Of a stretch of 64,000 nt of DNA, positions 1 through 64,000 are shown piece by piece (positions within the stretch are counted from its first letter, which is position 1; the number at the start of each line of letters is the position of its first letter). The stretch covers positions 37,968-101,967 of the forward strand of contig JAHBSW010000002.1 in the NCBI GenBank assembly GCA_019638935.1, given 5' to 3'. The notes beneath the pieces are model-generated. The model did not search any database. It had not been told where the DNA came from and saw only the letters and a list, made by a program, of their open reading frames with translations. Origin of the DNA: Cryobacterium sp. GTDB lineage: Bacteria > Actinomycetota > Actinomycetes > Actinomycetales > Microbacteriaceae. Position numbers and translations under genes: made by a program.

Positions 1-759
1 GAGGATTCCGGCGAGCATGAGCGCCCACGGCCACCACTCGTCGGGGTTGAACTTGAGGAAGGTGAGCCCGCTCGTGATGAGCAGGAGAGCGATCGTGAGG
101 ATGGAGAAGCCGACCCAGTCGAGACTCCGGTTCGGGAGCGGATCGGATTCCGGCACACCGAACAGGATGACGAAGAACACGATGGTGACGGCGACCGCGG
201 GCACCATGAGGGTCGGGCTCACCGAGGTGGCGAGCGCGTCTTCGCCGCCGAAGGCGTCGAAGACGACGGAGCTGCCGAGTGCGCCGGCGATCGCACCGGC
301 TTCGAGGCCGACGATGAGCAGGCCGGCCGCCTTGCGGGTCGCCGAGGCGGCGTAACCGCTGCGGCGGCCCTTGTCGAAGATGAGGGCGATCTCGAGCGGC
401 AGCCACACGACGTAGAAGGCCTGGAGGGTCCACGCGACGAGAAAGCTCGTGAAGTCTCCCGCGAACGCGAGCCACCAGGTCGCTCCCGCCGTGAGCACGG
501 TCGAGACGAGCAGGATCTTCTTGTGCCCGTACATGTCGCCGAGCTTGGCGAGCAGCGGCACGACGAGTGCCGACAGCAGCAGCTGCGCGCCCTCGAAGAT
601 GTTGAAGTCGGCGTCCGCTATCTCGAGGTAGCGAACGAGGTCGGGGATGAGGGGAACGTAGAACCCCTGGAGGATGCCGCTCACGACCTCGACGAAGAAC
701 AGGAACCCGATCAGGCTGGCGGTGACCGCCCCTGACCTACCGCGCAGTGCTGACATCAT
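1..759 (-). CDS. MFS transporter, N-terminal part (C-terminus lies beyond the window start)
   Basis: Absent from the ORF track because it has no stop in the window. My reverse-complement translation from 759 reads MMSALRGRSGAVTASLIGFLFFVEVVSGILQGFYVPLIPDLVRYLEIADADFNIFEGAQLLLSALVVPLLAKLGDMYGHKKILLVSTVLTAGA. This shows hydrophobic helices plus the MFS loop motif G-D-x-x-G-x-K-K. The start is ATG 759 or 756. Confidence 0.75.
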   Translation of the reverse strand, partial: MMSALRGRSGAVTASLIGFLFFVEVVSGILQGFYVPLIPDLVRYLEIADADFNIFEGAQLLLSALVVPLLAKLGDMYGHKKILLVSTVLTAGATWWLAFAGDFTSFLVAWTLQAFYVVWLPLEIALIFDKGRRSGYAASATRKAAGLLIVGLEAGAIAGALGSSVVFDAFGGEDALATSVSPTLMVPAVAVTIVFFVILFGVPESDPLPNRSLDWVGFSILTIALLLITSGLTFLKFNPDEWWPWALMLAGIL

Positions 760-812
760 GATGGGGATGCTATCGGCTGGCAGGGCTTCGGCGCGCCCCC
801 TAAGCTCGGGAC

Positions 813-1493
813 ATGCCGGAGCGAAAGCCTCTCAGCGAACTCGTCGATCCGGGCTGGGCTGAGGCCCTGGAACCCGTCGCGGCGAATATTGCTGCTCTCG
901 GTGACATCCTGAGGGCTGAGGTCGCCGCGGGGCGCAGCTATCTTCCTGCGGGCGCGAACGTGCTGCGGGCCTTCACCCAGCCCTTTGCCGAGGTGCGCGT
1001 GCTCATCGTCGGGCAGGATCCGTACCCGACCCCGGGTCATGCGGTGGGGCTCGCGTTCTCGGTCGATCGTGCGGTGCGGCCCGTTCCGCGCAGCCTGCAG
1101 AACATCTACCGCGAGCTGCGTGACGATCTCGGTATCGAGCCGCCCGCGCACGGCGATCTCACTGCGTGGTCCCGCTCGGGTGTGCTCCTGCTCAACAGAG
1201 TGCTCACGGTGCGGCCCGGCGCCTCGGGCTCGCACCGCGGAATGGGGTGGGAGGCCGTCACGGAGCACGCCATCCGTGCCCTTGTCGCCCGCGGCGGGCC
1301 GCTGGTCTCGATTCTGTGGGGAAGGGATGCGGGCAGTCTCGAGCCGCTGCTGCGCAGCACGCCGGTCATCCGCTCTGCGCATCCCAGCCCGCTCTCCGCG
1401 CACAACGGGTTCTTCGGGTCGAAGCCGTTCTCGCGTGCGAACGCATTTCTCGAGGCGCAGGATTCCGCGCCGGTAGACTGGGGACTCGACTGA
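813..1493 (+). CDS. ung: uracil-DNA glycosylase, family 1
   Basis: 226 aa with the motif [22 protein letters not shown] (water-activating loop) and a C-terminal HPSPLSA motif, typical of actinobacterial Ung. Confidence 0.9.
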
Positions 1494-1531
1494 GCTGGAC
1501 ACACCGCCGATCCTTATGACAAGATTGTTCT

Positions 1532-2464
1532 ATGGCAACTAGCACAACCATCGAGATCACGGGACTGAGCAAGTCCTTCGGGTCCGTGCGCGCCGTCGAC
1601 AACGTGAGCTTCAGCGTTCGGCCCGGCGAGGTCACCGGATTCCTCGGCCCGAACGGTGCGGGCAAGACGACGACACTGCGCATGCTCCTCGGGCTCGTGA
1701 AGCCGACATCCGGAACCGCGACCATCGGCGGTACCCCCTATCGCGAGCTCGCACGCCCGCTTGCGACCGTCGGAACGGCGCTCGAAGCGTCGAGTTTTCA
1801 CCCCGGTCGCACCGCGCGAAACCACCTCGCGGTCTATGCGAGCGCTGCGGGCATTCCTCAGTCGCGCGTCGGTGCCGCCCTGACGCAGGTGGGCCTCGAC
1901 CAGTACGGCGACCGACGCGTCGGTGGCTACTCGCTCGGCATGCGCCAGCGTCTCGGCCTCGCGTTCGCACTGCTCGGCGACCCCCAGGTGCTCGTGCTCG
2001 ACGAACCCGTCAACGGACTCGACCCCGAGGGCATCCGCTGGATTCGCAACTTCCTGAAGAGCCTCGCGGCCGAGGGCCGCACGGTGCTCATCTCCTCGCA
2101 CCTGCTCAGCGAGGTGCAGCAGAGCGTCGACCGTCTCGTCATCATCTCGCGCGGTCGTCTCGTCTACGAAGGGATGCTCGCCGACTTCGGCGGCGACGCC
2201 CGCGTCAGCATCGACGCGCCGGATCGCGACGAACTCCGTGTCGCGCTCACGCGCGAAGCCATCGACTTCGCCACGACGGACAGCGGGTTCTCGGTGGCCG
2301 GGCGCACCGCCGAGGAGCTCGGCAGGCTCGCACTGGACGCGGGAGTGGCCCTGAGCAGGCTCAGCGCCGAGGGCACGCAGCTCGAAGCATCCTTCCTCGA
2401 ACTCGTCAGCGGAGGCGGTCTTGCCGCGGATGCCCCGACCGGCGACGAAGGGAGCGACCAGTGA
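1532..2464 (+). CDS. ABC transporter ATP-binding protein (ABC-2 type exporter)
   Basis: Walker A GPNGAGKTTT, signature YSLGMRQRLG, Walker B VLVLDEP. Its stop overlaps the next start (GTGA at 2461-2464). Confidence 0.9.
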   Translation: MATSTTIEITGLSKSFGSVRAVDNVSFSVRPGEVTGFLGPNGAGKTTTLRMLLGLVKPTSGTATIGGTPYRELARPLATVGTALEASSFHPGRTARNHLAVYASAAGIPQSRVGAALTQVGLDQYGDRRVGGYSLGMRQRLGLAFALLGDPQVLVLDEPVNGLDPEGIRWIRNFLKSLAAEGRTVLISSHLLSEVQQSVDRLVIISRGRLVYEGMLADFGGDARVSIDAPDRDELRVALTREAIDFATTDSGFSVAGRTAEELGRLALDAGVALSRLSAEGTQLEASFLELVSGGGLAADAPTGDEGSDQ

Positions 2465-3276
2465 CTCTCGTTCGCGCTATCTCCGCTGAGCTCCGCAAGC
2501 TCTTCTCCACGCGCATGTGGTGGGCGCTCGGACTCATCCTCTTCGGCTATGTCGCCTTCACCGCGAGCGTGCTCGCCTTCGTCTTCGGTGCGATGGGCGA
2601 GCAGCTGGCCGAGGCCGGCCAGCCGGCGCCGACCGACCTCGCCCCCGTGATCTACAGCATCGCGTCGACGATCGGCTACGTGTTCCCCGTGCTGCTCGGT
2701 GCGCTCGTCACGACGGCCGAGTTCCGGCACCAGACTCTCACGCCGACGTTCCTCGCCACACCGAAGCGCGGCAACGTGCTGGGCGCCAAGGCGCTCGTCA
2801 TGCTCGTCGCCGGCGCCCTCTTCGGTGTCATCGGGCTCGTCGGCTCGATGGGAACGGGTTCCCCCATCCTCGGGCTCACCGGCCTCGACACCGAACTGGG
2901 CAGCGCTGACACCTGGGCTCTCGCGGGTCGTGTCGTCATCGCGATGGCGCTGTGGGCCGTGATCGGAGTGGGCCTTGGCGCGCTGATCCCGAGTCAGGTC
3001 GCCGCGATCGTCGTGGTCATCGCCTTCACGCAGTTCCTCGAACCGATTCTGCGGCTCGCGCCCACGGTCGCCGAGTGGACCGGCGACATCGTCAAGTTCC
3101 TGCCCGGAGCCGCAAGCGACGCGCTGGTGGGCGCGAGCTTCTACTCGTCCATCGCAGGGTCGGCGGGGGCGACCGTGTCACTCGACTGGTGGCAAGGGGG
3201 TCTTGTGCTGGCCGGGATCGCCGTCGTGCTGCTCGGCATCGGCTCGCTCACGACCTGGCGCAAAGACGTAACGTAG
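2461..3276 (+). CDS. ABC-2 family transporter permease
   Basis: 271 aa with about 6 hydrophobic helices, translationally coupled to the preceding ATPase. Confidence 0.8.
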   Translation: MTLVRAISAELRKLFSTRMWWALGLILFGYVAFTASVLAFVFGAMGEQLAEAGQPAPTDLAPVIYSIASTIGYVFPVLLGALVTTAEFRHQTLTPTFLATPKRGNVLGAKALVMLVAGALFGVIGLVGSMGTGSPILGLTGLDTELGSADTWALAGRVVIAMALWAVIGVGLGALIPSQVAAIVVVIAFTQFLEPILRLAPTVAEWTGDIVKFLPGAASDALVGASFYSSIAGSAGATVSLDWWQGGLVLAGIAVVLLGIGSLTTWRKDVT

Positions 3277-3280
3277 AAGG

Positions 3281-4474
3281 GTGCCGGTCTACCTCGATCA
3301 CGCGGCGACCACGCCGATGCTTCCCGAAGCGATCGCGGCGTACACCGAAGCGCTCTCGCTCGTGGGCAACCCCTCGTCGATCCACAGCGCGGGGCAGAAC
3401 GCGAAACGGATGCTGGAGGAGGCGCGCGAGCACGTCGCCGCGTCGATCGGGGCAGACCCCATCGAGATCGTCTTCACCTCGGGCGGCACCGAGTCGATCA
3501 ACCTCGCCGTCAAGGGGCTCTTCTGGGCACGGAACTCCCCTCTTCGCGGCGGACGCGTATCGAGACCCGGTCCCCGACCCCGCATCCTCGTGCCCCGCGG
3601 TGAGCACCATGCCACCCTCGACACCGTGGAGTGGCTCGAGCAGCACGAGGGTGCGATCGTCGAGTGGCTGCCGCTCGACGAGCTCGGCCGCGTGCGAGTC
3701 GACGCCGTCGAGGCCGCGTTGGCGGCACACGACGACATCGCCCTGCTGACGTTCCTCTGGGCGAACAACGAGGTCGGCACGATTCAACCGCTGGCCGAGC
3801 TCGTCGCGCTCGCCGAAGCGCACTCGGTTCCCGTGCACGTCGACGCGGTCTCGGCGCTGGGGCATCTGCCGATCGATTTCGCGGCATCCGGAATCACCGC
3901 TCTCTCGATCTCGGCGCACAAGGTGGGCGGGCCGCTCGGCATGGGTGCGCTCGCGCTCGCGCGCGCGGCGACGGTCGAGCCGCTCATTCACGGCGGCGGG
4001 CAGCAGCGGCGGGTGCGCTCGGGCACGCAGGATGCTCCGGGTGCCGTCGCGTTCGGGGTCGCCGTGCGGCAGCCGCTGCTCGATCACACTGAACTGCGCG
4101 ACCGCCTCATCGCGGGCGTGCGCTCGGCGGTGCCCGAGGCGGTGTTGCGGGGCGACCCGGTCGATCGGCTGTCGACGAACGCGCACTTCACCTTTCCCGG
4201 TTGCGAGGGCGACTCCCTGCTCTTCCTGCTCGACGCCGCGGGCGTTGCGGTGAGCACGGGCTCGGCGTGTCAGGCGGGGGTGCCGGAGGCGAGCCACGTG
4301 CTGCTCGGCATGGGGCTCGGCGAGGCCGAGGCGCGCGGGGCGCTGCGGTTCACCCTCGGCCACACGTCGACGCAGGCGGATGTCGATGCGCTGCTGGCCG
4401 CGCTTCCCGAGGCATACGAGCGGGCCGCGCGCGCGGGCCACTCCGATCGCTCGACCACCCTGGGCCAGGCGTAG
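3281..4474 (+). CDS. cysteine desulfurase (NifS/IscS class V aminotransferase)
   Basis: PLP-lysine motif [14 protein letters not shown] and active-site loop STGSACQAG. It sits directly upstream of mnmA. Confidence 0.88.
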
Positions 4475-4502
4475 TCCAGACGCCTCGCCCTACACTTGTC
4501 GG

Positions 4503-5633
4503 GTGAAGGTTCTTGCAGCGATGAGTGGTGGGGTCGACTCCGCGGTCGCCGCCGCGCGCGCGGTCGACGCGGGGCACGAGGTCGTCGGCGTGCACCTCGC
4601 CCTCAGCCGCATGCCGGGAACCCTGCGCACGGGCAGCCGCGGCTGCTGCACCATCGAGGACTCGATGGATGCCCAGCGCGCCGCGAACCTGATCGGCATC
4701 CCGTACTACGTCTGGGACTTCTCCGAGCGCTTCAAGCTCGACGTCGTCGACGACTTCGTCGCCGAGTACGCGGCCGGACGCACCCCCAACCCGTGCCTGC
4801 GCTGCAACGAGAAGATCAAGTTCGCGGCACTGCTCGAGAAGGCGCTCGACCTGGGCTTCGACGCCGTCGTCACGGGCCACTACGCCAACGTCGTCACCGA
4901 CGAGAATGGTGATCGCGAGCTGCACCGCGCCGCCGACTGGGCCAAGGACCAGTCCTACGTGCTCGGCGTGCTCACGGCCGAGCAGCTGGCACACAGCATG
5001 TTCCCGCTCGGCACGACGCCCTCGAAGGCCGAGGTGCGCGCCGAGGCCGCCGCCCGCGGCTTCAGCGTCGCGACCAAGCCCGACAGCCACGACATCTGCT
5101 TCATCCCCGACGGTGACACCCGCGGCTGGCTCGCCGACCGTCTCCGGGCGGAACGGGGCGACATCCTCGACCGCTCTGGCGCTGTGCTCGGCCAGCACGA
5201 GGGCGCGCACGCGTTCACGATCGGGCAGCGCAAGGGACTGAACATCGGCTACCCCGCCGACGATGGCAAGCCGCGCTTCGTGCTCGAGGTGCGGCCCAAG
5301 ACCAACGAGGTCGTCGTCGGGCCGCGCGAGGCGCTCGACATCGCCGAGTTCGCGGGCAGCAGATACTCCTGGGCGGGGCTCGAGCCCGACTACGCGCGCG
5401 AGCCCTTCGCCTGCGAGGTGCAGATTCGCGCCCACGCCGACCCTGTGCCGGCCACGGCTCAGCTCGTCGACTTCGAGCGGGATGGCGAGCACGGCACCGA
5501 GTTGCTCCTCACCCCCGATGCTCCGCTCGGCTCGGTCTCGCCGGGCCAGTCCGCGGTGGTCTACGTCGGCACCCGCGTGCTCGGACAGTGCACCATCGAT
5601 CGCACGGTCTCGGCCGTGCCCGCCACGGCGTAG
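4503..5633 (+). CDS. mnmA: tRNA 2-thiouridine(34) synthase MnmA
   Basis: PP-loop [15 protein letters not shown] and RCNEKIKF motif. I place the start at the in-frame GTG 4503 ([10 protein letters not shown]) rather than the track start 4380, which would overlap the desulfurase. Confidence 0.88.
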
Positions 5634-5668
5634 GGGCAGCTCCCCGCATCCGGAGCCCCGATATCACC

Positions 5669-5722
5669 GAACGACGCCAGGTTGCCGTTCATTGCGCCAT
5701 GAACAGCAACCTGGCGTCGTTC
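5669..5722. terminator. long imperfect hairpin between mnmA and lysA (24-nt arms, 6-nt loop, one mismatch)
   Basis: GAACGACGCCAGGTTGCCGTTCAT tgcgcc ATGAACAGCAACCTGGCGTCGTTC read directly. It starts 36 nt after the mnmA stop and has no U-tract. Confidence 0.4.
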
Positions 5723-5800
5723 GAGGGGGTCGCTGCAGCGGCGATAGACTCGAACCCGGCCACAAGCCGTTTCGCACATCCGCCGAGTTCTGAGGTTCCT

Positions 5801-7237
5801 GTGACCGCCAACCCTCTCGCTCCCGCGTGGCTCGACGTACCCGCCAACGCGAATGCGCTTGCGCCGCACGTATGGCCACCGCATGCGAGCCGCGATGGCG
5901 GCGAGCTGAGCATCGCGGGCGTCACGGCCACCGCGCTCGCGAGCAAGTTCGGAACTCCGCTCTACGTCATCGACGAGCAGGCCGTGCGCGACCGTGCCCG
6001 CGAGGCGCACGAGGCGTTCACGAACGAGCTGGCGGCGCGCGGCGGCAGCGCCAAGGTCTACTACGCGGGCAAGGCCTTTCTCTCGGCGGAAATCGCCCGC
6101 TGGGTGAGCGAGGCCGGGCTGCACGTCGACGTGTGCACGGGCGGCGAGCTCGCCGTCGCGCTCGCCGCGGGCGTCGCCCCCGAGCGCATCGGTTTTCACG
6201 GCAACAACAAGTCGCTGCGCGAGATCGATCGGGCGGTCGAGGCGGGCACGGGCACGATCGTCATCGACAGCCTCATCGAGATCGTCCGCGTCGCCGAGGC
6301 GGCGAGCCGGCACGGCCGAACGCAGAAGGTGCGCCTTCGCGTCAACAGCGGCGTCAATGCGCACACTCACGAGTACCTGTCGACCGCCCTGCAGGACCAG
6401 AAGTTCGGCATCCGTCTCACGGATGTGCCCGCCGCCGTCGCGCATATCCGCGAGCATGCGAGTCTCGACTTCATCGGGCTGCACTCGCACATCGGCTCGC
6501 AGATCTTCGACACCGAGGCCTTCGCCGAGGCCGCCCGTCGCCTGCTCGAGGTTCACGCCGAGCTCGCCGTTGCCGCACCGGTGCCCGAGCTCAATCTCGG
6601 CGGCGGCTACGGCATCGCCTACACGAGCAACGAGAGAGCGCCCTCGCTCACGACCATCGCCGCCCAGCTTGCCGAGATCGTGGCCGCTGAGTGCGAGCGG
6701 CTCGACATCCCGCTGCCCGTGCTCGCGGTCGAACCCGGTCGCGCGATCGTCGCCGCCGCGGGGGTGACGCTCTATGAGGTCGGCACAATCAAAGACGTCG
6801 AGGTGACCGCGGGGGCGACGATGACGGATGCGGCGGCGACGGATGCCGTGACCGCCGTTCGCCGCTACGTGAGCGTCGACGGCGGCATGAGTGACAATGC
6901 TCGCACGGCCCTCTACGCGGCCGACTACACGGTGCGCATCGCGAACCGAACCACGGACGCCCCGGCAGCGCTCGTGCGCGTCGCCGGCAAGCACTGCGAG
7001 AGCGGGGACATCGTCGTGCGAGACGACTACCTTCCCGCCGATGTCGCGCCGGGCGACCTGCTCGCGGTGGCAGCAACGGGCGCCTACTGCTTCTCGCTCG
7101 CGAGCAACTACAACCACCTCGGTCGTCCGCCCGTCGTTGCGGTGAAGGACGGTCGCGCGCGCGTGATCGTGCGCGGTGAGACCGAAGCCGACCTGCTCGC
7201 ACGCGACGCGGGAATCACGAGTGAAGGAGCACGATGA
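5801..7237 (+). CDS. lysA: diaminopimelate decarboxylase
   Basis: Motifs YAGKAF (PLP lysine), HSHIGSQ and CESGD. Start taken at in-frame GTG 5801 (VTANPLAPAWL), because the track start 5588 would run through the mnmA 3' end and the hairpin. Confidence 0.88.
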   Translation: MTANPLAPAWLDVPANANALAPHVWPPHASRDGGELSIAGVTATALASKFGTPLYVIDEQAVRDRAREAHEAFTNELAARGGSAKVYYAGKAFLSAEIARWVSEAGLHVDVCTGGELAVALAAGVAPERIGFHGNNKSLREIDRAVEAGTGTIVIDSLIEIVRVAEAASRHGRTQKVRLRVNSGVNAHTHEYLSTALQDQKFGIRLTDVPAAVAHIREHASLDFIGLHSHIGSQIFDTEAFAEAARRLLEVHAELAVAAPVPELNLGGGYGIAYTSNERAPSLTTIAAQLAEIVAAECERLDIPLPVLAVEPGRAIVAAAGVTLYEVGTIKDVEVTAGATMTDAAATDAVTAVRRYVSVDGGMSDNARTALYAADYTVRIANRTTDAPAALVRVAGKHCESGDIVVRDDYLPADVAPGDLLAVAATGAYCFSLASNYNHLGRPPVVAVKDGRARVIVRGETEADLLARDAGITSEGAR

Positions 7238-8586
7238 TCGAGTATCGCAACCTGCGAGTGGCCCTGCTCGGGGCGGGAAACGTCGGAGCCCAGGTGGCAT
7301 CGATGCTGCTCGAGCACGGCACGGAACTCGCGGAGCGCGCCGGCGCAGGCCTCGAGCTCGTCGGCATCGCCGTGCGCGACCCCCGGGCGAAGCGTCACGC
7401 CGAGCTGCCGAGCGAGCTCTTCACGACCGACGCCGAGCAGCTCATCGCCGGAGCCGACATCGTCATCGAGCTCATGGGCGGGCTCGAGCCCGCGCGCAGC
7501 CACATTCTGCACGCGCTCAACTCGGGTGCCGACGTCATCACGGGCAACAAGGCACTGCTCGCCACGCACGGCGCCGAGTTGTTCGAGACCGCCGAGCAGG
7601 TGGGTGCCCAGCTCTACTACGAGGCCGCTGTCGCCGGAGCCATCCCGATCATCCGACCGCTGCGCGAGAGCCTCGCGGGCGACCACATCACCCGCATCAT
7701 GGGCATCGTCAACGGGACGACGAACTTCATCCTCGACCGCATGTCTCGTCTCGGCGAGACTCAGGAGCAGGCGCTCGCGGTCGCGACCGAGCTCGGCTAC
7801 GCCGAGGCCGACCCCACCGCCGATGTCGACGGATTCGACGCGGCGCAGAAGGCCGCGATCCTCGCCGGGCTCGCCTTCCACACGAACGTTCCGCTCGAGT
7901 CGGTCTACCGCGAGGGCATTCGCGGCATCACGCTCGAGCAGGTCGAGAGCGCCGCCCGCGCGGGGCACGTGCTCAAGCTGCTCGCCATCTGCGAGCGCAT
8001 CGAGGCCGCTGACGGCTCCGAGGGAGTCTCCGCGCGCGTCTACCCGGCGCTGATCCCCGACTCGCACCCGCTCGCCGCCGTTCACGGCGCCAAGAACGCC
8101 GTCTTCATCGAGGCGGATGCCGCCGGTGACCTCATGTTCTACGGTGCCGGCGCCGGAGGGCGAGAGACGGCGTCCGCCGTGCTGGGCGACGTCGTCTCGG
8201 CCGCGCGCCGTCACGTCATCGGGGGACCGGGCATCGCCGAGTCCCACGGTGCGACGGTCACTGTTCTGCCGATCGACCAGATCGTCACGCGCTACAGCGT
8301 TCGGCTGCGGGTCAACGACCGTCCCGGCGTGCTCGCGACGGTCGCGACCGTGTTCGCCGAGCACGGGGTCTCGGTCGAAACCGTCGAGCAGACCGTCGCC
8401 CATCCCGACGCTGAGCTGGGCGACGTGCTCGCTGACGCGGTGCCGGGCGAGTCCGGCTCGACGGCTACCCTGGTCATTGGCACCCACCGCGCTGCCGAAG
8501 CCGCGCTCGCGGCGACCGTCACGGCTCTCGCGGCCAACGACGCGGTGCGTGCAGTGGATTCGGTGCTTCGAGTGGAAGGTATCTAA
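7234..8586 (+). CDS. hom: homoserine dehydrogenase
   Basis: N-terminal Rossmann motif [13 protein letters not shown], then [11 protein letters not shown] and a C-terminal ACT-like region. ATGA overlap with the lysA stop. Confidence 0.92.
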
Positions 8587-9662
8587 TGGCCCACCTGTGG
8601 CGCGGGGTGCTGCGCGAATACGCGGACCGTCTTGACATCAGCGAGGCGACCCCGATCGTCACGCTCGGCGAGGGCGGCACGCCCCTCATTCCCGCCGACG
8701 CACTCTCCCGCCGTACCGGTGCGAAGGTGTGGGTCAAGTTCGAGGGCATGAACCCCACCGGCTCGTTCAAGGACCGCGGCATGACGATGGCGATCTCCAA
8801 GGCCGTCGAGCACGGGGCGAAGGCCGTCATCTGCGCGTCGACCGGCAACACCTCGGCCTCGGCCGCCGCCTACGCGACCCACGCGGGGATCACCGCCGCA
8901 GTGCTCGTTCCCGAGGGCAAGATCGCGATGGGCAAGCTCAGCCAGGCGATCGCCCATAACGGGCAGCTGCTGCAGGTGCAGGGCAACTTCGACGACTGTC
9001 TCGACATTGCGCGCGAACTCGCTGAGAGCTACCCCGTTCACCTCGTCAACTCGGTCAACCCCGACCGCATCGAGGGCCAGAAGACGGCGGCGTTCGAGGT
9101 CGTCGACGTGCTCGGCGATGCTCCCGACTTCCACATCGTGCCCGTCGGCAACGCGGGCAACTACACGGCCTACCACCGCGGCTACGGCGAAGAGCTCGCG
9201 CGCGGCGCGAGCACGAGACTGCCCCGGATGTTCGGCTTCCAGGCTGCGGGCAGCGCCCCCATCGTGACGGGCGAGATCGTGAGGAACCCGGAGACGATTG
9301 CGAGTGCCATCCGCATCGGCAAGCCCGCATCCTGGGAGCTCGCGATCGCGGCCCGCGAGAACAGCGACGGCTACTTCGGCGCGATCAGCGACGAGAAGAT
9401 CCTCGAGGCGCACCGCATCCTGTCGGCCGAGGTCGGCATCTTCGTCGAGCCGGCATCCGCGATCAGCGTGGCGGGGCTGCTCGAGCGTGCCGACGCCGGT
9501 GTCATCGGCAAGGGTGCCACGGTCGTGCTCACGGTGACCGGCCACGGTCTCAAAGACCCGCAGTGGGCGCTGCGTCGGCCCGACGGCGGCGAGGTCGAGC
9601 CCACGATCGTTCCCGTCGACACCGCCGAGGTCGCCTCGGTGCTCGGCCTCGAGCGGGGCTAG
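8586..9662 (+). CDS. thrC: threonine synthase
   Basis: PLP-lysine motif [16 protein letters not shown] overlap with the hom stop. Confidence 0.92.
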
Positions 9663-10616
9663 ATGTCGCGTTCGTCACCCCGTGCCGCCGTGGGCCGTCG
9701 AGTCGATGTCAAGGTTCCCGCCACGTCGGCGAACCTCGGCCCCGGCTTCGACTCGCTCGGTCTCGCGCTCTCGCTCTACAGCGAGGTCACGGCGACCGTG
9801 CGCGATCAGCCGGGCGCGACGGTCGTGATCCACGGAGTGGGCGAGGGAGAGCTGCCCACCGACGAGTCGAACCTCATCGTGCGCACCATTGCGACAGTGT
9901 TCGAGTCGGTGGGTCGTGAGCTTCCCGGCCTCGACGTCGTCGCGACCAACAGCATCCCCCACGGACGCGGTCTCGGTTCGTCGGGTGCGGCGATCGTGTC
10001 GGGGGTCATGGCGGCCAAGGGGCTGCTCGACGGAGACGTCGACTTCGACTCGCAGCAGCTGCTCGCGATCGCGAGCGAGCTCGAGGGGCACCCCGACAAC
10101 GTCGCGCCGGCCCTCTTCGGGGGCATGACGATCGCGTGGAGCGCCGACGACGGCCCGCAGTTCAAGAAGCTCACCGTGCACCGGGGCGTCTCGCCCCTCG
10201 TCTGCGTCCCCGAGCAGACGATGTCGACCGAGGTCGCCCGCGGTCTGCGACCCGAGAGCGTGTCGCACGAGGATGCCGCGTTCAACGTCTCTCGCTCTGC
10301 GCTCCTCGTCGCGGCTCTCGTTCAGAGCCCCGAGCTGCTCTTTGCCGCGACCGAGGACCGCCTGCACCAGAGCTACCGCGCCGTCGCGATGCCCGAGACC
10401 GAGTCGCTGCTCGCCGCCCTGCGTGACGCAGGACACGCGGCCGTCGTCTCGGGAAGCGGTCCGTCCGTGCTCGTGCTCTGCAGCGACCCCGCTGAGCGGC
10501 TCGCCGCCGCGGAACTCGTCGCGGGGCACGGCCGCACACCGTGGCAGTCGCTCATGCTCGCCGTCGACTTCAAAGGTGCTACAGTGAATGTGCTCCCGGT
10601 AGACGACTCCGACTGA
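9663..10616 (+). CDS. thrB: homoserine kinase
   Basis: GHMP kinase motifs PATSANLGPGFD and IPHGRGLGSSGAA. The start abuts the thrC stop. Confidence 0.92.
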   Translation: MSRSSPRAAVGRRVDVKVPATSANLGPGFDSLGLALSLYSEVTATVRDQPGATVVIHGVGEGELPTDESNLIVRTIATVFESVGRELPGLDVVATNSIPHGRGLGSSGAAIVSGVMAAKGLLDGDVDFDSQQLLAIASELEGHPDNVAPALFGGMTIAWSADDGPQFKKLTVHRGVSPLVCVPEQTMSTEVARGLRPESVSHEDAAFNVSRSALLVAALVQSPELLFAATEDRLHQSYRAVAMPETESLLAALRDAGHAAVVSGSGPSVLVLCSDPAERLAAAELVAGHGRTPWQSLMLAVDFKGATVNVLPVDDSD

Positions 10617-10777
10617 TTCAGCGGAAACTCCCGGTGAGCTCCATCAACAGCCTCACCTCAATCCTCCCGCTGTGTGCCTCCGTGCCAAGGCTCGAGAACC
10701 GAGGCGGCGACAAGCTCCGCTGCTCGACGTAGCGCACCGTTTTGTGCGAGTCGTGTCAGGGGAAGGAATCCTCTTAA

Positions 10778-12796
10778 GTGACCGAACCCATCGTTCGTTC
10801 CAGTACGCCCCCCACGGGCGCCGAACTCTCCACCATGCTGCTCGCTGAGCTGCACGAACTCGCGGCAGCGCGAGGGATCACCGGCGTCACCAAACTTCGC
10901 AAAGGAGAACTCATGGAGATCCTCAACGAGTCCAACGATGACGGCGCCAGCACCGACGCCACTGCAGCAGGCGCCCCTGCGACGGGCGCGCGCACGGATG
11001 CAGCAGCCGAGTCTGCAGCGACTGAGCCGGCAGCGGTCGAGTCCGCAGTGACGGAGTCCGCGCCCCGCAAGCGAGCGCCTCGTCGCGCCGTCGCCGAGGC
11101 CGGTGTCGTGACCACTATCGAGCCGGCAGCGCTGGCGGAGACGCCTGCTGCCGAAGCCGCCGCGGCCGAGTCCGCCAGAACGGCGGACACCCCCTCGATC
11201 GCCCCGGAGGCCCCGGCCGAGGTCGCGGCAGACTCTGCCCCCGCTGCCGCGCCCAAGCGCGGAGGGCGCGCGCCCAAGGCCGCCGCCGACCACGTCAACG
11301 GCGCCGAAGACAAGAGCGCTGCCGACGAGAGCACTGCGGACGAAAGCGCAGAGAAGCCCGCGGGCGGCAACGACGACGACAAGTCCGATTCGGCCGACGA
11401 CGAGGCCCCGCAATCGCGCTCGCGCAACCGCAACCGCAATCGCAACGGCAACGGCAACGCCGATCGCTCCGGTGCCGAGAAGCAGGGCAGTGAGAAGCAG
11501 AGCGCCGATCGCCAGGGTGCCGACAGGCAGGGCGATCGTCAGCAGAACCAGCACGAAGACTCCGAGCGCGGAGGCCGCGGTCGGTACCGTGACCGCAAGC
11601 GCCGGGGTGGTGCCAACGACGACCTCGAGCCCGAGCTCAGTGACGACGATGTGCTCATCCCCGTCGGCGGCATCCTCGACGTGCTCGACAACTACGCCTT
11701 CGTGCGCACGAGCGGCTACCTGCCCGGAGCCAACGACGTCTACGTCTCCCTCGGCCAGGTCAAGAAGTACAACCTGCGCAAGGGCGACGCCATCGTCGGC
11801 GCCATCCGTCAGCCCCGGGAGGGCGAGAGCCAGGGTCGCCAGAAGTACAACGCCATCGTCAAGATCGACTCGGTCAACGGGCTTCCTCTCGATGCGGCGG
11901 CAACGCGCGTCGAGTTCGGCAAGCTGACCCCGCTCTACCCGGCCGACCGCCTGCGCCTCGAGACCGAGCCGGGCAAGCTCACGACCCGCATCATCGACCT
12001 CGTGGCGCCCATCGGCAAGGGCCAGCGCGGCCTTATCGTGTCACCGCCGAAGGCGGGCAAGACTCTCGTGCTGCAGGCGATCGCGAACGCGATCTCGGCG
12101 AACAACCCCGAGGTGCACCTCATGGTCGTGCTCGTCGATGAGCGCCCCGAAGAGGTCACCGACATGCAGCGCACCGTCAAGGGCGAGGTCATCGCCTCGA
12201 CCTTCGACCGTCCCGCCGAAGACCACACGACCGTCGCCGAGCTCGCCATCGAGCGCGCCAAGCGTCTCGTCGAACTGGGTCACGACGTCGTCGTGCTGCT
12301 CGACTCGATCACCCGCCTGGGCCGCGCGTACAACCTCGCTGCACCGGCATCGGGTCGCATCCTCTCCGGCGGTGTCGACTCCTCGGCGCTCTACCCGCCG
12401 AAGCGCTTCTTCGGCGCTGCGCGCAACATCGAAGACGGCGGCTCGCTCACGATTCTGGCGACCGCCCTCGTCGAGACCGGCTCCAAGATGGACGAGGTCA
12501 TCTTCGAGGAGTTCAAGGGCACCGGCAACATGGAGCTGCGTCTCTCGCGCAACCTCGCCGACAAGCGCATCTTCCCCGCGGTCGATGTCAACGCATCCGG
12601 AACCCGTCGCGAAGAGATGCTCATGAGCGCCGACGAGACCACCGTCGTGTGGAAGCTGCGTCGCGCGCTCGCGAGCCTCGAGACGCAGGCCGCACTCGAA
12701 CTCGTGCTCGGTCGCCTCAAGGACACGTCGAGCAACGTCGAGCTGCTCATGCAGGTGCAGAAGTCGATGCCCGCGACCGGACCGAAGGACGACTAA
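10778..12796 (+). CDS. rho: transcription termination factor Rho with a long N-terminal low-complexity insertion
   Basis: Rho core: cold-shock-like RNA-binding region [17 protein letters not shown], Walker A PPKAGKT, Walker [10 protein letters not shown]. It is 672 aa versus about 419 aa for the E. coli enzyme (from memory). Confidence 0.93.
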
Positions 12797-12798
12797 CC

Positions 12799-13869
12799 GT
12801 GTTCGAGTCAGTGGCGCCGCTGCTGGCCGAGCACGAGGATCTGCAGGTGCAGCTCGCAGATCCCGCCGTTCACGCGGATGCGGCCAGGTCGAAGCGCATC
12901 AACCGCCGGTACGCCGAGCTCAGCCGCATCAGGGCGGCGTACGAGCAGTTGGCCAGCGCCACCGAGGACCTCGACGCCGCACGAGAGCTCGCGCGCGACG
13001 ATGAGGCCTTCGCCGAGGAGATCCCCGCGCTCGAGGAGGCCGCTGAGACGGCGACCGAGAAGCTGCGCCGCCTGCTCATCCCGCGCGATCCGGATGACGG
13101 TCGCGACGTCATCATGGAGATCAAGGGCGGTGAGGGTGGCGCCGAGAGCGCTCTGTTCGCGGCGGACCTGTTGCGCATGTACCTGCACTACGCGGACTCC
13201 AAGGGCTGGAAGACCGAGCTGCTCGACAGCGACGAGAGCGACCTCGGGGGTTACAAGAACGTGCAGCTCGCGGTGAAGTCGAACTCGACCGACCCGGCGC
13301 AGGGCGTCTGGGCCCACCTCAAATACGAGGGTGGTGTGCACCGTGTGCAGCGCGTTCCCGTGACCGAGTCGCAGGGCCGCATCCACACCTCCACGACGGG
13401 CGTGCTCGTGTTCCCCGAGGCCGACGAGCCGGAGGAGGTCGACATCAACCAGAACGACCTCAAGATCGACGTGTACCGGTCGAGCGGCCCCGGCGGTCAG
13501 TCGGTCAACACGACCGACTCGGCGGTGCGCATCACGCACATCCCCACGGGCATCGTCGTGTCGATGCAGAACGAGAAGAGCCAGCTGCAGAACCGCGAGG
13601 CGGGGATGCGCGTGCTGCGCGCCCGACTGCTCGCGCGCCAGCAGGAGGAAGCCGCCGCGGCGGCGTCGGATCAGCGTAAGACGCAGATCCGCACCATGGA
13701 CCGCTCCGAGCGCATCCGCACCTACAACTTCCCGGAGAACCGCATCGCCGACCACCGCACGGGCTTCAAGGCCTACAACCTCGATGCCGTCATGAACGGC
13801 TCGCTCGACGACGTCATCGCCTCCTGCATCGCCTTCGATGAGGAGGCGCGCCTGGCCGATCTCGGCTGA
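12799..13869 (+). CDS. prfA: peptide chain release factor 1
   Basis: GGQ motif [20 protein letters not shown] and PVT tripeptide region [10 protein letters not shown]. Start at in-frame GTG 12799, 2 nt after the rho stop; the track start 12649 lies inside rho. Confidence 0.9.
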
Positions 13870-13888
13870 CGCCGCTTCGCGCGGCACG

Positions 13889-13985
13889 TTGATTTCGAGA
13901 CGATCGCTGCGTCCGGTCGCCGAACGCTCCTCAATCAACAAGGATCTTGCTGGTTGAGGAGGCCGAAGGCCGTCTCGAAACCACC
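13889..13985. repeat. REP-like palindromic intergenic element, copy A (between convergent prfA and the cupin gene)
   Basis: Left unit TTGATTTCGAGACG...TCCTCAATCAAC and right unit CTGGTTGAGGAGGCCGAAGGCCGTCTCGAAACC are inverted relative to each other. A 36-nt stretch (13948-13983) is identical to 30634-30669. Confidence 0.75.
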
Positions 13986-14012
13986 GGATATCCGCGCATC
14001 CGGCGGAATGCG

Positions 14013-14492
14013 TCAGTCCGCGTGCTTGTCGGGGGCGTCGCCGCCGGGCTGCACGGTCCACTCCGGTGGCTCGTCCTTGCCCGCATCCTCGTCCTCGTCA
14101 GCCTGCTCGGCCGTCGCCTGCACGATGCCCGCGGCGTGGTGCACGGGGGCGTAGATCGTGTAGAGCCGCAGCGGCTCGTCGCCGGTGTTGACGACGTCGT
14201 GCCACGACCCGGCCGGCACCTGGATCGACCAGCCGTCTGAGACATCCTTCTGGTAGTCGAGTTCATCCTCAGCCGGTCCCATCATCACCCGGCCCCGTCC
14301 GGCATCGATGCGCAGGAACTGGTCGGTCTCGGGGTGAGCTTCGAGCCCGATCGACTCGCCGACCGGAATCGACATGAGCGTCACCTGCAGGTACTTGCCC
14401 GTCCATGCGACGGTGCGGTAGTTGTCGTTCGCGCGTGTCTCGGTCTCGATGTCGAAAGCGTTCGGCTTCGGCCCGTTGTCGTTGATCGTCAT
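14013..14492 (-). CDS. cupin domain-containing protein
   Basis: 159 aa. The central stretch GLEAHPETDQFLRIDAGRGRV...VPAGSWHDVVNTG is consistent with a cupin beta-barrel. Acidic C-terminal tail. Confidence 0.7.
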   Translation of the reverse strand: MTINDNGPKPNAFDIETETRANDNYRTVAWTGKYLQVTLMSIPVGESIGLEAHPETDQFLRIDAGRGRVMMGPAEDELDYQKDVSDGWSIQVPAGSWHDVVNTGDEPLRLYTIYAPVHHAAGIVQATAEQADEDEDAGKDEPPEWTVQPGGDAPDKHAD

Positions 14493-14567
14493 GAGTGGGT
14501 GTCCCTTCCGCTAGCGATGCTTGCACACGCATCTGAGCGTGACCAGAGCCGGCACTGCCAGCGACGG

Positions 14568-15095
14568 TCAGGGATGAGCGTCGCCACGAGGCGAGGTGCG
14601 CGCAGGCACCCCCACCGCGATCGAGTCGGGCGGAACGTCGTGCACGACGACGGCGTTGGCGCCGATCGTGCTCCGCGCGCCGACCGTGATCGCGCCGAGC
14701 ACCTGCGCACCCGCACCGATGACGACACCGCTCTCGATCGTCGGATGGCGCTTCACCTGCTCGAGACTCTTTCCGCCGAGCGTGACCCCGTGGTACATGG
14801 TCACGTCGTCGCCGACGACCGCGGTCTCACCGATGACGACCCCCATGGCGTGGTCGATGAAGACGCGCCGTCCGATGACGGCGGCGGGGTGGATCTCGAC
14901 TCCGGTGAGGCGCCTCGTCTGCTGGGAGTACATGCGCGCGAGCAGGCGCATCCGGTGCCGCCACAACCAGTGCGCGAAGCGGTGCGCCCACAGCGCGTGC
15001 AGTCCGGCGTAGTTCAGGAGCACGTTGAGTCGCGTGCGCGCGGCAGGATCCCGCTCGAGTGCCGCCGCAATGTCCTCACGGATGCGAGTGAGCAA
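14568..15095 (-). CDS. cysE: serine O-acetyltransferase
   Basis: Hexapeptide-repeat region [40 protein letters not shown]. The N-terminus [19 protein letters not shown] aligns, from memory, with the start of mycobacterial CysE. Start taken at TTG 15095, 1 nt after the cysK stop. The track start 15305 would overlap cysK by about 200 nt. Confidence 0.85.
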
Positions 15096-15096
15096 G

Positions 15097-16029
15097 TTAA
15101 TCGCGCAGGTCGTCGAACAACAGGGTCGAGAGGTAGCGCTCGCCCGTGTCGGGAACGATGACGACGATCGTCTTGCCCGCGTTCTCGGGCTTCGCCGCCT
15201 GCTGCAGCGCGGCCCACACGGCGGCACCGCTGGAGATGCCGGCGAGGATTCCTTCCTCGGCGGCGAGGCGGCGTGCGGTCGCGAGGGCGTCGTCGAGCGC
15301 GACATCCGTCACCTCGTCGTAGACCTCGCGGTCGAGCACGTCGGGCACGAAGTTCGCGCCAAGCCCCTGGATCTTGTGAGGACCGGGTGCGCCGCCGCTG
15401 AGGATGGGGGAGTCGATCGGCTCCACCGCGACGATGTGGATGTCGCTCTTGCGCTCTCGGAGCAGGCCGCCGGCGCCGGTTATCGTTCCGCCCGTGCCGA
15501 TGCCGGAGACGAAGATATCGACGTCGCCGTTCGTATCGGCCCAGATCTCTTCACCCGTCGTGGCGCGGTGGATGCGGGGGTTCGCGTCATTGGCGAACTG
15601 CTTGGCGAGCACGGCACCCGTGGTCTCGGCGGCGAGCTGCTCGGCTCGCTCGACGGCGCCGCGCATGCCGTCGCTGCCCGGTGTGAGCACGATCTCGGCA
15701 CCGAAGGCGCGCAGGATGACGCGACGCTCCACGCTCATGGTCTCCGGCATGGTGAGCACGACCCGGTAGCCGCGAGCGGCGCCGACCATGGCGAGGGCGA
15801 TGCCGGTGTTGCCGCTGGTCGCCTCGATGATCGTGCCGCCCGCGGCAAGCTCGCCCGAGGCCTCCGCGGCGTCGATGATCGCGACTCCGATGCGGTCCTT
15901 GACACTCGAGGCGGGGTTGAACGACTCGAGCTTCGCGTAGACGGTCGCCTTCGCTCCGTCGGTGATTCGGTTGAGACGCACGAGCGGGGTGCGCCCGACG
16001 GCCTGGGTGATGTTGTCGAAAGCGGTCAT
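15097..16029 (-). CDS. cysK: cysteine synthase A (O-acetylserine sulfhydrylase)
   Basis: PLP-lysine motif [11 protein letters not shown], plus [10 protein letters not shown] and [10 protein letters not shown]. Confidence 0.93.
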
Positions 16030-16214
16030 GGGGTTCTCTCTTGGGTCGGTGGCGCGCGAAGCGCCAAGCGATCACAGCCTAGGGTTCGAACCTGTCGATC
16101 GGCTCTCGCGTTACGACGGTTCTCGCGTTCGCAGACCCCAACGCCTCGCGGCCCCGGGGCATTCCGTGTCATGGAGCGCTGCACGCGCGAGCACGGCGCG
16201 AGGAACACGAGACA

Positions 16215-17081
16215 ATGGATGCCGTGACCGATTCTCTGCGCTCCCTCCTCCACGACGCGGTCGCGGTGCTCGCGGAAGCCGGCGTTCCCGACCCCCGCGT
16301 CGACGCCGAGCTGCTGCTCGGTCATGTGCTCGGCCTTCGCCGTGGGGGAGTGCAGGCCGCCCTCGTGACGGAGCGAGCGGTCACCGACGCCGAACGTGCG
16401 GAGCTCGATCGCATCGTTGCGCGTCGAGCGAACCGTGAGCCGCTGCAGCACATCACGGGTCGTGCACCGTTCCGGTCGCTCGACCTCGCGGTCGGATCGG
16501 GTGTCTTCGTTCCCCGCCCCGAGACCGAGCTGCTCGCGGGAATCGCCATCGACGCCCTGCGCGCGGTCGCGGGTGAAGCACCCATCGCCATCGACCTCGG
16601 CACGGGCAGCGGGGCGATCGCGCTTGCGCTCGCCACCGAGGTGCCGCACGCGCGGGTCTTCGCGGTCGAGGTGTCGCCCGAGGCGCACGCGTGGGCGAGC
16701 CGCAACATCGCGGAGTCGGGAGGATCCGTCGATCTCGTGCTCGGCGATCTCGCCACCGCGTTCACCGAGCTCGACGGCACGGTTTCGGTGGTCGCGTCGA
16801 ACCCGCCCTACGTGCCGACGGGCGCCGTGCCGCGCGACCCCGAGGTGAGAGACTTCGACCCGCCTCTCGCTCTCTACGGCGGCGATGACGGCCTTGACGT
16901 GATTCGCGCACTGTCGCAGCGCGCGCTGCACCTGCTCCACGGCGGCGGACTGCTCGCCATCGAGCACGGCGAGTTGCAGGGTGCCGCGATCCGGGAGCTC
17001 CTCGTCGCCGATGGCTGGCGTCGGCCCGAAACCCACCCCGACCTGCTCGGGCGCGACCGAATCACGACCGCGGTTCGCTGA
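16215..17081 (+). CDS. prmC: release-factor glutamine N5-methyltransferase
   Basis: SAM motif IDLGTGSGAIALA and catalytic NPPY (VVASNPPYVP). Confidence 0.9.
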   Translation: MDAVTDSLRSLLHDAVAVLAEAGVPDPRVDAELLLGHVLGLRRGGVQAALVTERAVTDAERAELDRIVARRANREPLQHITGRAPFRSLDLAVGSGVFVPRPETELLAGIAIDALRAVAGEAPIAIDLGTGSGAIALALATEVPHARVFAVEVSPEAHAWASRNIAESGGSVDLVLGDLATAFTELDGTVSVVASNPPYVPTGAVPRDPEVRDFDPPLALYGGDDGLDVIRALSQRALHLLHGGGLLAIEHGELQGAAIRELLVADGWRRPETHPDLLGRDRITTAVR

Positions 17082-17106
17082 ACCTTGAGGCTCGTGCGGT
17101 TAGCCT

Positions 17107-18159
17107 GTGACGGTGACAGTGCACAAAACGTCAGGCAGTGCCGGCCACCCGAGGGCTGCGCCGACACGGTCTGCGGCTCCGAGGGGCATGGGAGTCATCG
17201 TCGGCCTGCTGCTGCTCGCGACCCTGGTCACGGTTCGCGTCACCACCGCCGAACTGCCCACGGAGGCTCTCTCCGACGCCGCCAAGGACTTCTTCACCCT
17301 CTCGATCAGCGTCTTCATCGAGTCGCTTCCCTTCGTGTTCCTCGGCGTCGTGCTCTCGGTGCTCGTGCAGGTGTGGGTGCCCGCGAGCGTGTTCGATCGC
17401 CTGCTGCCGCGCACCCCTGTGCTGCGTCGCGTCGCGATGAGCCTGCTCGGGGTGTTCCTGCCCGTGTGCGAGTGCGGCAACGTCCCCCTGGCTCGGGGGC
17501 TCATCGTGCGCGGACTCACGGTGTCGGAGTCGCTCACGTTCCTCATGGCGGCGCCCATACTCAACCCCGTGACCATCATCACCACCTACCAGGCCTTCGG
17601 CTGGGATCACGGCATCCTGGCCGGTCGCATCGTCGGCGGGTTCGTCGTGGCCAACCTCATCGGGTGGATGTTCAGTCGGCACCCGAGGCAGCACGAGCTG
17701 CTCACACCCAAGTTCGAGGCCAGCTGCCAGGTGGCCCACACCGAGCACACGACCAGGTCGCGGGTGCGGCGCAGCGTGCTCGCCTTCGCCGAGGAGACGA
17801 GCACGATGCTTCCTGCCCTCGTCGTCGGCTGCGCGATCGCCGGCGCGATCCAGGTGGGTGTGTCACGCGACATCATGCTCGCCCTCGGCTCAGACCCGGT
17901 CTGGTCGGTGCTCGCACTCATGGCGCTCGCCTTCGTCGTCTCGATCTGCTCCAACGTCGACGCGTTCTTCGTGCTCGCCTTCGGTGCGCTGTTCATGCCG
18001 GGTGCCATCGTGGCGTTCCTCGTGTTCGGGGCGATGATCGACATCAAGATGCTCGCCCTGCTGCGCACGACCTTCACCACGGGCACGCTCGTTCGACTCA
18101 CCGCGATCGTCGCGCTCTGCAGTCTCGTGCTGGGCTTGGGGGTGAACCTCATTGCGTGA
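17107..18159 (+). CDS. permease of the COG0701/DUF318 (ArsP-like) family
   Basis: 350 aa, polytopic, with a CECGNVPL motif in a TM segment. Paired with the following TIGR03943-type gene; the two ORFs overlap by 8 nt. Confidence 0.75.
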   Translation: MTVTVHKTSGSAGHPRAAPTRSAAPRGMGVIVGLLLLATLVTVRVTTAELPTEALSDAAKDFFTLSISVFIESLPFVFLGVVLSVLVQVWVPASVFDRLLPRTPVLRRVAMSLLGVFLPVCECGNVPLARGLIVRGLTVSESLTFLMAAPILNPVTIITTYQAFGWDHGILAGRIVGGFVVANLIGWMFSRHPRQHELLTPKFEASCQVAHTEHTTRSRVRRSVLAFAEETSTMLPALVVGCAIAGAIQVGVSRDIMLALGSDPVWSVLALMALAFVVSICSNVDAFFVLAFGALFMPGAIVAFLVFGAMIDIKMLALLRTTFTTGTLVRLTAIVALCSLVLGLGVNLIA

Positions 18160-18934
18160 CCGCTTTCTCACACACTGGCGCGGCATCGCCCTGAGCGTGG
18201 TGGGCATCGTCGCCACTCTCTGGCTTGCCGTCACCGGGCAGCTGGGTCTCTACATCCATCCGCGCTACTTCGCGTTCACGACGATCATGGCGGGCATCGC
18301 GGTCGTGTTCGTCGTGCTCGCCTTCCTGCTCGTGCCGGTCGGGGGTGAGGACGCCGAGCACGATGCCCACGATCACGGTCACGATCATGGCGCCGACCGG
18401 GGTCCGGTCGCGCGGGCGTGGTGGTTCGGGCTGAGCGTAGTGCTGGTCGCGGCCACCGCCGGGGCATTGCTCGTGCTGCCGCCGGCGACGCTCACCACGG
18501 CGACCGTCGACCAGCGCGTCATCAACAGCTCGGTTGCCGGGCAGTCCCTCGACGACACGATCGAGCTCGCCGGGGGAGACGAGGCGAGCTTCACCGTCAA
18601 GGACTGGGCAGGACTGCTGCGCCAGGGAGCCGACGAGCGCACGCTCACGGGCAAGAGCCCCACGCTCGTCGGCTTCGTCACCCCCGACACCGACGACCCC
18701 GAGAACGTCTTCTACGTCGCGCGGTTCGTCGTGACCTGTTGCGCGGTCGATGCCCAGCCCGTGGGCGTTCCCGTCTACCTGCCGGGCTGGCGGGATCGCT
18801 TCGCCGTCGACGAGTGGGTGAGCGTGACCGGCACGTTCAGCTCGAATCCGAGCATCGCGAGCATGCAGGCAACCGTGCTCACTCCGCGCGAGATCACCTC
18901 GACCGAACAGCCCGCCGACCCCTATGTCTACTGA
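18152..18934 (+). CDS. TIGR03943/COG3689-type membrane protein, partner of the COG0701 permease
   Basis: Two N-terminal TM helices, His/Asp-rich loop GEDAEHDAHDHGHDHG and a C-terminal domain with FVVTCCAVDAQPVG. Confidence 0.7.
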   Translation: MRDRFLTHWRGIALSVVGIVATLWLAVTGQLGLYIHPRYFAFTTIMAGIAVVFVVLAFLLVPVGGEDAEHDAHDHGHDHGADRGPVARAWWFGLSVVLVAATAGALLVLPPATLTTATVDQRVINSSVAGQSLDDTIELAGGDEASFTVKDWAGLLRQGADERTLTGKSPTLVGFVTPDTDDPENVFYVARFVVTCCAVDAQPVGVPVYLPGWRDRFAVDEWVSVTGTFSSNPSIASMQATVLTPREITSTEQPADPYVY

Positions 18935-20369
18935 GTCCGCGCGCGGTTCGAGGGCCGAGTCCGCGCGGGCCGAGTCGCCGCGATCCGAGCAGCGGCAGCG
19001 TGCCCGTTTTCAGCGACTCACCATCGCGGTCGTCGCGGTGCTCGTCGTCACGGCGGGCGCGCTCAGCCTCGCCAATGCCCTCCAGGGTCCGCGCCTGAGC
19101 TCGGTCGAGGTCAACCCCAACACCGCGATTCAGCGACCGGGTCAGCGCCTCATACTGCGCACGAATCAGCCCGTTCGCGAGGTCACCTCGGCGCAGTGGT
19201 CGATCACGCCGGCGACGGATGCCGAGCTCACCGTGGCGGGCAACGAGTTGACCCTGCGCTTCGCCGAGTCGCTCGACTACGCCACCGAGTACACGATCAC
19301 CGTCGAGGTCGCTGGCGTCGCGACGGGCGCGACGGGAACGCTCGAGTACACCTTCCGAACACCGGACCCTCAGCTCTTCACGCTGCTGCGCACCGAGGGG
19401 GTCGACCGCATCCTTCGCCACTCGTTCTCGGGCGCGGTCACCGACGAGGTCGTGTTCGAAGCGGAGCGCATCCAGGAGTACGCCCTGCTCGGCGACTATC
19501 TCGCCGTCGTGACCTTCGATGAGCGGGGAACTCCCGTGCTCGGCCTCGAGCCCCTCGCCGACAGGCCCGCGGTAACCGTGCCGACACCGCCGGCGCTGGC
19601 CATCCGGGTGGTAAGGGCTTCGACCCAGTCGAACCTGCTCGGTTACATCGTCGAGCACGAGCGGTCAGGCGGTGGCGGCGGTGAGAGCACGGTCGCGAGC
19701 ACGCTCTTCGTCTACGATCTCTCCGACGCTTCCGGTGTGCCCATCGAGGTCACGGGGATCGGCGGCATGCCCCTCATCGTCGTCGACTGGACCTTCGTTC
19801 CCGGCACGGGGTCTCTCGTAGCGCAGGGACCCGATCAGCAGCTCTACCTCATCGATCCGCTCGGATCGACCGAACCGGTGCCGCTCGGCCAGCACATCGA
19901 GCTGCGCGGCTTCATCCCCGGCACGGCGAGACTCGTCGTCGCCGACTTCCTGGGCGGGTCGGTGCTGGATCTCGTCGCCGGCAGCAACGAACCGATCACC
20001 CTTCGGGAGCCCGAGCTCGATCCCATGCTCGCTCCGGGCAAGCAGGTCTTCCTCGACGACGAGAGCTTCTTCCACCTGCGACACCGGATCGACTACGAGA
20101 CCTCGAGCGTCTCGTCGGCGCTCTACTTCACCGACGCGAGGGGAACCGTCGAGGTGTTTCGGCCGCCGTCCGAGTCGAGTCGTGTTCTGGACTACTGCCT
20201 GTCGCCCAACGCGCAACACCTCGCCATCGAAGTGGTATCGCCGGAGGGCGTGCCCGACCACTACCCGGTCGAGCCTGGTTTCACCGCCACGATGGTGTAT
20301 CTCATCAACGTCGAGGATGGCACGTCCGAACGGCGCCTCAACGGATTCGCCCCCGATTGGTGCCGTTAG
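18924..20369 (+). CDS. hypothetical membrane-anchored protein (Ig-like domain plus probable beta-propeller)
   Basis: Arg-rich N-terminus, one TM helix (LTIAVVAVLVVTAGALSLA), an Ig-like stretch (ELTVAGNELTLRFAESLDYATEYTITV), then repeated beta-strand-rich segments. Codon usage matches the neighbours. Confidence 0.6.
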   Translation: MSTESARGSRAESARAESPRSEQRQRARFQRLTIAVVAVLVVTAGALSLANALQGPRLSSVEVNPNTAIQRPGQRLILRTNQPVREVTSAQWSITPATDAELTVAGNELTLRFAESLDYATEYTITVEVAGVATGATGTLEYTFRTPDPQLFTLLRTEGVDRILRHSFSGAVTDEVVFEAERIQEYALLGDYLAVVTFDERGTPVLGLEPLADRPAVTVPTPPALAIRVVRASTQSNLLGYIVEHERSGGGGGESTVASTLFVYDLSDASGVPIEVTGIGGMPLIVVDWTFVPGTGSLVAQGPDQQLYLIDPLGSTEPVPLGQHIELRGFIPGTARLVVADFLGGSVLDLVAGSNEPITLREPELDPMLAPGKQVFLDDESFFHLRHRIDYETSSVSSALYFTDARGTVEVFRPPSESSRVLDYCLSPNAQHLAIEVVSPEGVPDHYPVEPGFTATMVYLINVEDGTSERRLNGFAPDWCR

Positions 20370-20417
20370 TCAGCACGCGTTTCGCTCCGACCGCCTGCAC
20401 TCGACTCGCTCAGTAGG

Positions 20418-21089
20418 ATGGTGTGCGATATGGCGACCATCTACGACTGCTCCGTCGAGTCGGAGCTTCTCGAGGGCATGAGGCTCGCCCGCGGTGCATT
20501 CGGGCGCGGGGAGCTCATCGTCATTCCCACCGACACCGTCTACGGCGTCGCGTGCGACGCGTTCAGTCCGGCCGCTGTCGCACGGCTGCTCGAGGCGAAG
20601 GGGCGCGGTCGCAGCTCACCGCCCCCCGTGCTCGTGCCGGGGCTGCCGACTCTCGACGCCCTCGCCGAAGAGGTTCCGGATGCCGCGCGCACGCTCGTGA
20701 AGGCCTTCTGGCCCGGCGCGCTCACCCTCATCCTGCCGGCGCGGGAGTCTCTCGCCTGGGATCTCGGAGACACTCACGGCACGGTCGCCCTGAGAATGCC
20801 GGCGCACCCGATCGCGCTCGAGCTGCTCTCGGAGACCGGCCCACTCGCGGTGTCGTCGGCCAACCTCTCGGGCAAGTCCGCCGCGCGCACCGCTCAGGAG
20901 GCGTTCGACTACCTGGGCGACTCGGTCGCCGTCTACCTCGATGCGGGTCAGGTGGGTGAGGCAGAGCTCCCCGGCCGCAGCAATGGTTCGACGATCGTCG
21001 ACTTCTCGAGCGTGCTCGACGATGCCGAGTTCGCGATCGTGCGTCACGGCGTCATCACCGAGGAGCAGCTGCGCGAGGCGCTCGCGTGA
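20418..21089 (+). CDS. tsaC: L-threonylcarbamoyladenylate synthase (Sua5/YwlC/TsaC family)
   Basis: VIPTDTVYGVACDAF and SSANLSGKS motifs. ATG 20430 is an alternative start. Confidence 0.88.
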   Translation: MVCDMATIYDCSVESELLEGMRLARGAFGRGELIVIPTDTVYGVACDAFSPAAVARLLEAKGRGRSSPPPVLVPGLPTLDALAEEVPDAARTLVKAFWPGALTLILPARESLAWDLGDTHGTVALRMPAHPIALELLSETGPLAVSSANLSGKSAARTAQEAFDYLGDSVAVYLDAGQVGEAELPGRSNGSTIVDFSSVLDDAEFAIVRHGVITEEQLREALA

Positions 21090-22213
21090 GGTTCTATCTG
21101 CTCGCCGGGCTCGTTGCGGCGGTCGTCACGTTCACCCTCGCTTTCGTCATCTGGAAGCTCAGCGCACGCTATCGCCTCTACCCGAAGATTCGCGACCGTG
21201 ACGTGCACACGACGCCGACGCCTCGACTCGGCGGCGTCGCGATGTTCATCGGTCTCGGCGTCGCGATGCTCTTCGCGAGCCAGGTCAGCTGGTTCCACCT
21301 CGTCTTCACCGACCCCGGCACGGTCACTGCGATCTTCATAGCCGCGTTCATCATCGTCGTGCTCGGCGTGCTCGACGACCTGCTCGACCTCGACTGGCTC
21401 GTCAAGCTCGCGGGTCAACTGATCGCCGCCGGCATCCTCGTCTGGCAGGGCGTGCAGCTCGTGACGGTGCCGATCGGGGGAGTCACGGTCGTGCCGCCGG
21501 TGCTCGGGCTCACCCTCACGGTTCTCGCCGTCGTGCTGGTCATGAACGCCGTGAACTTCATCGACGGTCTCGACGGTCTCGTCGCCGGCGTCGCGATCAT
21601 CGCCAACGGCGTGTTCTTCCTCTACAGCTATCTGCTCGCCCAGTTCGTCGGCGAGACGGAGTACTTCAATCTCGCCTCGCTGCTCTCCGCGGTGCTCATC
21701 GGTGCGTGCGTGGGGTTCCTGCCCTTCAACTGGCATCCCGCGAAGCTCTTCATGGGCGACTCGGGTGCGCTGCTCGTCGGCCTCATCATGGCGACCTCGG
21801 CGATCTCCGTCACCGGGCAGATCGACCCGGCCAGCATGGACTCCGCCCGCGCCCTGGCGCCCGCCTTCATCCCCATCGTGCTGCCGATCGCCGTGCTCAT
21901 CGTTCCGCTGCTCGACTTCGGGCTCGCCGTCACGCGACGCCTCCGCGCCGGCAAGTCGCCGTTCTCTGCCGACCGCAAGCACCTGCACCACCGGCTGCTC
22001 GACATCGGGCACTCGCACCTGCAGACGGTGCTCATCTTCTATGCCTGGAGCGCCCTCTTCGCACTGAGCGCGCTCGCGCTCTTCTTCGTGCCCTTCTGGT
22101 GGGGCATCGCCATCTTCGCTATCGGGGCTGTGGCATGCACCTGGTTCACGCTCGCACCACTCACTCGCCGCAAGCCTGTTGCAGTAGACACCGAAGCCGA
22201 GGAGCCATCATGA
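21086..22213 (+). CDS. wecA: undecaprenyl-phosphate GlcNAc-1-phosphate transferase (MraY/WecA family, GT4)
   Basis: Polytopic. Motifs VLGVLDDLLDLD, NAVNFIDGLDGL and FMGDSGALLVG. Same position as rfe in the mycobacterial backbone. Confidence 0.88.
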   Translation: MRFYLLAGLVAAVVTFTLAFVIWKLSARYRLYPKIRDRDVHTTPTPRLGGVAMFIGLGVAMLFASQVSWFHLVFTDPGTVTAIFIAAFIIVVLGVLDDLLDLDWLVKLAGQLIAAGILVWQGVQLVTVPIGGVTVVPPVLGLTLTVLAVVLVMNAVNFIDGLDGLVAGVAIIANGVFFLYSYLLAQFVGETEYFNLASLLSAVLIGACVGFLPFNWHPAKLFMGDSGALLVGLIMATSAISVTGQIDPASMDSARALAPAFIPIVLPIAVLIVPLLDFGLAVTRRLRAGKSPFSADRKHLHHRLLDIGHSHLQTVLIFYAWSALFALSALALFFVPFWWGIAIFAIGAVACTWFTLAPLTRRKPVAVDTEAEEPS

Positions 22214-22656
22214 CGGCCGTTCCCATGTTCACGAAGATCCTCAAAGCGGGTGCCATCCTCGCCGTCGTCGTCGCCGTGCTCAGCGCCGGCGTCGGCTACC
22301 TCGTCGCGGGCATGCCGGGCCTGTGGGGCGGCGTCATCGGTGCCGCGGCATCCTTCGTCTTCCTGGGATTCACCGCGGCCTCGATCATCGTCGCGTTCCG
22401 GGTCACGAAGGGTGATCTGCTCAACCCCGTCTTCTTCGGGATCGTGCTCGGCGGCTGGCTGCTCAAGCTCGGCGCGTTCCTGCTGCTGCTCATCCTCTTC
22501 GCCGGCCAGTCGTTCCTCGACCCCTACGTCCTGCTCGTCACGATCATCGTCTCGGTGCTGGGAAGCCTCGTGATCGACGGCTGGGCATTCATGAACTCGC
22601 GGGTGCCGTACGTCGACGAACCCCGTGTCGAGACCAGCCAATCCGACGAATCGTGA
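22210..22656 (+). CDS. small membrane protein upstream of atpB (AtpI/Rv1303-like)
   Basis: 148 aa with four hydrophobic segments. ATG 22210 overlaps the wecA stop (ATGA). It is the in-frame tail of track ORF 21706..22656. Confidence 0.65.
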   Translation: MTAVPMFTKILKAGAILAVVVAVLSAGVGYLVAGMPGLWGGVIGAAASFVFLGFTAASIIVAFRVTKGDLLNPVFFGIVLGGWLLKLGAFLLLLILFAGQSFLDPYVLLVTIIVSVLGSLVIDGWAFMNSRVPYVDEPRVETSQSDES

Positions 22657-22861
22657 GCATCCGGCACCGATTCGTGACTGAGCCAGCCGTATTGCTAAGC
22701 TTGCTGACGGACACCCCCTCAATGCCCACGCGTGCCCGCACGTCAAAATCTAGGAGACAGCGCTGCTAGTTAACGCTCTCAACTCGGTTGTCCTGGCGGC
22801 CGCCGAAGGTGAATTCCACGGTCCCTCCTTCGATGACTTCTTTCCGCCCGGAATCCTGTTC

Positions 22862-23849
<988 letters not shown>

Positions 23850-23875
23850 CTACGACACTTTCCTAAGGAGGCAGG

Positions 23876-24463
23876 ATGCTCGCTGTACTGACCAGTTCGA
23901 TTCTGGACAGCGCAATCCTTGCTGCAGCAGAAGAGGGCGAGACCACGGTGAACCCCCTCCTGCCGGCGGACTACGACATCATCTGGTCCGCGGTCATCTT
24001 CGTGATCGTGCTGGTCTTCTTCTGGCGCTATGCACTGCCCAGGATCCAGACGATGCTCGATGAGCGCTCAGCGGCGATCGAGGGTCAGATCGAGGCAGCC
24101 ACGGTCGCCAAGGCAGAGGCGGATGCGGCCCTCGAGGGTTACCGCGCTCAGCTCGCCGACGCACGTGGCGAGGCCGCGAAGATTCGCGAGCAGGCTCGCC
24201 TCGACGGCACGAAGATTCTCGCCGAGCTCAAGGAGCAGGCGACTGCGGAGGCCGCGCGCATCACCGCCGCGGCGCAGGCGACGATCGAGGCCGAGCGTCA
24301 GGCTGCCCTCGTGTCGCTGCGCAGTGAGGTGGGATCGCTCGCAATCACTCTCGCATCGGGTGTCATCGGTGAGTCTCTGGGCGACGACAAGAAGTCGACG
24401 GCTCTCGTCGACCGCTTTCTCGCGGACCTCGAGGCAGACGAGAAGGCCAAGGCGGGAAAGTAG
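23876..24463 (+). CDS. atpF: F0F1 ATP synthase subunit b
   Basis: One N-terminal TM helix followed by a long Ala/Glu/Arg-rich coiled coil. Confidence 0.9.
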   Translation: MLAVLTSSILDSAILAAAEEGETTVNPLLPADYDIIWSAVIFVIVLVFFWRYALPRIQTMLDERSAAIEGQIEAATVAKAEADAALEGYRAQLADARGEAAKIREQARLDGTKILAELKEQATAEAARITAAAQATIEAERQAALVSLRSEVGSLAITLASGVIGESLGDDKKSTALVDRFLADLEADEKAKAGK

Positions 24464-25270
24464 ATGGGTTCAGCGACGAGAGAAGCGAGCGCTAACGCTC
24501 GGGCGGCACTGGCCGCTCAGAGCACGGTGCTGTCTGACAGCGCTGCGGCGTCGGCGACGGGTGAGGAACTCCTCGCTGCCGGCCGAGTGATCGGCGATTC
24601 CGCACAGTTGCGCTCGACTCTCGCCGACGCGTCGATTCCGGATGCCGAGAAGACGGCCGTCATCGGCAAGCTCTTCGGGGGTGCGAGCGCCGCCACGCGT
24701 GCTGTGCTCGATGCGATCGTGACGAGCCGCTGGTCGAGCCACGACGATCTGCTCGCCGGAATCGAGGAGCTGGGGTTCAGCGCGATCGCCGCATCGGCGG
24801 GCGGCGACGATGACATCATCGCGGAGCTCTTCTCCTTCGGCCGTGCCGTCACGAGCGATCCCGAGCTGGAGCTCGCGATCGGCAGCAAGCTCGGCGGGTC
24901 GGCGGCGAAGGCCGCTCTTGTCGACCGACTTCTGGCGGGCAAGGCCAGCAGTCAGGCTCTCGCGATCGTGCGCCACCTGGTGCAGCAGCCGCGCGGGCGC
25001 CGCATCCGCACGCTGGTGGCGGATGCCGCGACCATCGTCGCTCGCGAGGGCGGCTTCGCGATCGCGACCGTGACCGTCGCCCGCGAGCTCAGCGATGCGC
25101 AGTTGAAACGTCTCGCCGCGGGACTCTCGGCTCGCTTCGGCACGCTCCGGATCAATCAGGTGGTCGACTCCAGCCTCATCGGCGGGCTTCGCGTTCAGGT
25201 CGGCGACGACGTGATCGACGACTCCATCGCAACGAAACTCAACACGCTCAAGCTTCAGCTCGCCGGCTAG
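24464..25270 (+). CDS. atpH: F0F1 ATP synthase subunit delta (extended, 268 aa)
   Basis: OSCP-like C-terminus ([22 protein letters not shown]). The N-terminal helical module appears twice (see finding). Confidence 0.88.
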
Positions 25271-25317
25271 GCAGCGCAGGACTTTTTGGGGATCTCCCCG
25301 CAGGAAAGGGAACGACA

Positions 25318-26955
<1,638 letters not shown>

Positions 26956-27016
26956 TCCTTTGACACCGAGCAGCCGACGGCAACGCAATCGACGGAAGTA
27001 CTAGGGAAAGAGACAA

Positions 27017-29447
<2,431 letters not shown>

Positions 29448-29449
29448 TC

Positions 29450-29716
29450 ATGGCCGACCTCTCCGTGAGCGTCGTCTCGGCCGCACGCGAGGTGTGGTCG
29501 GGCGAGGCGCGCCAGCTCGTCGCCCGCACCACCGAGGGCGAGATCGGCATCCTGCCCGGTCACGAGCCACTGCTGGGTGTGCTCGCCGCGGGTGAGGTTC
29601 GCGTGACGCTCGCCGACGGCAGTGTGGTCACCGCGAACGCGGAGGACGGTTTTCTCTCGGTCGCCAACGACATCGTGACCGTCGTAGCGCGGAACGCCGA
29701 ACTCGCCGAAGCCTGA
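29450..29716 (+). CDS. atpC: F0F1 ATP synthase subunit epsilon (short form, 88 aa)
   Basis: In-frame ATG 29450 (MADLSVSVVSAAREVWSGEA...GILPGHEPLL), 2 nt after the atpD stop. Only the beta-sandwich domain is encoded. Confidence 0.88.
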   Translation: MADLSVSVVSAAREVWSGEARQLVARTTEGEIGILPGHEPLLGVLAAGEVRVTLADGSVVTANAEDGFLSVANDIVTVVARNAELAEA

Positions 29717-29736
29717 GCGGGCTAGGTTTCGGCCTG

Positions 29737-30483
29737 GTGCTCGTTCTGCTGCCGCCGTCGGAAACGAAGCGGGACGGGGGAGTCGACGATTCGAGCCTCG
29801 AGCTCGGCGCACTGAGTTTCGCAGAGCTGAACCCCGTCCGCACGCGCGTGCTCGCCGCAGTTCGGGCACTCTCGACCAGTCGCAGGCGAGCGCTTGCGGC
29901 GCTGGGTCTGAGCGATGCCCAGGCCTTCGAGGTCGATCGCAACCGGGCGCTCCGAACATCACCGGTCATGCCCGCGATCGAGCGGTACACGGGCGTGCTC
30001 TTCGACGCGATCGACTGGCAGACGGTTCCGGATGCGGCGCGCGGGTGGGCGCATGACCACGCCGTCATCCACTCCGCACTGTTCGGGCTGCTGCGGGCCG
30101 GCGACCCGATTCCCGCCTACCGTCTGTCTCACGACTCGAGGCTTGTGGTGCGGGAGCAGTCGCTCAAGAGAACGTGGGCAAACCCCGTGGCGTCGGCCCT
30201 CGCCGCGACGGACGAGTTCGTGCTCGACCTGCGCTCTGAGGGGTATGCGGGGCTGGGTCCCGCCCCGAAGGGCTCGTACTTCGTGCGCGTGGTCACGGAG
30301 GGCTCGGATGGCGTGAGGCGCGCGCTCAACCACTTCAACAAGAAGGGCAAGGGCGAGTTCGTTCGCGCCCTGATGCTGGCCGGGCTCGACCATGGCTCGG
30401 TCGAGTCGCTGCTCGAGTGGGCTGCCGACGCCGGCTGTAAGCTCGATCACGGCGCGCCGGGCGAGCTGGATCTCGTCGTCTAG
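29737..30483 (+). CDS. yaaA: peroxide stress protein YaaA (DUF328/UPF0246)
   Basis: N-terminal LVLLPPSETKR family signature; 248 aa. Confidence 0.8.
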   Translation: MLVLLPPSETKRDGGVDDSSLELGALSFAELNPVRTRVLAAVRALSTSRRRALAALGLSDAQAFEVDRNRALRTSPVMPAIERYTGVLFDAIDWQTVPDAARGWAHDHAVIHSALFGLLRAGDPIPAYRLSHDSRLVVREQSLKRTWANPVASALAATDEFVLDLRSEGYAGLGPAPKGSYFVRVVTEGSDGVRRALNHFNKKGKGEFVRALMLAGLDHGSVESLLEWAADAGCKLDHGAPGELDLVV

Positions 30484-30488
30484 CAGCC

Positions 30489-30670
30489 TTGATCTCGAGA
30501 CGCGCGCACTTCGCTTTGGGCGACGGTCATTTCTGACCGTCGCTGGCGGTGCCAGCGCAGACGGCCGTCTCGGCCGTCTGTCTGCGCGATCTCCTCAATC
30601 AACAAGTCCCTCGGGCGTCAGGATGCAGATATCTGCTGGTTGAGGAGGCCGAAGGCCGTCTCGAAACCAG
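30489..30670. repeat. REP-like palindromic intergenic element, copy B (compound; between convergent yaaA and ogt)
   Basis: Same end units as copy A (TTGATCTCGAGACG ... CTCCTCAATCAAC ... CTGGTTGAGGAGGCCGAAGGCCGTCTCGAAACC). The left unit carries extra nested hairpins at 30520-30587. Confidence 0.75.
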
Positions 30671-30685
30671 CGCGTTCGCACTGCA

Positions 30686-31192
30686 TCACGCGGCGAGAAC
30701 GACTGCTTCATGTTTGAGCAGCCACAGCTTCGCCTCGATGCCTGGGCCATGCGACCAGCCGGTGACCGTCCCTTCGCTCGTGAGCACGCGGTGGCAGGGC
30801 ACGAGCAGCGGAATCGGGTTCGAGCGGATCGCCGCCGCGACCGCGCGGCCCGCGCCGGGCACTCCCGCCGCAGCCCCGAGCGTGCCGTAGCTGAGCGTCT
30901 CGCCGTGACGCAGTTCGCGCAGTCGGTTCCAGATCGCGAGCTGAAACGGGGTGCCGCGCAGTGCGAGAGGCACCGAGAGGGTCGCACTCGAACCCGCGAA
31001 GTACTTCTCGAGCTGGGCGCGAGCCCGCTCGAGCACGCGGTTCGGGCTCTCCTCCCGCGCATCATGGGGGAGTCGTCCGGCTGCCTCGATGGCGAGGCCC
31101 GTGACCGCCTCGCCGTCGGAGAGGACTTCGAGGCGACCGAGCGGGCTGGGGAACCGGATGAGAAAGGGGGAGGGCGCGGGTGGAAGGGCCAT
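30686..31192 (-). CDS. ogt: methylated-DNA--protein-cysteine methyltransferase
   Basis: Active site IPLLVPCHRV. Start at ATG 31192 (MALPPAPSPF). The rest of track ORF 30686..32200 is antisense shadow of the next gene. Confidence 0.88.
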   Translation of the reverse strand: MALPPAPSPFLIRFPSPLGRLEVLSDGEAVTGLAIEAAGRLPHDAREESPNRVLERARAQLEKYFAGSSATLSVPLALRGTPFQLAIWNRLRELRHGETLSYGTLGAAAGVPGAGRAVAAAIRSNPIPLLVPCHRVLTSEGTVTGWSHGPGIEAKLWLLKHEAVVLAA

Positions 31193-31312
31193 GAGGGGAC
31201 GGTAGCGAGGCATCCCTCGGCCGACTGCGTCGACCGAGGCGCGCGGGGAACGAGAGCGTGCGGCACACGCTGTGGAGGACAACTGACTGTCGACTACGGC
31301 TAGCGTGGAGCC

Positions 31313-32275
31313 ATGACGACTATCGAGCACCGCAACCTCGGAACCTCCGGCCTCAGGGTCTCCACCATCGGCCTCGGCTGCAACAACTTCGGCCGCGCGG
31401 GAACCGTGACCGAGACGCAGAGGGGCACGGATGCTGTCATCCACGCCGCGATCGATGCCGGAGTCACCCTGCTCGACGGCGCCGACATCTACGGGGCGCA
31501 GCGCGGGCAGAGCGAAACCCTCATGGGCAACGCCCTCAAGGGAAAGCGTGACCAGGTGGTGCTCGCCACCAAGTTCGGCATGGACATGGAGGGCGCGAAC
31601 GGTCCCGACTGGGGTGCGCGCGGCTCGCGCCGCTACATCCGCCTCGCCGTCGAAGCCTCGCTCAGACGGCTGCAGACCGACTGGATCGACCTGTACCAGC
31701 TTCACGCACCCGACCCGAACACCCCGATCGAGGAGACTCTCAGCGCGCTCGACGATCTCGTGCGCGAGGGCAAGGTGCGCTACCTCGGGCACTCCAACCT
31801 TGCGGGCTGGCAGATCGCCGAGGCAGAGCTCACCGCCACGCTCGGCGGGTTCGAGCACTTCGTGTCGAGCCAGAACGAGTACAGCCTGCTCGCGCGCGGG
31901 GTCGAGCGCGAGGTGCTGCCCGCCGTCAAGCAGTATGGTCTGGGTTTCTTGCCGTACTTTCCGCTCTTCAACGGCATCCTCACGGGAAAGTACACGCGGG
32001 CGGGCGGCCCCGCCGATGCGCGCGTGACCAAACTCAAGCCGGAGCTCATGGCCAAGACCGACTGGGATCGCATGGAGGCGTACCAGTCCTTCTGCGACGC
32101 GCGCGGCATCCCCATGCTGCACGCGACCTTCGGGTGGCTGCTCGCGCAACCCGGTCTGTCCAGCGTCATCGCGGGAGCGACGACCCCCGAGCAGGTTCAA
32201 CAGAACGCCGAGGCCGCTACCGCGTGGGAGCCCGGCGACGCCGACCTCGCCGAGCTCACCGCGATCTTCGACTGA
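31313..32275 (+). CDS. aldo/keto reductase
   Basis: RNLGTSGLRVSTIGLGCNNFG N-terminus and LDGADIYG motif; 320 aa. Confidence 0.88.
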   Translation: MTTIEHRNLGTSGLRVSTIGLGCNNFGRAGTVTETQRGTDAVIHAAIDAGVTLLDGADIYGAQRGQSETLMGNALKGKRDQVVLATKFGMDMEGANGPDWGARGSRRYIRLAVEASLRRLQTDWIDLYQLHAPDPNTPIEETLSALDDLVREGKVRYLGHSNLAGWQIAEAELTATLGGFEHFVSSQNEYSLLARGVEREVLPAVKQYGLGFLPYFPLFNGILTGKYTRAGGPADARVTKLKPELMAKTDWDRMEAYQSFCDARGIPMLHATFGWLLAQPGLSSVIAGATTPEQVQQNAEAATAWEPGDADLAELTAIFD

Positions 32276-32323
32276 GCTCCCAGCTCGCCCCGCAACCCTC
32301 GGGCGGTTTGGCCGCGACCGGCC

Positions 32324-33235
32324 TCAGTCGAAGGTCAGCACGAGCTTGCCCCGCCCGTGCCCGGTGTCGAGGTCGCGATACGCTTCGGCAACCTCCGTCA
32401 CGGGGTAGGACTTTCGCACGGGGATCACGAGCTCGCCCGCGACCACCTGGCGTGCGAACTCGGCGAGCTCCTGGGCGGTCTTGCCCCCGCCTCCGACGGT
32501 CGTCAAGCCGTGCTCGGCCGCTGTCGCGCGGTCGGCGATCGTGTTGATGCGTGCGGGGGCGACCTCGAGCTCGAGGGCGGTGAGCAGGGCATCGCCGCCC
32601 TTGTTGTCGAGCACCGCGGTGTAGCCGCTCGGCGCGGCGGCACGGAGGCGCTCGACCTCGCCATCGCCGTAGGCGACCGGGATCACGCCGAGGCTCTCCA
32701 GGAACTCGTGATTCGATTCGCTTGCAGTGCCGACGACGGTCGCCCCGGTCGCCCTGGCGAACTGCACGGTGGGGATCCCCACACCACCGGCGGCGGCCGT
32801 GACGAGCACGGTGTCGGATGGCCCTAGTTCGAGCGAGTCGACCGCACGCTTCGCGGTGTTCGAGACGAGACCGATCGCCGACGCGGTCGCCCAGTCGAGT
32901 TCGGCGGGTTTGCGGGTCAGGTTACTCGGCGGCACGACGACGAACTCCGCCTGCGCTCCCGTATTGGCCCAGCCGAGCACCTCGTCCCCGACGGCGAAGT
33001 CGGTGACGCCCTCGCCGATCTCATCGACGACGCCGGCGAACTCGGCGCCCTGGCCAGCGGGCAGCGTGTGGCCGGGAATGTAGCCACCGCGGCGCACCTT
33101 GGAGTCGAAGGGGTTCATCCCCGCGGCGCGCACGGCCACACGAACATGGCCCTCAGCCGCATGGGGCTCCTCAACCTCGACCCACTGCAGCACTTCCGGG
33201 CCACCGTATTCGCTGTATCTCACCGCTTTTGACAT
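32324..33235 (-). CDS. NADP-dependent quinone oxidoreductase (medium-chain dehydrogenase/reductase family)
   Basis: MSKAVRYSEYGGPEVLQWVEVEEP N-terminus and nucleotide motif VTAAAGGVG. Start taken at ATG 33235, which lies inside the longer track ORF. Confidence 0.85.
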   Translation of the reverse strand: MSKAVRYSEYGGPEVLQWVEVEEPHAAEGHVRVAVRAAGMNPFDSKVRRGGYIPGHTLPAGQGAEFAGVVDEIGEGVTDFAVGDEVLGWANTGAQAEFVVVPPSNLTRKPAELDWATASAIGLVSNTAKRAVDSLELGPSDTVLVTAAAGGVGIPTVQFARATGATVVGTASESNHEFLESLGVIPVAYGDGEVERLRAAAPSGYTAVLDNKGGDALLTALELEVAPARINTIADRATAAEHGLTTVGGGGKTAQELAEFARQVVAGELVIPVRKSYPVTEVAEAYRDLDTGHGRGKLVLTFD

Positions 33236-33341
33236 GCGTTCCTCCGAGAAGTCTCTGTGCTTCGAGTCTAGGCTGATGGTCCTGATGCCGCCGGGACGGG
33301 CCGGTGTGCGCTCTCGACGAACACGCGGAAAACAATTTGCG

Positions 33342-33357
33342 GAGTGAGTGCTCACTC
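33342..33357. promoter_or_regulatory. candidate TetR operator palindrome GAGTGAG-tg-CTCACTC
   Basis: 7-bp inverted arms read directly, in the 108-nt divergent region between the oxidoreductase and the TetR gene. It overlaps the first possible TetR start codon. Confidence 0.3.
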
Positions 33358-34003
33358 AGTTATGCTTCTCGTCGTGCCGCAGCTCGCCCAACCACCCGCG
33401 CAGGGCACCAGCACACGCGCCAGGCCGCTCTCGGTCGAGGACCGACAGGCGATGATCATCGACGCGGTCATCCCGCTGCTCGCCGTGCACGGTCGCGACC
33501 TCACCTCGAAGCAGATCGCCGAGGCGGCGGGGGTCGCGGAGGGCACGATCTTTCGAGCCTTCGGCGACAAGGACACGCTCATCACGGCCGCCATCGCGCA
33601 CTTTCTCGACCCCGAGCCGATGCGCCGCGAGCTGCGGGCGATCGATTCGGGGCTCGACCTTCACAGCAAAGTGCTCCAGATCGTCACGATCATGCAGCGG
33701 CGATTCAGCGACATCTTCCGCATCATGGCGCTCGTCGGGCACGAGCGTCCCCCGCACCGACATCAAGGGCAGGCGTTCATCGACATCATCGCCGAGGCAC
33801 TCGCCCCCGATCTCGAGAACCTCAACTGGCCAGCCCCCCGGATCGCCCACATCCTCAGGCTCGTGAGCTTCGCCTCCGCCTTTCCCCAGCTCAACGACGG
33901 CGTGGAGTTCACGCCGGAGGAGCTCACCATCATCGTGCTCCACGGCATCGCCGGCGAGCCGAGGCATCACCCGAGCACACATCCGACAGAGAGCCAGAAC
34001 TGA
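33344..34003 (+). CDS. TetR/AcrR family transcriptional regulator
   Basis: HTH segment TSKQIAEAAGVAEGTIFRAFGDKDTL. The start is GTG 33344 or ATG 33362. Confidence 0.85.
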   Translation: MSAHSVMLLVVPQLAQPPAQGTSTRARPLSVEDRQAMIIDAVIPLLAVHGRDLTSKQIAEAAGVAEGTIFRAFGDKDTLITAAIAHFLDPEPMRRELRAIDSGLDLHSKVLQIVTIMQRRFSDIFRIMALVGHERPPHRHQGQAFIDIIAEALAPDLENLNWPAPRIAHILRLVSFASAFPQLNDGVEFTPEELTIIVLHGIAGEPRHHPSTHPTESQN

Positions 34004-34008
34004 CACCC

Positions 34009-35742
34009 ATGCTTCTCACCATCCTGCGCCGGTACCTCAAGCCCTACTGGCCCTTCCTCATCGCGGTGGGCGCCTTTCAGCTCGCCCAGTCACTCGCGTC
34101 GCTCTACCTGCCGAGCCTCAACGCCGACATCGTCGACCACGGCATCGCGACGGGCGACATCCCGCACATCCTCTTCGTCGGTGCGATCATGCTCGGGGTC
34201 ACCCTCATCCAGGTCGCCTGCGCGATCGCCGCGGTCTACTTCGGCGCGCGCCTGGCCATGGCGCTCGGTCGCGACCTGCGCCGTGGCATCTTCTCGACCG
34301 TGAGCGAGTTCTCCGAACGCGAGGTGTCGCAGTTCGGCGCACCGTCCCTCATCACGCGCTCGACCAACGATGTGCAGCAGGTGCAGATGGTCGTGCTCAT
34401 GACCTGCACGCTCTTCATCTCGGCACCGATGCTCGCCATCGGCGGAATCGTCATGGCGCTGCAGCAGGATGTCGGACTCTCCTGGCTCATGGCGGTGAGC
34501 ATTCCCGTGCTGCTCCTCGCCGTCGGCGGGATCATGGCCAGGATGGTGCCGCTCTTCCGGGTGATGCAGAAGCGCATCGACCGCGTGAACCTGGTGCTGC
34601 GCGAGCAGCTCACCGGCATCCGGGTCATTCGCGCCTTCGTGCGCGAGCGTGAGGAGACCGACCGTTTCGCCAAGGCGAACGCCGAGCTCACCCAGACCGC
34701 GGTGACGGCCGGGCGCTACTTCGCCCTCATGTTCCCCATCGTCATGCTCGTCATGAACGTGTCGAGTGTCGCCGTCATCTGGTTCGGCGGCATCCGCGTC
34801 GACGAGGGAGCCATCGAGGTCGGCACGCTCATGGCCTTTCTGCAGTACCTCATGCAGATCCTCATGGGCGTCATGATGGCGACGTTCCTGGGCATCATGC
34901 TGCCGCGCGCGGCCGTCAGCGCCGACCGCATCGGTGAGGTGCTCGAGACCAAGACCTCGGTTGTCATGCCCGGGGATGCTGTCACCGAGCTTCCCGAGAC
35001 CGGCACGGTTGAGTTCCGTGGCGCCGGCTTCCAGTACCCGGGCGCCGAGGAGCCGGTGCTCGCCGACCTCACCTTCCGGGTGGAACGAGGCTCCACGACC
35101 GCGATCATCGGCAGCACGGGTGCGGGCAAGACGACACTCGTCAATCTGCTGCCACGGCTGATCGACACCACCGAGGGGGCCGTGCTCGTCGATGGCGTAG
35201 ACGTGCGCGAGCTCGATCCCGACGTTCTCTGGGGCACCATCGGCCTCGTGCCGCAGAAGCCCTACCTCTTCTCGGGAACCGTCGCGAGCAACCTGCGCTA
35301 CGGCAAGCCAGACGCCAGCGACGACGAGCTCTGGGCGGCGCTCGAGATCGCCCAGGCGAAGGACTTCGTGCAGGAGCTCGACGGTGGCCTCGATGCCCCC
35401 ATCGCCCAGGGCGGCACGAATGTGTCCGGTGGACAGCGTCAGCGTCTCGCCATCGCGCGAGCGCTCATCAAGAAACCCGAGATCCTCGTCTTCGACGACT
35501 CGTTCTCCGCCCTCGATTCGGGCACGGATGCTCGCCTGCGCCACGCGCTCGCCCGCAAGGTCACAGGAGTCACCAAGATCATCGTCGCCCAGCGTGTGTC
35601 GACGATCGTCGAGGCCGAGCAGATCGTCGTGCTCGAGAACGGTCGCGTCGTCGGGATCGGCACCCACGACGAACTCACGGAAAGCAACGAGACCTACGCC
35701 GAGATCGTCTCGTCGCAGTTGACGGCGGAGGAAGTGGCATGA
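34009..35742 (+). CDS. ABC exporter fused permease/ATPase, subunit 1 (degenerate catalytic site)
   Basis: Six-TM domain plus NBD: Walker A GSTGAGKTT, signature VSGGQRQR, Walker B ILVFDDSFSALD with Asp where the catalytic Glu is expected. Start ATG 34009 lies inside track ORF 33304..35742. Confidence 0.88.
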   Translation: MLLTILRRYLKPYWPFLIAVGAFQLAQSLASLYLPSLNADIVDHGIATGDIPHILFVGAIMLGVTLIQVACAIAAVYFGARLAMALGRDLRRGIFSTVSEFSEREVSQFGAPSLITRSTNDVQQVQMVVLMTCTLFISAPMLAIGGIVMALQQDVGLSWLMAVSIPVLLLAVGGIMARMVPLFRVMQKRIDRVNLVLREQLTGIRVIRAFVREREETDRFAKANAELTQTAVTAGRYFALMFPIVMLVMNVSSVAVIWFGGIRVDEGAIEVGTLMAFLQYLMQILMGVMMATFLGIMLPRAAVSADRIGEVLETKTSVVMPGDAVTELPETGTVEFRGAGFQYPGAEEPVLADLTFRVERGSTTAIIGSTGAGKTTLVNLLPRLIDTTEGAVLVDGVDVRELDPDVLWGTIGLVPQKPYLFSGTVASNLRYGKPDASDDELWAALEIAQAKDFVQELDGGLDAPIAQGGTNVSGGQRQRLAIARALIKKPEILVFDDSFSALDSGTDARLRHALARKVTGVTKIIVAQRVSTIVEAEQIVVLENGRVVGIGTHDELTESNETYAEIVSSQLTAEEVA

Positions 35743-37766
35743 GCGAGGAACAGAGGAAGACGTCGGCGGGTGGCGCACAGGCGGTGCAGCGTCCGCCCGC
35801 GCGCGGTCACGGTCCGATGGCGGGTGCGGGCATGCCCGCCGAGAAGTCGATGAACTTCGGCCCCTCGGCGATGCGTCTCATCCGTCGACTGCGTCCGGAG
35901 TGGTTCGGCATCATCGGCGTCGTGCTGTTCGCGATCGCCAGCGTCGTCACGAGCGTGATCGGCCCCAAGATCCTCGGTGAGGGCACGAACCTCATCTTCG
36001 AGGGGGCGTTCTCGAAGCAGTTCCCGGTGGGCGTCACCCAGGACCAGCTGATCGAGCAGCTGCGCGCCAACGGTGAGACGGCGCTGGCCGACCTGCTCAG
36101 CGGAATGCAGCTCGTTCCCGGTGCGGGCATCGACTTCATGGCGCTCAGCTGGGTGCTCATCGGCGTGCTGCTGCTCTACTTCTTCTCGTCGGTGTTCGGC
36201 TGGTTGCAGGCCTACGTGCTCAACGATGTCGTGCAGCGCACCGTCTACCGCCTGCGCGAAGACATCGAGTCGAAGATCAATCGCCTGCCGCTCAGCTACT
36301 TCGACAAGACCCCGCGCGGGGAGCTGCTCAGCCGCACGACGAACGACGTCGACAACATCTCGCAGAGCCTGCAGCAGACTCTGAGCCAGATCGTCACCTC
36401 GCTGCTCACGGTCGTCGGCGTGATCGTCATGATGTTCCTCATCTCACCGCTGCTGTCGGCGATCGCGCTCGTGACGATTCCGCTCACGGCCGTCATCACG
36501 GTGGTCATCGCGAAGCGCTCGCAGAAGCTCTTCGTGGCGCAGTGGAAGAACACCGGAGAGCTCAACTCGCAGATCGAGGAGAACTTCACCGGACACGCCC
36601 TCGTCAAGGTCTTCGGTCGCCAGAAGGAGGTCGCCGCGGTCTTCGACGAGAAGAATGAGGAGCTCTACCGGGCGAGCTTCGGCGCCCAGTTCATCTCGGG
36701 CATCATCATGCCCTCGATGATGTTCGTCGGAAACCTCGTCTATGTCGCCATCGCCGTCGTCGGCGGTCTGCAGGTCGCGGCGGGGTCGATGCGTCTCGGC
36801 GACATCCAGGCGTTCATCCAGTACTCGCGCCAGTTCACGCAACCACTCACCCAGCTCGGGAGCATGGCGAACCTGCTGCAGTCGGGCGTCGCCTCCGCCG
36901 AGCGCGTCTTCGAGCTGCTCGACGCCGAGGAGCAGAGGCCCGACAGGCAGGCTCCGGATGCCTCGCCCGCCGACTCTCCGACCGTCACCCAGGGCCGGCT
37001 CGAGTTCGAGAACGTCTCCTTCCGCTACGTCGAGGACAAGCCGCTCATCGAGAACGTCAGCCTGCTGGCGCAGCCCGGACACACGATCGCGATCGTGGGG
37101 CCGACGGGCGCGGGCAAGACGACGCTCGTCAACCTCATCATGCGCTTCTACGAGCTCGACTCGGGCCGCATCACGCTCGACGGTGTCGATGTCGCGACGA
37201 TGACCCGCGACGATCTGCGCTCGCGCATCGGCATGGTGCTGCAGGACACCTGGCTCTTCGGCGGGACGATTCGCGACAACATCGCCTACGGCCGGCCCGA
37301 CGCGACCGAGCAGGAGATCATCGACGCCGCGACGGCGACCTACGTCGATCGTTTCGTGCGCACGCTGCCCGACGGCTACGAGACCGTGCTCGACGACGAG
37401 GCGTCCAACGTCAGCGCGGGCGAGAAGCAGCTGCTGACGATCGCGCGCGCGTTCCTCGCGAAGCCGAGCGTGCTCATCCTCGACGAGGCGACGAGCTCGG
37501 TCGACACGCGCACCGAGGTGCTCGTGCAGCACGCGATGGCGGCGCTGCGCAGCGACCGCACGAGCTTCGTCATCGCGCACCGCCTGTCGACGATTCGGGA
37601 TGCCGACCTCATCCTCGTGATGGAGGCGGGACAGATCGTCGAGCAGGGTACTCACACCGAACTGCTCGAGGCGGGCGGTGCCTACGCGCGCCTCTACGAC
37701 GCGCAGTTCGCCGGCCCCGTGCTCGACGAGGAGGAACTCGCGACGGGCGCGATCCCGGTCGTCTAG
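35739..37766 (+). CDS. ABC exporter fused permease/ATPase, subunit 2 (canonical site)
   Basis: Walker A GPTGAGKTT, signature VSAGEKQL, Walker B VLILDEATSSVD. ATGA overlap with subunit 1. Confidence 0.9.
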   Translation: MSEEQRKTSAGGAQAVQRPPARGHGPMAGAGMPAEKSMNFGPSAMRLIRRLRPEWFGIIGVVLFAIASVVTSVIGPKILGEGTNLIFEGAFSKQFPVGVTQDQLIEQLRANGETALADLLSGMQLVPGAGIDFMALSWVLIGVLLLYFFSSVFGWLQAYVLNDVVQRTVYRLREDIESKINRLPLSYFDKTPRGELLSRTTNDVDNISQSLQQTLSQIVTSLLTVVGVIVMMFLISPLLSAIALVTIPLTAVITVVIAKRSQKLFVAQWKNTGELNSQIEENFTGHALVKVFGRQKEVAAVFDEKNEELYRASFGAQFISGIIMPSMMFVGNLVYVAIAVVGGLQVAAGSMRLGDIQAFIQYSRQFTQPLTQLGSMANLLQSGVASAERVFELLDAEEQRPDRQAPDASPADSPTVTQGRLEFENVSFRYVEDKPLIENVSLLAQPGHTIAIVGPTGAGKTTLVNLIMRFYELDSGRITLDGVDVATMTRDDLRSRIGMVLQDTWLFGGTIRDNIAYGRPDATEQEIIDAATATYVDRFVRTLPDGYETVLDDEASNVSAGEKQLLTIARAFLAKPSVLILDEATSSVDTRTEVLVQHAMAALRSDRTSFVIAHRLSTIRDADLILVMEAGQIVEQGTHTELLEAGGAYARLYDAQFAGPVLDEEELATGAIPVV

Positions 37767-37772
37767 CCCTCG

Positions 37773-37860
37773 TTGGTTGAGGAGCGCGCCCGCGCGCGTC
37801 TCGAAACCACCCCGATCGTTGGTTTCGAGACGATTCGGCTTCGCCGAATCCCTCAACCAG
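37773..37860. repeat. REP-like palindromic intergenic element, copy C (inverted dimer; between convergent ABC gene and FAD oxidoreductase)
   Basis: TTGGTTGAGGAG-cgcgcccgcgcgc-GTCTCGAAACCA followed by TTGGTTTCGAGAC-gattcggcttcgccgaatc-CCTCAACCAG. Confidence 0.75.
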
Positions 37861-37915
37861 CAGGCTTGCTCGGAAGCGACGGCCGAGGCGACCTTCACCT
37901 AGTGCTCCCGCGCAC

Positions 37916-39298
37916 TCACCCGCCGACGAGCGGTGCCATGAGCCTCGCCGCGAGCGAGGGGCGGCGCGTGACGCGCTCCTCGGCATCGGCGATGCTCATG
38001 GCGAGCAGCCCGAGGTTGGCCCCGATGAAGCGCAGCGGCTCGGGTTCCCACTGCGGTGAGCGGTGGCCGACCCAGGGAAGGGTCGTGAGCTCCGATTCGG
38101 TGTTCGTCGCGAGGTGCGCGACCGTGCGACCCGCGAGGTTCGTCGTGCTGAGGCCGTCGCCGACGTAGCCGCCCGCCCAGATGACGCCCGAGGTGCGGTC
38201 ATGGTCGACGCCTGCGTGCCAGTCGCGGGGCACACCGAGCGGGCCGCCCCAGCCGTGGGTGATCGCGGCATCCCGAGCCTGCGGAAACAGCTCGCCGAGC
38301 GTGCGCCGCAGGTGCTCGAACACGCGCGGCACGCGATCGTACTCGCCGCGGATGGCGCTGCCCCAGTGGTAGCGCGCTCCACGGCCGCCGAACGCGAACC
38401 GGTTGTCGGCGGTGCGCTGCCCGTAGATGAGGAGGTGCCGGAAGTCGGCGAAGGTGTGGCCGTGCTCGATGCCGAGCTCGTCCCAGACGTGATCGGGCAG
38501 CGGCTCGGTCGCGATCATGAGCGAGTACAGCGGCAGGATGCGGCGCCGCGTCTGCGCGAGCGTCGCACCGTAGCCCTCGGTCGCGACGACGATCGTGCCG
38601 GCTCGCACGGTGCGGACCTCCCGGCCGGCGCGCGTCGTCACGAGCCCCGGTTTCCACTCCGTCACCTCGGTGCGCTCGTAGATTGTCGCGCCGAGGCTCT
38701 CGACGACCCGCGCGAGCCCGCGGACGAGCTTGCCGGGGTGCAGGCGCGCGCAGGAGGGGTCGAGCAGTGTTGCGAGCGTTCCTGTGGCCCCCGTCTGCCG
38801 GTCGAGCCAGCGATGCCGGTCGACACCGTATTCGGCTGACTCGGCAAGCTCGGCCTCTGCGCGCGTCAGCTGCGGCTTCGACCGCGCGAACAGCAGCGTG
38901 CCGCGCTTCGCGAAGTCGCAGTCGATGCCCTCAGCGGCGGCGACACGGCCCACCTCGTCGATCGTGTCGATCATCGCCTGGCGCATCGCTATGGCATCCG
39001 CTCGCCCGTGCCGACGCTCGAGCGCGCTCGTCGACGCGGGGAACAGCGCGGAGCACCACCCGCCGTTGCGGCCCGACGCGCCGAAACCGGCGATCTCCCT
39101 CTCGAGCACGGCAACCGTCAGCCGCGGTTGCTGCTTGAGCAGGTAGTACGCGCTCCACAGCCCCGTGAGACCTCCGCCGATGATGGCGACGTCGACGTCG
39201 ATATCGCCGTCGAGGGCGGGTCGGGGTGCCAGCGTGTCCGTGTCCGCCGCAACGAGCGAGTCGAGCCAGAAGCTCACACCGCGATAGCTCGACTCCAC
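37916..39298 (-). CDS. FAD-dependent oxidoreductase (DAO family, gamma-glutamylputrescine-oxidase-like)
   Basis: Dinucleotide motif DVAIIGGGLTGLWSAYYL. Start at GTG 39298, preceded by GGAGGAG. The upstream part of track ORF 37916..39904 overlaps the aminotransferase and is rejected. Confidence 0.82.
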   Translation of the reverse strand: MESSYRGVSFWLDSLVAADTDTLAPRPALDGDIDVDVAIIGGGLTGLWSAYYLLKQQPRLTVAVLEREIAGFGASGRNGGWCSALFPASTSALERRHGRADAIAMRQAMIDTIDEVGRVAAAEGIDCDFAKRGTLLFARSKPQLTRAEAELAESAEYGVDRHRWLDRQTGATGTLATLLDPSCARLHPGKLVRGLARVVESLGATIYERTEVTEWKPGLVTTRAGREVRTVRAGTIVVATEGYGATLAQTRRRILPLYSLMIATEPLPDHVWDELGIEHGHTFADFRHLLIYGQRTADNRFAFGGRGARYHWGSAIRGEYDRVPRVFEHLRRTLGELFPQARDAAITHGWGGPLGVPRDWHAGVDHDRTSGVIWAGGYVGDGLSTTNLAGRTVAHLATNTESELTTLPWVGHRSPQWEPEPLRFIGANLGLLAMSIADAEERVTRRPSLAARLMAPLVGG

Positions 39299-39419
39299 TG
39301 CTCCTCCAGATCGATTGAACGTGGTGTGACGCTCCCCAGGGCGGCGACGTGCTCGCCGCCGAACGATCCACGCTCTCAGGCCAACCGCGGCGCGCCACAG
39401 GGGCGGCGGCGCGACAGAG

Positions 39420-40862
39420 TTACAGCCTGGTCCACGCCTCGGTGAGCACCGAGCGCAGGATGCCCTCGATCTCGTCGAATTCGCTCGGCCCGATCGTGAG
39501 CGGCGGCGCGAGCTGCACGACGGGGTCTCCCCGGTCGTCGGCGCGGCAGTAGAGACCCGCGTCGAAGAGCGCCTTGGAGAGGAACCCGCGCAGCAGCCGC
39601 TCCGACTCGTCGTCGTCGAAGGTCTCCTTCGTCGCCTTGTCCTTGACGAGCTCGATGCCGAAGAAGTAGCCGTCGCCGCGCACGTCGCCGACGATGGGCA
39701 GGTCGAGCAGCCTCTCGAGCGTCGCACGGAACACGGGCGAGTTCTCGCGCACGTGCGCGTTGAGCCCCTCCTCCTCGAAGATGTCGAGGTTCTCGAGAGC
39801 GACCGCGGCAGACACGGGGTGACCGCCGAAAGTGTAGCCATGGTAGAACGCGGTGTCGCCGTGGCGGAACGGCTCGTACAGCTTCTCGCTGATGATCGTC
39901 GCACCGGCGGGGGAGTAGCCGCTCGTGAGCCCCTTCGCGCAGGTGATCATGTCGGGCACGAAGTCGTAGGTGGTGGAGGCGAACATGTTGCCGATGCGCC
40001 CGAAGCCGGTGATGACCTCGTCGGCGACGAGCAGCACGTCGTACTTGTCGCAGATCTCGCGCACGCGCTGGAAGTAGCCCTCGGGTGGCGGGAAGCATCC
40101 GCCCGAGTTCTGCACGGGTTCGAGGAACACCGCGGCCACCGTCTCCGGACCCTCGAAGAGGATCATCTCCTCGATGCGGTTCGCCGCCCACTGGCCGAAC
40201 TCGAACCTGCGGTCGCCCTCGCCGTTCCAGACGAAGCCCATCTCCTCGGCGCGATAGTAGTTGGTGTTGGGCACGCGGAATCCGCCGGGAGTGATCGGCT
40301 CGAACATCGCCTTCATCGCGGGGATGCCGGTGATCGCGAGGGCGCCCTGCGGGGTGCCGTGGTACGCGATCGAGCGCGAGATCACCTTGTGCTTCGTGGG
40401 CTGACCCTTGAGCTTCCAGTAGTACTTCGCGAGCTTGAACGCGGTCTCGACGGCTTCGCCGCCGCCGGTCGAGAAGAAGACGTGATTGAGGTCACCCGGT
40501 GCGTAGTCGGCGAGTCGGTCGGCGAGCTCGATGGCCGAGGGATGCGCGTACGACCAGATCGGAAAGAAGGCGAGCTCTTCGGCCTGTCGCGCGGCTGCTT
40601 CGGCGAGGCGCTTGCGGCCGTGACCGGCGTTGACGACGAACAGGCCGGCGAGGCCGTCGATGTAGCGCTTGCCGTTGACGTCCCAGATGTGGTGGCCGTC
40701 GCCGCGCACGATGATCGGCACGCCCTCTTTCTCCATGGCGGACTGGCGGGCGAAGTGCATCCACAGGTGGTCCTTCGCCTTCTGCTGGAGATCGGCGCTG
40801 TCGTAGCGGGTGCTGCCGTGTTCGCTGCGGGTGGTGCTGACAGAACTATCGGTGACTGTCAT
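39420..40862 (-). CDS. class-III (omega) aminotransferase, putrescine/beta-alanine--pyruvate type
   Basis: 480 aa. Motifs FFSTGGGEAVETAFK, LLVADEVITGFGR and TCAKGLTSGY (PLP lysine). Confidence 0.88.
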   Translation of the reverse strand: MTVTDSSVSTTRSEHGSTRYDSADLQQKAKDHLWMHFARQSAMEKEGVPIIVRGDGHHIWDVNGKRYIDGLAGLFVVNAGHGRKRLAEAAARQAEELAFFPIWSYAHPSAIELADRLADYAPGDLNHVFFSTGGGEAVETAFKLAKYYWKLKGQPTKHKVISRSIAYHGTPQGALAITGIPAMKAMFEPITPGGFRVPNTNYYRAEEMGFVWNGEGDRRFEFGQWAANRIEEMILFEGPETVAAVFLEPVQNSGGCFPPPEGYFQRVREICDKYDVLLVADEVITGFGRIGNMFASTTYDFVPDMITCAKGLTSGYSPAGATIISEKLYEPFRHGDTAFYHGYTFGGHPVSAAVALENLDIFEEEGLNAHVRENSPVFRATLERLLDLPIVGDVRGDGYFFGIELVKDKATKETFDDDESERLLRGFLSKALFDAGLYCRADDRGDPVVQLAPPLTIGPSEFDEIEGILRSVLTEAWTRL

Positions 40863-40913
40863 TCTCTTTCACATCCCTTGTGGTGTGTTGTTGCGGGGGC
40901 CAGGGCGGGCGCT

Positions 40914-41387
40914 CTAGCGGGTTCCCCAGTTGTAGAACTGTTTGACGAGCTTGAGGTAGACGAAGGTCTCGGTGGCGATGACTCCGGGGATCGCCCGAAT
41001 CTCCTGGTTGAGCAGTTCGATGAGGTCGTCGTCGTCTTCGCAGACGACTTCGGCGAGGATGTCGAAGCTGCCCGCCGTGAGCACGAGGTAGTCGACGGCG
41101 CGCATGCGGCTGAGCTGGGCGGCGACCGCCCGGGTGTCGCCCTGCACGCGGATGCCGATCATGGCTTGACGGTAGAAACCGAGTTGCATGGGGTCGGTCA
41201 CCGCGACGACCTGCATGACCCCCGCGTCGTTGAGCTTCTGCACGCGCTGTCGTACGGCCGCCTCGCTGAGCCCGACCGCTTTGCCGATCTCGGAGTACGA
41301 GCGACGGCCGTCGGTCTGCAGCTGTTCGATGATGTGCTTCGAGACATCGTCGAGCTGGATCGGTTTCGCCGCGGGGTGCTGTCCCAT
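40914..41387 (-). CDS. Lrp/AsnC family transcriptional regulator
   Basis: HTH SYSEIGKAVGLSEAAVRQRVQKL. Start at ATG 41387 (MGQHPAAKPIQLDD), which lies inside the longer track ORF. Confidence 0.85.
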   Translation of the reverse strand: MGQHPAAKPIQLDDVSKHIIEQLQTDGRRSYSEIGKAVGLSEAAVRQRVQKLNDAGVMQVVAVTDPMQLGFYRQAMIGIRVQGDTRAVAAQLSRMRAVDYLVLTAGSFDILAEVVCEDDDDLIELLNQEIRAIPGVIATETFVYLKLVKQFYNWGTR

Positions 41388-41511
41388 GTATCGATACTGA
41401 CAGTACGGATGCCTTTCTTCAAGTGGATTCGCATATATCGGGTAGCGAAACGACGAAATCAGTAGCATCAGGGGGTGCATTCCGTCCGAGTCCTCGCTAT
41501 ATTCGGGAGGC
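41388..41511. promoter_or_regulatory. AT-rich divergent promoter/operator region between lrp and the aldehyde dehydrogenase gene
   Basis: My hand count gives 63 G+C in 124 nt (about 51 percent), in a window whose coding DNA is visibly far more GC-rich. It contains TATCGATA and ATATATCG stretches. Confidence 0.45.
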
Positions 41512-42963
41512 ATGAGCACCCCTGAGCCCACCAGCGTCGCAGCACTGAAGAACTTCATCGGCGGCGAGTTCGTCCCCGCTCGAACCGACGAGGCCTTCGA
41601 CGTGGTCGACCCCGTCGACGAGAGCGTCTACGCCTCGAGTCCGATCTCGAGCGCCGCGGATGTCGACGCAGCCTTCACGGCCGCCGCGAACGCCTTCGAG
41701 ACCTGGGGCGAGTCGACGCCGGCCGAGCGCCAGCTCGCGCTCTTCCGCATCGCCGATGAGATGGAGCGCCGCGCCGACGACTTCGCCGACGCCGAGTCGA
41801 AGGACACGGGCAAACCGCGCGGCTCCCTCGTCGAGGACGAGATCCTGCTCTCCGTCGACCAGATCCGGTTCTTCGCCGGCGAGGCCCGCCACCTGAGCGG
41901 CATGGCCACCGCCGAGTACATGCCGAACCACACCTCGAGCATCCGGCGCGAGCCGATCGGTGTGATCGGGCAGGTCACGCCCTGGAACTACCCCCTCAAC
42001 ATGGCTGTCTGGAAGTTCGCCCCCGCGCTCGCGGCGGGCAACACCACGGTGCTCAAGCCCTCGGACACCACACCGACGGCGACGCTGCTGCTCGCCGAGG
42101 TCGCGGCCGAGTTCCTGCCGCCGGGCGTGCTCAACGTGATCACGGGTGATCGCACGACCGGCGCAGCGATGATCGAGCACCCGACTCCGCAGATGGTGTC
42201 GGTCACCGGCTCGGTGCGCGCGGGTATGGAGGTGGCGCGTGCGGCATCGAGCGACCTCAAGCGCGTGCATCTCGAGCTGGGTGGCAAGGCGCCCGTCGTG
42301 GTCTTCGACGACGCCGACATCCCGCGGGCCGTCGAGGGCATCGCCACGGCGGGCTACTTCAACGCCGGGCAGGACTGCACGGCCGCGACCCGCGTGCTCG
42401 TGCACGAGGCCATCCATGACGAATTCGTCGCCGCTCTCGCCGACCATGCGAAGACCCAGGTGCGCACGGGCGCGCCTGGCGACGACGTGCTGTACGGGCC
42501 GCTCAACAACGTGAACCAGTTCGAGCGGGTCACGGGGATGCTCGACGCTCTCCCGTCGCACGCGAGCGTCGAGGCCGGCGGCACGCGCCAGGGCGCGAAG
42601 GGCTTCTTTCTGACCCCGACCGTGGTGAGCGGGCTGAAGCAGGATGACGATGCCGTGCAGAACGAGATCTTCGGCCCCGTCATCACGGTGCAGCGGTTTG
42701 CCGACGAGCGCCAGGCGCTGGAGTGGGCCAACGGCGTGCGCTACGGACTCGCGAGCTCGGTGTGGACCCGCGATCACGCCCGCGCGATGCGCTTCGCGAA
42801 GCATCTCGACTTCGGCTGCGTGTGGATCAACACCCACATTCCCATCGTCGCCGAGATGCCGCACGGCGGCTTCAAGCACTCGGGCTACGGCAAGGACCTC
42901 TCGTCATACGGTTTCGAGGACTACACGCGCATCAAGCACGTCATGTCGTACATCGGTGACTGA
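41512..42963 (+). CDS. NAD-dependent aldehyde dehydrogenase (gamma-aminobutyraldehyde dehydrogenase-like)
   Basis: Motifs VTPWNYPL and LELGGKAPVVVF (catalytic Glu), then the Cys region NAGQDCTAATR. Confidence 0.9.
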   Translation: MSTPEPTSVAALKNFIGGEFVPARTDEAFDVVDPVDESVYASSPISSAADVDAAFTAAANAFETWGESTPAERQLALFRIADEMERRADDFADAESKDTGKPRGSLVEDEILLSVDQIRFFAGEARHLSGMATAEYMPNHTSSIRREPIGVIGQVTPWNYPLNMAVWKFAPALAAGNTTVLKPSDTTPTATLLLAEVAAEFLPPGVLNVITGDRTTGAAMIEHPTPQMVSVTGSVRAGMEVARAASSDLKRVHLELGGKAPVVVFDDADIPRAVEGIATAGYFNAGQDCTAATRVLVHEAIHDEFVAALADHAKTQVRTGAPGDDVLYGPLNNVNQFERVTGMLDALPSHASVEAGGTRQGAKGFFLTPTVVSGLKQDDDAVQNEIFGPVITVQRFADERQALEWANGVRYGLASSVWTRDHARAMRFAKHLDFGCVWINTHIPIVAEMPHGGFKHSGYGKDLSSYGFEDYTRIKHVMSYIGD

Positions 42964-42966
42964 AGT

Positions 42967-43064
42967 GTCTGACACGGTTTGGTACAACTGACACCGCTCG
43001 AGACGGGTGTCTTGTACCAAACCGCATCAGACGCTCTCGTTTCGAGACGGCATCGGTCTCCTCC
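42967..43064. repeat. compound hairpin plus degenerate REP-like core (copy D) downstream of the aldehyde dehydrogenase gene
   Basis: 21-nt arms GTCTGACACGGTTTGGTACAA / TTGTACCAAACCGCATCAGAC (2 mismatches) enclose an inner GACACC...GGTGTC hairpin. These are followed by CGTTTCGAGACGG, the core shared with copies A-C. Confidence 0.55.
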
Positions 43065-43079
43065 TGTCGACGGCCAACG

Positions 43080-43085
43080 TAGGAT
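43080..43085 (+). promoter_or_regulatory. possible -10 hexamer (TAGGAT, TANNNT type) for a leaderless transcript starting at the FHA gene
   Basis: The hexamer ends 6 nt before GTG 43092, and no Shine-Dalgarno sequence is visible in between. Confidence 0.2.
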
Positions 43086-43091
43086 TGGCGA

Positions 43092-43715
43092 GTGCGTGAG
43101 GACACCGAAGACACCGTCATTCGTGCGCGACACCCCTCCTCGCCGACCCCGGCGAGCGACGCGGATGCTCTCGCCGATACGGTGCTGAGGAAAAGCAGTG
43201 CTCCGCCACCGCTTGTGGAGCCGGTAGAGCCAGCCGATTCGGGGGACTGGAAGCGTGCGCTCACCGGGGATCTGACCGCCGACCTCCCGACGACTCAGCC
43301 GCACGCCGCGCCCTCCCGTCAGGCATCCGCCTCGCCGCCGAGCTCGGCACCGGCCGAACGATCGGTGCACAGCATCCGCGTGGGAGGCAGCGAGTTCTCG
43401 CTCGAGGCCCCCGCCTTCATCGGTCGTCACCCGAGCACCCCGCGCATCATGGGAACGAGACCGGTGCGCCTCGTGCGGGTTCCCTCGCCGAACCGCGAGA
43501 TCTCGTCGACTCACGTGTCGATCCAGCAGGAGGGATCCTCGGTCGTCGTGACCGATCTGGGGTCGACGAACGGCACGACGATCATCGGTTCCGGCCCGAC
43601 ACCGGTGCCGCTGCGTCGTGGCGATTCGATGGTCGTGCTGCCCGGTAGCCTCGTCGACCTGGGCGACTCCGTCGTCATCGAGGTACTCGCCGCGAAGTGG
43701 ACCGCGGATGACTGA
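43092..43715 (+). CDS. FHA domain-containing protein
   Basis: Disordered Pro/Ser/Ala-rich N-terminal half, then an FHA core FIGRHP...ISSTHVSI...TDLGSTNGTTI. Confidence 0.88.
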   Translation: MREDTEDTVIRARHPSSPTPASDADALADTVLRKSSAPPPLVEPVEPADSGDWKRALTGDLTADLPTTQPHAAPSRQASASPPSSAPAERSVHSIRVGGSEFSLEAPAFIGRHPSTPRIMGTRPVRLVRVPSPNREISSTHVSIQQEGSSVVVTDLGSTNGTTIIGSGPTPVPLRRGDSMVVLPGSLVDLGDSVVIEVLAAKWTADD

Positions 43716-44496
43716 GATCGGCACGTCGCAGGGCACCTATCGTGTCGCTGCGGGTGGGGCGGCGTCGCAGCCCGTGTTCGACATCCACTGGGGTGCCGTG
43801 ACCGACATCGGACACAAGCGCTCGCACAACGAGGACAGCTATCTCGCGGTTCCCCCGATCTTCGCCGTCGCCGACGGGATGGGCGGGCACAGCGCCGGCG
43901 ACGTCGCGAGCGATGCCGTGGTCTCCCGGTTGTCGGAGCTCGAGGGCGACGTTGTCGAACCCGCCGACATCGCGAAGGCCCTCGGTCGGGCGACAGTCGA
44001 CCTGACCTCGGCCATCGACGAAGCAGGTCTCGGCGTCGGCACGACGGTGACCGGTGCCGCCTTCACCATGGTGGACGACGCCGTCACCTGGGCGATCTTC
44101 AATATCGGCGATTCCCGGGTGTACCTTTTCGAGAAGTTCGCCCTCGAGCAGGTCACGCGCGACCATTCGGTCGTTCAGGAGCTCGTCAGCGCGGGCAGGC
44201 TCGATCCCCGAGACGCCGAGAACCACCCCGACGCCAACGTCATCACCCGAGCGGTGGGCTTCGGGGGTTCGCCGATTCTCGATGTCTGGCTTGTGCCGGT
44301 GCGACCCGGCACACGCCTGCTCGTGTGCTCTGACGGGCTCACACGGGAGCTCAGCGACCCGTATCTTCGCGACCTGCTCGCCGAGGGTCTCGGCCCCTTC
44401 GAAACGGCCGAACTGCTGCGCGATAAGGCGCTCGCTGCCGGTGGGAGGGACAACGTCACGGCCATCGTCGTCGATGTCGCCTCGGCGCCGGCGTAA
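43708..44496 (+). CDS. PP2C-family Ser/Thr protein phosphatase
   Basis: Motifs GHKRSHNEDSY, AVADGMGGHSAGDVAS, NIGDSRVY and GGRDNVTAIVVDV. ATG 43708 overlaps the FHA gene end by 8 nt. Confidence 0.9.
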   Translation: MTEIGTSQGTYRVAAGGAASQPVFDIHWGAVTDIGHKRSHNEDSYLAVPPIFAVADGMGGHSAGDVASDAVVSRLSELEGDVVEPADIAKALGRATVDLTSAIDEAGLGVGTTVTGAAFTMVDDAVTWAIFNIGDSRVYLFEKFALEQVTRDHSVVQELVSAGRLDPRDAENHPDANVITRAVGFGGSPILDVWLVPVRPGTRLLVCSDGLTRELSDPYLRDLLAEGLGPFETAELLRDKALAAGGRDNVTAIVVDVASAPA

Positions 44497-44620
44497 CCGG
44501 CACAGATCTGTGGACATTGTCAGGTGGTCAGCGCAGGTTGCCCGCTTACAATGAGACTTTCTGGCGGGGGTTGCCGTTCCGCGCCTAGTTCACGCACGAG
44601 GGGCAGGATGGGGAGAATCT

Positions 44621-46051
44621 ATGGCTCGTCGCTTACCGTCGACCCCGCCCGTGCTCCCGGGCTTCAGCCACGTGCACATTCTGGGCACGGGCGGGTTTGC
44701 CGACGTGTTCCTCTACGAGCAGAACATGCCTCGCCGACAGGTGGCTGTGAAAGTCATGCTCAGCGAGGTCGTCAACAACTCGGTGCGGCAGATGTTCCAG
44801 GCCGAGGCCAACCTCATGGCCAAGCTCTCGACCCATCCCTCGATCCTCACGGTCTACCAGGCCGGCGTCTCGGCCGACGGTCGCCCCTATCTCGTGATGG
44901 AACTCTGCTCGCCGTCGCTCAGCGAACGGTACCGCATCGAGCGCATTCCGGTTCCGGATGTTCTGCGCATCGCCATCCGCATCGGCAGCGCGATCGAGTC
45001 CGCGCACCGTGAGGGCGTCCTGCACCGCGATATCAAGCCGTCGAACATCCTCACGACGGCATATGGGCATCCTGTGCTCTCCGATTTCGGCATCGCCTCG
45101 ACCCTGAGCGATTCGGGTCAGCTCGACGCCATCGGGATGTCGATCCCGTGGTCGGCGCCCGAGGTGCTGCTCGACGAGACGGCGGGCACGGTCGCGAGCG
45201 AGGTGTGGTCGCTCGGTGCGACCGTCTACTCGCTGCTCGCGGGCCGCTCGCCGTTCGAGCTCACCGACGGCTCGAACCAGCCGGAGGACCTCATCGGTCG
45301 CATCGCCCGCGCGAAACCGCAACCGATCGGTCGCGACGACGTTCCCGCGAGCCTCGAGCGCCTGCTCGGCGAGGCGATGCAGCGCCGTCCGCACAATCGC
45401 CCCCACACGGTGCTGGAACTGGTTCGCGGATTCCAAGCGGTGGAGACCGAACTGGGTCTTCCCCAGACCCCGCTCGAGGTCGCGGTCGATGAGTGGGCAA
45501 CGGCGACGGTCGGCGACCTCGAGGAGCGCACCCGTGTGCGCGTGAACCACTCTCCGGCCGCTCCCCATTCGGCGCGTCAGCGTCGTCGGCTCGTGACCGA
45601 TACCGCGGGTGCGCCCGCGGGCATCGGCACGATTCACCGCGATGGCTCGGCGGGGTCAGCCGGTCTGAACACGAAGACCAGTCGACCGGGGTTCACGATG
45701 AACGCGTTCACCTGGACTCTCGTCATCAGCGCCGTGCTCGTGATCGCCCTCGGCACGATTTCGACGATCGTGCTGCTGCGTTCGCTCGCTGATCAGATAC
45801 CCCGGGTCACCGACATCGACGCGCGAGTGGTCGGAACGCAGGTCGAGTTCTCCTGGGAGGATCCCGGACTCGATCGCGGTGACTCCTATCAGGTGTCGAC
45901 CGACGACGGCTTCAACTCCAGCATTCAGTCGTCGCGCACGTTCACGGTCGCGGCCGCGGAGGGCGATCGCGTGTGCCTCACGGTGACCGTCAATCGCAAC
46001 GGGCAGACCGGCGAGCCGAGCAATCGCAAGTGCGTGGACGTCAACGGCTAG
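44621..46051 (+). CDS. Hanks-type Ser/Thr protein kinase with one TM helix and an Fn3-like extracellular domain
   Basis: Gly loop LGTGGFADVF, Lys VAVKVM, catalytic loop HRDIKPSNIL, SDFGIA, and PWSAPE in the APE position. TM helix FTWTLVISAVLVIALGTISTIVLL, then VEFSWEDPG...YQVS...CLTVTV. Confidence 0.9.
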   Translation: MARRLPSTPPVLPGFSHVHILGTGGFADVFLYEQNMPRRQVAVKVMLSEVVNNSVRQMFQAEANLMAKLSTHPSILTVYQAGVSADGRPYLVMELCSPSLSERYRIERIPVPDVLRIAIRIGSAIESAHREGVLHRDIKPSNILTTAYGHPVLSDFGIASTLSDSGQLDAIGMSIPWSAPEVLLDETAGTVASEVWSLGATVYSLLAGRSPFELTDGSNQPEDLIGRIARAKPQPIGRDDVPASLERLLGEAMQRRPHNRPHTVLELVRGFQAVETELGLPQTPLEVAVDEWATATVGDLEERTRVRVNHSPAAPHSARQRRRLVTDTAGAPAGIGTIHRDGSAGSAGLNTKTSRPGFTMNAFTWTLVISAVLVIALGTISTIVLLRSLADQIPRVTDIDARVVGTQVEFSWEDPGLDRGDSYQVSTDDGFNSSIQSSRTFTVAAAEGDRVCLTVTVNRNGQTGEPSNRKCVDVNG

Positions 46052-46060
46052 GTCACGAGC

Positions 46061-49000
46061 ATGATCATCAGTTGGATCTCCCGCAATCGGTCGGCGTTCG
46101 CGACCGCGATGAGCGGCACGGTGATCGCCGCTCTCGTCGCCACGCTGGCGATCGTGTCGGGCGGATACACGGCCCAGCAGGTCGAGCTCAGCGATGGGTC
46201 GGTGTGGGTCGCCAAGGGTGACGAGCAGCTCATCGGTCGCGCGAACGTCGACGTGCTCGAGCTCAACTCCGTCGTCGGTGCGGAGGGCACCGAGCTCGAG
46301 GTGGTGCAGCAGGGCGCGACGGTGCTGCTCATGGATCGCACGAACTCACGACTCGACGTCATCGATGCGGCGACCTCGACCGTCGTCGACGAAACGGCCA
46401 TGCCGACGGCGGCACCGCGCGTGTTCTTGGCGGGCGGCAATGCGGTCGTGACGGATGCCAACGGTCGAGTCTGGATTCTGCCCGCGGCCTCGCTCGGAGA
46501 GTTCGACCTCGACTCGCAGCCGGCGCTCAATCTCGGCGGGGATGCCGTCTACAGCATGGATTCGTCGGGGGTGCTCGCGGCGTACTCGCAGGTTGCGGGC
46601 GAGGTGTACCGCATCGATGCGGCCAATGGTGGACGAGTGCTCGCCTCGGTCGAGGCACCGTTCGGCGTTCCCGCGAGCGAGTTGCAGGTCGCCTGGGTCG
46701 GCGAGCACTGGGTGCTCTTCGACGCGGTGAACCACGACGCCCTCATCGACGGCCGTGAGGTCGACCTCACCGCACAGTTCACGCTCGCAGAACGTCCGAA
46801 GCTGCAGGCGTCAGCGGTGTCGGGAGATTCCGTGCTCATCTCATCCCCGCAGGGGCTTCTCGATCTGCCGCTCTCGGGTGGCGAACCGAGCGTCGTCGTC
46901 GGCGGACGAACCGGCTTCGCCGCCCAGCCGCTCGTCCTCGATGAGTGCCGCTTCGCGGCATGGAGCGATGGAACGCTGTGGCGGCAGTGCGCCGACCCCA
47001 CCGGCATCCAGTTCTCCCTCGAGGGCATGTCGCTCGGCGCTTCGCAGCTCGAGTTCGCCGTCAACGGCACTCGCGTCGTGCTCAATGACCCTCGCGGAGG
47101 AAGCACCTGGGCGGCGCAGCGCTCGGGTGAGCTGATCGACAACTGGGCCGACCTCGTCACTCTTCGCGAGGAGGAGCAAGCAGTCGTCGTGGACGACCCG
47201 AACGCCGACATCGAGTTCGAGCGCGCTCAGAAGCCCCCGGTGGCGGTGGACGACTCCTTCGGGGCGAGGCCCGGGCGCAGCTCCGTGCTGCCCGTGCTGC
47301 TCAATGACCACGACCCCAATGGTGACGTGCTCGTGGTGTCGCGCGTGAGTGCCATCGACGAGTCCCTCGGTCGCGTCGATCTCATCAACAACCGGCAACA
47401 GGTGCAGCTCACGCTGACCGACTCGGCAAGCGGAATCATCACGTTCGACTACTCCATCACCGACGGCCGGGGCGGGGAGGACTCGGCGATCGTCACGGTG
47501 ACCGTTCGCTCGCCCGACGAGAACTCGGCGCCCGAGCAGCGGTGGGCGAGCAGCACTCTCGTGGCGCAGGGTGGTCGCGTGACGACATCCGTTCTCGGCG
47601 ACTGGGTCGACCCAGACGGCGACACCATCTACCTCGCATCGGCGACGACCGCCGCGCCCGACCTGGTGAGCTACACGCCTGCGGGCATGGTGGTTTTCAC
47701 GGAGGGCGGTGCCACGGGTCAGACGCGGGGTGTCTCCCTCGTCGTGACGGATGGTCAAGCCGAGGGAGTGGGCTCGTTGAGCGTCACGGTCGAGCCCCCG
47801 GGCGAGGTGCCGATCATCGCCGAGAACTTCGTCGTTCTCGCCTACGCCGGCCAGGAGCTGCGCGTGGAGCCGCTCGGCCATGTGCGAGGCGGAACGGGAG
47901 AGATACGCCTGAGCTCGATCGCGCCCATCACCGGCGCAAGCGTCAGTGCGAACCTCGATGACGGCATTTTTCGCTTCATGAGCGAGACACCGAAAACGTA
48001 CCTGCTCGAGTACGTCGTCAACGATGGATCGCAGACCGCGGCAGGTATCGCGCGAATCGACGTCGCGGCTCCGCCGGATGCCAACTCCAAGCCCATCACC
48101 GTGCCCAAGACCGTGTTCGTGCAGACGCTCGGCTCGAACACCGTCGACATCGCCGCAAGCGACATCGACCCGAGCGGCGGGGTGCTGCTCGTCACCGGCG
48201 TATACAACGTGCCCGCTCGCTCCGGGGTTCAAGTGGAGCTCATCGAGCACCGCATCGCGCGGGTGACGCTCACTGCTCCTCTCGACGACGGTCCGGTTCT
48301 CTTCAACTACCGGGTCAGCAACGGGCTCGCCGAGGCGGAGGGCGAGGTCACGGTCATCGAGATCCCGCGCCCGACGCGGTTGCAGCCACCCGTGGCGATG
48401 CCCGATGCGATCTCGGTTCGGGTCGGGGCCGCGATCGACATCCCCGTGCTCGACAACGATGTTCACCCCGATGGCGAGGAACTCACCCTCGACCGCGACC
48501 TCGCCGTGCAGCTCGGCGACGACGGCGGTCTGCTGTTCAGCACGGGCCGCCTCCTGCGGTACCTCGCCCCCGATCGTCCGGGCGACTTCACCGCGACGTA
48601 CACCGTGCGCGGGCCGGACGGACAGGCGGCGAATGCGCGGGTCACCATCACCGTTCGAGAACGGGTGGAGGCGACCAACCGACCACCCGTGCCACGCATC
48701 ATCGTTGCGCGCGTACTCGCAGGCGAGTCGGTGACGATCCCGATTCCACTGAGCGGCATCGACCCGGACGGCGACACCGTGCAGTTGCTGGGGCAGGAGT
48801 CGAACCCCGAGAAGGGCTCGGTGACGTCAACGGGATCCGACAGTCTGACCTATCGCGCCGGCAGCTACTCCGCGGGCTCCGACGCTTTCTCGTACACGGT
48901 CATGGACGCCCTCGGTGCACGAGCGACAGGAATCGTTCGCGTGGGGATCAGCCCGCGGCTCGACGGAGCCCGCAATCCCGTCGCGACCCCCGACACGGTG

Positions 49001-51988
49001 TCCATCCGCCCGGGAGGGACCGTGACCGTGCAGGTGCTCTCGAACGACTCCGATCCCGACGGCAGTCCGCTGACGGTGACCGCCGTGGAACCCAGTGACG
49101 ACGAGGTGGAGGCGACGACGGATGGGCAGGTCGTCACGGTCACGCCCCCCGCTGTGCCCGGCAGCTACGGAGTCGTCTACACCATCCAGAACGCCGTGGG
49201 CGGCACGAGCTCTGCGTTCCTCACCGTCACGGTCGACCCCGATGCCCCGCGCGCGTATCCGATCATTCGCGACGCCGTGCTCAATCTCACCGACATCCTG
49301 GATCTCGACGAGGTCGACGTGAACGTGCTCGCGGGTGCGTTCTTCGCCGACGGTCCCGTGTCTGAACTGGGTGTCTCGCTCTTGCCCGGCTACGACGATG
49401 CGGCAACGGTGACGCCGACGAAACGCATTCGGGTGACGATCGGCGACCGCAGTCAGATCATTCCGTTCGCGGTGTCGCACCCCGACGACGCGGAGCTGCG
49501 CTCCTTCGCGTTCGTCTGGGTTCCGGGCTACGACGATGCCCTGCCGCAGATCAATCGCAGGGCGCCTGCGCTCACGATTCCCAGCGAGTCGACTCTCACG
49601 ATCGACCTGAAGCAGTACGTCGTCGCGATCGGCGGCGGACCGGTCTGGCTCACCGATACGTCGACCGTTCACGCGACGCACACCAATGGCGAGTCGCTCG
49701 TCGTCGACCGGCAGACACTGCGGTTCACCTCAGCGGACAAGTACTTCGGACCCGCCTCGATCTCGTTCGAGGTCACCGACGGCACGACGGCGGATGACCC
49801 CGACGGCAGGCGCGCGACGCTCGTGCTGCCCATCACCGTGACTCCGCGCGAGAACCAGCCGCCCATCTTCAACGGCGCGGTTCTCTCGTTCGAGCCCGCG
49901 GAAGAGCGCACCCTCAACCTGTTGAATCTCACGACCTACCCCTATGACGACGATCTCGACGAGCTCGCGTACACCGCGCTTGCTCCGCTTCCCGTCGGAT
50001 TCAGCTATTCGCTCACCGGCCAGCAGCTGACGATCCGGGCGAATGAGGATGCCGTCAAGGGCACCAAGACCGCTCTCGTGCTCGCCGTGCGCGACGATCT
50101 CGAGGAGGGCAAGGCGGGCCGCATCGAGCTCACGGTCGTCGCATCCAGCCGCCCGCTGGCGAGCCCCGCCCCGGATTCCTTCGTCGCCCCGCGCGGCGAG
50201 ACGACCGTCTTCGACGTGCTCGCCAACGATCAGGCGACGAACCCATTCCCCGGCTCGCCTCTCACGGTCGTCGATGTTCGCGGCGTCGGCGGCAGCGACC
50301 TGCCGCCGGGGGTGACGGTCGTGCCGAGCTCGGACAACCGCAGGCTCTCGGTGACGGTGTCGCCTGATGCCGCGCCGCAGGACATCAACCTGCAGTACCA
50401 GGTGCACGATGCGACGCGGGATCCCGACCGTGCCGTGTGGGGCAATGTGCGGGTGCAGATTCAGGACCGACCCGATCCGGTCACGGCGGCGCGCGTCACC
50501 GGATTCGGAGACAAGCGTCTCACGGTCGCGTGGAACCCTGGCGCCGCCAACAACTCGCCGATCACCGGCTACGAGGTGACCGCGACCCGTTCGGACACGG
50601 GTTCGGTCATCGGCGTCACGTCGTGCACGGTGACGAGCGGATGCGACATCCCGACCTCCGGCAATGGGCCGGCCAACGGCGTGCGTGTCGCGGTCTCCGC
50701 GATCAACTCGATCGGCAAGTCCGATGCCACGAACGTGCCGGGAGTCGCGTGGTCCGATGTCATCCCCGCCGCGGTCGGGGGAGTGAGCACGGTGGCCACC
50801 AACACGGCCCCCGCCGGAGGCTCGATCAGCGTGAGCTGGAACCCCGTTCCCGATCCGACACCCGGGTCCGCTCTCGTCGGCTACGTGGTGCGCATCACCG
50901 GGCCGAGCGTCGATCTCGCGATTTCGCGCGGTCCCTCGATCACGAGCCTCGACTACACCAACGCCGACGGAGTGCTCAAGCCGAACACGCAGTACTCGGT
51001 GACCGTCTACGCGAGGAACAGCGCGCAGGTAGCTTCGGAATCGGCGTGGCTTCGCAGCACACCGGTCGCGGTCACGCCCGTCGGTCCTCCCGGCGCGGTC
51101 GCGGGTGGTGTGTCGGGAGTGGTCGTCAACGCGCAGGGTCACGTGCAGATCAGCTGGGGGGCGGCAAGTCCCAATGGTGCATCGGGCGTGAGGTACTCCG
51201 TCGGCCGCTTTCTCGAGTCCGATGAACTGCCCACGACGTGTCAAGCGCCGAGCCCGGGTTCCGGAGGCAACGTCACGAGCCCCTGGGTCGATACCACCGT
51301 GGCCGATCAGGTGACCTACCGCTACGTCGTCTACGTCACCAACGTCGACAGCGCCGAGAACCCCTTCTATTGCACGCTCAATGCGTCAGGCCCGGTGCGC
51401 ACGATGCAGCCCCCGGGTCAAGCGAGCGGCAGCACGGCGATCGAGTTCCGCAATGGTCAGTTCGATGTGCGGGCGGGCACCGATCTCAGCGTCGCGACGC
51501 ACTCGGCCGAGAAGTTCCAGTTCTCGATCAACTCGGGGCCGTTCATCGACCTCCCCGCAGACCGTTGGCTCACGTCGATGGAGAACTCGGCGATGTACGG
51601 CAGCCTCATGACCGTTCAATACCGCGGATGTCGGGACGCGAGTGAGAATTTCTGCGGTGAGCCGTCGGCGATCGTGACGCTCCGGCCGGTCAACGCGCGG
51701 GCGACGATGGCCAGCTGCGTCGTGGGCGCGCAAGCGCTTGCAAGCCCCCCGGCCAACCCGGGCGGCTCGCCGACCGTGACCTTCCAGTACTCGTTCCACG
51801 ATGGCGGCGACACGTCCGACTGGACGGCCTTCTCGAGCGATGCGACCGTGCCGCCGCCCGCGGTCACCGATCCCGATGAAGCCGACGCGGTCGTGCGTGT
51901 TCGAGTGAAAGCCACCGTCGATTTCGGAGACGGCTCGCCGCGCACCGATGAGGCAAGTTCACCGGCTTTCGAGTGCAGTCCAGAATGA
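46061..51988 (+). CDS. giant (1975 aa) N-terminally anchored surface protein with tandem Ig/cadherin-like modules and fibronectin type III domains
   Basis: N-terminal signal-anchor AFATAMSGTVIAALVATLAIVSGG. About 11 modules of roughly 95 aa carry P-x-A-x-x-D...V-L-x-N-D-x-D-P-x-G-D-type motifs (for example VLLNDHDPNGDVL, VLDNDVHPDGEEL, VLSNDSDPDGSPL). About 3 Fn3 modules follow (LTVAWNPG...ITGYEV). No C-terminal LPXTG is visible. Confidence 0.85.
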   Translation: MIISWISRNRSAFATAMSGTVIAALVATLAIVSGGYTAQQVELSDGSVWVAKGDEQLIGRANVDVLELNSVVGAEGTELEVVQQGATVLLMDRTNSRLDVIDAATSTVVDETAMPTAAPRVFLAGGNAVVTDANGRVWILPAASLGEFDLDSQPALNLGGDAVYSMDSSGVLAAYSQVAGEVYRIDAANGGRVLASVEAPFGVPASELQVAWVGEHWVLFDAVNHDALIDGREVDLTAQFTLAERPKLQASAVSGDSVLISSPQGLLDLPLSGGEPSVVVGGRTGFAAQPLVLDECRFAAWSDGTLWRQCADPTGIQFSLEGMSLGASQLEFAVNGTRVVLNDPRGGSTWAAQRSGELIDNWADLVTLREEEQAVVVDDPNADIEFERAQKPPVAVDDSFGARPGRSSVLPVLLNDHDPNGDVLVVSRVSAIDESLGRVDLINNRQQVQLTLTDSASGIITFDYSITDGRGGEDSAIVTVTVRSPDENSAPEQRWASSTLVAQGGRVTTSVLGDWVDPDGDTIYLASATTAAPDLVSYTPAGMVVFTEGGATGQTRGVSLVVTDGQAEGVGSLSVTVEPPGEVPIIAENFVVLAYAGQELRVEPLGHVRGGTGEIRLSSIAPITGASVSANLDDGIFRFMSETPKTYLLEYVVNDGSQTAAGIARIDVAAPPDANSKPITVPKTVFVQTLGSNTVDIAASDIDPSGGVLLVTGVYNVPARSGVQVELIEHRIARVTLTAPLDDGPVLFNYRVSNGLAEAEGEVTVIEIPRPTRLQPPVAMPDAISVRVGAAIDIPVLDNDVHPDGEELTLDRDLAVQLGDDGGLLFSTGRLLRYLAPDRPGDFTATYTVRGPDGQAANARVTITVRERVEATNRPPVPRIIVARVLAGESVTIPIPLSGIDPDGDTVQLLGQESNPEKGSVTSTGSDSLTYRAGSYSAGSDAFSYTVMDALGARATGIVRVGISPRLDGARNPVATPDTVSIRPGGTVTVQVLSNDSDPDGSPLTVTAVEPSDDEVEATTDGQVVTVTPPAVPGSYGVVYTIQNAVGGTSSAFLTVTVDPDAPRAYPIIRDAVLNLTDILDLDEVDVNVLAGAFFADGPVSELGVSLLPGYDDAATVTPTKRIRVTIGDRSQIIPFAVSHPDDAELRSFAFVWVPGYDDALPQINRRAPALTIPSESTLTIDLKQYVVAIGGGPVWLTDTSTVHATHTNGESLVVDRQTLRFTSADKYFGPASISFEVTDGTTADDPDGRRATLVLPITVTPRENQPPIFNGAVLSFEPAEERTLNLLNLTTYPYDDDLDELAYTALAPLPVGFSYSLTGQQLTIRANEDAVKGTKTALVLAVRDDLEEGKAGRIELTVVASSRPLASPAPDSFVAPRGETTVFDVLANDQATNPFPGSPLTVVDVRGVGGSDLPPGVTVVPSSDNRRLSVTVSPDAAPQDINLQYQVHDATRDPDRAVWGNVRVQIQDRPDPVTAARVTGFGDKRLTVAWNPGAANNSPITGYEVTATRSDTGSVIGVTSCTVTSGCDIPTSGNGPANGVRVAVSAINSIGKSDATNVPGVAWSDVIPAAVGGVSTVATNTAPAGGSISVSWNPVPDPTPGSALVGYVVRITGPSVDLAISRGPSITSLDYTNADGVLKPNTQYSVTVYARNSAQVASESAWLRSTPVAVTPVGPPGAVAGGVSGVVVNAQGHVQISWGAASPNGASGVRYSVGRFLESDELPTTCQAPSPGSGGNVTSPWVDTTVADQVTYRYVVYVTNVDSAENPFYCTLNASGPVRTMQPPGQASGSTAIEFRNGQFDVRAGTDLSVATHSAEKFQFSINSGPFIDLPADRWLTSMENSAMYGSLMTVQYRGCRDASENFCGEPSAIVTLRPVNARATMASCVVGAQALASPPANPGGSPTVTFQYSFHDGGDTSDWTAFSSDATVPPPAVTDPDEADAVVRVRVKATVDFGDGSPRTDEASSPAFECSPE

Positions 51989-52032
51989 AACCACCCCTTC
52001 CGCCCACTCCCGCCAACCGGAAAGACCAGACG

Positions 52033-53004
52033 ATGACGATGACCCCCGAGCAGGCCACCTGGTTCGCTGACGTATTCGATCGCCTCGTCGCGGGCGTCGA
52101 TCAGGTGCTTCTCGGCAAGACCTTCGTCGTCAAGCTCGCCTTCACCGCCCTGCTCAGCGAGGGTCACCTGCTGCTCGAGGATTTTCCGGGCACGGGCAAG
52201 ACTTCGCTCGCGCGCGCCATGGCACAGAGCGTCGACGGCACGAGCAATCGCATCCAGTTCACCCCCGACCTGCTGCCCGGTGACATCACCGGCGTGAGCG
52301 TCTACGACCAGAAGGCGGGCGCGTTCGAGTTTCACCAGGGTCCGGTGTTCGCGAGCATAGTGCTCGCTGACGAGATCAACCGCGCGAGCCCCAAGACTCA
52401 GGCGGCACTGCTCGAGGTCATGGAAGAGGGGCAGGTCACGGTCGACGGCGTCACCCACGATGTCGGCGAGCCCTTCATGGTCATCGCGACCCAGAATCCC
52501 GTCGAGCAAGCGGGCACCTACCGTCTGCCCGAGGCTCAGCTCGACCGCTTCATCATGAAGACATCGATCGGCTACCCCGACCACGCCTCGACCCTGCGCA
52601 TCCTGCAGGGTGCCTCGGCGAAGGCGCACGACGTCAAGGTTCCCGCGGTGGCGACCGCCGAGCTCATCGTCGAGATGGGGGCCATGGCACGCACGGTGCA
52701 CGTCGACCCGTCGATCAACGACTACGTCGCCCGGCTGGTCGAGGCCTCGCGCAATTCCGCGGAGGTTCGTCTCGGAGCGAGCGTGCGCGCCGCCCTTGCG
52801 CTCGTGCGCACCGCCAAGACGCTCGCTGCGGCGAGCGGCCGGCACTATGTCATTCCCGACGACGTCAAGGTGCTCGCAGAGCCCGTGCTCGCGCACCGCC
52901 TCGTGCTCGATCCCGAGGCCGAGTTCGAGGGCGTCACGGCATCCGGAATCGTGAGCCAGCTACTGCTCGAAACCGCTCCACCCTCCGATCGGCAGCCAGG
53001 GTGA
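52033..53004 (+). CDS. MoxR-family AAA+ ATPase
   Basis: Walker A LLLEDFPGTGKTSLARA, Walker B IVLADEINRASPKTQAALLEVMEE. Start ATG 52033 lies inside the track ORF. Confidence 0.9.
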   Translation: MTMTPEQATWFADVFDRLVAGVDQVLLGKTFVVKLAFTALLSEGHLLLEDFPGTGKTSLARAMAQSVDGTSNRIQFTPDLLPGDITGVSVYDQKAGAFEFHQGPVFASIVLADEINRASPKTQAALLEVMEEGQVTVDGVTHDVGEPFMVIATQNPVEQAGTYRLPEAQLDRFIMKTSIGYPDHASTLRILQGASAKAHDVKVPAVATAELIVEMGAMARTVHVDPSINDYVARLVEASRNSAEVRLGASVRAALALVRTAKTLAAASGRHYVIPDDVKVLAEPVLAHRLVLDPEAEFEGVTASGIVSQLLLETAPPSDRQPG

Positions 53005-54416
53005 ATCAGAAGACCTCCGTTCCCGGGCCTGCGAAGCTCACCGGGCGGTCCGCCACCGGACCGTCTCAGTGGCACGCCAGCCACACGACGTCGACGAGCG
53101 AGGAGCTGCGCAATACGCGCACGCGGCTCGTGGGTACGCGAACCGGGTTCCTCGCAGAGTCGATCGTGGCGATCGTGCGCTTCGCTCGCGGGCTGCAGGG
53201 AGCCGCCCAGTCGGCGTTCGCCCGTGCCGTCTCGGTCGTCACCCCGCTGGGGTGGGTCGTGCTCGTGCTCGCGCCACTCGCACTGGCGGTGGGCTACGGC
53301 GTCAACTGGCTCGAACTCGTCGTCGCGGGCTACATCGGTGCTCTCCTCATCGTCATCGCGAGCATCTACCTGATCGGTCGGAACGCGTTCGAGCTGTCGC
53401 TCCTGCTCGCCCACCCGCGCGTCATCGTCGGGGAGGATGCCGAGGGCGTCGTCCATGTGCACAACCCCACCCGGCGGCGGCTGCTGGGAGCAACCGTGGA
53501 GGTGCCCGTGGGGGAGGCGCTCGCCGAGTTCGCGCTCCCCAGTCTGCGGCGCGGAGCATCCTTCGAGCACACCTTCGCGGTGCCGACGACGCAGCGCCAG
53601 GTTCTCGAGATCGGTCCCGTGCGCACCGTGAGAGCAGACCCCATCGGCCTCGTGCGCCGCGAGATAGAGCTCGCCGAGACGACCGAGCTCTTCATCCACC
53701 CGCAGACCATCGGCATTCCCAGCACGACGACGGGATTCATTCGCGACCTCGAGGGCAACCCCACGAAGCAACTCGCCGACAGCGATGTGTCGTTTCATGC
53801 GCTGCGGGAGTACACGACGGGCGATGAACGGCGCTACATCCACTGGAAGTCCACGGCGAAGACCGGCACCTACATGGTGCGGCAGTTCGAAGAGACGCGC
53901 CGCAGTCACCTCGTCGTCGCACTGAGCCTTGCCACGAACGACTATGCCGGCTCCCGCGAGTTCGAGCTCGCGGTGAGTGTCGCGGGTTCGCTCGGCGTGC
54001 GCGCGATTCGCGATGCGCGCGAGGTCTCCGTCGTCGTCGGTGAGCGCACGCCGGAATTCGCCAAACGCAAGGTCTTCGCCGTCAACGCGCTCGACACCCT
54101 CACGCGTGCGCGGCTGCTCGACGACCTCACTCGCGTCGATCGCGCCGAGTCCGCTCTCGCGGTGAGCGATGTCGCTCGGGTGGTCGCCGAGCGCACGGTC
54201 GGAGTCTCGGTCGCGTTCCTCCTCTGCGGCTCGCCCGTGACCCCCGCGCAGTTGCGCACGGCGTCGGCGGTCTTCCCGGCGGATGTCGAGGTCGTCGCCA
54301 TCGTCTGCGACCCGAAGTCCATTCCCGGGCTGCGTCGGGTGCCCGGACTCCACGTGCTCACGATCGGTTCCCTGCACGATCTCACGAAGGCCCTCGCGAA
54401 ATCGGCGGCCGTATGA
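53001..54416 (+). CDS. DUF58 domain-containing protein (MoxR partner)
   Basis: Two TM helices, then the DUF58 signature FHALREYTTGDERRYIHWKSTAKTGTYMVRQFEE. GTGA overlap with the MoxR stop. Confidence 0.85.
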   Translation: MNQKTSVPGPAKLTGRSATGPSQWHASHTTSTSEELRNTRTRLVGTRTGFLAESIVAIVRFARGLQGAAQSAFARAVSVVTPLGWVVLVLAPLALAVGYGVNWLELVVAGYIGALLIVIASIYLIGRNAFELSLLLAHPRVIVGEDAEGVVHVHNPTRRRLLGATVEVPVGEALAEFALPSLRRGASFEHTFAVPTTQRQVLEIGPVRTVRADPIGLVRREIELAETTELFIHPQTIGIPSTTTGFIRDLEGNPTKQLADSDVSFHALREYTTGDERRYIHWKSTAKTGTYMVRQFEETRRSHLVVALSLATNDYAGSREFELAVSVAGSLGVRAIRDAREVSVVVGERTPEFAKRKVFAVNALDTLTRARLLDDLTRVDRAESALAVSDVARVVAERTVGVSVAFLLCGSPVTPAQLRTASAVFPADVEVVAIVCDPKSIPGLRRVPGLHVLTIGSLHDLTKALAKSAAV

Positions 54417-56737
54417 CCGAACGGCGCCCCCTCTCGATCGGCTTCGTGCTCGCCGCGGTGCTGCTTCTCTGGCTCGGCCTGGGCCTTTCCGCGGTCGCGT
54501 TCTGGCCGATCTTCGCCGCCGCGCAGTTCGCCGTGATGGCGGTCGCCGCCATTCTCGTCGGCACGGCAATCGGCGTGCTCGGTGCCCGCTATCGCTGGTC
54601 CAGCCTCGTCGTCGCGCTCGCCACGCTCATCGCGTTCACCGCGCTGGGTGTGCCGCTCGCCGTGCCCGCGAAGACCATCCTGGGCGTGCTCCCGAGCTTC
54701 GGCGGACTCGCCGATCTCTTCTCCGGGGTCGCTCTCGGCTGGAAGCAGCTGCTCACCATCGCCCTGCCCGTCGGTGACTACCAGGCACTGCTGGTTCCCC
54801 CCTTCGCGCTGATTCTCGTCGTCACCGTCATCGCGGTGACCATCGCGCTGCGCACGTCGTTCGGCGAGGTCGCGGCCGTCGGTCCCGTCATCGTCTTTCT
54901 CGTCGGGCTCGCGTTCGGTGCGGAGACGACGACGTGGCCGCTTCAACTGACGATCGCGCTCGCCGCGGCCATCATTCTCTATCTCATCTGGTGCCGCTGG
55001 TACCGTCGACGGGCATCCATTCGGATGCTTGCACGCAAGGCCGCCAGCGTTGACGCAGCGCCCCTCGAGACGGTTGCCGACGGTGGCTTCGTGGGCACGC
55101 GAACCCTGGTGAGCGCTGCGGTCGTGTTCACGATCGCGGCCGTGGCGGGAGTCGGCATGACCGCGCTGCTTCCGCCGTCGGGGGAGCGCGAGGTGCTGCG
55201 ATCGAGCACGGTGCAGCCCTTCGATCCGAGGCAGCACTCGAGCCCGCTGAGCGAGTTCCGCGCCTTCCTCAAAGAACCGCAGTCCGACCGCCTGCTGCTG
55301 ACCGTCGGCGGCCTCGAGCCCGGTGCGCGTGTGCGACTCGCGACTCTCGACTCCTACGACGGCATCGTCTACGCCGTCGACGGCGAGCGACAGGGCAGCA
55401 CCTCGGGAGTCTTCGCGCGAATCCCGTATCGCATCGACCAATCGGCGGTGCTGGGCGATGAGGTCGTCATCAACGTGAGCGTCGCCGGCTATTCGGGTGT
55501 GTGGCTGCCGACGATCGGCGAGCTGGTGAGCGTCGACTTCGGGGGGCCGCGCGCCGTCGAGCTCCGTGACGGCTTCTACTACAACGACGCTGGTTCGACG
55601 GGTGCCGTGCTGGCCCCGCTCGCCCCCGGCGACCAGTACCGGCTCACCGCCGTCATCCCGACCCCGCCCGCGGCGCTGTCCGTCGCGAGCCTCGAACCCA
55701 ACCCCGTGCCGCTCGCACCGCTGCCGGATCTGCCCGACGGGCTCGCCTCCACCCTGGACCGCTACGTGAGCGGCGTCGAGGGGGCAGGTGCGCGACTGCA
55801 GGCGATGCTCGACGGGCTGGCAGCGGAGGGCTATGTGAGCCACGGCATCTCCGAAGACGAACCGCCGAGTCGTTCGGGACACTCCAGCGAGCGCATCTCG
55901 GAACTCTTCACCGGCTTGCGGATGCTGGGCGACGCGGAGCAGTACGCGGTGGCGGCTGCCCTGATGGCGCGCGAGCTCGGCTTCCCGGCCCGGGTCGTCG
56001 TGGGCTTCGCGCCCGAGGTCGTCGAGGGGGTCACGACCGAGATCACGGGGAACGACATCTCCGCCTGGATCGAGGTCTCGACGAGTCGCTTCGGCTGGGT
56101 TGCCCTCGACCCGACGCCGCCCCTGCGCGAGATCCCGGATGAGGCGCCGCCGGAGCCCACCACCGTGACACAGCCGCAGACGCCCGTGCAACCGCCGGAG
56201 ATCGAGCCCGATGTGCGCGACGAGCAGGCGCCGCCCGAGGCGGTGCGAGACGAGCCGGAGGCGACGAACCCCTGGTTGCAGGTGCTCGCCCGAGTGCTCG
56301 CGGTGCTCGCGTGGCTCACGCTGGCGGTGGCGGTCGCTCTCGCCCCGTTTCTCACGATCGCGGCGGCGAAGTGGCGCCGGCGCCGACTGCGCCGCAGGGC
56401 CCCGACGCCGCTGGAGCGGATCACGGGCGGGTGGCAGGAGTTCCACGACGCAGCACTCGACCACGGCTACAGCCCCGGTGCCGTGCCGACCCGGCTGGAG
56501 GTGGCGCAAGCCGTCGGCGGAACACAGCCCTACGTGCTCGCCGCTGTCGTCGACCGTGTCGTCTTCGCGCCGGGTGAGCCGAAAGAGACCGAGGCCGATC
56601 AGCTGTGGCGCTCGATCGACGAACTGCGTTTCGGCCTCGGTGCCGATCGCACACGCTGGGAGCGCATCAAGGCTCTCGTCTCGCTGCGGTCGCTCGGTGG
56701 TTATAGTGTGACCAGGCTGTTCCGGCGGGAGGGGTGA
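54413..56737 (+). CDS. TgpA-like transglutaminase-fold membrane protein with substituted catalytic Cys and His; C-terminal TM plus DUF4129-like tail
   Basis: About 6 N-terminal TM helices. The core reads LGDAEQYAVAAALMARELGFPARVVVGF...NDISAWIEV...GWVALDPTP. ATGA overlap with the DUF58 stop. Confidence 0.82.
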   Translation: MTERRPLSIGFVLAAVLLLWLGLGLSAVAFWPIFAAAQFAVMAVAAILVGTAIGVLGARYRWSSLVVALATLIAFTALGVPLAVPAKTILGVLPSFGGLADLFSGVALGWKQLLTIALPVGDYQALLVPPFALILVVTVIAVTIALRTSFGEVAAVGPVIVFLVGLAFGAETTTWPLQLTIALAAAIILYLIWCRWYRRRASIRMLARKAASVDAAPLETVADGGFVGTRTLVSAAVVFTIAAVAGVGMTALLPPSGEREVLRSSTVQPFDPRQHSSPLSEFRAFLKEPQSDRLLLTVGGLEPGARVRLATLDSYDGIVYAVDGERQGSTSGVFARIPYRIDQSAVLGDEVVINVSVAGYSGVWLPTIGELVSVDFGGPRAVELRDGFYYNDAGSTGAVLAPLAPGDQYRLTAVIPTPPAALSVASLEPNPVPLAPLPDLPDGLASTLDRYVSGVEGAGARLQAMLDGLAAEGYVSHGISEDEPPSRSGHSSERISELFTGLRMLGDAEQYAVAAALMARELGFPARVVVGFAPEVVEGVTTEITGNDISAWIEVSTSRFGWVALDPTPPLREIPDEAPPEPTTVTQPQTPVQPPEIEPDVRDEQAPPEAVRDEPEATNPWLQVLARVLAVLAWLTLAVAVALAPFLTIAAAKWRRRRLRRRAPTPLERITGGWQEFHDAALDHGYSPGAVPTRLEVAQAVGGTQPYVLAAVVDRVVFAPGEPKETEADQLWRSIDELRFGLGADRTRWERIKALVSLRSLGGYSVTRLFRREG

Positions 56738-56741
56738 GGCC

Positions 56742-57470
56742 GTGAAGTGTCGCTACTGCGACTCCGCGCTACCCGAACGTGCACTCTTCTGCGGCGAGTG
56801 CGGGCGTCCGGTGACGGCAGCCCAGGGCGAGCCGTCGCGGCCCATCGTGGCGCGGCCGCTGACCGTCGCGGCCCCGACGCCCGAGCCCGGTCTCACCGTT
56901 TCGACGGGCTCTCTTCGCACCATTGCCGAGGCGTGCGAGCAGTGCGGCTCAGCGCTGGCGCCGACCGACATCTTCTGCGGCGAGTGCGGTGCGGTGTCGC
57001 GAGCGCGCGTTTCGACGCAGGGTGAGGGCGATTTCTCGTCCTCGCTGCCGGCGCCAGCGCCGACGCCCCTCTCGGCTGTCGGTCCGGAGGGTGGGAAGTC
57101 CGCTGGTCGAGTAGCGGCGCAGCCGCGTATCGAGACCCCCCCTCAACAGAGTTTCATCCTCCAGTTCAGCACGGGCGACAGCGTCACCGTGAGAGGCTCG
57201 GGGCTCATCGGTCGTCACCCCCGCCCGGAGCCCGGCGAGTTCTTCGACGAACTCGTCAGGGTGCACGACTCGACCCGGTCGGTCTCGAAGACGCACCTGG
57301 AGTTCGGCCAGGAGGGCGGCGAGTTCTGGATCAAGGACCGCTTCTCGGGCAACGGCACCGTGCTGCGCGGGCCTGACGCTCCCGTCGTGCAGCTCGTCGC
57401 GGATCGCCGCTATCGTGTGCCGCGCGGCTCGCGCGTCGACCTCGGTGACCAGTTCTTCGTGCTGAGCTAG
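56742..57470 (+). CDS. double zinc-ribbon plus FHA domain protein
   Basis: Zinc ribbons CRYCDSAL...FCGECG and CEQCGSAL...FCGECG, then an FHA core LIGRHP...SVSKTHLEF...DRFSGNGTVL. GTG start 4 nt after the upstream stop. Confidence 0.88.
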   Translation: MKCRYCDSALPERALFCGECGRPVTAAQGEPSRPIVARPLTVAAPTPEPGLTVSTGSLRTIAEACEQCGSALAPTDIFCGECGAVSRARVSTQGEGDFSSSLPAPAPTPLSAVGPEGGKSAGRVAAQPRIETPPQQSFILQFSTGDSVTVRGSGLIGRHPRPEPGEFFDELVRVHDSTRSVSKTHLEFGQEGGEFWIKDRFSGNGTVLRGPDAPVVQLVADRRYRVPRGSRVDLGDQFFVLS

Positions 57471-57602
57471 CCGCGCTCGAACCGAGAGTCTCGTGAATCG
57501 GAGGCACGCGGGTAGTCCTCTACAGCCGTGGCATCCGACGTGTACTCCCGGGGGGTCGACACGGCCTGAGCGGCGCACCGGGGTGCGGGTTTTACTGTCT
57601 GA

Positions 57603-60512
57603 GTGACCCGCCGCATCCGTGTGCCCGCACCACCACAGCCGCCCGAGAAGCCCCCGTTCCCGCTGCTGGCAAGCCTTGCACCGGTCGCCGGTGCGCTCGT
57701 GATGTGGGCGTTCACGCAGTCGCCCTTCGCCCTCGTGTTCGCCCTGCTCGGCCCGCTCGTCGCCGGGGGCGGACTCGTCGATTCCCGGCGACGCCGCACC
57801 AAGCAGGCGCGGCTCGCGCGTGAGCAGTACGCAGCATCGCTGCGGGCTGCGCGGCAGCGCATCGATGCCGCTCACGAGTCCGAACGCGCCGAGCTGCTGC
57901 GGGCAGTCGCGCCGGCCCTCGACCCGCTCACTCACGGTACCGTCACCCATGAGCGCTGGCGGCACGAGCCAGGAGGCCCGCTCACGGTCTCCCTCGGCAT
58001 CGGCTCGGTCGCCAGCGAGCTCAGCATCGAGGGCTCGGCAGAACTCGATGCCGGCGTGGGCGAGGAGCAGAGCGACCTCGCGATGCGGGCGGCGCAGCTC
58101 GACGACGCGCCGATTCTCGTCGACGCTCGCGCGGGCATCGGAATAGTCGGCCCTGCGCTGGCGACGCGGGCGCTCCTGCGTGCGATCGTCGTTCAGCTCG
58201 CGCACTCGCTGGCTCCGGATGCCGCCCGGCTCCACCCGAAGAACCTCACCGACGTGAGCGACCTCACCTGGCTTCTCGAACTGCCGCATGCGAGCACCGA
58301 CACCATGGCTGCCACCGCGCCCGGCGAGAGTTCGCACAGCGTCGCGCCCACGGTGACAACGGTGCACTTCACCGACCTCGACGGACACAGTCTCGCCCTC
58401 GTCGCGCTTGCCGCTCACGAACGTGATCTGCCGCGCGAGTGCCATACGATCGTCAGCGTGAGCGGGGTGCTCGCCGTCGTGGTTCGCTCACCCGTCGAGG
58501 GCTCATTCGCGACCCTGCTGCGACCCCATATGCTCTCCCTCGAGAGCGCGACCCAGCTCGCAGTCCGGCTGCGGCGGAGAGCGGTTGCCGATGGCCTGAC
58601 TCGGCGCGATTCGATTCCCGAGAGAGTGGCATTCGCGGACCTCGGCGAACAACCATCGCCTGCGCAGCCGACCTCGCTCGACTGCGTCTTCGCGCTCGGC
58701 AGCGCGAGCGAGCCCATCATGGTCGATCTCGTCGGCGACGGCCCGCACGCTCTCGTCGGTGGCACCACGGGCAGCGGCAAGAGCGAGCTACTGTGCGCGT
58801 GGGTGCTCGCCATGGCGGCCAATCGAACCCCGCGTGACCTCAACGTTCTACTCGTCGACTTCAAGGGCGGGGCATCGTTTCGGATCATCGAGTCGCTGCC
58901 GCACTGCGTGGGAACAGTGACCGATCTCGATCCCACCGAAGCCGAGCGCGCCCTCACGAGCCTGCGTGCCGAGTTGCGCTATCGCGAGAGGGTGCTCGCC
59001 GAGCACGGAGCGCGCGATGTGGCCGAAATCGAGCGGGGAGCGCTGGCGCGCCTCGTCATCGTCGTCGACGAGTATGCCGCCCTCGTCATCGAGCACCCCT
59101 CGCTGCACGCGGTGTTCGCCGACATCGCGGCGCGCGGGCGCTCCCTCGGCGTGCACCTCATCCTCTCGACCCAGCGCCCCGCCGGGGTCGTGCGCGATGC
59201 CGTCTTCGCCAACGCGCCGATTCGGGTGAGCCTGCGCGTGCTCGATTCGGCCGAGAGCACGGCCGTCATCGGAGTCGCCGATGCTGCCCGGCTCAGTCCC
59301 GAGCATCCCGGGCGTGCCCTCGTGTCGCTTGCGGGCAGCGCGCCCGTCGAGCTCCAGCCCGCTCTCGTCACGGCACAGGATGTCGCGGCCATCCGGTCTG
59401 CTGCCGCACAGACCCCGGGCGATGCCGGGTACGCTCCGCGTCGGCCGTGGCTGCCCTCGCTTCCTCTCAGCGTCACGCCTTCCGAGCTGGCGGAGTCGGA
59501 AGGCGAGGCGACCGGAATCCGCTTCGCCCTCGCCGATCGCCCCTTCGAGCAGCGTCGCGTCGCCGCCACCTACGACCCGCGAGTCCACGGTCACCTGCTC
59601 GTCATCGGGGCTAAGGGTTCGGGTCGAAGCACCGTGCTCGCCGCCCTCGCTGCGTCGGCCGCAGACTCCGGGCTCGCGGTCACCGCCGTTCCGAGCGACA
59701 TCGAGGGGGCGTGGGATGTCGCGCACGAGGTGCTCGAGGTCGTTCGCTCCGGCAATGGCGCTCCGCAACTGTGCCTGATCGACGACCTCGATGTCGTCGT
59801 CTCACGGTTGCCCGACGACTACCGCGACCTCTTCCTGGGCACGGTGGGCATCCTCCTGCACGAGGGACCCTTCGCCGGCGTGCACCTCGTCATCACGACC
59901 GCCCGGGTCGGCTCGGCGATCAGCGCCGTCGCTGCACTGTGCGAGTCGCGCCTCGTGCTGCGGATGCCCGATCGCCACGAGCACCACGTCGCCGGCGCAG
60001 ATCCCGCCCGGTTCACTGCCGAACTGCCGCCCGGTCGCGGCTGGTGGAGAGACGATCTCGTGCAGGTCGCTCAGGTCGAATCGTCGACGCCGATGCCTAC
60101 CCGAGCGGCAGCCGGGCTCGAACCGCTCGAGCGGCGCAGCATGCTTGTCGTCTCGTCTCGTGCGACCGAGTTGGCGGCGACACTCGACGCGGCGTGGGGG
60201 AGCGGCACGGTCGAGCTCCTCGGCTTTCGCGAGCCTTCTTCGCTCACCATCGGCGATCCCGGCGAGCCCACCCGCGTCCTCATCGCCGATCCCGAGACCT
60301 GGCAGGGTCGCTGGGCACAGTTCACAGAGCTCGGTCGTCATGTCCCCGTCGCATTTCATGAGTGCACGCCCGGTCAGTACCGGCAACTCTGCGGATCGCG
60401 GGCTCTGCCAGCCCCGCTCGCGCGGCCCGGCGACTCGGTCTGGCTCCTGCATCCCGGGGGACGGGTGACTCGCGCCCGGCTCCCGGCCCGTGGGCCCGAC
60501 CGGCCGCGCTGA
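57603..60512 (+). CDS. FtsK/SpoIIIE-family ATPase with EccC/EssC-like architecture
   Basis: Two N-terminal TM helices and a basic coiled segment. The canonical P-loop domain has VGGTTGSGKSELL, Walker B LVIVVDEYAAL and LILSTQRPAG. A second, degenerate domain has VIGAKGSGRSTVL and LCLIDDLDVV. Confidence 0.85.
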   Translation: MTRRIRVPAPPQPPEKPPFPLLASLAPVAGALVMWAFTQSPFALVFALLGPLVAGGGLVDSRRRRTKQARLAREQYAASLRAARQRIDAAHESERAELLRAVAPALDPLTHGTVTHERWRHEPGGPLTVSLGIGSVASELSIEGSAELDAGVGEEQSDLAMRAAQLDDAPILVDARAGIGIVGPALATRALLRAIVVQLAHSLAPDAARLHPKNLTDVSDLTWLLELPHASTDTMAATAPGESSHSVAPTVTTVHFTDLDGHSLALVALAAHERDLPRECHTIVSVSGVLAVVVRSPVEGSFATLLRPHMLSLESATQLAVRLRRRAVADGLTRRDSIPERVAFADLGEQPSPAQPTSLDCVFALGSASEPIMVDLVGDGPHALVGGTTGSGKSELLCAWVLAMAANRTPRDLNVLLVDFKGGASFRIIESLPHCVGTVTDLDPTEAERALTSLRAELRYRERVLAEHGARDVAEIERGALARLVIVVDEYAALVIEHPSLHAVFADIAARGRSLGVHLILSTQRPAGVVRDAVFANAPIRVSLRVLDSAESTAVIGVADAARLSPEHPGRALVSLAGSAPVELQPALVTAQDVAAIRSAAAQTPGDAGYAPRRPWLPSLPLSVTPSELAESEGEATGIRFALADRPFEQRRVAATYDPRVHGHLLVIGAKGSGRSTVLAALAASAADSGLAVTAVPSDIEGAWDVAHEVLEVVRSGNGAPQLCLIDDLDVVVSRLPDDYRDLFLGTVGILLHEGPFAGVHLVITTARVGSAISAVAALCESRLVLRMPDRHEHHVAGADPARFTAELPPGRGWWRDDLVQVAQVESSTPMPTRAAAGLEPLERRSMLVVSSRATELAATLDAAWGSGTVELLGFREPSSLTIGDPGEPTRVLIADPETWQGRWAQFTELGRHVPVAFHECTPGQYRQLCGSRALPAPLARPGDSVWLLHPGGRVTRARLPARGPDRPR

Positions 60513-60697
60513 ACCGCCGAAACGAACAGAAACGATGGATTCCGCATCAGAAACCGAGGAACAGATACTGGATTCGCACCGGTTTACCAAAAAAATGGAG
60601 GTTTCGGCCATCAAGTGGTGGTGCTGTCGCCGCTGTTGTGCCAGTATCAACGAATCACATTCGATGACGCATTTGTGCTGGTTTTAAGGAGTGCACC
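60513..60697 (+). promoter_or_regulatory. AT-rich leader/promoter region upstream of the polyamine-type ABC importer
   Basis: My hand count gives 92 G+C in 185 nt (about 50 percent). Direct repeat TGGATTC(C)GCA at about 60536 and 60570, an A7 tract, and an AAGGAG ribosome-binding site at 60686-60691. Confidence 0.45.
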
Positions 60698-61912
60698 ATG
60701 TCCCGACCCCTTCCCGAGGATCCGTTCATCCGCTCGCTGGTACAGCGCGCCAGAGCTGCTCAGGTCAACCGCCGCCACGTGTTGCAGGGCATGGGAGTCG
60801 GTGCCGCGGCCATGACTCTCGCGGCCTGCTCGACCGGAACCGGTGACCGTCCGACCGCCGCTACCGACGTCTCCGACACCGAGAAGCTCGTGCGCTGGGA
60901 CAACTGGTCGTTCTACCTCGACGTCGACGAGGACACCGGCGAGTACCCCTCGCTCGAGGCATTCATGGCGGAGACGGGCATCGAGGCGACCTACGCCGAG
61001 GCCGTCGACGACAACAACACCTACTACGGCAAGGTCAAGGACCAGTTGCAGCTCGGCCAGGACATCGGCGCCGACGTCGTCTGTCTCACCGACTGGATGG
61101 CCGCTCGCATGATCCGCTTCGGCTACACCCAGGAACTCGACTACAGCAACATGCCGAACGTCACGGCGAACCTCGTTCCCGCGCTCAAAGACGTGAGCTT
61201 CGACCCGGGCCGCAAGCACACGCTCCCCTGGCAGGGCGGCTTCGCAGGAATCGCCTGGAACAAGGATGAGCTGCCCGGTGGCCTCACGAGCGTCTCCGAC
61301 CTCTGGGACCCGTCGCTCAAGGGACGCGTCGGGGTGCTCTCCGAGATGCGCGACACCCTCGGCTGCATCATGCAGGACCTCGGCACTCAGATCGACGGCG
61401 ACTGGGGCGACGAGGAGTTCGCTGCGGCGATGGATGTCTTCCGCACCCACGTCGAGAGCGGCCAGATCCGCAACATCAAGGGCAACGCCTACACCGAGGA
61501 CCTGCAGAACAAGGACACGATCGCCGCCATCGTGTGGTCGGGTGACATCACGATCCTCAACTTCGAGGCCGGCGACCACTGGGAGTTCGCCATCCCGTCG
61601 AAGGGCGGCACCCTGTGGAACGACAACTTCCTCGTTCCGATCGGCTCCACGCACAAGACGAACGCCGAGAAGCTCATCAACCACTACTACGACCCCGAGA
61701 TCGCGGCGATCGTCGCGGCATACGTCAACTTCATCCCGCCCGTTGTCGGAGCCAAGGAAGCGATGATGGAGCTCGACCCCGAGCTCGCGGAAGACCAGCT
61801 GATCTTCCCGAATGACGCGACACTGGCCAACGCGCACGTGTTCCGCAGCCTCGATGCGGCCGAGGAGCAGCGCTACAGCGCCGAGTTCCAGTCGGTCGGG
61901 CTCGGAGCCTAA
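60698..61912 (+). CDS. ABC transporter substrate-binding lipoprotein, spermidine/putrescine (PotD/PotF) type
   Basis: Tat-like/lipoprotein N-terminus NRRHVLQGMGVGAAAMTLAACSTG. PotD-like length and Trp/Tyr/Asp-rich body. Confidence 0.82.
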   Translation: MSRPLPEDPFIRSLVQRARAAQVNRRHVLQGMGVGAAAMTLAACSTGTGDRPTAATDVSDTEKLVRWDNWSFYLDVDEDTGEYPSLEAFMAETGIEATYAEAVDDNNTYYGKVKDQLQLGQDIGADVVCLTDWMAARMIRFGYTQELDYSNMPNVTANLVPALKDVSFDPGRKHTLPWQGGFAGIAWNKDELPGGLTSVSDLWDPSLKGRVGVLSEMRDTLGCIMQDLGTQIDGDWGDEEFAAAMDVFRTHVESGQIRNIKGNAYTEDLQNKDTIAAIVWSGDITILNFEAGDHWEFAIPSKGGTLWNDNFLVPIGSTHKTNAEKLINHYYDPEIAAIVAAYVNFIPPVVGAKEAMMELDPELAEDQLIFPNDATLANAHVFRSLDAAEEQRYSAEFQSVGLGA

Positions 61913-61914
61913 CG

Positions 61915-63123
61915 ATGGCCGCCGCGAGCGGATTCGCCGAAAGCGGTGCGGACCTCGACCTCGTCGGCATCCAGAAAAGGTTTCCCGGGTTCACGGCGAT
62001 CGAGCACCTCGACCTGACGATTCCGGCGGGTTCCTTCTTCGCGCTGCTCGGGCCGTCGGGCTGTGGCAAGACCACGACCCTGCGGCTCGTTGCGGGGCTC
62101 GAAGACCCGACCACCGGCCAGGTGCTGATCGGTGGAAAGGACGTCACGAAGCTGCGCCCGTTCGAGCGCCCCGTCAACACGGTGTTCCAGAGCTACGCGC
62201 TCTTCCCGCACATGACGGTGCTCGAGAACGTGGCGTTCGGGCTGCGCCGTCGCAAGATCGCCGACCCGATCGACAAGGCGCACGAAGCGCTTCGCCTGGT
62301 CGAGCTCGACCATCTCGCGACGCGCAAGCCGCAGCAGCTCTCCGGCGGGCAGCAGCAGCGCGTCGCCCTCGCGCGTGCGCTTGTCAACCGTCCCGCGCTG
62401 CTGCTGCTCGATGAGCCGCTCGGCGCGCTTGACCTCAAGCTGCGTCGCCAGATGCAGATCGAGCTCAAGTCGATTCAGGAGTCGGTGGGCCTCACCTTCC
62501 TGCACGTCACGCACGATCAGGAAGAGGCCATGACCATGGCCGACACGGTCGCCGTCATGAACAAGGGCCGCATCGAGCAGATGGGCGCTCCGGAGGTGCT
62601 CTACGAGCTGCCGCGCACGGCGTTCGTGGCGAACTTCCTGGGTCAGTCCAATCTGTTCACCGGCCCGGTCGCGGGTACGACCGCCGACGCGATCTCGGTC
62701 GACGTCGCGGGGGTCAAGGTCGTCGTGCCCAAGTCGCGTGCCGCGCGCCACACGGGCACGGTGACGATCGGGGTTCGCCCCGAGAAGCTCGCGCTGCACA
62801 CCGAGAAGCCGGCGACGGATGCGTCGACCAACGCCCTCGGCCCCGGTCGTGTCATCGACGTCTCGTTCACGGGAGTGAGCACGCAGTACCTCGTCGACAT
62901 CCCCGGTGTGGGCAATGTCACGGTGTTCACCCAGAACATGGGCTTCGGTCCGACGGCGCACGAGGGTGCCGAGGTGTGGGTGTCGTGGCACGTCGAGCAC
63001 GGTTTCGGTCTCGAAGACGACCCGGACGCCGAGCCGCGGTTCTCGCCGGACGCTGACACCCAGATGCTCGCGGTTCAGACCAAGAACGAGCTGCAGTCGG
63101 AGCTCGAGGCCGAGGAGGCGTAG
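61915..63123 (+). CDS. potA: polyamine-type ABC transporter ATP-binding protein
   Basis: Walker A GPSGCGKTT, signature LSGGQQQRVALARAL, Walker B LLLLDEPLGALD, plus a C-terminal TOBE-like domain. Confidence 0.88.
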   Translation: MAAASGFAESGADLDLVGIQKRFPGFTAIEHLDLTIPAGSFFALLGPSGCGKTTTLRLVAGLEDPTTGQVLIGGKDVTKLRPFERPVNTVFQSYALFPHMTVLENVAFGLRRRKIADPIDKAHEALRLVELDHLATRKPQQLSGGQQQRVALARALVNRPALLLLDEPLGALDLKLRRQMQIELKSIQESVGLTFLHVTHDQEEAMTMADTVAVMNKGRIEQMGAPEVLYELPRTAFVANFLGQSNLFTGPVAGTTADAISVDVAGVKVVVPKSRAARHTGTVTIGVRPEKLALHTEKPATDASTNALGPGRVIDVSFTGVSTQYLVDIPGVGNVTVFTQNMGFGPTAHEGAEVWVSWHVEHGFGLEDDPDAEPRFSPDADTQMLAVQTKNELQSELEAEEA

Positions 63124-63126
63124 GCC

Positions 63127-64000
63127 GTGGCCTTTACCGCGTTCTCCACCGGCACCGCCAAGGAGCAGGCGCCACGGCGCAAGAGCAAGATCGCACTGCT
63201 GCTGCTGCTTCCTGGCATCCTGTACCTGCTGCTGTTCTTCCTGGTGCCGCTGGTCGCGCTCATCGCGACCTCGCTTCAGGAGCCCGTGCCCTTCGGCGAC
63301 TTCGGGCAGTATCAGACGGCGTTCCGGTGGCAGAACTACGTCGAGGTCATCACGACCTATGGCGATCAGATCATCCGGTCGTTCACCTACGCCCTGCTCG
63401 CGACGATCTTCGCGCTGCTCTTCAGCTATCCCATCGCGTACTTCATCGGCGTGAAGTGCCGGCAGTGGCCCCTTCTGCAGAACCTGCTGCTCGTGCTCGT
63501 GATCGCGCCGTTCTTCATCAGCTTTCTGCTCCGCACCCTCGCCTGGAAGTCGATTCTCGCCGACGAGAGCTTCATCGTCACCGGCCTCAAGGCGCTCTCG
63601 CTCATGGCTCCCGACGCCCACTTCACCGGCACACCTGCCGCCGTCGTCTTCGGCCTGACCTACAACTTCATCCCCTTCATGACACTCCCCATCTACGCGG
63701 CCCTCGAGCGCCTCGACACCCGCCTTCTTGAGGCCGGTCGCGACCTCTATGCGAAGCCCGCGACATCCTTCTTCAAGATCACCGTGCCGCTCTCGATGGC
63801 GGGCATCGTCTCGGGGGTGCTCCTGACCTTCATTCCCGCGGCGGGCGACTACATCAACGCGAGCAGTCGATTCCTCGGCGGGTCGAGCACGTCGATGATC
63901 GGCAACGTCATCGAGTCGAACTTCCTGGTGTCACTCAACTATCCGGCCGCGGCGGCGCTCTCGATAATCCTCATGTCGATCATCCTCGTGCTCGTCACCG
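63127..64000 (+). CDS. potB: polyamine-type ABC transporter permease (3' end beyond the window)
   Basis: Absent from the track because it has no stop in the window. My translation from GVG 63127 reads VAFTAFSTGTAKEQAPRRKSKIALLLLLPGILYLLLFFLVPLVALIATSLQEP and later LEAGRDLYAKPATSFFKITVPLSMAG (EAA-loop region). The frame stays open to position 64000. Confidence 0.8.
   Translation, partial: MAFTAFSTGTAKEQAPRRKSKIALLLLLPGILYLLLFFLVPLVALIATSLQEPVPFGDFGQYQTAFRWQNYVEVITTYGDQIIRSFTYALLATIFALLFSYPIAYFIGVKCRQWPLLQNLLLVLVIAPFFISFLLRTLAWKSILADESFIVTGLKALSLMAPDAHFTGTPAAVVFGLTYNFIPFMTLPIYAALERLDTRLLEAGRDLYAKPATSFFKITVPLSMAGIVSGVLLTFIPAAGDYINASSRFLGGSSTSMIGNVIESNFLVSLNYPAAAALSIILMSIILVLVT

Follow-up and report, generated by a model that had tools for sequence, protein, structure and literature searches.

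The nine-gene block at positions 43092-60512 of a 64 kb window (the whole stretch of DNA that was analysed), which derives from a Cryobacterium MAG (Microbacteriaceae), probably encodes a Microbacteriaceae version of the Esr-type pathway of actinobacteria, homologous to the PFNA operon of bifidobacteria, and would combine surface sensing with a Thr-phosphorylation relay. The name Esr abbreviates 'epibiont sensing and response', and the evidence for it comes from one unreviewed preprint (Wang...Mougous, bioRxiv, Sept 2026; PMC13622651). Our assignment is based on architecture, taxonomic range, and homology to the PFNA and sister loci, and not on direct orthology to the characterised Esr1 or Esr2. 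A previous sequence-only reading had described a combination without any experimental characterisation. However, the core has been studied as the PFNA operon (PMC8430577) and the whole as the Esr pathway (PMC13622651), and the nine-gene combination is hence not uncharacterised. Besides this novelty, the view of the giant protein as cargo and that of a complete export device were not supported, whereas the co-conserved unit, the grouping of the ATPase with EccC, and the link between FHA proteins and the ATPase were. The nine ORFs, all of which an ORF check found at the coordinates proposed for them, are as follows:

43092-43715, + strand: g1, FHA protein (Pfam FHA 1.6e-7)
43708-44496, + strand: g2, PP2C Ser/Thr phosphatase, EsrF/PrpC-like (Pfam PP2C_2 and PP2C)
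44621-46051, + strand: g3, Ser/Thr kinase of the Hanks type with a single TM segment and an 85-aa ectodomain, EsrE/Pkb2-like (Pfam Pkinase 6.7e-41)
46061-51988, + strand: g4, 1975-aa surface filament, EsrA/FN3-like (Pfam Big_9, Cadherin_4/5, fn3)
52033-53004, + strand: g5, MoxR-type AAA+ ATPase (Pfam AAA_3 1.4e-62, AAA_lid_2, bpMoxR)
53001-54416, + strand: g6, DUF58 protein in which a TM hairpin is combined with a CARDB-like β-sandwich and a vWA-like α/β domain; MoxR partner (Pfam DUF58)
54413-56737, + strand: g7, polytopic TgpA-like membrane protein containing a domain of transglutaminase fold, EsrD/TGM-like (Pfam TgpA_N, Transglut_core)
56742-57470, + strand: g8, double zinc-ribbon protein with a disordered linker and an FHA domain at its C-terminus, zinc-finger-type EsrG variant (Pfam DZR 1.1e-10, Zn_Ribbon_1, FHA 2.4e-5)
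57603-60512, + strand: g9, 969-aa EccC/EssC-like FtsK-family ATPase (NCBIfam, PDB, Pfam FtsK_SpoIIIE)

The tight same-strand packing of these genes was reproduced at every junction. The stop of g1 and the start of g2 overlap by 8 nt (43708/43715), the tetranucleotides GTGA (53001-53004) and ATGA (54413-54416) form two further junctions, and a 4-nt gap lies at 56737/56742. The remaining intergenic gaps are 124, 9, 44, and 132 nt, with the 44-nt gap presupposing ATG 52033 as the start of MoxR, in agreement with orthologues annotated as 323-aa proteins. Pfam confirmed the domain assignments that had been made for all nine proteins, and the TM-like segments agree with the proposed topology (one in the kinase, one N-terminal in the giant protein, two in the DUF58 protein, about 7+1 in the TgpA-like protein, and two N-terminal in the ATPase). 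On both sides, the block is bordered by genes of metabolism and transport that are unrelated to it, and its boundaries had thus also been placed correctly.

The gene order of the Cryobacterium block is shared by 31 related Microbacteriaceae loci (type A), and the comparison of these neighbourhoods supports the view that the nine genes are one co-conserved unit, with g1-g8 present in 31/31 loci and g9 in 23/31. As g1-g8 recur in every locus despite protein identities of ~40-80%, the nine-gene arrangement exceeds chance. The g1 gene heads all 31 loci, g8 invariably separates the TgpA-like gene from the ATPase, and Glaciihabitans has the identical order of all nine genes. A 'sister' arrangement (type B) was found in 42 Micrococcales loci. 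Here, the kinase is preceded by an FHA-bearing protein, the counterpart of g8 carries an additional RDD membrane domain, and the last gene encodes a three-domain EccC with fused FHA (1482-1533 aa), the full length of which was seen in metagenome and Propionibacteriaceae loci. One metagenome locus extends into two small WXG-motif proteins and a WLG-motif (LXG-like) protein. The occurrence of the same parts in two independent gene orders argues for functional coupling.

In the ATPase g9, two TM segments and a DUF-like region are accompanied by a P-loop domain D1 that is intact (Walker A GTTGSGKS) and a second one, D2, that is degenerate (GAKGSGRS), while the third domain is absent. With NCBIfam, g9 scored 258 bits for EssC and 228 bits for EccCa versus 62 bits for FtsK (all three below the curated cut-offs) and 32 bits for TraB, and a PDB sequence search gave T. 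curvata EccC (4nh0) as the best match (1e-49, versus ~1e-21 for FtsK). Residues 600-969 weakly matched D2 of EccC5 (1.8e-5), and g9 is collinear with the 1482-aa FHA-EccC of type B. Judged by its sequence, g9 is a shortened EccC relative that is EccC-like rather than FtsK-like, and the NCBIfam scores and the 4nh0 match bear out its earlier label and its grouping with the T7SS over DNA translocases. It is hardly credible that g9 serves conjugation or chromosome segregation as an FtsK/SpoIIIE/TraB-like DNA translocase and lies fortuitously beside the cassette. The FtsK_SpoIIIE domain and the annotation of homologues as 'DNA segregation ATPase' in the sources would fit such a function, but the scores speak against it, as do the collinearity of the layout of two TM segments, DUF, and tandem P-loops with the FHA-EccC fusions and the conservation of the adjacency of g9 to the cassette across genera. 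Conjugation genes were not found near g9 in the 64 kb window. EccB, EccD, MycP, WXG100, and other esx genes were likewise not found in this window, and a secretion output is therefore putative here. Together with the truncation of g9 relative to EccC, this is at odds with a complete export device. The cassette can do without the ATPase, since g9 is absent from eight of the 31 same-order loci (seven Leifsonia, one Frigoribacterium).

The giant protein g4 begins with an N-terminal signal-anchor (Sec-type hydrophobic, TM-like segment, residues 11-38), followed by a β-propeller-like domain of ~340 aa, ~11 repeats of the Ig/cadherin-like and ~3 of the FN3-like kind, and, at the C-terminus, a variable domain that contains Cys. 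When the N-terminal domain was searched as a profile, its PDB matches were almost exclusively β-propellers, although the match to Pizza6 is weak (1.3e-5) and the single-sequence AF2 model was unusable (pLDDT of 38). On average, the propeller is 44% and the tip 42-44% identical, in comparison to 62% in the Ig stalk and 82% in MoxR, the best conserved gene in the block. The faster divergence of propeller and tip relative to the stalk fits a sensor under diversifying pressure. EsrA has a Sec signal, a β-propeller, and 14 Ig repeats, and its deletion in Schaalia abolished signalling (PMC13622651). As g4 shares the architecture of EsrA, which is required for signalling in Schaalia, g4 is most likely a sensor and not a cargo.

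The substrates known for the T7SS are small helical proteins of the WXG/LXG kind that lack Sec signals, and MoxR/vWA pairs are known maturation chaperones. The latter point would fit the earlier suggestion of a Thr-phosphorylation-gated export or surface-assembly machine, in which the EccC-like ATPase, assisted by MoxR/DUF58/TgpA, exports or assembles the 1975-aa protein as cargo. The co-conservation of the giant gene with the ATPase in 23 of the 31 loci and the T7SS-like profile and PDB scores of g9 are compatible with this idea, and the release of EsrA upon loss of EsrD in Schaalia (PMC13622651) indicates that the TgpA-like protein does play some part in surface assembly. However, we regard such a machine as improbable. 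The giant protein has its own Sec-type segment, it is kept in the ATPase-less cassettes of Leifsonia, Frigoribacterium, and Bifidobacterium, and, conversely, one Propionibacteriaceae cassette has kept FHA-EccC without a giant gene upstream. Those Esx-type substrates that are encoded in cis are small proteins with a WXG motif, and the signalling defect of the Schaalia esrA mutant marks EsrA as a sensor.

The kinase g3 contains intact VAVK, HRDIKPSN, DFG, and APE motifs and a TM segment at 357-391, and a Pfam search (E<=0.01) with its 85-aa ectodomain gave no match for the Fn3-like domain that had been proposed there. The phosphatase g2 scored 184 bits with the NCBIfam Stp1/IreP PP2C model and contains the metal-binding motifs DGMGGH and RDNVT. 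In the AF2 model of g6 (pLDDT 75), which has two TM segments, the Foldseek matches were to CARDB (1.5e-5) and to von Willebrand factor A1 (7e-5, TMt 0.53). The transglutaminase-fold domain of g7, for which a Pfam search (E<=0.01) gave no DUF4129 match, would be extracytoplasmic. When aligned with TgpA of P. aeruginosa (6g49), g7 has Ala508 in place of the catalytic Cys and Ser550 in place of the His, whereas Asp566 is kept, and Cys and His are also missing in about 100 relatives. As these residues are missing, g7 is predicted to be non-catalytic as a thiol enzyme, which conflicts with the idea of covalent anchoring.

In the Esr-type pathway that we propose, Sec would export g4, which would be held at the surface as an Ig-repeat filament with a membrane-proximal β-propeller and a variable tip that serves as sensor, as suggested by the architecture of g4 and the Schaalia EsrA genetics. 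The polytopic g7 may hold or organise g4 at the surface, a role that has been shown only for Schaalia EsrD and that would here probably be non-catalytic. MoxR and the membrane-tethered, vWA-like g6 could link this surface module to the cytoplasm, where the activated membrane kinase g3 would phosphorylate the FHA proteins g1 and g8 at Thr residues of their disordered regions, and the PP2C phosphatase g2 would reset the phosphorylation state. The zinc-ribbon FHA protein g8, encoded beside g9, may then modulate the EccC-like ATPase, which would parallel the FHA-EccC fusions in the sister cassettes and the post-translational way in which Esr2 controls Esx secretion, and FHA outputs may additionally alter transcription. 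For the signal in a free-living Cryobacterium, our leading guess is an epibiont (Patescibacteria) that colonises the cell or some other threat through surface contact.

MoxR-DUF58-TgpA triads are widespread outside conflict contexts, as exemplified by P. aeruginosa TgpA. The block could thus also be a housekeeping module for envelope surveillance or surface maintenance, which senses wall or surface stress or mediates adhesion or aggregation and adjusts envelope biogenesis, with neither a role in inter-bacterial conflict nor a secretion output. Its location in the core chromosome (surroundings including rho, prfA, and the atp operon, no GC anomaly) would agree with this, as would the degeneration or, in some loci, absence of g9 and the PADLOC results, which gave generic kinase and P-loop domain matches and no system match. 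We nevertheless consider it unlikely in view of the fast divergence of sensor tip and propeller, the direct linkage of sister cassettes to FHA-EccC and WXG/LXG-like genes, and the epibiont-specific activation of Esr in Schaalia genetics (PMC13622651).

With respect to known systems, g3-g7 are collinear and homologous with the bifidobacterial PFNA operon, studied since 2018, which encodes an STPK (473 aa), a giant protein (1981 aa), MoxR, DUF58, and TGM. Identities are 27-56% (E 1e-51 to 1e-156), with 56% for MoxR and the PFNA AAA-ATP, 39-44% for the kinase domain and Pkb2, 34-38% for DUF58, and 30% over ~1670 aligned aa for g4 and the FN3 protein (E 1e-151). Co-transcription of the PFNA core and phosphorylation of MoxR by the kinase Pkb2 have been reported (PMC8430577), and an FN3 fragment binds TNF-α according to the PFNA papers. 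For Bifidobacterium, host communication has been proposed, with host cytokines as ligands of the giant FN3 protein and host immune signals as the input of the kinase. Despite the clear homology and collinearity, it is extremely unlikely that this explains the Cryobacterium block. The cassette is widespread in Micrococcales of soil, water, and cold environments and in Propionibacteriaceae, organisms without an animal host, and this taxonomic and ecological distribution effectively refutes such a role here. It also contradicts the premise of the PFNA literature that the cluster is unique to bifidobacteria and has no orthologues outside them.

The Esr pathway, in contrast, matches the architecture of the whole block, namely sensor, MoxR with vWA partner, transglutaminase-fold anchor, kinase, PP2C, and FHA outputs, frequently with the Esx ATPase EccC as a neighbour or fusion partner. 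Its parts are EsrA, MoxR, a vWA protein, the transglutaminase EsrD, the kinase EsrE, the phosphatase EsrF, and the FHA output EsrG, and the 3502 Esr loci are found in Actinomycetales and Propionibacteriales, 40% of them adjoining esx genes (PMC13622651). The ~14 β-sandwich repeats that follow the β-propeller-like domain of g4 compare well with the 14 Ig repeats of EsrA. Thr phosphorylation of Schaalia EsrG1 was demonstrated by phosphoproteomics and a T152A mutant, and the esx-linked Esr2 post-translationally affects the secretion of some Esx substrates (PMC13622651). EsrG occurs in 13 architectures, among them zinc-finger types and EccC fusions, the latter being common (PMC13622651), and the FHA-EccC fusions of type B correspond to them. 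The previously suggested link of Thr phosphorylation and FHA domains to an EccC-type ATPase is thus supported by analogy with Esr2, the EsrG-EccC fusions, and the type B fusions.

The nine-gene block is itself not a new kind of system. Its study yields the unification of the bifidobacterial PFNA operon with the epibiont sensing and response (Esr) pathway, the spread of the cassette beyond bifidobacteria, the missing catalytic residues of its transglutaminase-fold protein, and an orphan, truncated EccC. The nine forward-strand open reading frames are present as the sequence-only reading had described them, and its junctions proved exact: an 8-nt overlap of g1 and g2, GTGA at 53001, ATGA at 54413, 4 nt before g8, and remaining gaps of 124, 9, 44, and 132 nt. 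Its domain calls were likewise borne out by Pfam (families in parentheses below; TM-like segments are from hydropathy).

43092-60512, forward strand: nine-gene cassette, g1 to g9
g1: FHA protein (FHA)
g2: PP2C phosphatase (PP2C)
g3: Hanks kinase (Pkinase); one TM-like segment
g4: 1975-aa Ig-repeat giant (Big_9, Cadherin_4, Cadherin_5, fn3); one N-terminal TM-like segment
g5: MoxR protein (AAA_3, AAA_lid_2)
g6: DUF58 protein (DUF58); TM-like hairpin
g7: TgpA-like protein (TgpA_N, Transglut_core); about seven plus one TM-like segments
g8: zinc-ribbon FHA protein (double zinc ribbon, FHA)
g9: 969-aa EccC/EssC-like ATPase (FtsK_SpoIIIE); two N-terminal TM-like segments

The FHA proteins g1 and g8 both have disordered Thr-rich linkers. 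A promoter and terminator scan gave counts not above those of shuffles and is neutral on whether the block forms a single operon. A σ70-like match in the g2-g3 gap (44525-44552, TGGTCA-16-TACAAT) is within chance expectation and is reminiscent of PFNA, whose transcription start was mapped immediately upstream of pkb2; a weak hairpin with a T-run in the g8-g9 gap (57574-57597) is also within chance expectation. In the stretch 51973-52035, the longest MoxR frame begins with GTG at 51973 within the end of g4, and orthologue annotation favors ATG at 52033 (323 aa). For DUF58, the start GTG at 53001 is backed by most homologues, which have 470-472 aa; the NCBI annotation has 436 aa.

The flanking genes are unrelated to the cassette, with an aldehyde dehydrogenase, an AsnC regulator, and an aminotransferase upstream and an ABC importer downstream, and the other window genes are housekeeping genes (thr genes, rho, prfA, sua5, and the atp operon). 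As the GC content of the window is even, the surroundings are of housekeeping type, and the same downstream ABC transporter is found in Glaciihabitans, a mobile island was rejected. A known anti-phage system was also rejected: the PADLOC matches in the window were to kinase (mad6, PD-T4-6) and P-loop (mad8, SspH, HerA) domains of a generic kind, and none was at the level of a system. Rfam matched nothing in the 64 kb. Elsewhere in the window, two forward-strand open reading frames with coding-like GC3 have no Pfam family at E<=1e-5, namely a 481-aa frame (18924-20369) that comes after an ArsP_1 permease/DUF1980 pair, and a 271-aa frame (2461-3276).

Glaciihabitans sp. INWT7 has the identical nine-gene set in the same order. 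A locus scan with one genome per species and a single majority-consensus DUF58 query gave 80 loci, all of Micrococcales type, which were then compared by tblastn with the nine window proteins. The gene order of the window (type A) was found in 31 loci, all from Microbacteriaceae. The sequence-only reading had treated the nine genes as belonging together, and g1-g8 indeed co-occur in all 31 of these same-order loci, with g9 in 23. The ATPase gene is missing from seven Leifsonia loci (L010, L016, L017, L026, L033, L046, and L061) and one Frigoribacterium locus (L071), which keep g1-g8 and show no g9-like gene in the approximately 6-7.7 kb downstream of g8; in these lineages it has apparently been lost or moved.

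A sister order (type B), unlike that of the window, was found in 42 loci from Arthrobacter, Pseudarthrobacter, Citricoccus, Oerskovia, Isoptericola, Cellulosimicrobium, Luteimicrobium, and Pengzhenrongella, and also from Agreia, Subtercola, and Herbiconiux. It begins with the giant, MoxR, DUF58, the TgpA-like protein, and a zinc ribbon-RDD-FHA protein, and continues with PP2C, an FHA-terminated protein of about 650 aa, the kinase, a 234-aa protein, and an FHA protein running into g9-like sequence. In metagenome loci centered on the 234-aa gene, this last protein has 1480-1495 aa with an FHA domain and three P-loop FtsK domains, and is followed by ligA; it stands directly after the 234-aa gene in 37 of 50 informative loci. 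Collinearity of the window ATPase g9 with this FHA-EccC protein covers the TM, DUF, and D1 parts. The approximately 234-aa cytoplasmic protein between kinase and FHA-EccC (L055:19502-20206; homologues L084-L163; L165:242-940) belongs to no Pfam family and is the most conserved type B gene (60-98% identity). Its N-terminus looks FHA-like by eye, and a counterpart is absent from the window.

Two further loci add to this survey. A Propionibacteriaceae MAG (L164, 7036-21467) carries the type B genes, the last of which encodes a 1533-aa FHA-FtsK protein. Upstream of its MoxR gene the giant Ig-repeat gene is absent and a 528-aa protein without known family takes its place, with the ribosomal genes rpsF, ssb, rpsR, and rplI as neighbors. 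Possibly the sensor has been replaced or is encoded elsewhere. A JGI contig (L165) carries FHA, a 232-aa protein, kinase, giant, MoxR, DUF58, TgpA, FHA, and a 1488-aa FHA-EccC. In its section 14443-21197, the FHA-EccC is followed by two proteins of about 90 aa with a W-x-G (WVG) motif, likely WXG100 proteins, then by a 353-aa protein that has a WLG motif at its N-terminus and is Gly-rich in its C-terminal region, and by a small open reading frame. Taken together, these genes resemble a set of Esx substrates with an LXG-type toxin and its immunity gene in cis. Three Micrococcales-like cassette fragments are titled Vibrio cholerae (L036, a 4.3-kb contig), Synechococcus sp. MAG (L027), and Sphaerisporangium cinnabarinum (L062, a 5-kb contig), and are probably due to contamination or mis-binning in public assemblies.

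The Esr pathway has been defined in Schaalia odontolytica (Wang et al., bioRxiv 2026-09-09, PMC13622651). According to the main text of this preprint, the sensor EsrA has a Sec signal, an N-terminal WD40-class β-propeller, and 14 Ig-like repeats, and its retention depends on the transglutaminase EsrD. MoxR and vWA proteins, the kinase EsrE, the phosphatase EsrF, and the FHA output protein EsrG complete the pathway. EsrG is phosphorylated at Thr152 on infection by Saccharibacteria in an EsrA-dependent manner, and a T152A exchange blunts the response. The main text further describes 3502 Esr loci, mostly from Actinomycetales and Propionibacteriales, of which 40% adjoin esx genes, as well as many EsrG-EccC fusions, 13 EsrG architectures including zinc-finger types, and post-translational control of the secretion of a subset of Esx substrates by the esx-linked Esr2 (PMC13622651). 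In type B, the terminal protein is a fusion of FHA and EccC, as in this description.

The giant g4 corresponds to an EsrA-type sensor. It has an N-terminal hydrophobic segment of Sec type (11-38) and neither a C-terminal TM segment nor an LPXTG motif, and its repeats (about 11 Ig/cadherin-like and about three FN3-like) add up to about 14 β-sandwich units. A profile of its conserved N-terminal domain of about 340 aa (approximately 36-380) matched almost only β-propellers in the PDB, where the designed Pizza6 ranked first (1.3e-5), ahead of an S-layer YVTN propeller, propellers of sensor kinases, and virginiamycin lyase; g4 relatives gave weak Pfam matches to Beta_propel, NHL, and PQQ_2. As the single-sequence AF2 model of residues 1-400 was unusable (pLDDT 38) and the assignment rests on the PDB profile search, we consider a β-propeller moderately secure. 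The g4 domains diverge faster than the MoxR protein and the kinase domain.

Mean identity with the window protein in 22 loci of type A
MoxR (g5): 82%
g3 kinase domain: 77%
g4 Ig stalk: 62%
g4 β-propeller: 44%
g4 FN3 region: 42%
g9 outside D1: 34-36%

Of the 22 loci, only 6 had a detectable C-terminal tip of g4. This divergence pattern fits a sensor under diversifying pressure.

The remaining Esr parts were also found. Beside g5 (AAA_3, AAA_lid_2, and bpMoxR), g6 provides a vWA-like partner: its AF2 model (pLDDT 75) shows a TM hairpin and a CARDB-like sandwich together with an α/β domain at the C-terminus that Foldseek aligned with von Willebrand factor A1 (7e-5, TMt 0.53). EsrE, EsrF, and EsrG have counterparts in g3 with intact Pkinase motifs, the PP2C protein g2, and the two FHA proteins, g1 and g8. 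With its zinc-ribbon-FHA form, g8 matches an EsrG architecture class called 'prominent' in the preprint. The counterpart of EsrD is g7, by its TgpA_N and Transglut_core domains, with the catalytic Cys and His absent. Part by part, the window block thus matches an Esr-type cassette, as likened to the Schaalia proteins by their description. The proposal of the sequence-only reading, a Thr-phosphorylation-gated export or surface-assembly device with g4 as its likely cargo or product, stands only in part: phospho-gating of an EccC-type ATPase is retained, and the cargo role of g4 is not, as its architecture is that of the sensor EsrA and signaling in Schaalia is EsrA-dependent.

In an alignment with Pseudomonas aeruginosa TgpA (PA2873; structure 6g49), the catalytic Cys corresponds to Ala508 of g7 and the His to Ser550, and only Asp566 is kept (window 55934-56110), so that the Cys-His-Asp triad retained by TgpA reads Ala-Ser-Asp in g7. 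TgpA shares with g7 the MoxR-DUF58-TgpA gene triad, the polytopic TgpA_N domain, and the transglutaminase core fold, but lacks a giant Ig protein and kinase, FHA, and EccC partners. The triad positions are Asp-His-Asp in type B, (Ala/Gln/Glu)-(Ser/Thr)-Asp in type A, and Ser-Thr-Tyr in Bifidobacterium. Since none of about 100 cassette homologues (L001-L083, L085-L161) has a Cys at the catalytic position, a canonical thiol transglutaminase or protease reaction by g7 appears unlikely, and the sensor may be retained non-covalently or via other chemistry. The main text of the Esr preprint puts forward covalent anchoring without addressing the missing nucleophile, and does not name EsrD catalytic residues as a criterion (PMC13622651). 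A 'transglutaminase' without nucleophile in every homologue examined is a mechanistic question absent from that main text as searched.

As g9 belongs to the FtsK_SpoIIIE family, it could in principle have been a DNA translocase or conjugation ATPase. This possibility was rejected, as NCBIfam models for EssC (258 bits) and EccCa (228 bits) clearly outscored those for FtsK (62) and TraB (32), and as its best PDB match is EccC of Thermomonospora curvata (4nh0, 1e-49), with YukB/EssC and EccC5 next, compared to approximately 1e-21 for FtsK. A protein named as from a Cryobacterium sp. MAG is 100% identical to g9, in agreement with the origin of the window. The earlier EccC/EssC-like label is thus upheld, with scores below the curated cut-offs (258 vs 778 for EssC; 228 vs 509 for EccCa). 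The first P-loop domain is intact (Walker A GTTGSGKS, with the Lys in 120 of 120 homologues). Residues 600-969 match EccC5 D2 weakly (1.8e-5), with the Walker A Lys exchanged to Arg (GAKGSGRS), and the 969 aa contain no third ATPase domain. A full EccC has two TM segments, a DUF region, and three FtsK-like ATPase domains in about 1300-1500 aa; by its domain content, g9 is not a canonical EccC. Genes for EccB/EccD/MycP, EssA/B, and WXG100 proteins were not found among the scanned open reading frames of the 64-kb window. As g9 is truncated, sometimes absent, and without esx partners in the window, an export output of this cassette is something that we only infer. That the linked EccC is a truncated orphan in a Microbacteriaceae lineage is a question absent from the main text of the Esr preprint as searched.

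As g9 lacks the D3 substrate-binding domain, an FHA domain of its own, and esx neighbors, it is conceivable, though in our view improbable, that type A g9 is a stand-alone FHA-gated membrane ATPase outside any canonical Esx machine, which would work directly with the catalytically dead TgpA-like protein and MoxR/DUF58 and may, for example, shift or reshape some part of the sensor complex. If this were true, the T7SS motor would have a new, minimal use, and PFNA, which has long been taken for a sensor of host cytokines, would sense threats in the manner of Esr.

For the window cassette as a whole, we propose that g4 would act as a surface filament sensor organized by g7, and that this sensor would be coupled via MoxR/DUF58 to the membrane kinase g3. 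The kinase would phosphorylate the FHA proteins g1 and g8, which PP2C g2 would reset, and g8 would modulate the EccC-like g9 and possibly also transcription. Our analysis establishes the parts, their predicted topology, homology, and the co-conservation in two independent gene orders. Dependence on the sensor, Thr phosphorylation of the FHA output, retention of EsrA by EsrD, and the post-translational effect on Esx were demonstrated in Schaalia, and for Cryobacterium we infer all function.

Several known systems resemble the block in part. In the H1 type VI secretion system (T6SS) of P. aeruginosa, Thr phosphorylation by PpkA/PppA/Fha1 gates secretion post-translationally. The logic is alike, with a Hanks kinase in the membrane, PP2C, and an FHA protein gating a machine that depends on a secretion ATPase, but this is an analogy only: the TagH/Fha model TIGR03354 gave 23 bits against a cut-off of 120, and no T6SS genes were found in the window. 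The core of the Firmicute T7SSb consists of EssC with N-terminal FHA domains and the pseudokinase membrane protein EssB/YukC. Both systems have a tandem-P-loop FtsK-family ATPase, FHA domains, and a kinase-fold single-pass membrane protein, and type B cassettes fuse FHA to a three-domain EccC. In contrast to T7SSb, the window has its FHA domain on the separate g8, a kinase that looks catalytically intact, and an ATPase whose DUF region is followed by two P-loop domains instead of three, and EsaA/EssA/EssB and WXG100 genes were not found near the cassette. The definition of the MoxR-vWA 'ternary' conflict systems centers on vWA proteins that bear effectors (VMAPs) and on contexts of polymorphic toxins (Kaur, Burroughs, Iyer, Aravind 2020, PMC7159879). 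They share the MoxR AAA+ protein with a vWA partner, a sensor that can be a β-propeller, and sometimes kinase/FHA domains, but leave out DUF58 and TgpA-type cassettes; they were set aside as a related but different class.

PFNA of Bifidobacterium comprises pkb2-fn3-aaa-atp-duf58-tgm-prpC-hyp-fha (Nezametdinova/Danilenko 2018-2025, PMC8430577, PMC6803598). It is reportedly co-transcribed in B. longum GT15, with phosphorylation of the MoxR protein by Pkb2 (PMC8430577). An FN3 fragment is reported to bind TNF-α (PMC8430577; PMC10688814), and the describers of PFNA reported no orthologues outside bifidobacteria and regarded the cluster as serving host-immune communication (PMC10688814). In two Bifidobacterium loci (L082 and L083), a kinase (473-475 aa), a giant (1981-1988 aa, Big_9/Cadherin/fn3), MoxR, DUF58, and TGM are followed by small genes including one for an FHA protein, and then by rpoC and rpoB, with no FtsK-like gene. 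The window proteins matched these loci in tblastn with 39-44% identity for g3, 30% over approximately 1670 aa for g4 (E 1e-151), 56% for g5, and 27% over about 750 aa for g7. For g6, identity to Bifidobacterium DUF58 was 28-38%, with 34-38% over nearly full length (E ~1e-64) for the genes translated from the supplementary alignment of the PFNA authors, and bifidobacterial DUF58 is as near to g6 as any other 50%-identity subfamily representative. The five core genes g3-g7 have the same order and near-equal sizes (kinase 476 aa in the window and 473 aa in PFNA; giant 1975 and 1981 aa), and PP2C-like and FHA genes are present in both. In contrast to the window, Bifidobacterium has PP2C and FHA after tgm, no zinc-ribbon FHA gene, and rpoC and rpoB in place of an FtsK/EccC-like gene. 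By shared gene order and homology, g3-g7 and the core of PFNA therefore represent one and the same cassette. The statement that this combination had no experimental characterization thus fails, as g3-g7 are homologous to the studied PFNA core and the architecture of the block is that of Esr.

The homology to PFNA holds, and its restriction to Bifidobacterium does not: homologous cassettes occur in Microbacteriaceae, Micrococcaceae, Promicromonosporaceae/Cellulomonadaceae-type genera, and the Propionibacteriaceae MAG. The cassette is thus ancient and widespread in Micrococcales, and its wide distribution undermines the view that PFNA is bifidobacteria-specific and related to host cytokines. The pathway is present in free-living environmental Microbacteriaceae; should the Esr model hold, they would also face epibionts or similar surface-contact threats, and would be candidate hosts for cultivating environmental Patescibacteria. 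Our comparison joins the PFNA and Esr literatures, which do not cite each other in the text examined; Bifidobacterium, PFNA, and Microbacteriaceae are not mentioned in the main text of the Esr preprint as searched (PMC13622651). The window cassette differs from Esr in having FHA and PP2C first, two separate FHA proteins instead of the pseudophosphatase-IDR-FHA form of EsrG1, a short EccC-like protein (969 aa, no D3, degenerate D2) with no other esx genes found in 64 kb, and a transglutaminase fold without Cys and His, and in coming from an environmental Cryobacterium rather than an oral Actinomycete. Nevertheless, it has in common with Esr the full parts list, the adjacency of an EccC-type ATPase, and the taxonomic range (GTDB Actinomycetales).

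What the first reader, a model, noticed from the sequence alone, without database searches (positions are those of the whole stretch)
57603..60512. Stand-alone EccC/EssC-like motor without any other type VII secretion core gene
The 969-aa protein has two N-terminal TM helices and a basic coiled stretch. It has one canonical FtsK-type P-loop domain: G-G-T-T-G-S-G-K-S at 58758-58784, Walker B VVDEY, and STQRP. A second domain has Arg in place of the Walker A Lys (G-A-K-G-S-G-R-S at 59607-59630) and DD instead of DE in Walker B. This resembles the active-plus-degenerate domain layout of type VII coupling ATPases. However, no WXG100-size ORF fits in the gaps of the block (124, 9, 44 and 132 nt), and no EccB/EccD/mycosin-like genes are present in the window. 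A separate FHA protein with two zinc ribbons is encoded immediately upstream. This recalls the FHA domains fused to EssC in Firmicutes, here supplied in trans.
Basis: partly seen in the sequence, partly recalled or inferred. Interest (0 to 1): 0.62.

Follow-up and report, generated by a model that had tools for sequence, protein, structure and literature searches.

The report
Shortened secretion ATPase in threat-sensor operon
This gene encodes a shortened relative of the type VII secretion motor that has lost its substrate-binding third domain and its usual small secreted partner; it ends a recently described actinobacterial cell-surface threat-sensing (Esr) operon, so it is a new variant of a known system and not a new kind.

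Summary
ORF 57603-60512 encodes a 969-aa protein with two N-terminal TM helices, a canonical FtsK-type P-loop domain and a second, degenerate one.

The protein belongs to the EccC/EssC lineage and is not a DNA translocase. No WXG100, EccB, EccD or mycosin gene lies in the 64-kb window.

It is not an orphan. It is the last gene of a nine-gene operon: FHA, PP2C, Ser/Thr kinase, giant Ig/cadherin/fn3 protein, MoxR, DUF58, transglutaminase-like, Zn-ribbon-FHA, ATPase. This matches the Esr (epibiont sensing and response) pathway of a September 2026 preprint, the Bifidobacterium PFNA operon, and partly T7SSd.

In other Actinomycetota the same operon ends in a ~1480-aa ATPase with a fused FHA domain and three P-loop domains, followed by WXG100 genes. 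The window's protein belongs to a large Microbacteriaceae-specific "short" clade. That clade lacks D3, carries a private 140-aa C-terminal domain, has the FHA or PP2C gene alongside (24 of 24 loci) and never has a WXG100 gene nearby (0 of 24, against 36 of 54).

It most likely acts as a phospho-threonine-gated membrane motor that is the output of the Esr sensor. Its cargo is unknown. The whole-genome search for WXG100 genes could not be run.

The parts
57603..60512 (+). Short EccC-lineage membrane ATPase (969 aa), terminal gene of the operon
   Evidence: ORF and translation. Pfam FtsK_SpoIIIE 2.4e-35. NCBIfam EssC/EccC are the best hits but lie below their cut-offs. AF2 mean pLDDT 90.9. Foldseek best hit is EccC 4NH0, E 2.8e-34.
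57663..57935 (+). TM hairpin (aa 21-38 and 41-60) continuing as a basic cytoplasmic stalk helix to aa 111
   Evidence: Hydropathy. AF2 helices 21-38 and 41-111. The HMM of aa 1-62 matches the TM region of 51 of 54 long EccC-like proteins.
57984..58592 (+). D0 (DUF-like, P-loop-less alpha/beta domain, aa ~128-330)
   Evidence: AF2 secondary structure. The HMM of aa 63-345 matches the equivalent pre-D1 region in 46 of 54 long forms.
58638..59402 (+). D1, catalytically competent FtsK-type P-loop domain (Walker A 58758-58784, Walker B 59061-59075, TQRP 59169-59180)
   Evidence: Coordinates. G-T-G-(S)-G-K-S-E, D-E, RGRSLG and TQRP are invariant or nearly so (S391 90% or more) in 120 family members. 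D1 has the lowest dN/dS of all regions, 0.22-0.39.
59523..60092 (+). D2, nucleotide-binding-type but non-catalytic P-loop domain (Walker A with Arg at 59607-59630; Walker B DD at 59772-59792)
   Evidence: Walker A is G..SG[K/R][S/T], with Arg only in the window's subclade. Walker B hhhDD[LV]D lacks Glu, as does D2 of the long forms (DG/DR/DN).
60093..60509 (+). Family-specific C-terminal domain (aa 831-969) that takes the place of D3
   Evidence: Its HMM matches none of 54 long forms at E<1. Conserved residues are W900, W904, R927, R933, P936-938, W947 and R957. Modelled alone it reaches pLDDT 86.5. No significant PDB fold match was found; the best is E 0.32, and the weak hits are mostly RecA/P-loop-like alpha/beta folds.
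56742..57470 (+). Double zinc-ribbon, Ser/Thr/Pro-rich linker and FHA protein (EsrG-like output/adaptor)
   Evidence: Pfam DZR 1.1e-10 and FHA 2.4e-5. The GR, SxxH and NG phosphothreonine-binding residues are readable in the translation. A homologue lies directly upstream of the ATPase in 19 of 24 short-form loci.
54413..56737 (+). TgpA_N + transglutaminase-core membrane protein (EsrD-like)
   Evidence: Pfam. Synteny. The position of the catalytic Cys is never Cys in 34 homologues.
53001..54416 (+). DUF58 (vWA-related) membrane protein
   Evidence: Pfam DUF58 6.8e-10. Synteny.
51973..53004 (+). MoxR-type AAA+ ATPase (likely start ATG 52033)
   Evidence: Pfam AAA_3 1.4e-62 and AAA_lid_2 1e-23.
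46061..51988 (+). 1975-aa signal-anchored Big_9/cadherin-like/fn3 surface protein (EsrA/FN3/TsdI-like)
   Evidence: Pfam Big_9 2.8e-66, Cadherin_4/5 and fn3. Conserved upstream of MoxR in 16 of 24 short-form loci.
44621..46051 (+). Ser/Thr protein kinase with C-terminal TM segment and extracellular tail
   Evidence: Pfam Pkinase 6.7e-41. Translation.
43708..44496 (+). PP2C-type phosphatase
   Evidence: Pfam PP2C_2 8.3e-9. A PP2C gene sits directly upstream of the short ATPase in the Microbacterium loci.
43092..43715 (+). Disordered N-terminus plus FHA protein, first gene of the operon
   Evidence: Pfam FHA 1.6e-7.

Best explanation
The gene encodes a D3-less paralogue of the actinobacterial EccC/TsdC-type type VII secretion ATPase. 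It is the terminal gene of an Esr (epibiont sensing and response; PFNA-like) operon.

Shown:
- Its architecture is TM hairpin, stalk helix, D0, catalytic D1, non-catalytic D2, and a private 140-aa C-terminal domain where D3 should be.
- It belongs to a large, monophyletic, Microbacteriaceae-restricted clade under purifying selection.
- In that clade the gene always lies next to an FHA and/or PP2C gene, usually behind the sensor genes (giant Ig protein, MoxR, DUF58, transglutaminase-like), and never next to a WXG100 gene.
- Sister systems in other Actinomycetota carry the FHA fused to a three-domain ATPase, followed by WXG100 genes.

Inferred:
- The protein forms a membrane hexamer like EccC.
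- D1 hydrolyses ATP. D2 only binds nucleotide and has a regulatory role.
- Activity or assembly is switched by threonine phosphorylation. The operon's kinase and PP2C set the phospho-state, and the Zn-ribbon-FHA protein (an EsrG equivalent) reads it and docks on the ATPase. This does in trans what the fused FHA does elsewhere.
- The ATPase is therefore the effector arm of the surface sensor.
- D3 is the domain that binds the WXG100/EsxB signal, and it was lost together with the neighbouring WXG100 genes. The cargo is therefore probably not a classical WXG100 dimer. It is more likely a different polypeptide, recognised by the new C-terminal domain or handed over by the FHA adaptor.
For: EccC lineage:
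- NCBIfam gives EssC 258, EccCa 228 and EccCb 171 bits, against FtsK 62 and TraB 32.
- PDB phmmer best hit is 4NH0 at 1.2e-49. Foldseek best hit is 4NH0 at 2.8e-34, while the FtsK motor scores 1e-19.
- In a D1 tree rooted with E. coli FtsK, the short clade lies inside the EccC-like ingroup.

Architecture:
- HMMs built from each region of the short family match the long forms in the corresponding positions for the TM region, D0, D1 and D2. The C-terminal 139 aa match none of 54.
- The AF2 model has pLDDT 90.9.

Functional constraint:
- D1 motifs are invariant or nearly so in 120 sequences.
- dN/dS is below 1 in every region.
- About 145 of the top 150 50%-identity representatives are full-length short forms.
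- The short clade has 100% support.

Context:
- The order giant protein, MoxR, DUF58, transglutaminase-like, DZR/FHA, ATPase is conserved.
- An FHA or PP2C gene is adjacent in 24 of 24 short loci. This includes minimal loci that have lost the sensor genes: L005 has PP2C, PhnA, FHA, ATPase; L014 has PP2C, ATPase.
- WXG100-like ORFs occur in 0 of 24 short loci and 36 of 54 long loci, Fisher p = 5.7e-9.
- Long forms carry an N-terminal FHA.

Literature:
- Esr pathway, EsrG-EccC fusions and the proposed FHA control of EccC: bioRxiv 10.64898/2026.09.08.750141.
- T7SSd and phosphothreonine-competent FHA on TsdC: PMC11217815.
Against: - No cargo, partner channel protein or phosphorylation site has been identified.
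- The window's FHA domains are not detectably the closest relatives of the FHA fused to the long forms, so a gene fission is not shown.
- The tree does not resolve whether the short clade descends from the Esr-linked FHA-fused clade. The base is a polytomy. The AU test does not reject that grouping, p = 0.33.
- dS is near saturation for most pairs, so the dN/dS values are rough.
- The preprint suggests that Zn-finger EsrG variants act on transcription, which would make the FHA protein's target DNA and not the ATPase.
A WXG100 set and a full-length EccC may exist elsewhere, as they do in Cryobacterium sp. Y50 (L083 in addition to L024).
Confidence: 0.5

Rival explanations
1. It is still an ordinary type VII secretion motor. 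It exports WXG100/LXG-type substrates that are encoded elsewhere in the genome, possibly together with a full-length EccC.
For: Cryobacterium sp. Y50 holds both a short copy (L024) and a long FHA-EccC with a WXG100 gene (L083). In S. odontolytica, candidate Esx substrates are also encoded outside the esx cluster. The TM hairpin, D0, D1 and D2 are all retained.
Against: D3 is absent from the whole clade. In EccC, D3 is the domain that binds the substrate signal, according to the title of PDB entry 4N1A and PMC11217815. No WXG100-like ORF lies within 10 kb in 24 short loci or within the 64-kb window. In the one genome known to have both, the short copy is split into two ORFs.
Confidence: 0.17
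2. It is not a translocase. It is a membrane-anchored regulatory or scaffold ATPase of the Esr signalling pathway. For example, it could hold and release the Zn-ribbon-FHA protein so that this protein can act on transcription, or it could remodel the sensor complex.
For: The preprint proposes that Zn-finger EsrG variants regulate transcription directly. The FHA gene and the ATPase gene are kept together even where the sensor genes are lost (L005). No cargo gene is visible. Loss of the substrate-binding D3 fits a change of job.
Against: The complete EccC membrane and stalk apparatus and a fully canonical D1 are conserved, which would be costly for a mere tether. The Microbacterium loci keep PP2C and the ATPase without any FHA/Zn-ribbon gene.
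Confidence: 0.17
3. It is a decaying remnant of a type VII ATPase with no remaining function.
For: D3 and the WXG100 partner are lost. The clade has long branches (stem 0.59-1.41). Two members are split by frameshifts (L024, L027). D2 Walker A carries Arg in the window's subclade.
Against: The reading frame is intact across hundreds of 50%-identity clusters. D1 catalytic motifs are invariant or nearly so. dN/dS is 0.2-0.9 in all regions, including the new C-terminal domain. The AF2 model is confident throughout. The chromosomal position is conserved across genera.
Confidence: 0.04
4. It is an FtsK/SpoIIIE/TraB-type DNA translocase, possibly part of an integrated conjugative element.
For: Pfam places it in FtsK_SpoIIIE. 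D1 alone matches plasmid-borne FtsK/SpoIIIE-domain proteins at 43-53% identity.
Against: Pfam finds no FtsK gamma or alpha domain. FtsK scores 62 bits and TraB 32 bits against 258 for EssC. E. coli FtsK is a distant outgroup. No plasmid record covers 80% or more of the protein. The neighbours are lysA, hom, thrC, thrB, rho, prfA, the atp operon and polyamine genes, with no integrase or relaxase. The same YaaA, aldo-keto reductase ... ATPase order occurs in Microbacterium.
Confidence: 0.02

Closest known systems
EccC / EssC / TsxC membrane ATPases of type VII secretion (structure: Thermomonospora curvata EccC, PDB 4NH0/4N1A)
   Same: Two N-terminal TM helices plus a stalk, a P-loop-less D0, a catalytic D1 with identical motifs, and a D2 without the Walker B Glu. 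This family gives the best sequence and fold matches.
   Different: There is no D3; an unrelated 140-aa domain takes its place. Scores are far below the NCBIfam equivalog cut-offs. No WXG100 gene is nearby. According to PMC11217815, every described T7SS ATPase has four NTPase domains.
Esr (epibiont sensing and response) pathway linked to Esx, including EsrG-EccC fusions (Wang et al., bioRxiv 10.64898/2026.09.08.750141)
   Same: The same gene set is present: a giant Ig-repeat surface protein, MoxR, a vWA/DUF58 protein, a transglutaminase-like protein, a Ser/Thr kinase, PP2C, FHA output proteins (one with a Zn finger) and an adjacent EccC-type ATPase.
   Different: The described Esx-linked examples have a full EccC with EsxA/EsxB and effectors. 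Here the ATPase is truncated, no Esx substrate gene is present, and the FHA is separate. The main text of the preprint mentions neither truncated EccC nor Microbacteriaceae. The beta-propeller head of EsrA was not verified here.
T7SSd of Olsenella/Bifidobacterium (TsdA, TsdC, TsdD, TsdH, TsdI; Garrett, Higginson & Palmer 2024, PMC11217815)
   Same: It is an actinobacterial system that links an EssC-like ATPase with a Ser/Thr kinase, a phosphothreonine-competent FHA domain and a very large Ig-repeat envelope protein.
   Different: There is no TsdA (WXG100). The FHA is not fused to the ATPase. The ATPase has three, not four, NTPase-type domains. The giant protein has an N-terminal anchor and no C-terminal TM helix. 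A TsdH equivalent was not looked for.
PFNA operon of Bifidobacterium (pkb2, fn3, aaa-atp, duf58, tgm, prpC, fha; PMC8430577)
   Same: It has the kinase, FN3 protein, MoxR, DUF58, transglutaminase core, with PP2C and FHA genes.
   Different: No FtsK/EccC-type ATPase is described in PFNA; 'FtsK' occurs 0 times in that paper.
FtsK/SpoIIIE DNA translocases and Streptomyces TraB
   Same: They share the RecA-like P-loop motor fold and the Walker A, Walker B and TQRP-type motifs in D1.
   Different: This protein has no gamma (winged-helix) domain, two P-loop domains plus D0 instead of one motor, low family scores and a non-mobile chromosomal context.

Membership tests
EccC/EssC type VII secretion ATPase | Two N-terminal TM helices followed by cytoplasmic ATPase domains | tested here: met
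   Hydropathy, AF2 model, and the TM HMM matches 51 of 54 long forms.
EccC/EssC type VII secretion ATPase | D0 plus three FtsK-like P-loop domains D1-D3 (four NTPase-type domains) | tested here: not met
   D0, D1 and D2 are present. The C-terminal 139 aa match no part of 54 long forms and have no significant fold match.
EccC/EssC type VII secretion ATPase | Score above the curated NCBIfam cut-offs (TIGR03928, TIGR03924, TIGR03925) | tested here: not met
   Scores against cut-offs are 258 vs 778, 228 vs 509, and 171 vs 347. The FHA-fused long forms are also below the EssC cut-off, at 496-576.
EccC/EssC type VII secretion ATPase | Genetic linkage to a WXG100 (EsxA-type) gene | tested here: not met
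   No WXG100 gene is found in the 64-kb window or in 24 short-form loci, even at E<10. The rest of the genome was not searchable.
EccC/EssC type VII secretion ATPase | Closer to EccC/EssC than to DNA translocases in sequence, fold and phylogeny | tested here: met
Canonical ESX (T7SSa) or Ess (T7SSb) system | EccB, EccD and MycP, or EssA, EssB, EsaA and YukD-like genes beside the ATPase | tested here: not met
   Pfam scans of 36 window proteins show none of these. The atpF/H/A/G/D and 37916-42963 genes were not scanned.
Esr pathway (Wang et al. 2026) | Co-operonic giant Ig-repeat surface protein, MoxR, vWA/DUF58, transglutaminase-like protein, Ser/Thr kinase, PP2C and FHA protein | tested here: met
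   All seven are found by Pfam in one same-strand block, 43092-57470. The order is conserved in relatives.
Esr pathway (Wang et al. 2026) | N-terminal beta-propeller sensor head on EsrA | not tested
   The first ~390 aa of the giant protein have no Pfam match.
Esr pathway (Wang et al. 2026) | Responds to epibiont (Patescibacteria) contact by Thr phosphorylation of the FHA protein | not testable with these tools
   This needs co-culture and phosphoproteomics. The window's sequence recurs in activated-sludge metagenomes.
T7SSd (Garrett et al. 2024) | TsdA WXG100 plus TsdC with a fused N-terminal FHA | tested here: not met
   No WXG100 gene is present. No FHA domain is found in the 969-aa protein.
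FtsK/SpoIIIE DNA translocase | C-terminal gamma winged-helix DNA-recognition domain and a single alpha/beta motor | tested here: not met
   Pfam finds no FtsK_gamma or FtsK_alpha domain. NCBIfam FtsK scores 62 bits against a cut-off of 1566.
Conjugative element (TraB/TcpA/VirD4-type coupling ATPase) | Location in an ICE or plasmid with integrase, relaxase or transfer genes | tested here: not met
   The neighbours are core-chromosome genes. The chromosomal position is syntenic across genera. No plasmid carries a full-length relative. TraB scores 32 bits against a cut-off of 800.

The most novel reading that the evidence does not exclude
The short clade is a WXG100-independent, minimal secretion or translocation motor derived from the type VII ATPase. 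It would be an 'EccC-only' machine whose new C-terminal domain replaces D3 as the cargo or adaptor receptor, and which is switched on by a cell-surface threat sensor through phosphothreonine/FHA signalling. That would make it a further, so far undescribed subtype of type VII-like export, specific to Microbacteriaceae.
Probability: 0.3. Interest if true: 0.7.

Novelty: new variant of a known kind. Interest (0 to 1): 0.45.

Why it matters
Every type VII ATPase described so far has D0 plus three P-loop domains and works with a WXG100 protein. D3 is where the substrate signal binds.

A large, conserved clade has dropped D3 and its WXG100 neighbour. It keeps a perfect D1, the membrane anchor and a phosphothreonine reader or eraser next door. 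This is a natural experiment on what the EccC core can do without its classical substrate receptor.

It also offers a simple genetic handle on how the Esr threat sensor talks to an ATPase. The handle is a two- or three-gene module (PP2C, FHA, ATPase) that survives even where the sensor genes are gone.

The window's sequence recurs in activated-sludge metagenomes. Whether Patescibacteria epibionts matter there was not examined, so the ecological question raised by the preprint remains open for this organism.

Tried and rejected

2. DNA translocase or ICE reading. Rejected.

3. The idea that the upstream FHA gene was split off from an FHA-EccC fusion. phmmer with the window's two FHA domains finds only weak or no matches to the fused FHA domains, so this is not shown.

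4. The idea that the C-terminal domain is a recognisable D3 remnant. There is no HMM match and no significant Foldseek match. The only hints are weak RecA/P-loop-like hits, including 4NH0 at rank 14 with E 1.2. The result is inconclusive.

5. Rooting the tree to place the short clade. The midpoint root separates it from all the others. The FtsK-rooted D1 tree gives a basal polytomy. The AU test does not reject a grouping with the Esr-linked FHA-fused clade, p = 0.33. The origin is unresolved.

6. Promoter and terminator scan of the operon. The counts are at or below the shuffled expectation.

7. Expression evidence. Only metagenomic DNA runs hold the sequence, and the one metatranscriptome of the same sample holds none of the sampled words.

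8. Supplementary tables of the Esr preprint. They are not held.

9. Literature on a truncated EccC in Microbacteriaceae. Nothing was found.

Full report
**Observation**

The ORF at 57603-60512 (+, GTG) translates to 969 aa.
- GGTTGSGKS at 58758-58784
- VVDEY at 59061-59075
- STQRP at 59166-59180
- GAKGSGRS at 59607-59630
- a DD Walker B in CLIDDLD at 59772-59792

Two hydrophobic segments lie at aa 19-37 and 41-60. In a confident AlphaFold2 model (mean pLDDT 90.9, pTM 0.72, 120-sequence alignment) they form a helical hairpin. The second helix runs on as a long basic stalk to aa 111. The gene upstream (56742-57470) is a double zinc ribbon plus FHA protein (Pfam DZR 1.1e-10, FHA 2.4e-5).

**What the protein is**

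- Pfam assigns it to FtsK_SpoIIIE (2.4e-35) and finds no FtsK gamma or alpha domain.
- NCBIfam ranks EssC (258 bits), EccCa (228) and EccCb (171) far above FtsK (62) and TraB (32). All are well below the curated equivalog cut-offs.
- The best solved structure is Thermomonospora curvata EccC, both by sequence (4NH0, 1.2e-49) and by fold (Foldseek 2.8e-34; the FtsK motor scores about 1e-19).
- In a D1 tree with the E. coli FtsK motor as outgroup, the protein's clade lies inside the EccC-like ingroup.

It is therefore an EccC-lineage protein, not a DNA translocase.

**Domain anatomy**

I built HMMs from each region of the family alignment and searched 54 long EccC-like proteins from related loci.

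| Region (aa) | Result against long forms |
|---|---|
| TM hairpin (1-62) | Matches the corresponding part |
| D0 (63-345) | Matches the corresponding part |
| D1 (346-600) | Matches the corresponding part, about 280 bits |
| D2 (641-830) | Matches the corresponding part |
| C-terminal (831-969) | Matches none of the 54, even at E<1 |

The long forms continue into a third P-loop domain (D3). This protein instead ends in a private 140-aa alpha/beta domain.
- Its conserved residues are W900, W904, R927, R933, PPP936-938, W947 and R957.
- Modelled alone it is confident (pLDDT 86.5).
- It has no significant PDB neighbour. The best hit is E 0.32, and the weak hits are mostly RecA/P-loop-like folds, with EccC itself at rank 14.
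- Whether it is a vestige of D3 or something new is open.

D1 is fully canonical. G-T-G-(S)-G-K-S-E, D-E, RGRSLG and TQRP are invariant or nearly so (S391 90% or more) in 120 members.

D2 has G..SG[K/R][S/T] and hhhDD[LV]D. Lys is the majority state, and Arg is confined to the window's subclade. D2 of the long forms also lacks the Walker B Glu (DG/DR/DN), and some of those also have Arg. The 'active plus degenerate' pattern is therefore the ordinary EccC D1/D2 pattern. What is unusual is the missing D3.

**The family**

A word-indexed search finds full-length relatives of 900-1040 aa at 40-78% identity. Where they carry names, these are Microbacteriaceae such as Lacisediminihabitans, Terrimesophilobacter, Parafrigoribacterium, Glaciihabitans and Cryobacterium.

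In the exhaustive search of 50%-identity representatives, about 145 of the best 150 are full-length short forms.

In trees of D1-D2 and of D1, the 21 short forms make one clade with 100% support. All are Microbacteriaceae or unclassified actinobacterial MAGs, and the clade sits on a long stem.

Microbacteriaceae also have long FHA-fused forms (Leifsonia, Leucobacter, Gryllotalpicola, Microbacterium allomyrinae, Cryobacterium sp. Y50). The short form is therefore a paralogue, not the family's only version.

Pairwise dN/dS is below 1 in all regions. D1 is lowest at 0.22-0.39, and the C-terminal domain is 0.31-0.89. dS is close to saturation for most pairs.

**Context**

The gene is not stand-alone. 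It ends a same-strand block with these genes:

| Coordinates | Gene |
|---|---|
| 43092-43715 | FHA |
| 43708-44496 | PP2C |
| 44621-46051 | Ser/Thr kinase |
| 46061-51988 | 1975-aa Big_9/cadherin/fn3 protein |
| 51973-53004 | MoxR |
| 53001-54416 | DUF58 |
| 54413-56737 | TgpA_N + transglutaminase core |
| 56742-57470 | Zn-ribbon-FHA |
| 57603-60512 | ATPase |

The order giant protein, MoxR, DUF58, transglutaminase-like, DZR/FHA, ATPase is conserved in relatives.

The remaining window genes are housekeeping: lysA, hom, thrC, thrB, rho, prfA, prmC, the atp operon, YaaA, an aldo-keto reductase, ABC exporters and polyamine genes.
- Microbacterium arborescens has the same order (atp operon, YaaA, aldo-keto reductase ... 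PP2C, ATPase).
- Cryobacterium suzukii has aldehyde dehydrogenase, PP2C, PhnA, FHA, ATPase, polyamine importer. That is the same chromosomal slot with the sensor genes missing.
- No plasmid in PLSDB carries a full-length relative.

This excludes an integrated conjugative element.

**Comparison with long forms**

In Dactylosporangium, Terrabacter, Intrasporangium, Iamiaceae, a Mycobacteriales MAG, Pseudoclavibacter, Demequina and others, the same block (giant protein, MoxR, DUF58, transglutaminase-like) is followed by an ATPase of about 1450-1500 aa.
- These have an N-terminal FHA domain fused to an EccC/EssC-like body with D1-D3. NCBIfam EssC scores 496-550 bits for the four FHA-fused forms tested, and Pfam finds FHA at about aa 100-200.
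- They are followed directly by one or two ~90-aa genes. Pfam identifies these as WXG100; five of the eight tested are above the gathering score.

An HMM built from these small genes gave the following counts:

| Set | Loci with a WXG100-like ORF |
|---|---|
| Long-form loci | 36 of 54 |
| Short-form loci | 0 of 24 |
| The window | none, even at E<10 |

Fisher's exact test gives p = 5.7e-9.

Every one of the 24 short loci has an FHA gene (19) and/or a PP2C gene (7) within reach. Loss of D3, loss of the neighbouring WXG100 genes, and an FHA in trans instead of fused therefore go together.

**What is known**

- The kinase, FN3 protein, MoxR, DUF58, transglutaminase, PP2C and FHA set is the PFNA operon of Bifidobacterium (PMC8430577). 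No FtsK-type ATPase is described there.
- Garrett, Higginson and Palmer (PMC11217815) defined T7SSd in Actinomycetota. Its components are a WXG100 protein, an FHA-fused ATPase with phosphothreonine-competent FHA, a Ser/Thr kinase, a small TM protein and a very large Ig-repeat protein. They state that all T7SS ATPases have four NTPase domains.
- Wang et al. (bioRxiv 10.64898/2026.09.08.750141) showed in Schaalia odontolytica that this gene set is a threat-sensing pathway, which they named Esr.
  - A beta-propeller/Ig filament (EsrA) is held at the surface with the help of the transglutaminase-like EsrD.
  - It signals through MoxR, vWA, the kinase and the phosphatase to phosphorylate an FHA output protein (EsrG).
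  - 40% of 3502 Esr pathways lie next to esx genes.
  - EsrG is often fused to EccC, or carries Zn fingers.
  - The Esx-linked Esr2 controls export of particular substrates after translation, and the authors propose that this works through the FHA domain acting on EccC.
  - The main text mentions neither a truncated EccC nor Microbacteriaceae. Its supplements are not held.

**Mechanism proposed**

Shown:
- EccC lineage
- the TM, stalk, D0, D1, D2, C-terminal-domain anatomy
- conservation of the family
- membership of an Esr-type operon
- constant adjacency to FHA or PP2C genes
- absence of D3 and of neighbouring WXG100 genes

Inferred:
- The protein forms a membrane hexamer like EccC.
- D1 is the only hydrolytic site, and D2 is a nucleotide-binding regulatory domain.
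- The kinase and PP2C set a phosphothreonine mark. This is most likely in the Ser/Thr/Pro-rich linker of the Zn-ribbon-FHA protein, which has the same layout (N-domain, disordered linker, FHA) as EsrG1.
- The FHA protein gates the ATPase in trans.
- The cargo is unknown. D3 is the signal receptor for WXG100-type substrates, so the cargo is probably not a classical WXG100 pair.

I put 0.5 on this composite reading. The identity and context parts are near certain; the gating and export parts are inference.

**Rivals**

| Rival | Confidence |
|---|---|
| Ordinary T7SS motor using substrates encoded elsewhere | 0.17 |
| Non-translocating regulatory or scaffold ATPase of the pathway | 0.17 |
| Decaying relic | 0.04 |
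| DNA translocase or ICE | 0.02 |

**Limits**

- Its sequence recurs in activated-sludge metagenomes.
- One relative, Cryobacterium sp. Y50, has both systems. Its short copy is split into two ORFs.
- The tree does not resolve the origin of the short clade. The base is a polytomy. The AU test does not reject a grouping with the Esr-linked FHA-fused clade, p = 0.33.
- The window's FHA domains are not detectably closest to the fused ones.

**Earlier notes of this scan**

Earlier notes reach the same Esr/PFNA assignment for similar loci in other genomes. One mentions a 'shortened' ATPase. I treat these as agreement, not as evidence.

**Verdict**

The feature is real, conserved and correctly described. 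It is partly explained by literature from 2024-2026. What remains new is the D3-less, WXG100-less short clade with its private C-terminal domain. It is a new variant of a known kind, of moderate interest.

Noticed in passing
window 55928-56116 (and TGM homologues in L001-L080): The transglutaminase-like protein reads G-D-A-E-Q-Y-A where the family's catalytic Cys is expected. None of 34 Esr-linked homologues, next to short or long ATPases, has Cys at that position (GD[AQEDG]EQ[YF]A). The catalytic His (HAW) is kept in only some long-form-linked copies. This sits oddly with the preprint's idea that EsrD covalently attaches EsrA.
   Followed up: partly
L005 (Cryobacterium suzukii) 5994-15535; L014 (Microbacterium arborescens) 6371-14279: These are minimal versions of the locus. 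They have aldehyde dehydrogenase, PP2C, PhnA, FHA, ATPase, polyamine importer (L005) or YaaA, aldo-keto reductase, PP2C, ATPase (L014). No kinase, giant protein, MoxR, DUF58 or transglutaminase-like gene lies within 10 kb. The sensor half of the operon can therefore be lost while the PP2C/FHA/ATPase half is kept.
   Followed up: partly
L024 9848-12909 and L083 8987-23747 (Cryobacterium sp. Y50): One genome holds both a short ATPase and a long FHA-fused ATPase. The short one is preceded by FHA and PP2C genes but is split into two overlapping ORFs of 578 and 475 aa. The long one has a WXG100 gene, a kinase and a second giant Ig protein. L027 (a MAG) also has a split short copy.
   Followed up: no
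window 57574-57596: A small GC hairpin (CGCACC-GGGG-GGTGCG) followed by GGTTTTACTG lies in the 132-nt gap just before the ATPase start codon. It could be a weak internal terminator or attenuator. The scan as a whole found fewer sites than shuffled sequence gives.
   Followed up: no
proteins P0153, P0176, P0215, P0244, P0256: Among the best representative hits are proteins of 2760-2940 aa with 7-9 separate FtsK-like stretches. These are giant multi-P-loop relatives of unknown context.
   Followed up: no
L046: A contig labelled 'uncultured Gammaproteobacteria bacterium' carries an EccC-like gene with a WXG100-like ORF. It groups with Acidimicrobiia sequences in the tree and is probably a mis-binned actinobacterial contig.
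   Followed up: no
window 18924-20369: A 481-aa ORF with gene-like GC3 lies between DUF1980 and Sua5 and has no Pfam match at E<=0.001.
   Followed up: no
window 37916-42963 and 60698-63999: The operon lies between polyamine-catabolism genes (aminotransferase, Lrp-type regulator, aldehyde dehydrogenase) and a PotF/PotA/PotB-type importer. The same flanks occur in relatives (L001, L002, L005), so the operon occupies a fixed chromosomal slot in the family.
   Followed up: partly
window 57603-60512 in public runs X1-X4: Near-identical sequence is held only by activated-sludge metagenome runs. A metatranscriptome from the same sample as run X2 holds none of the sampled words.
   Followed up: no
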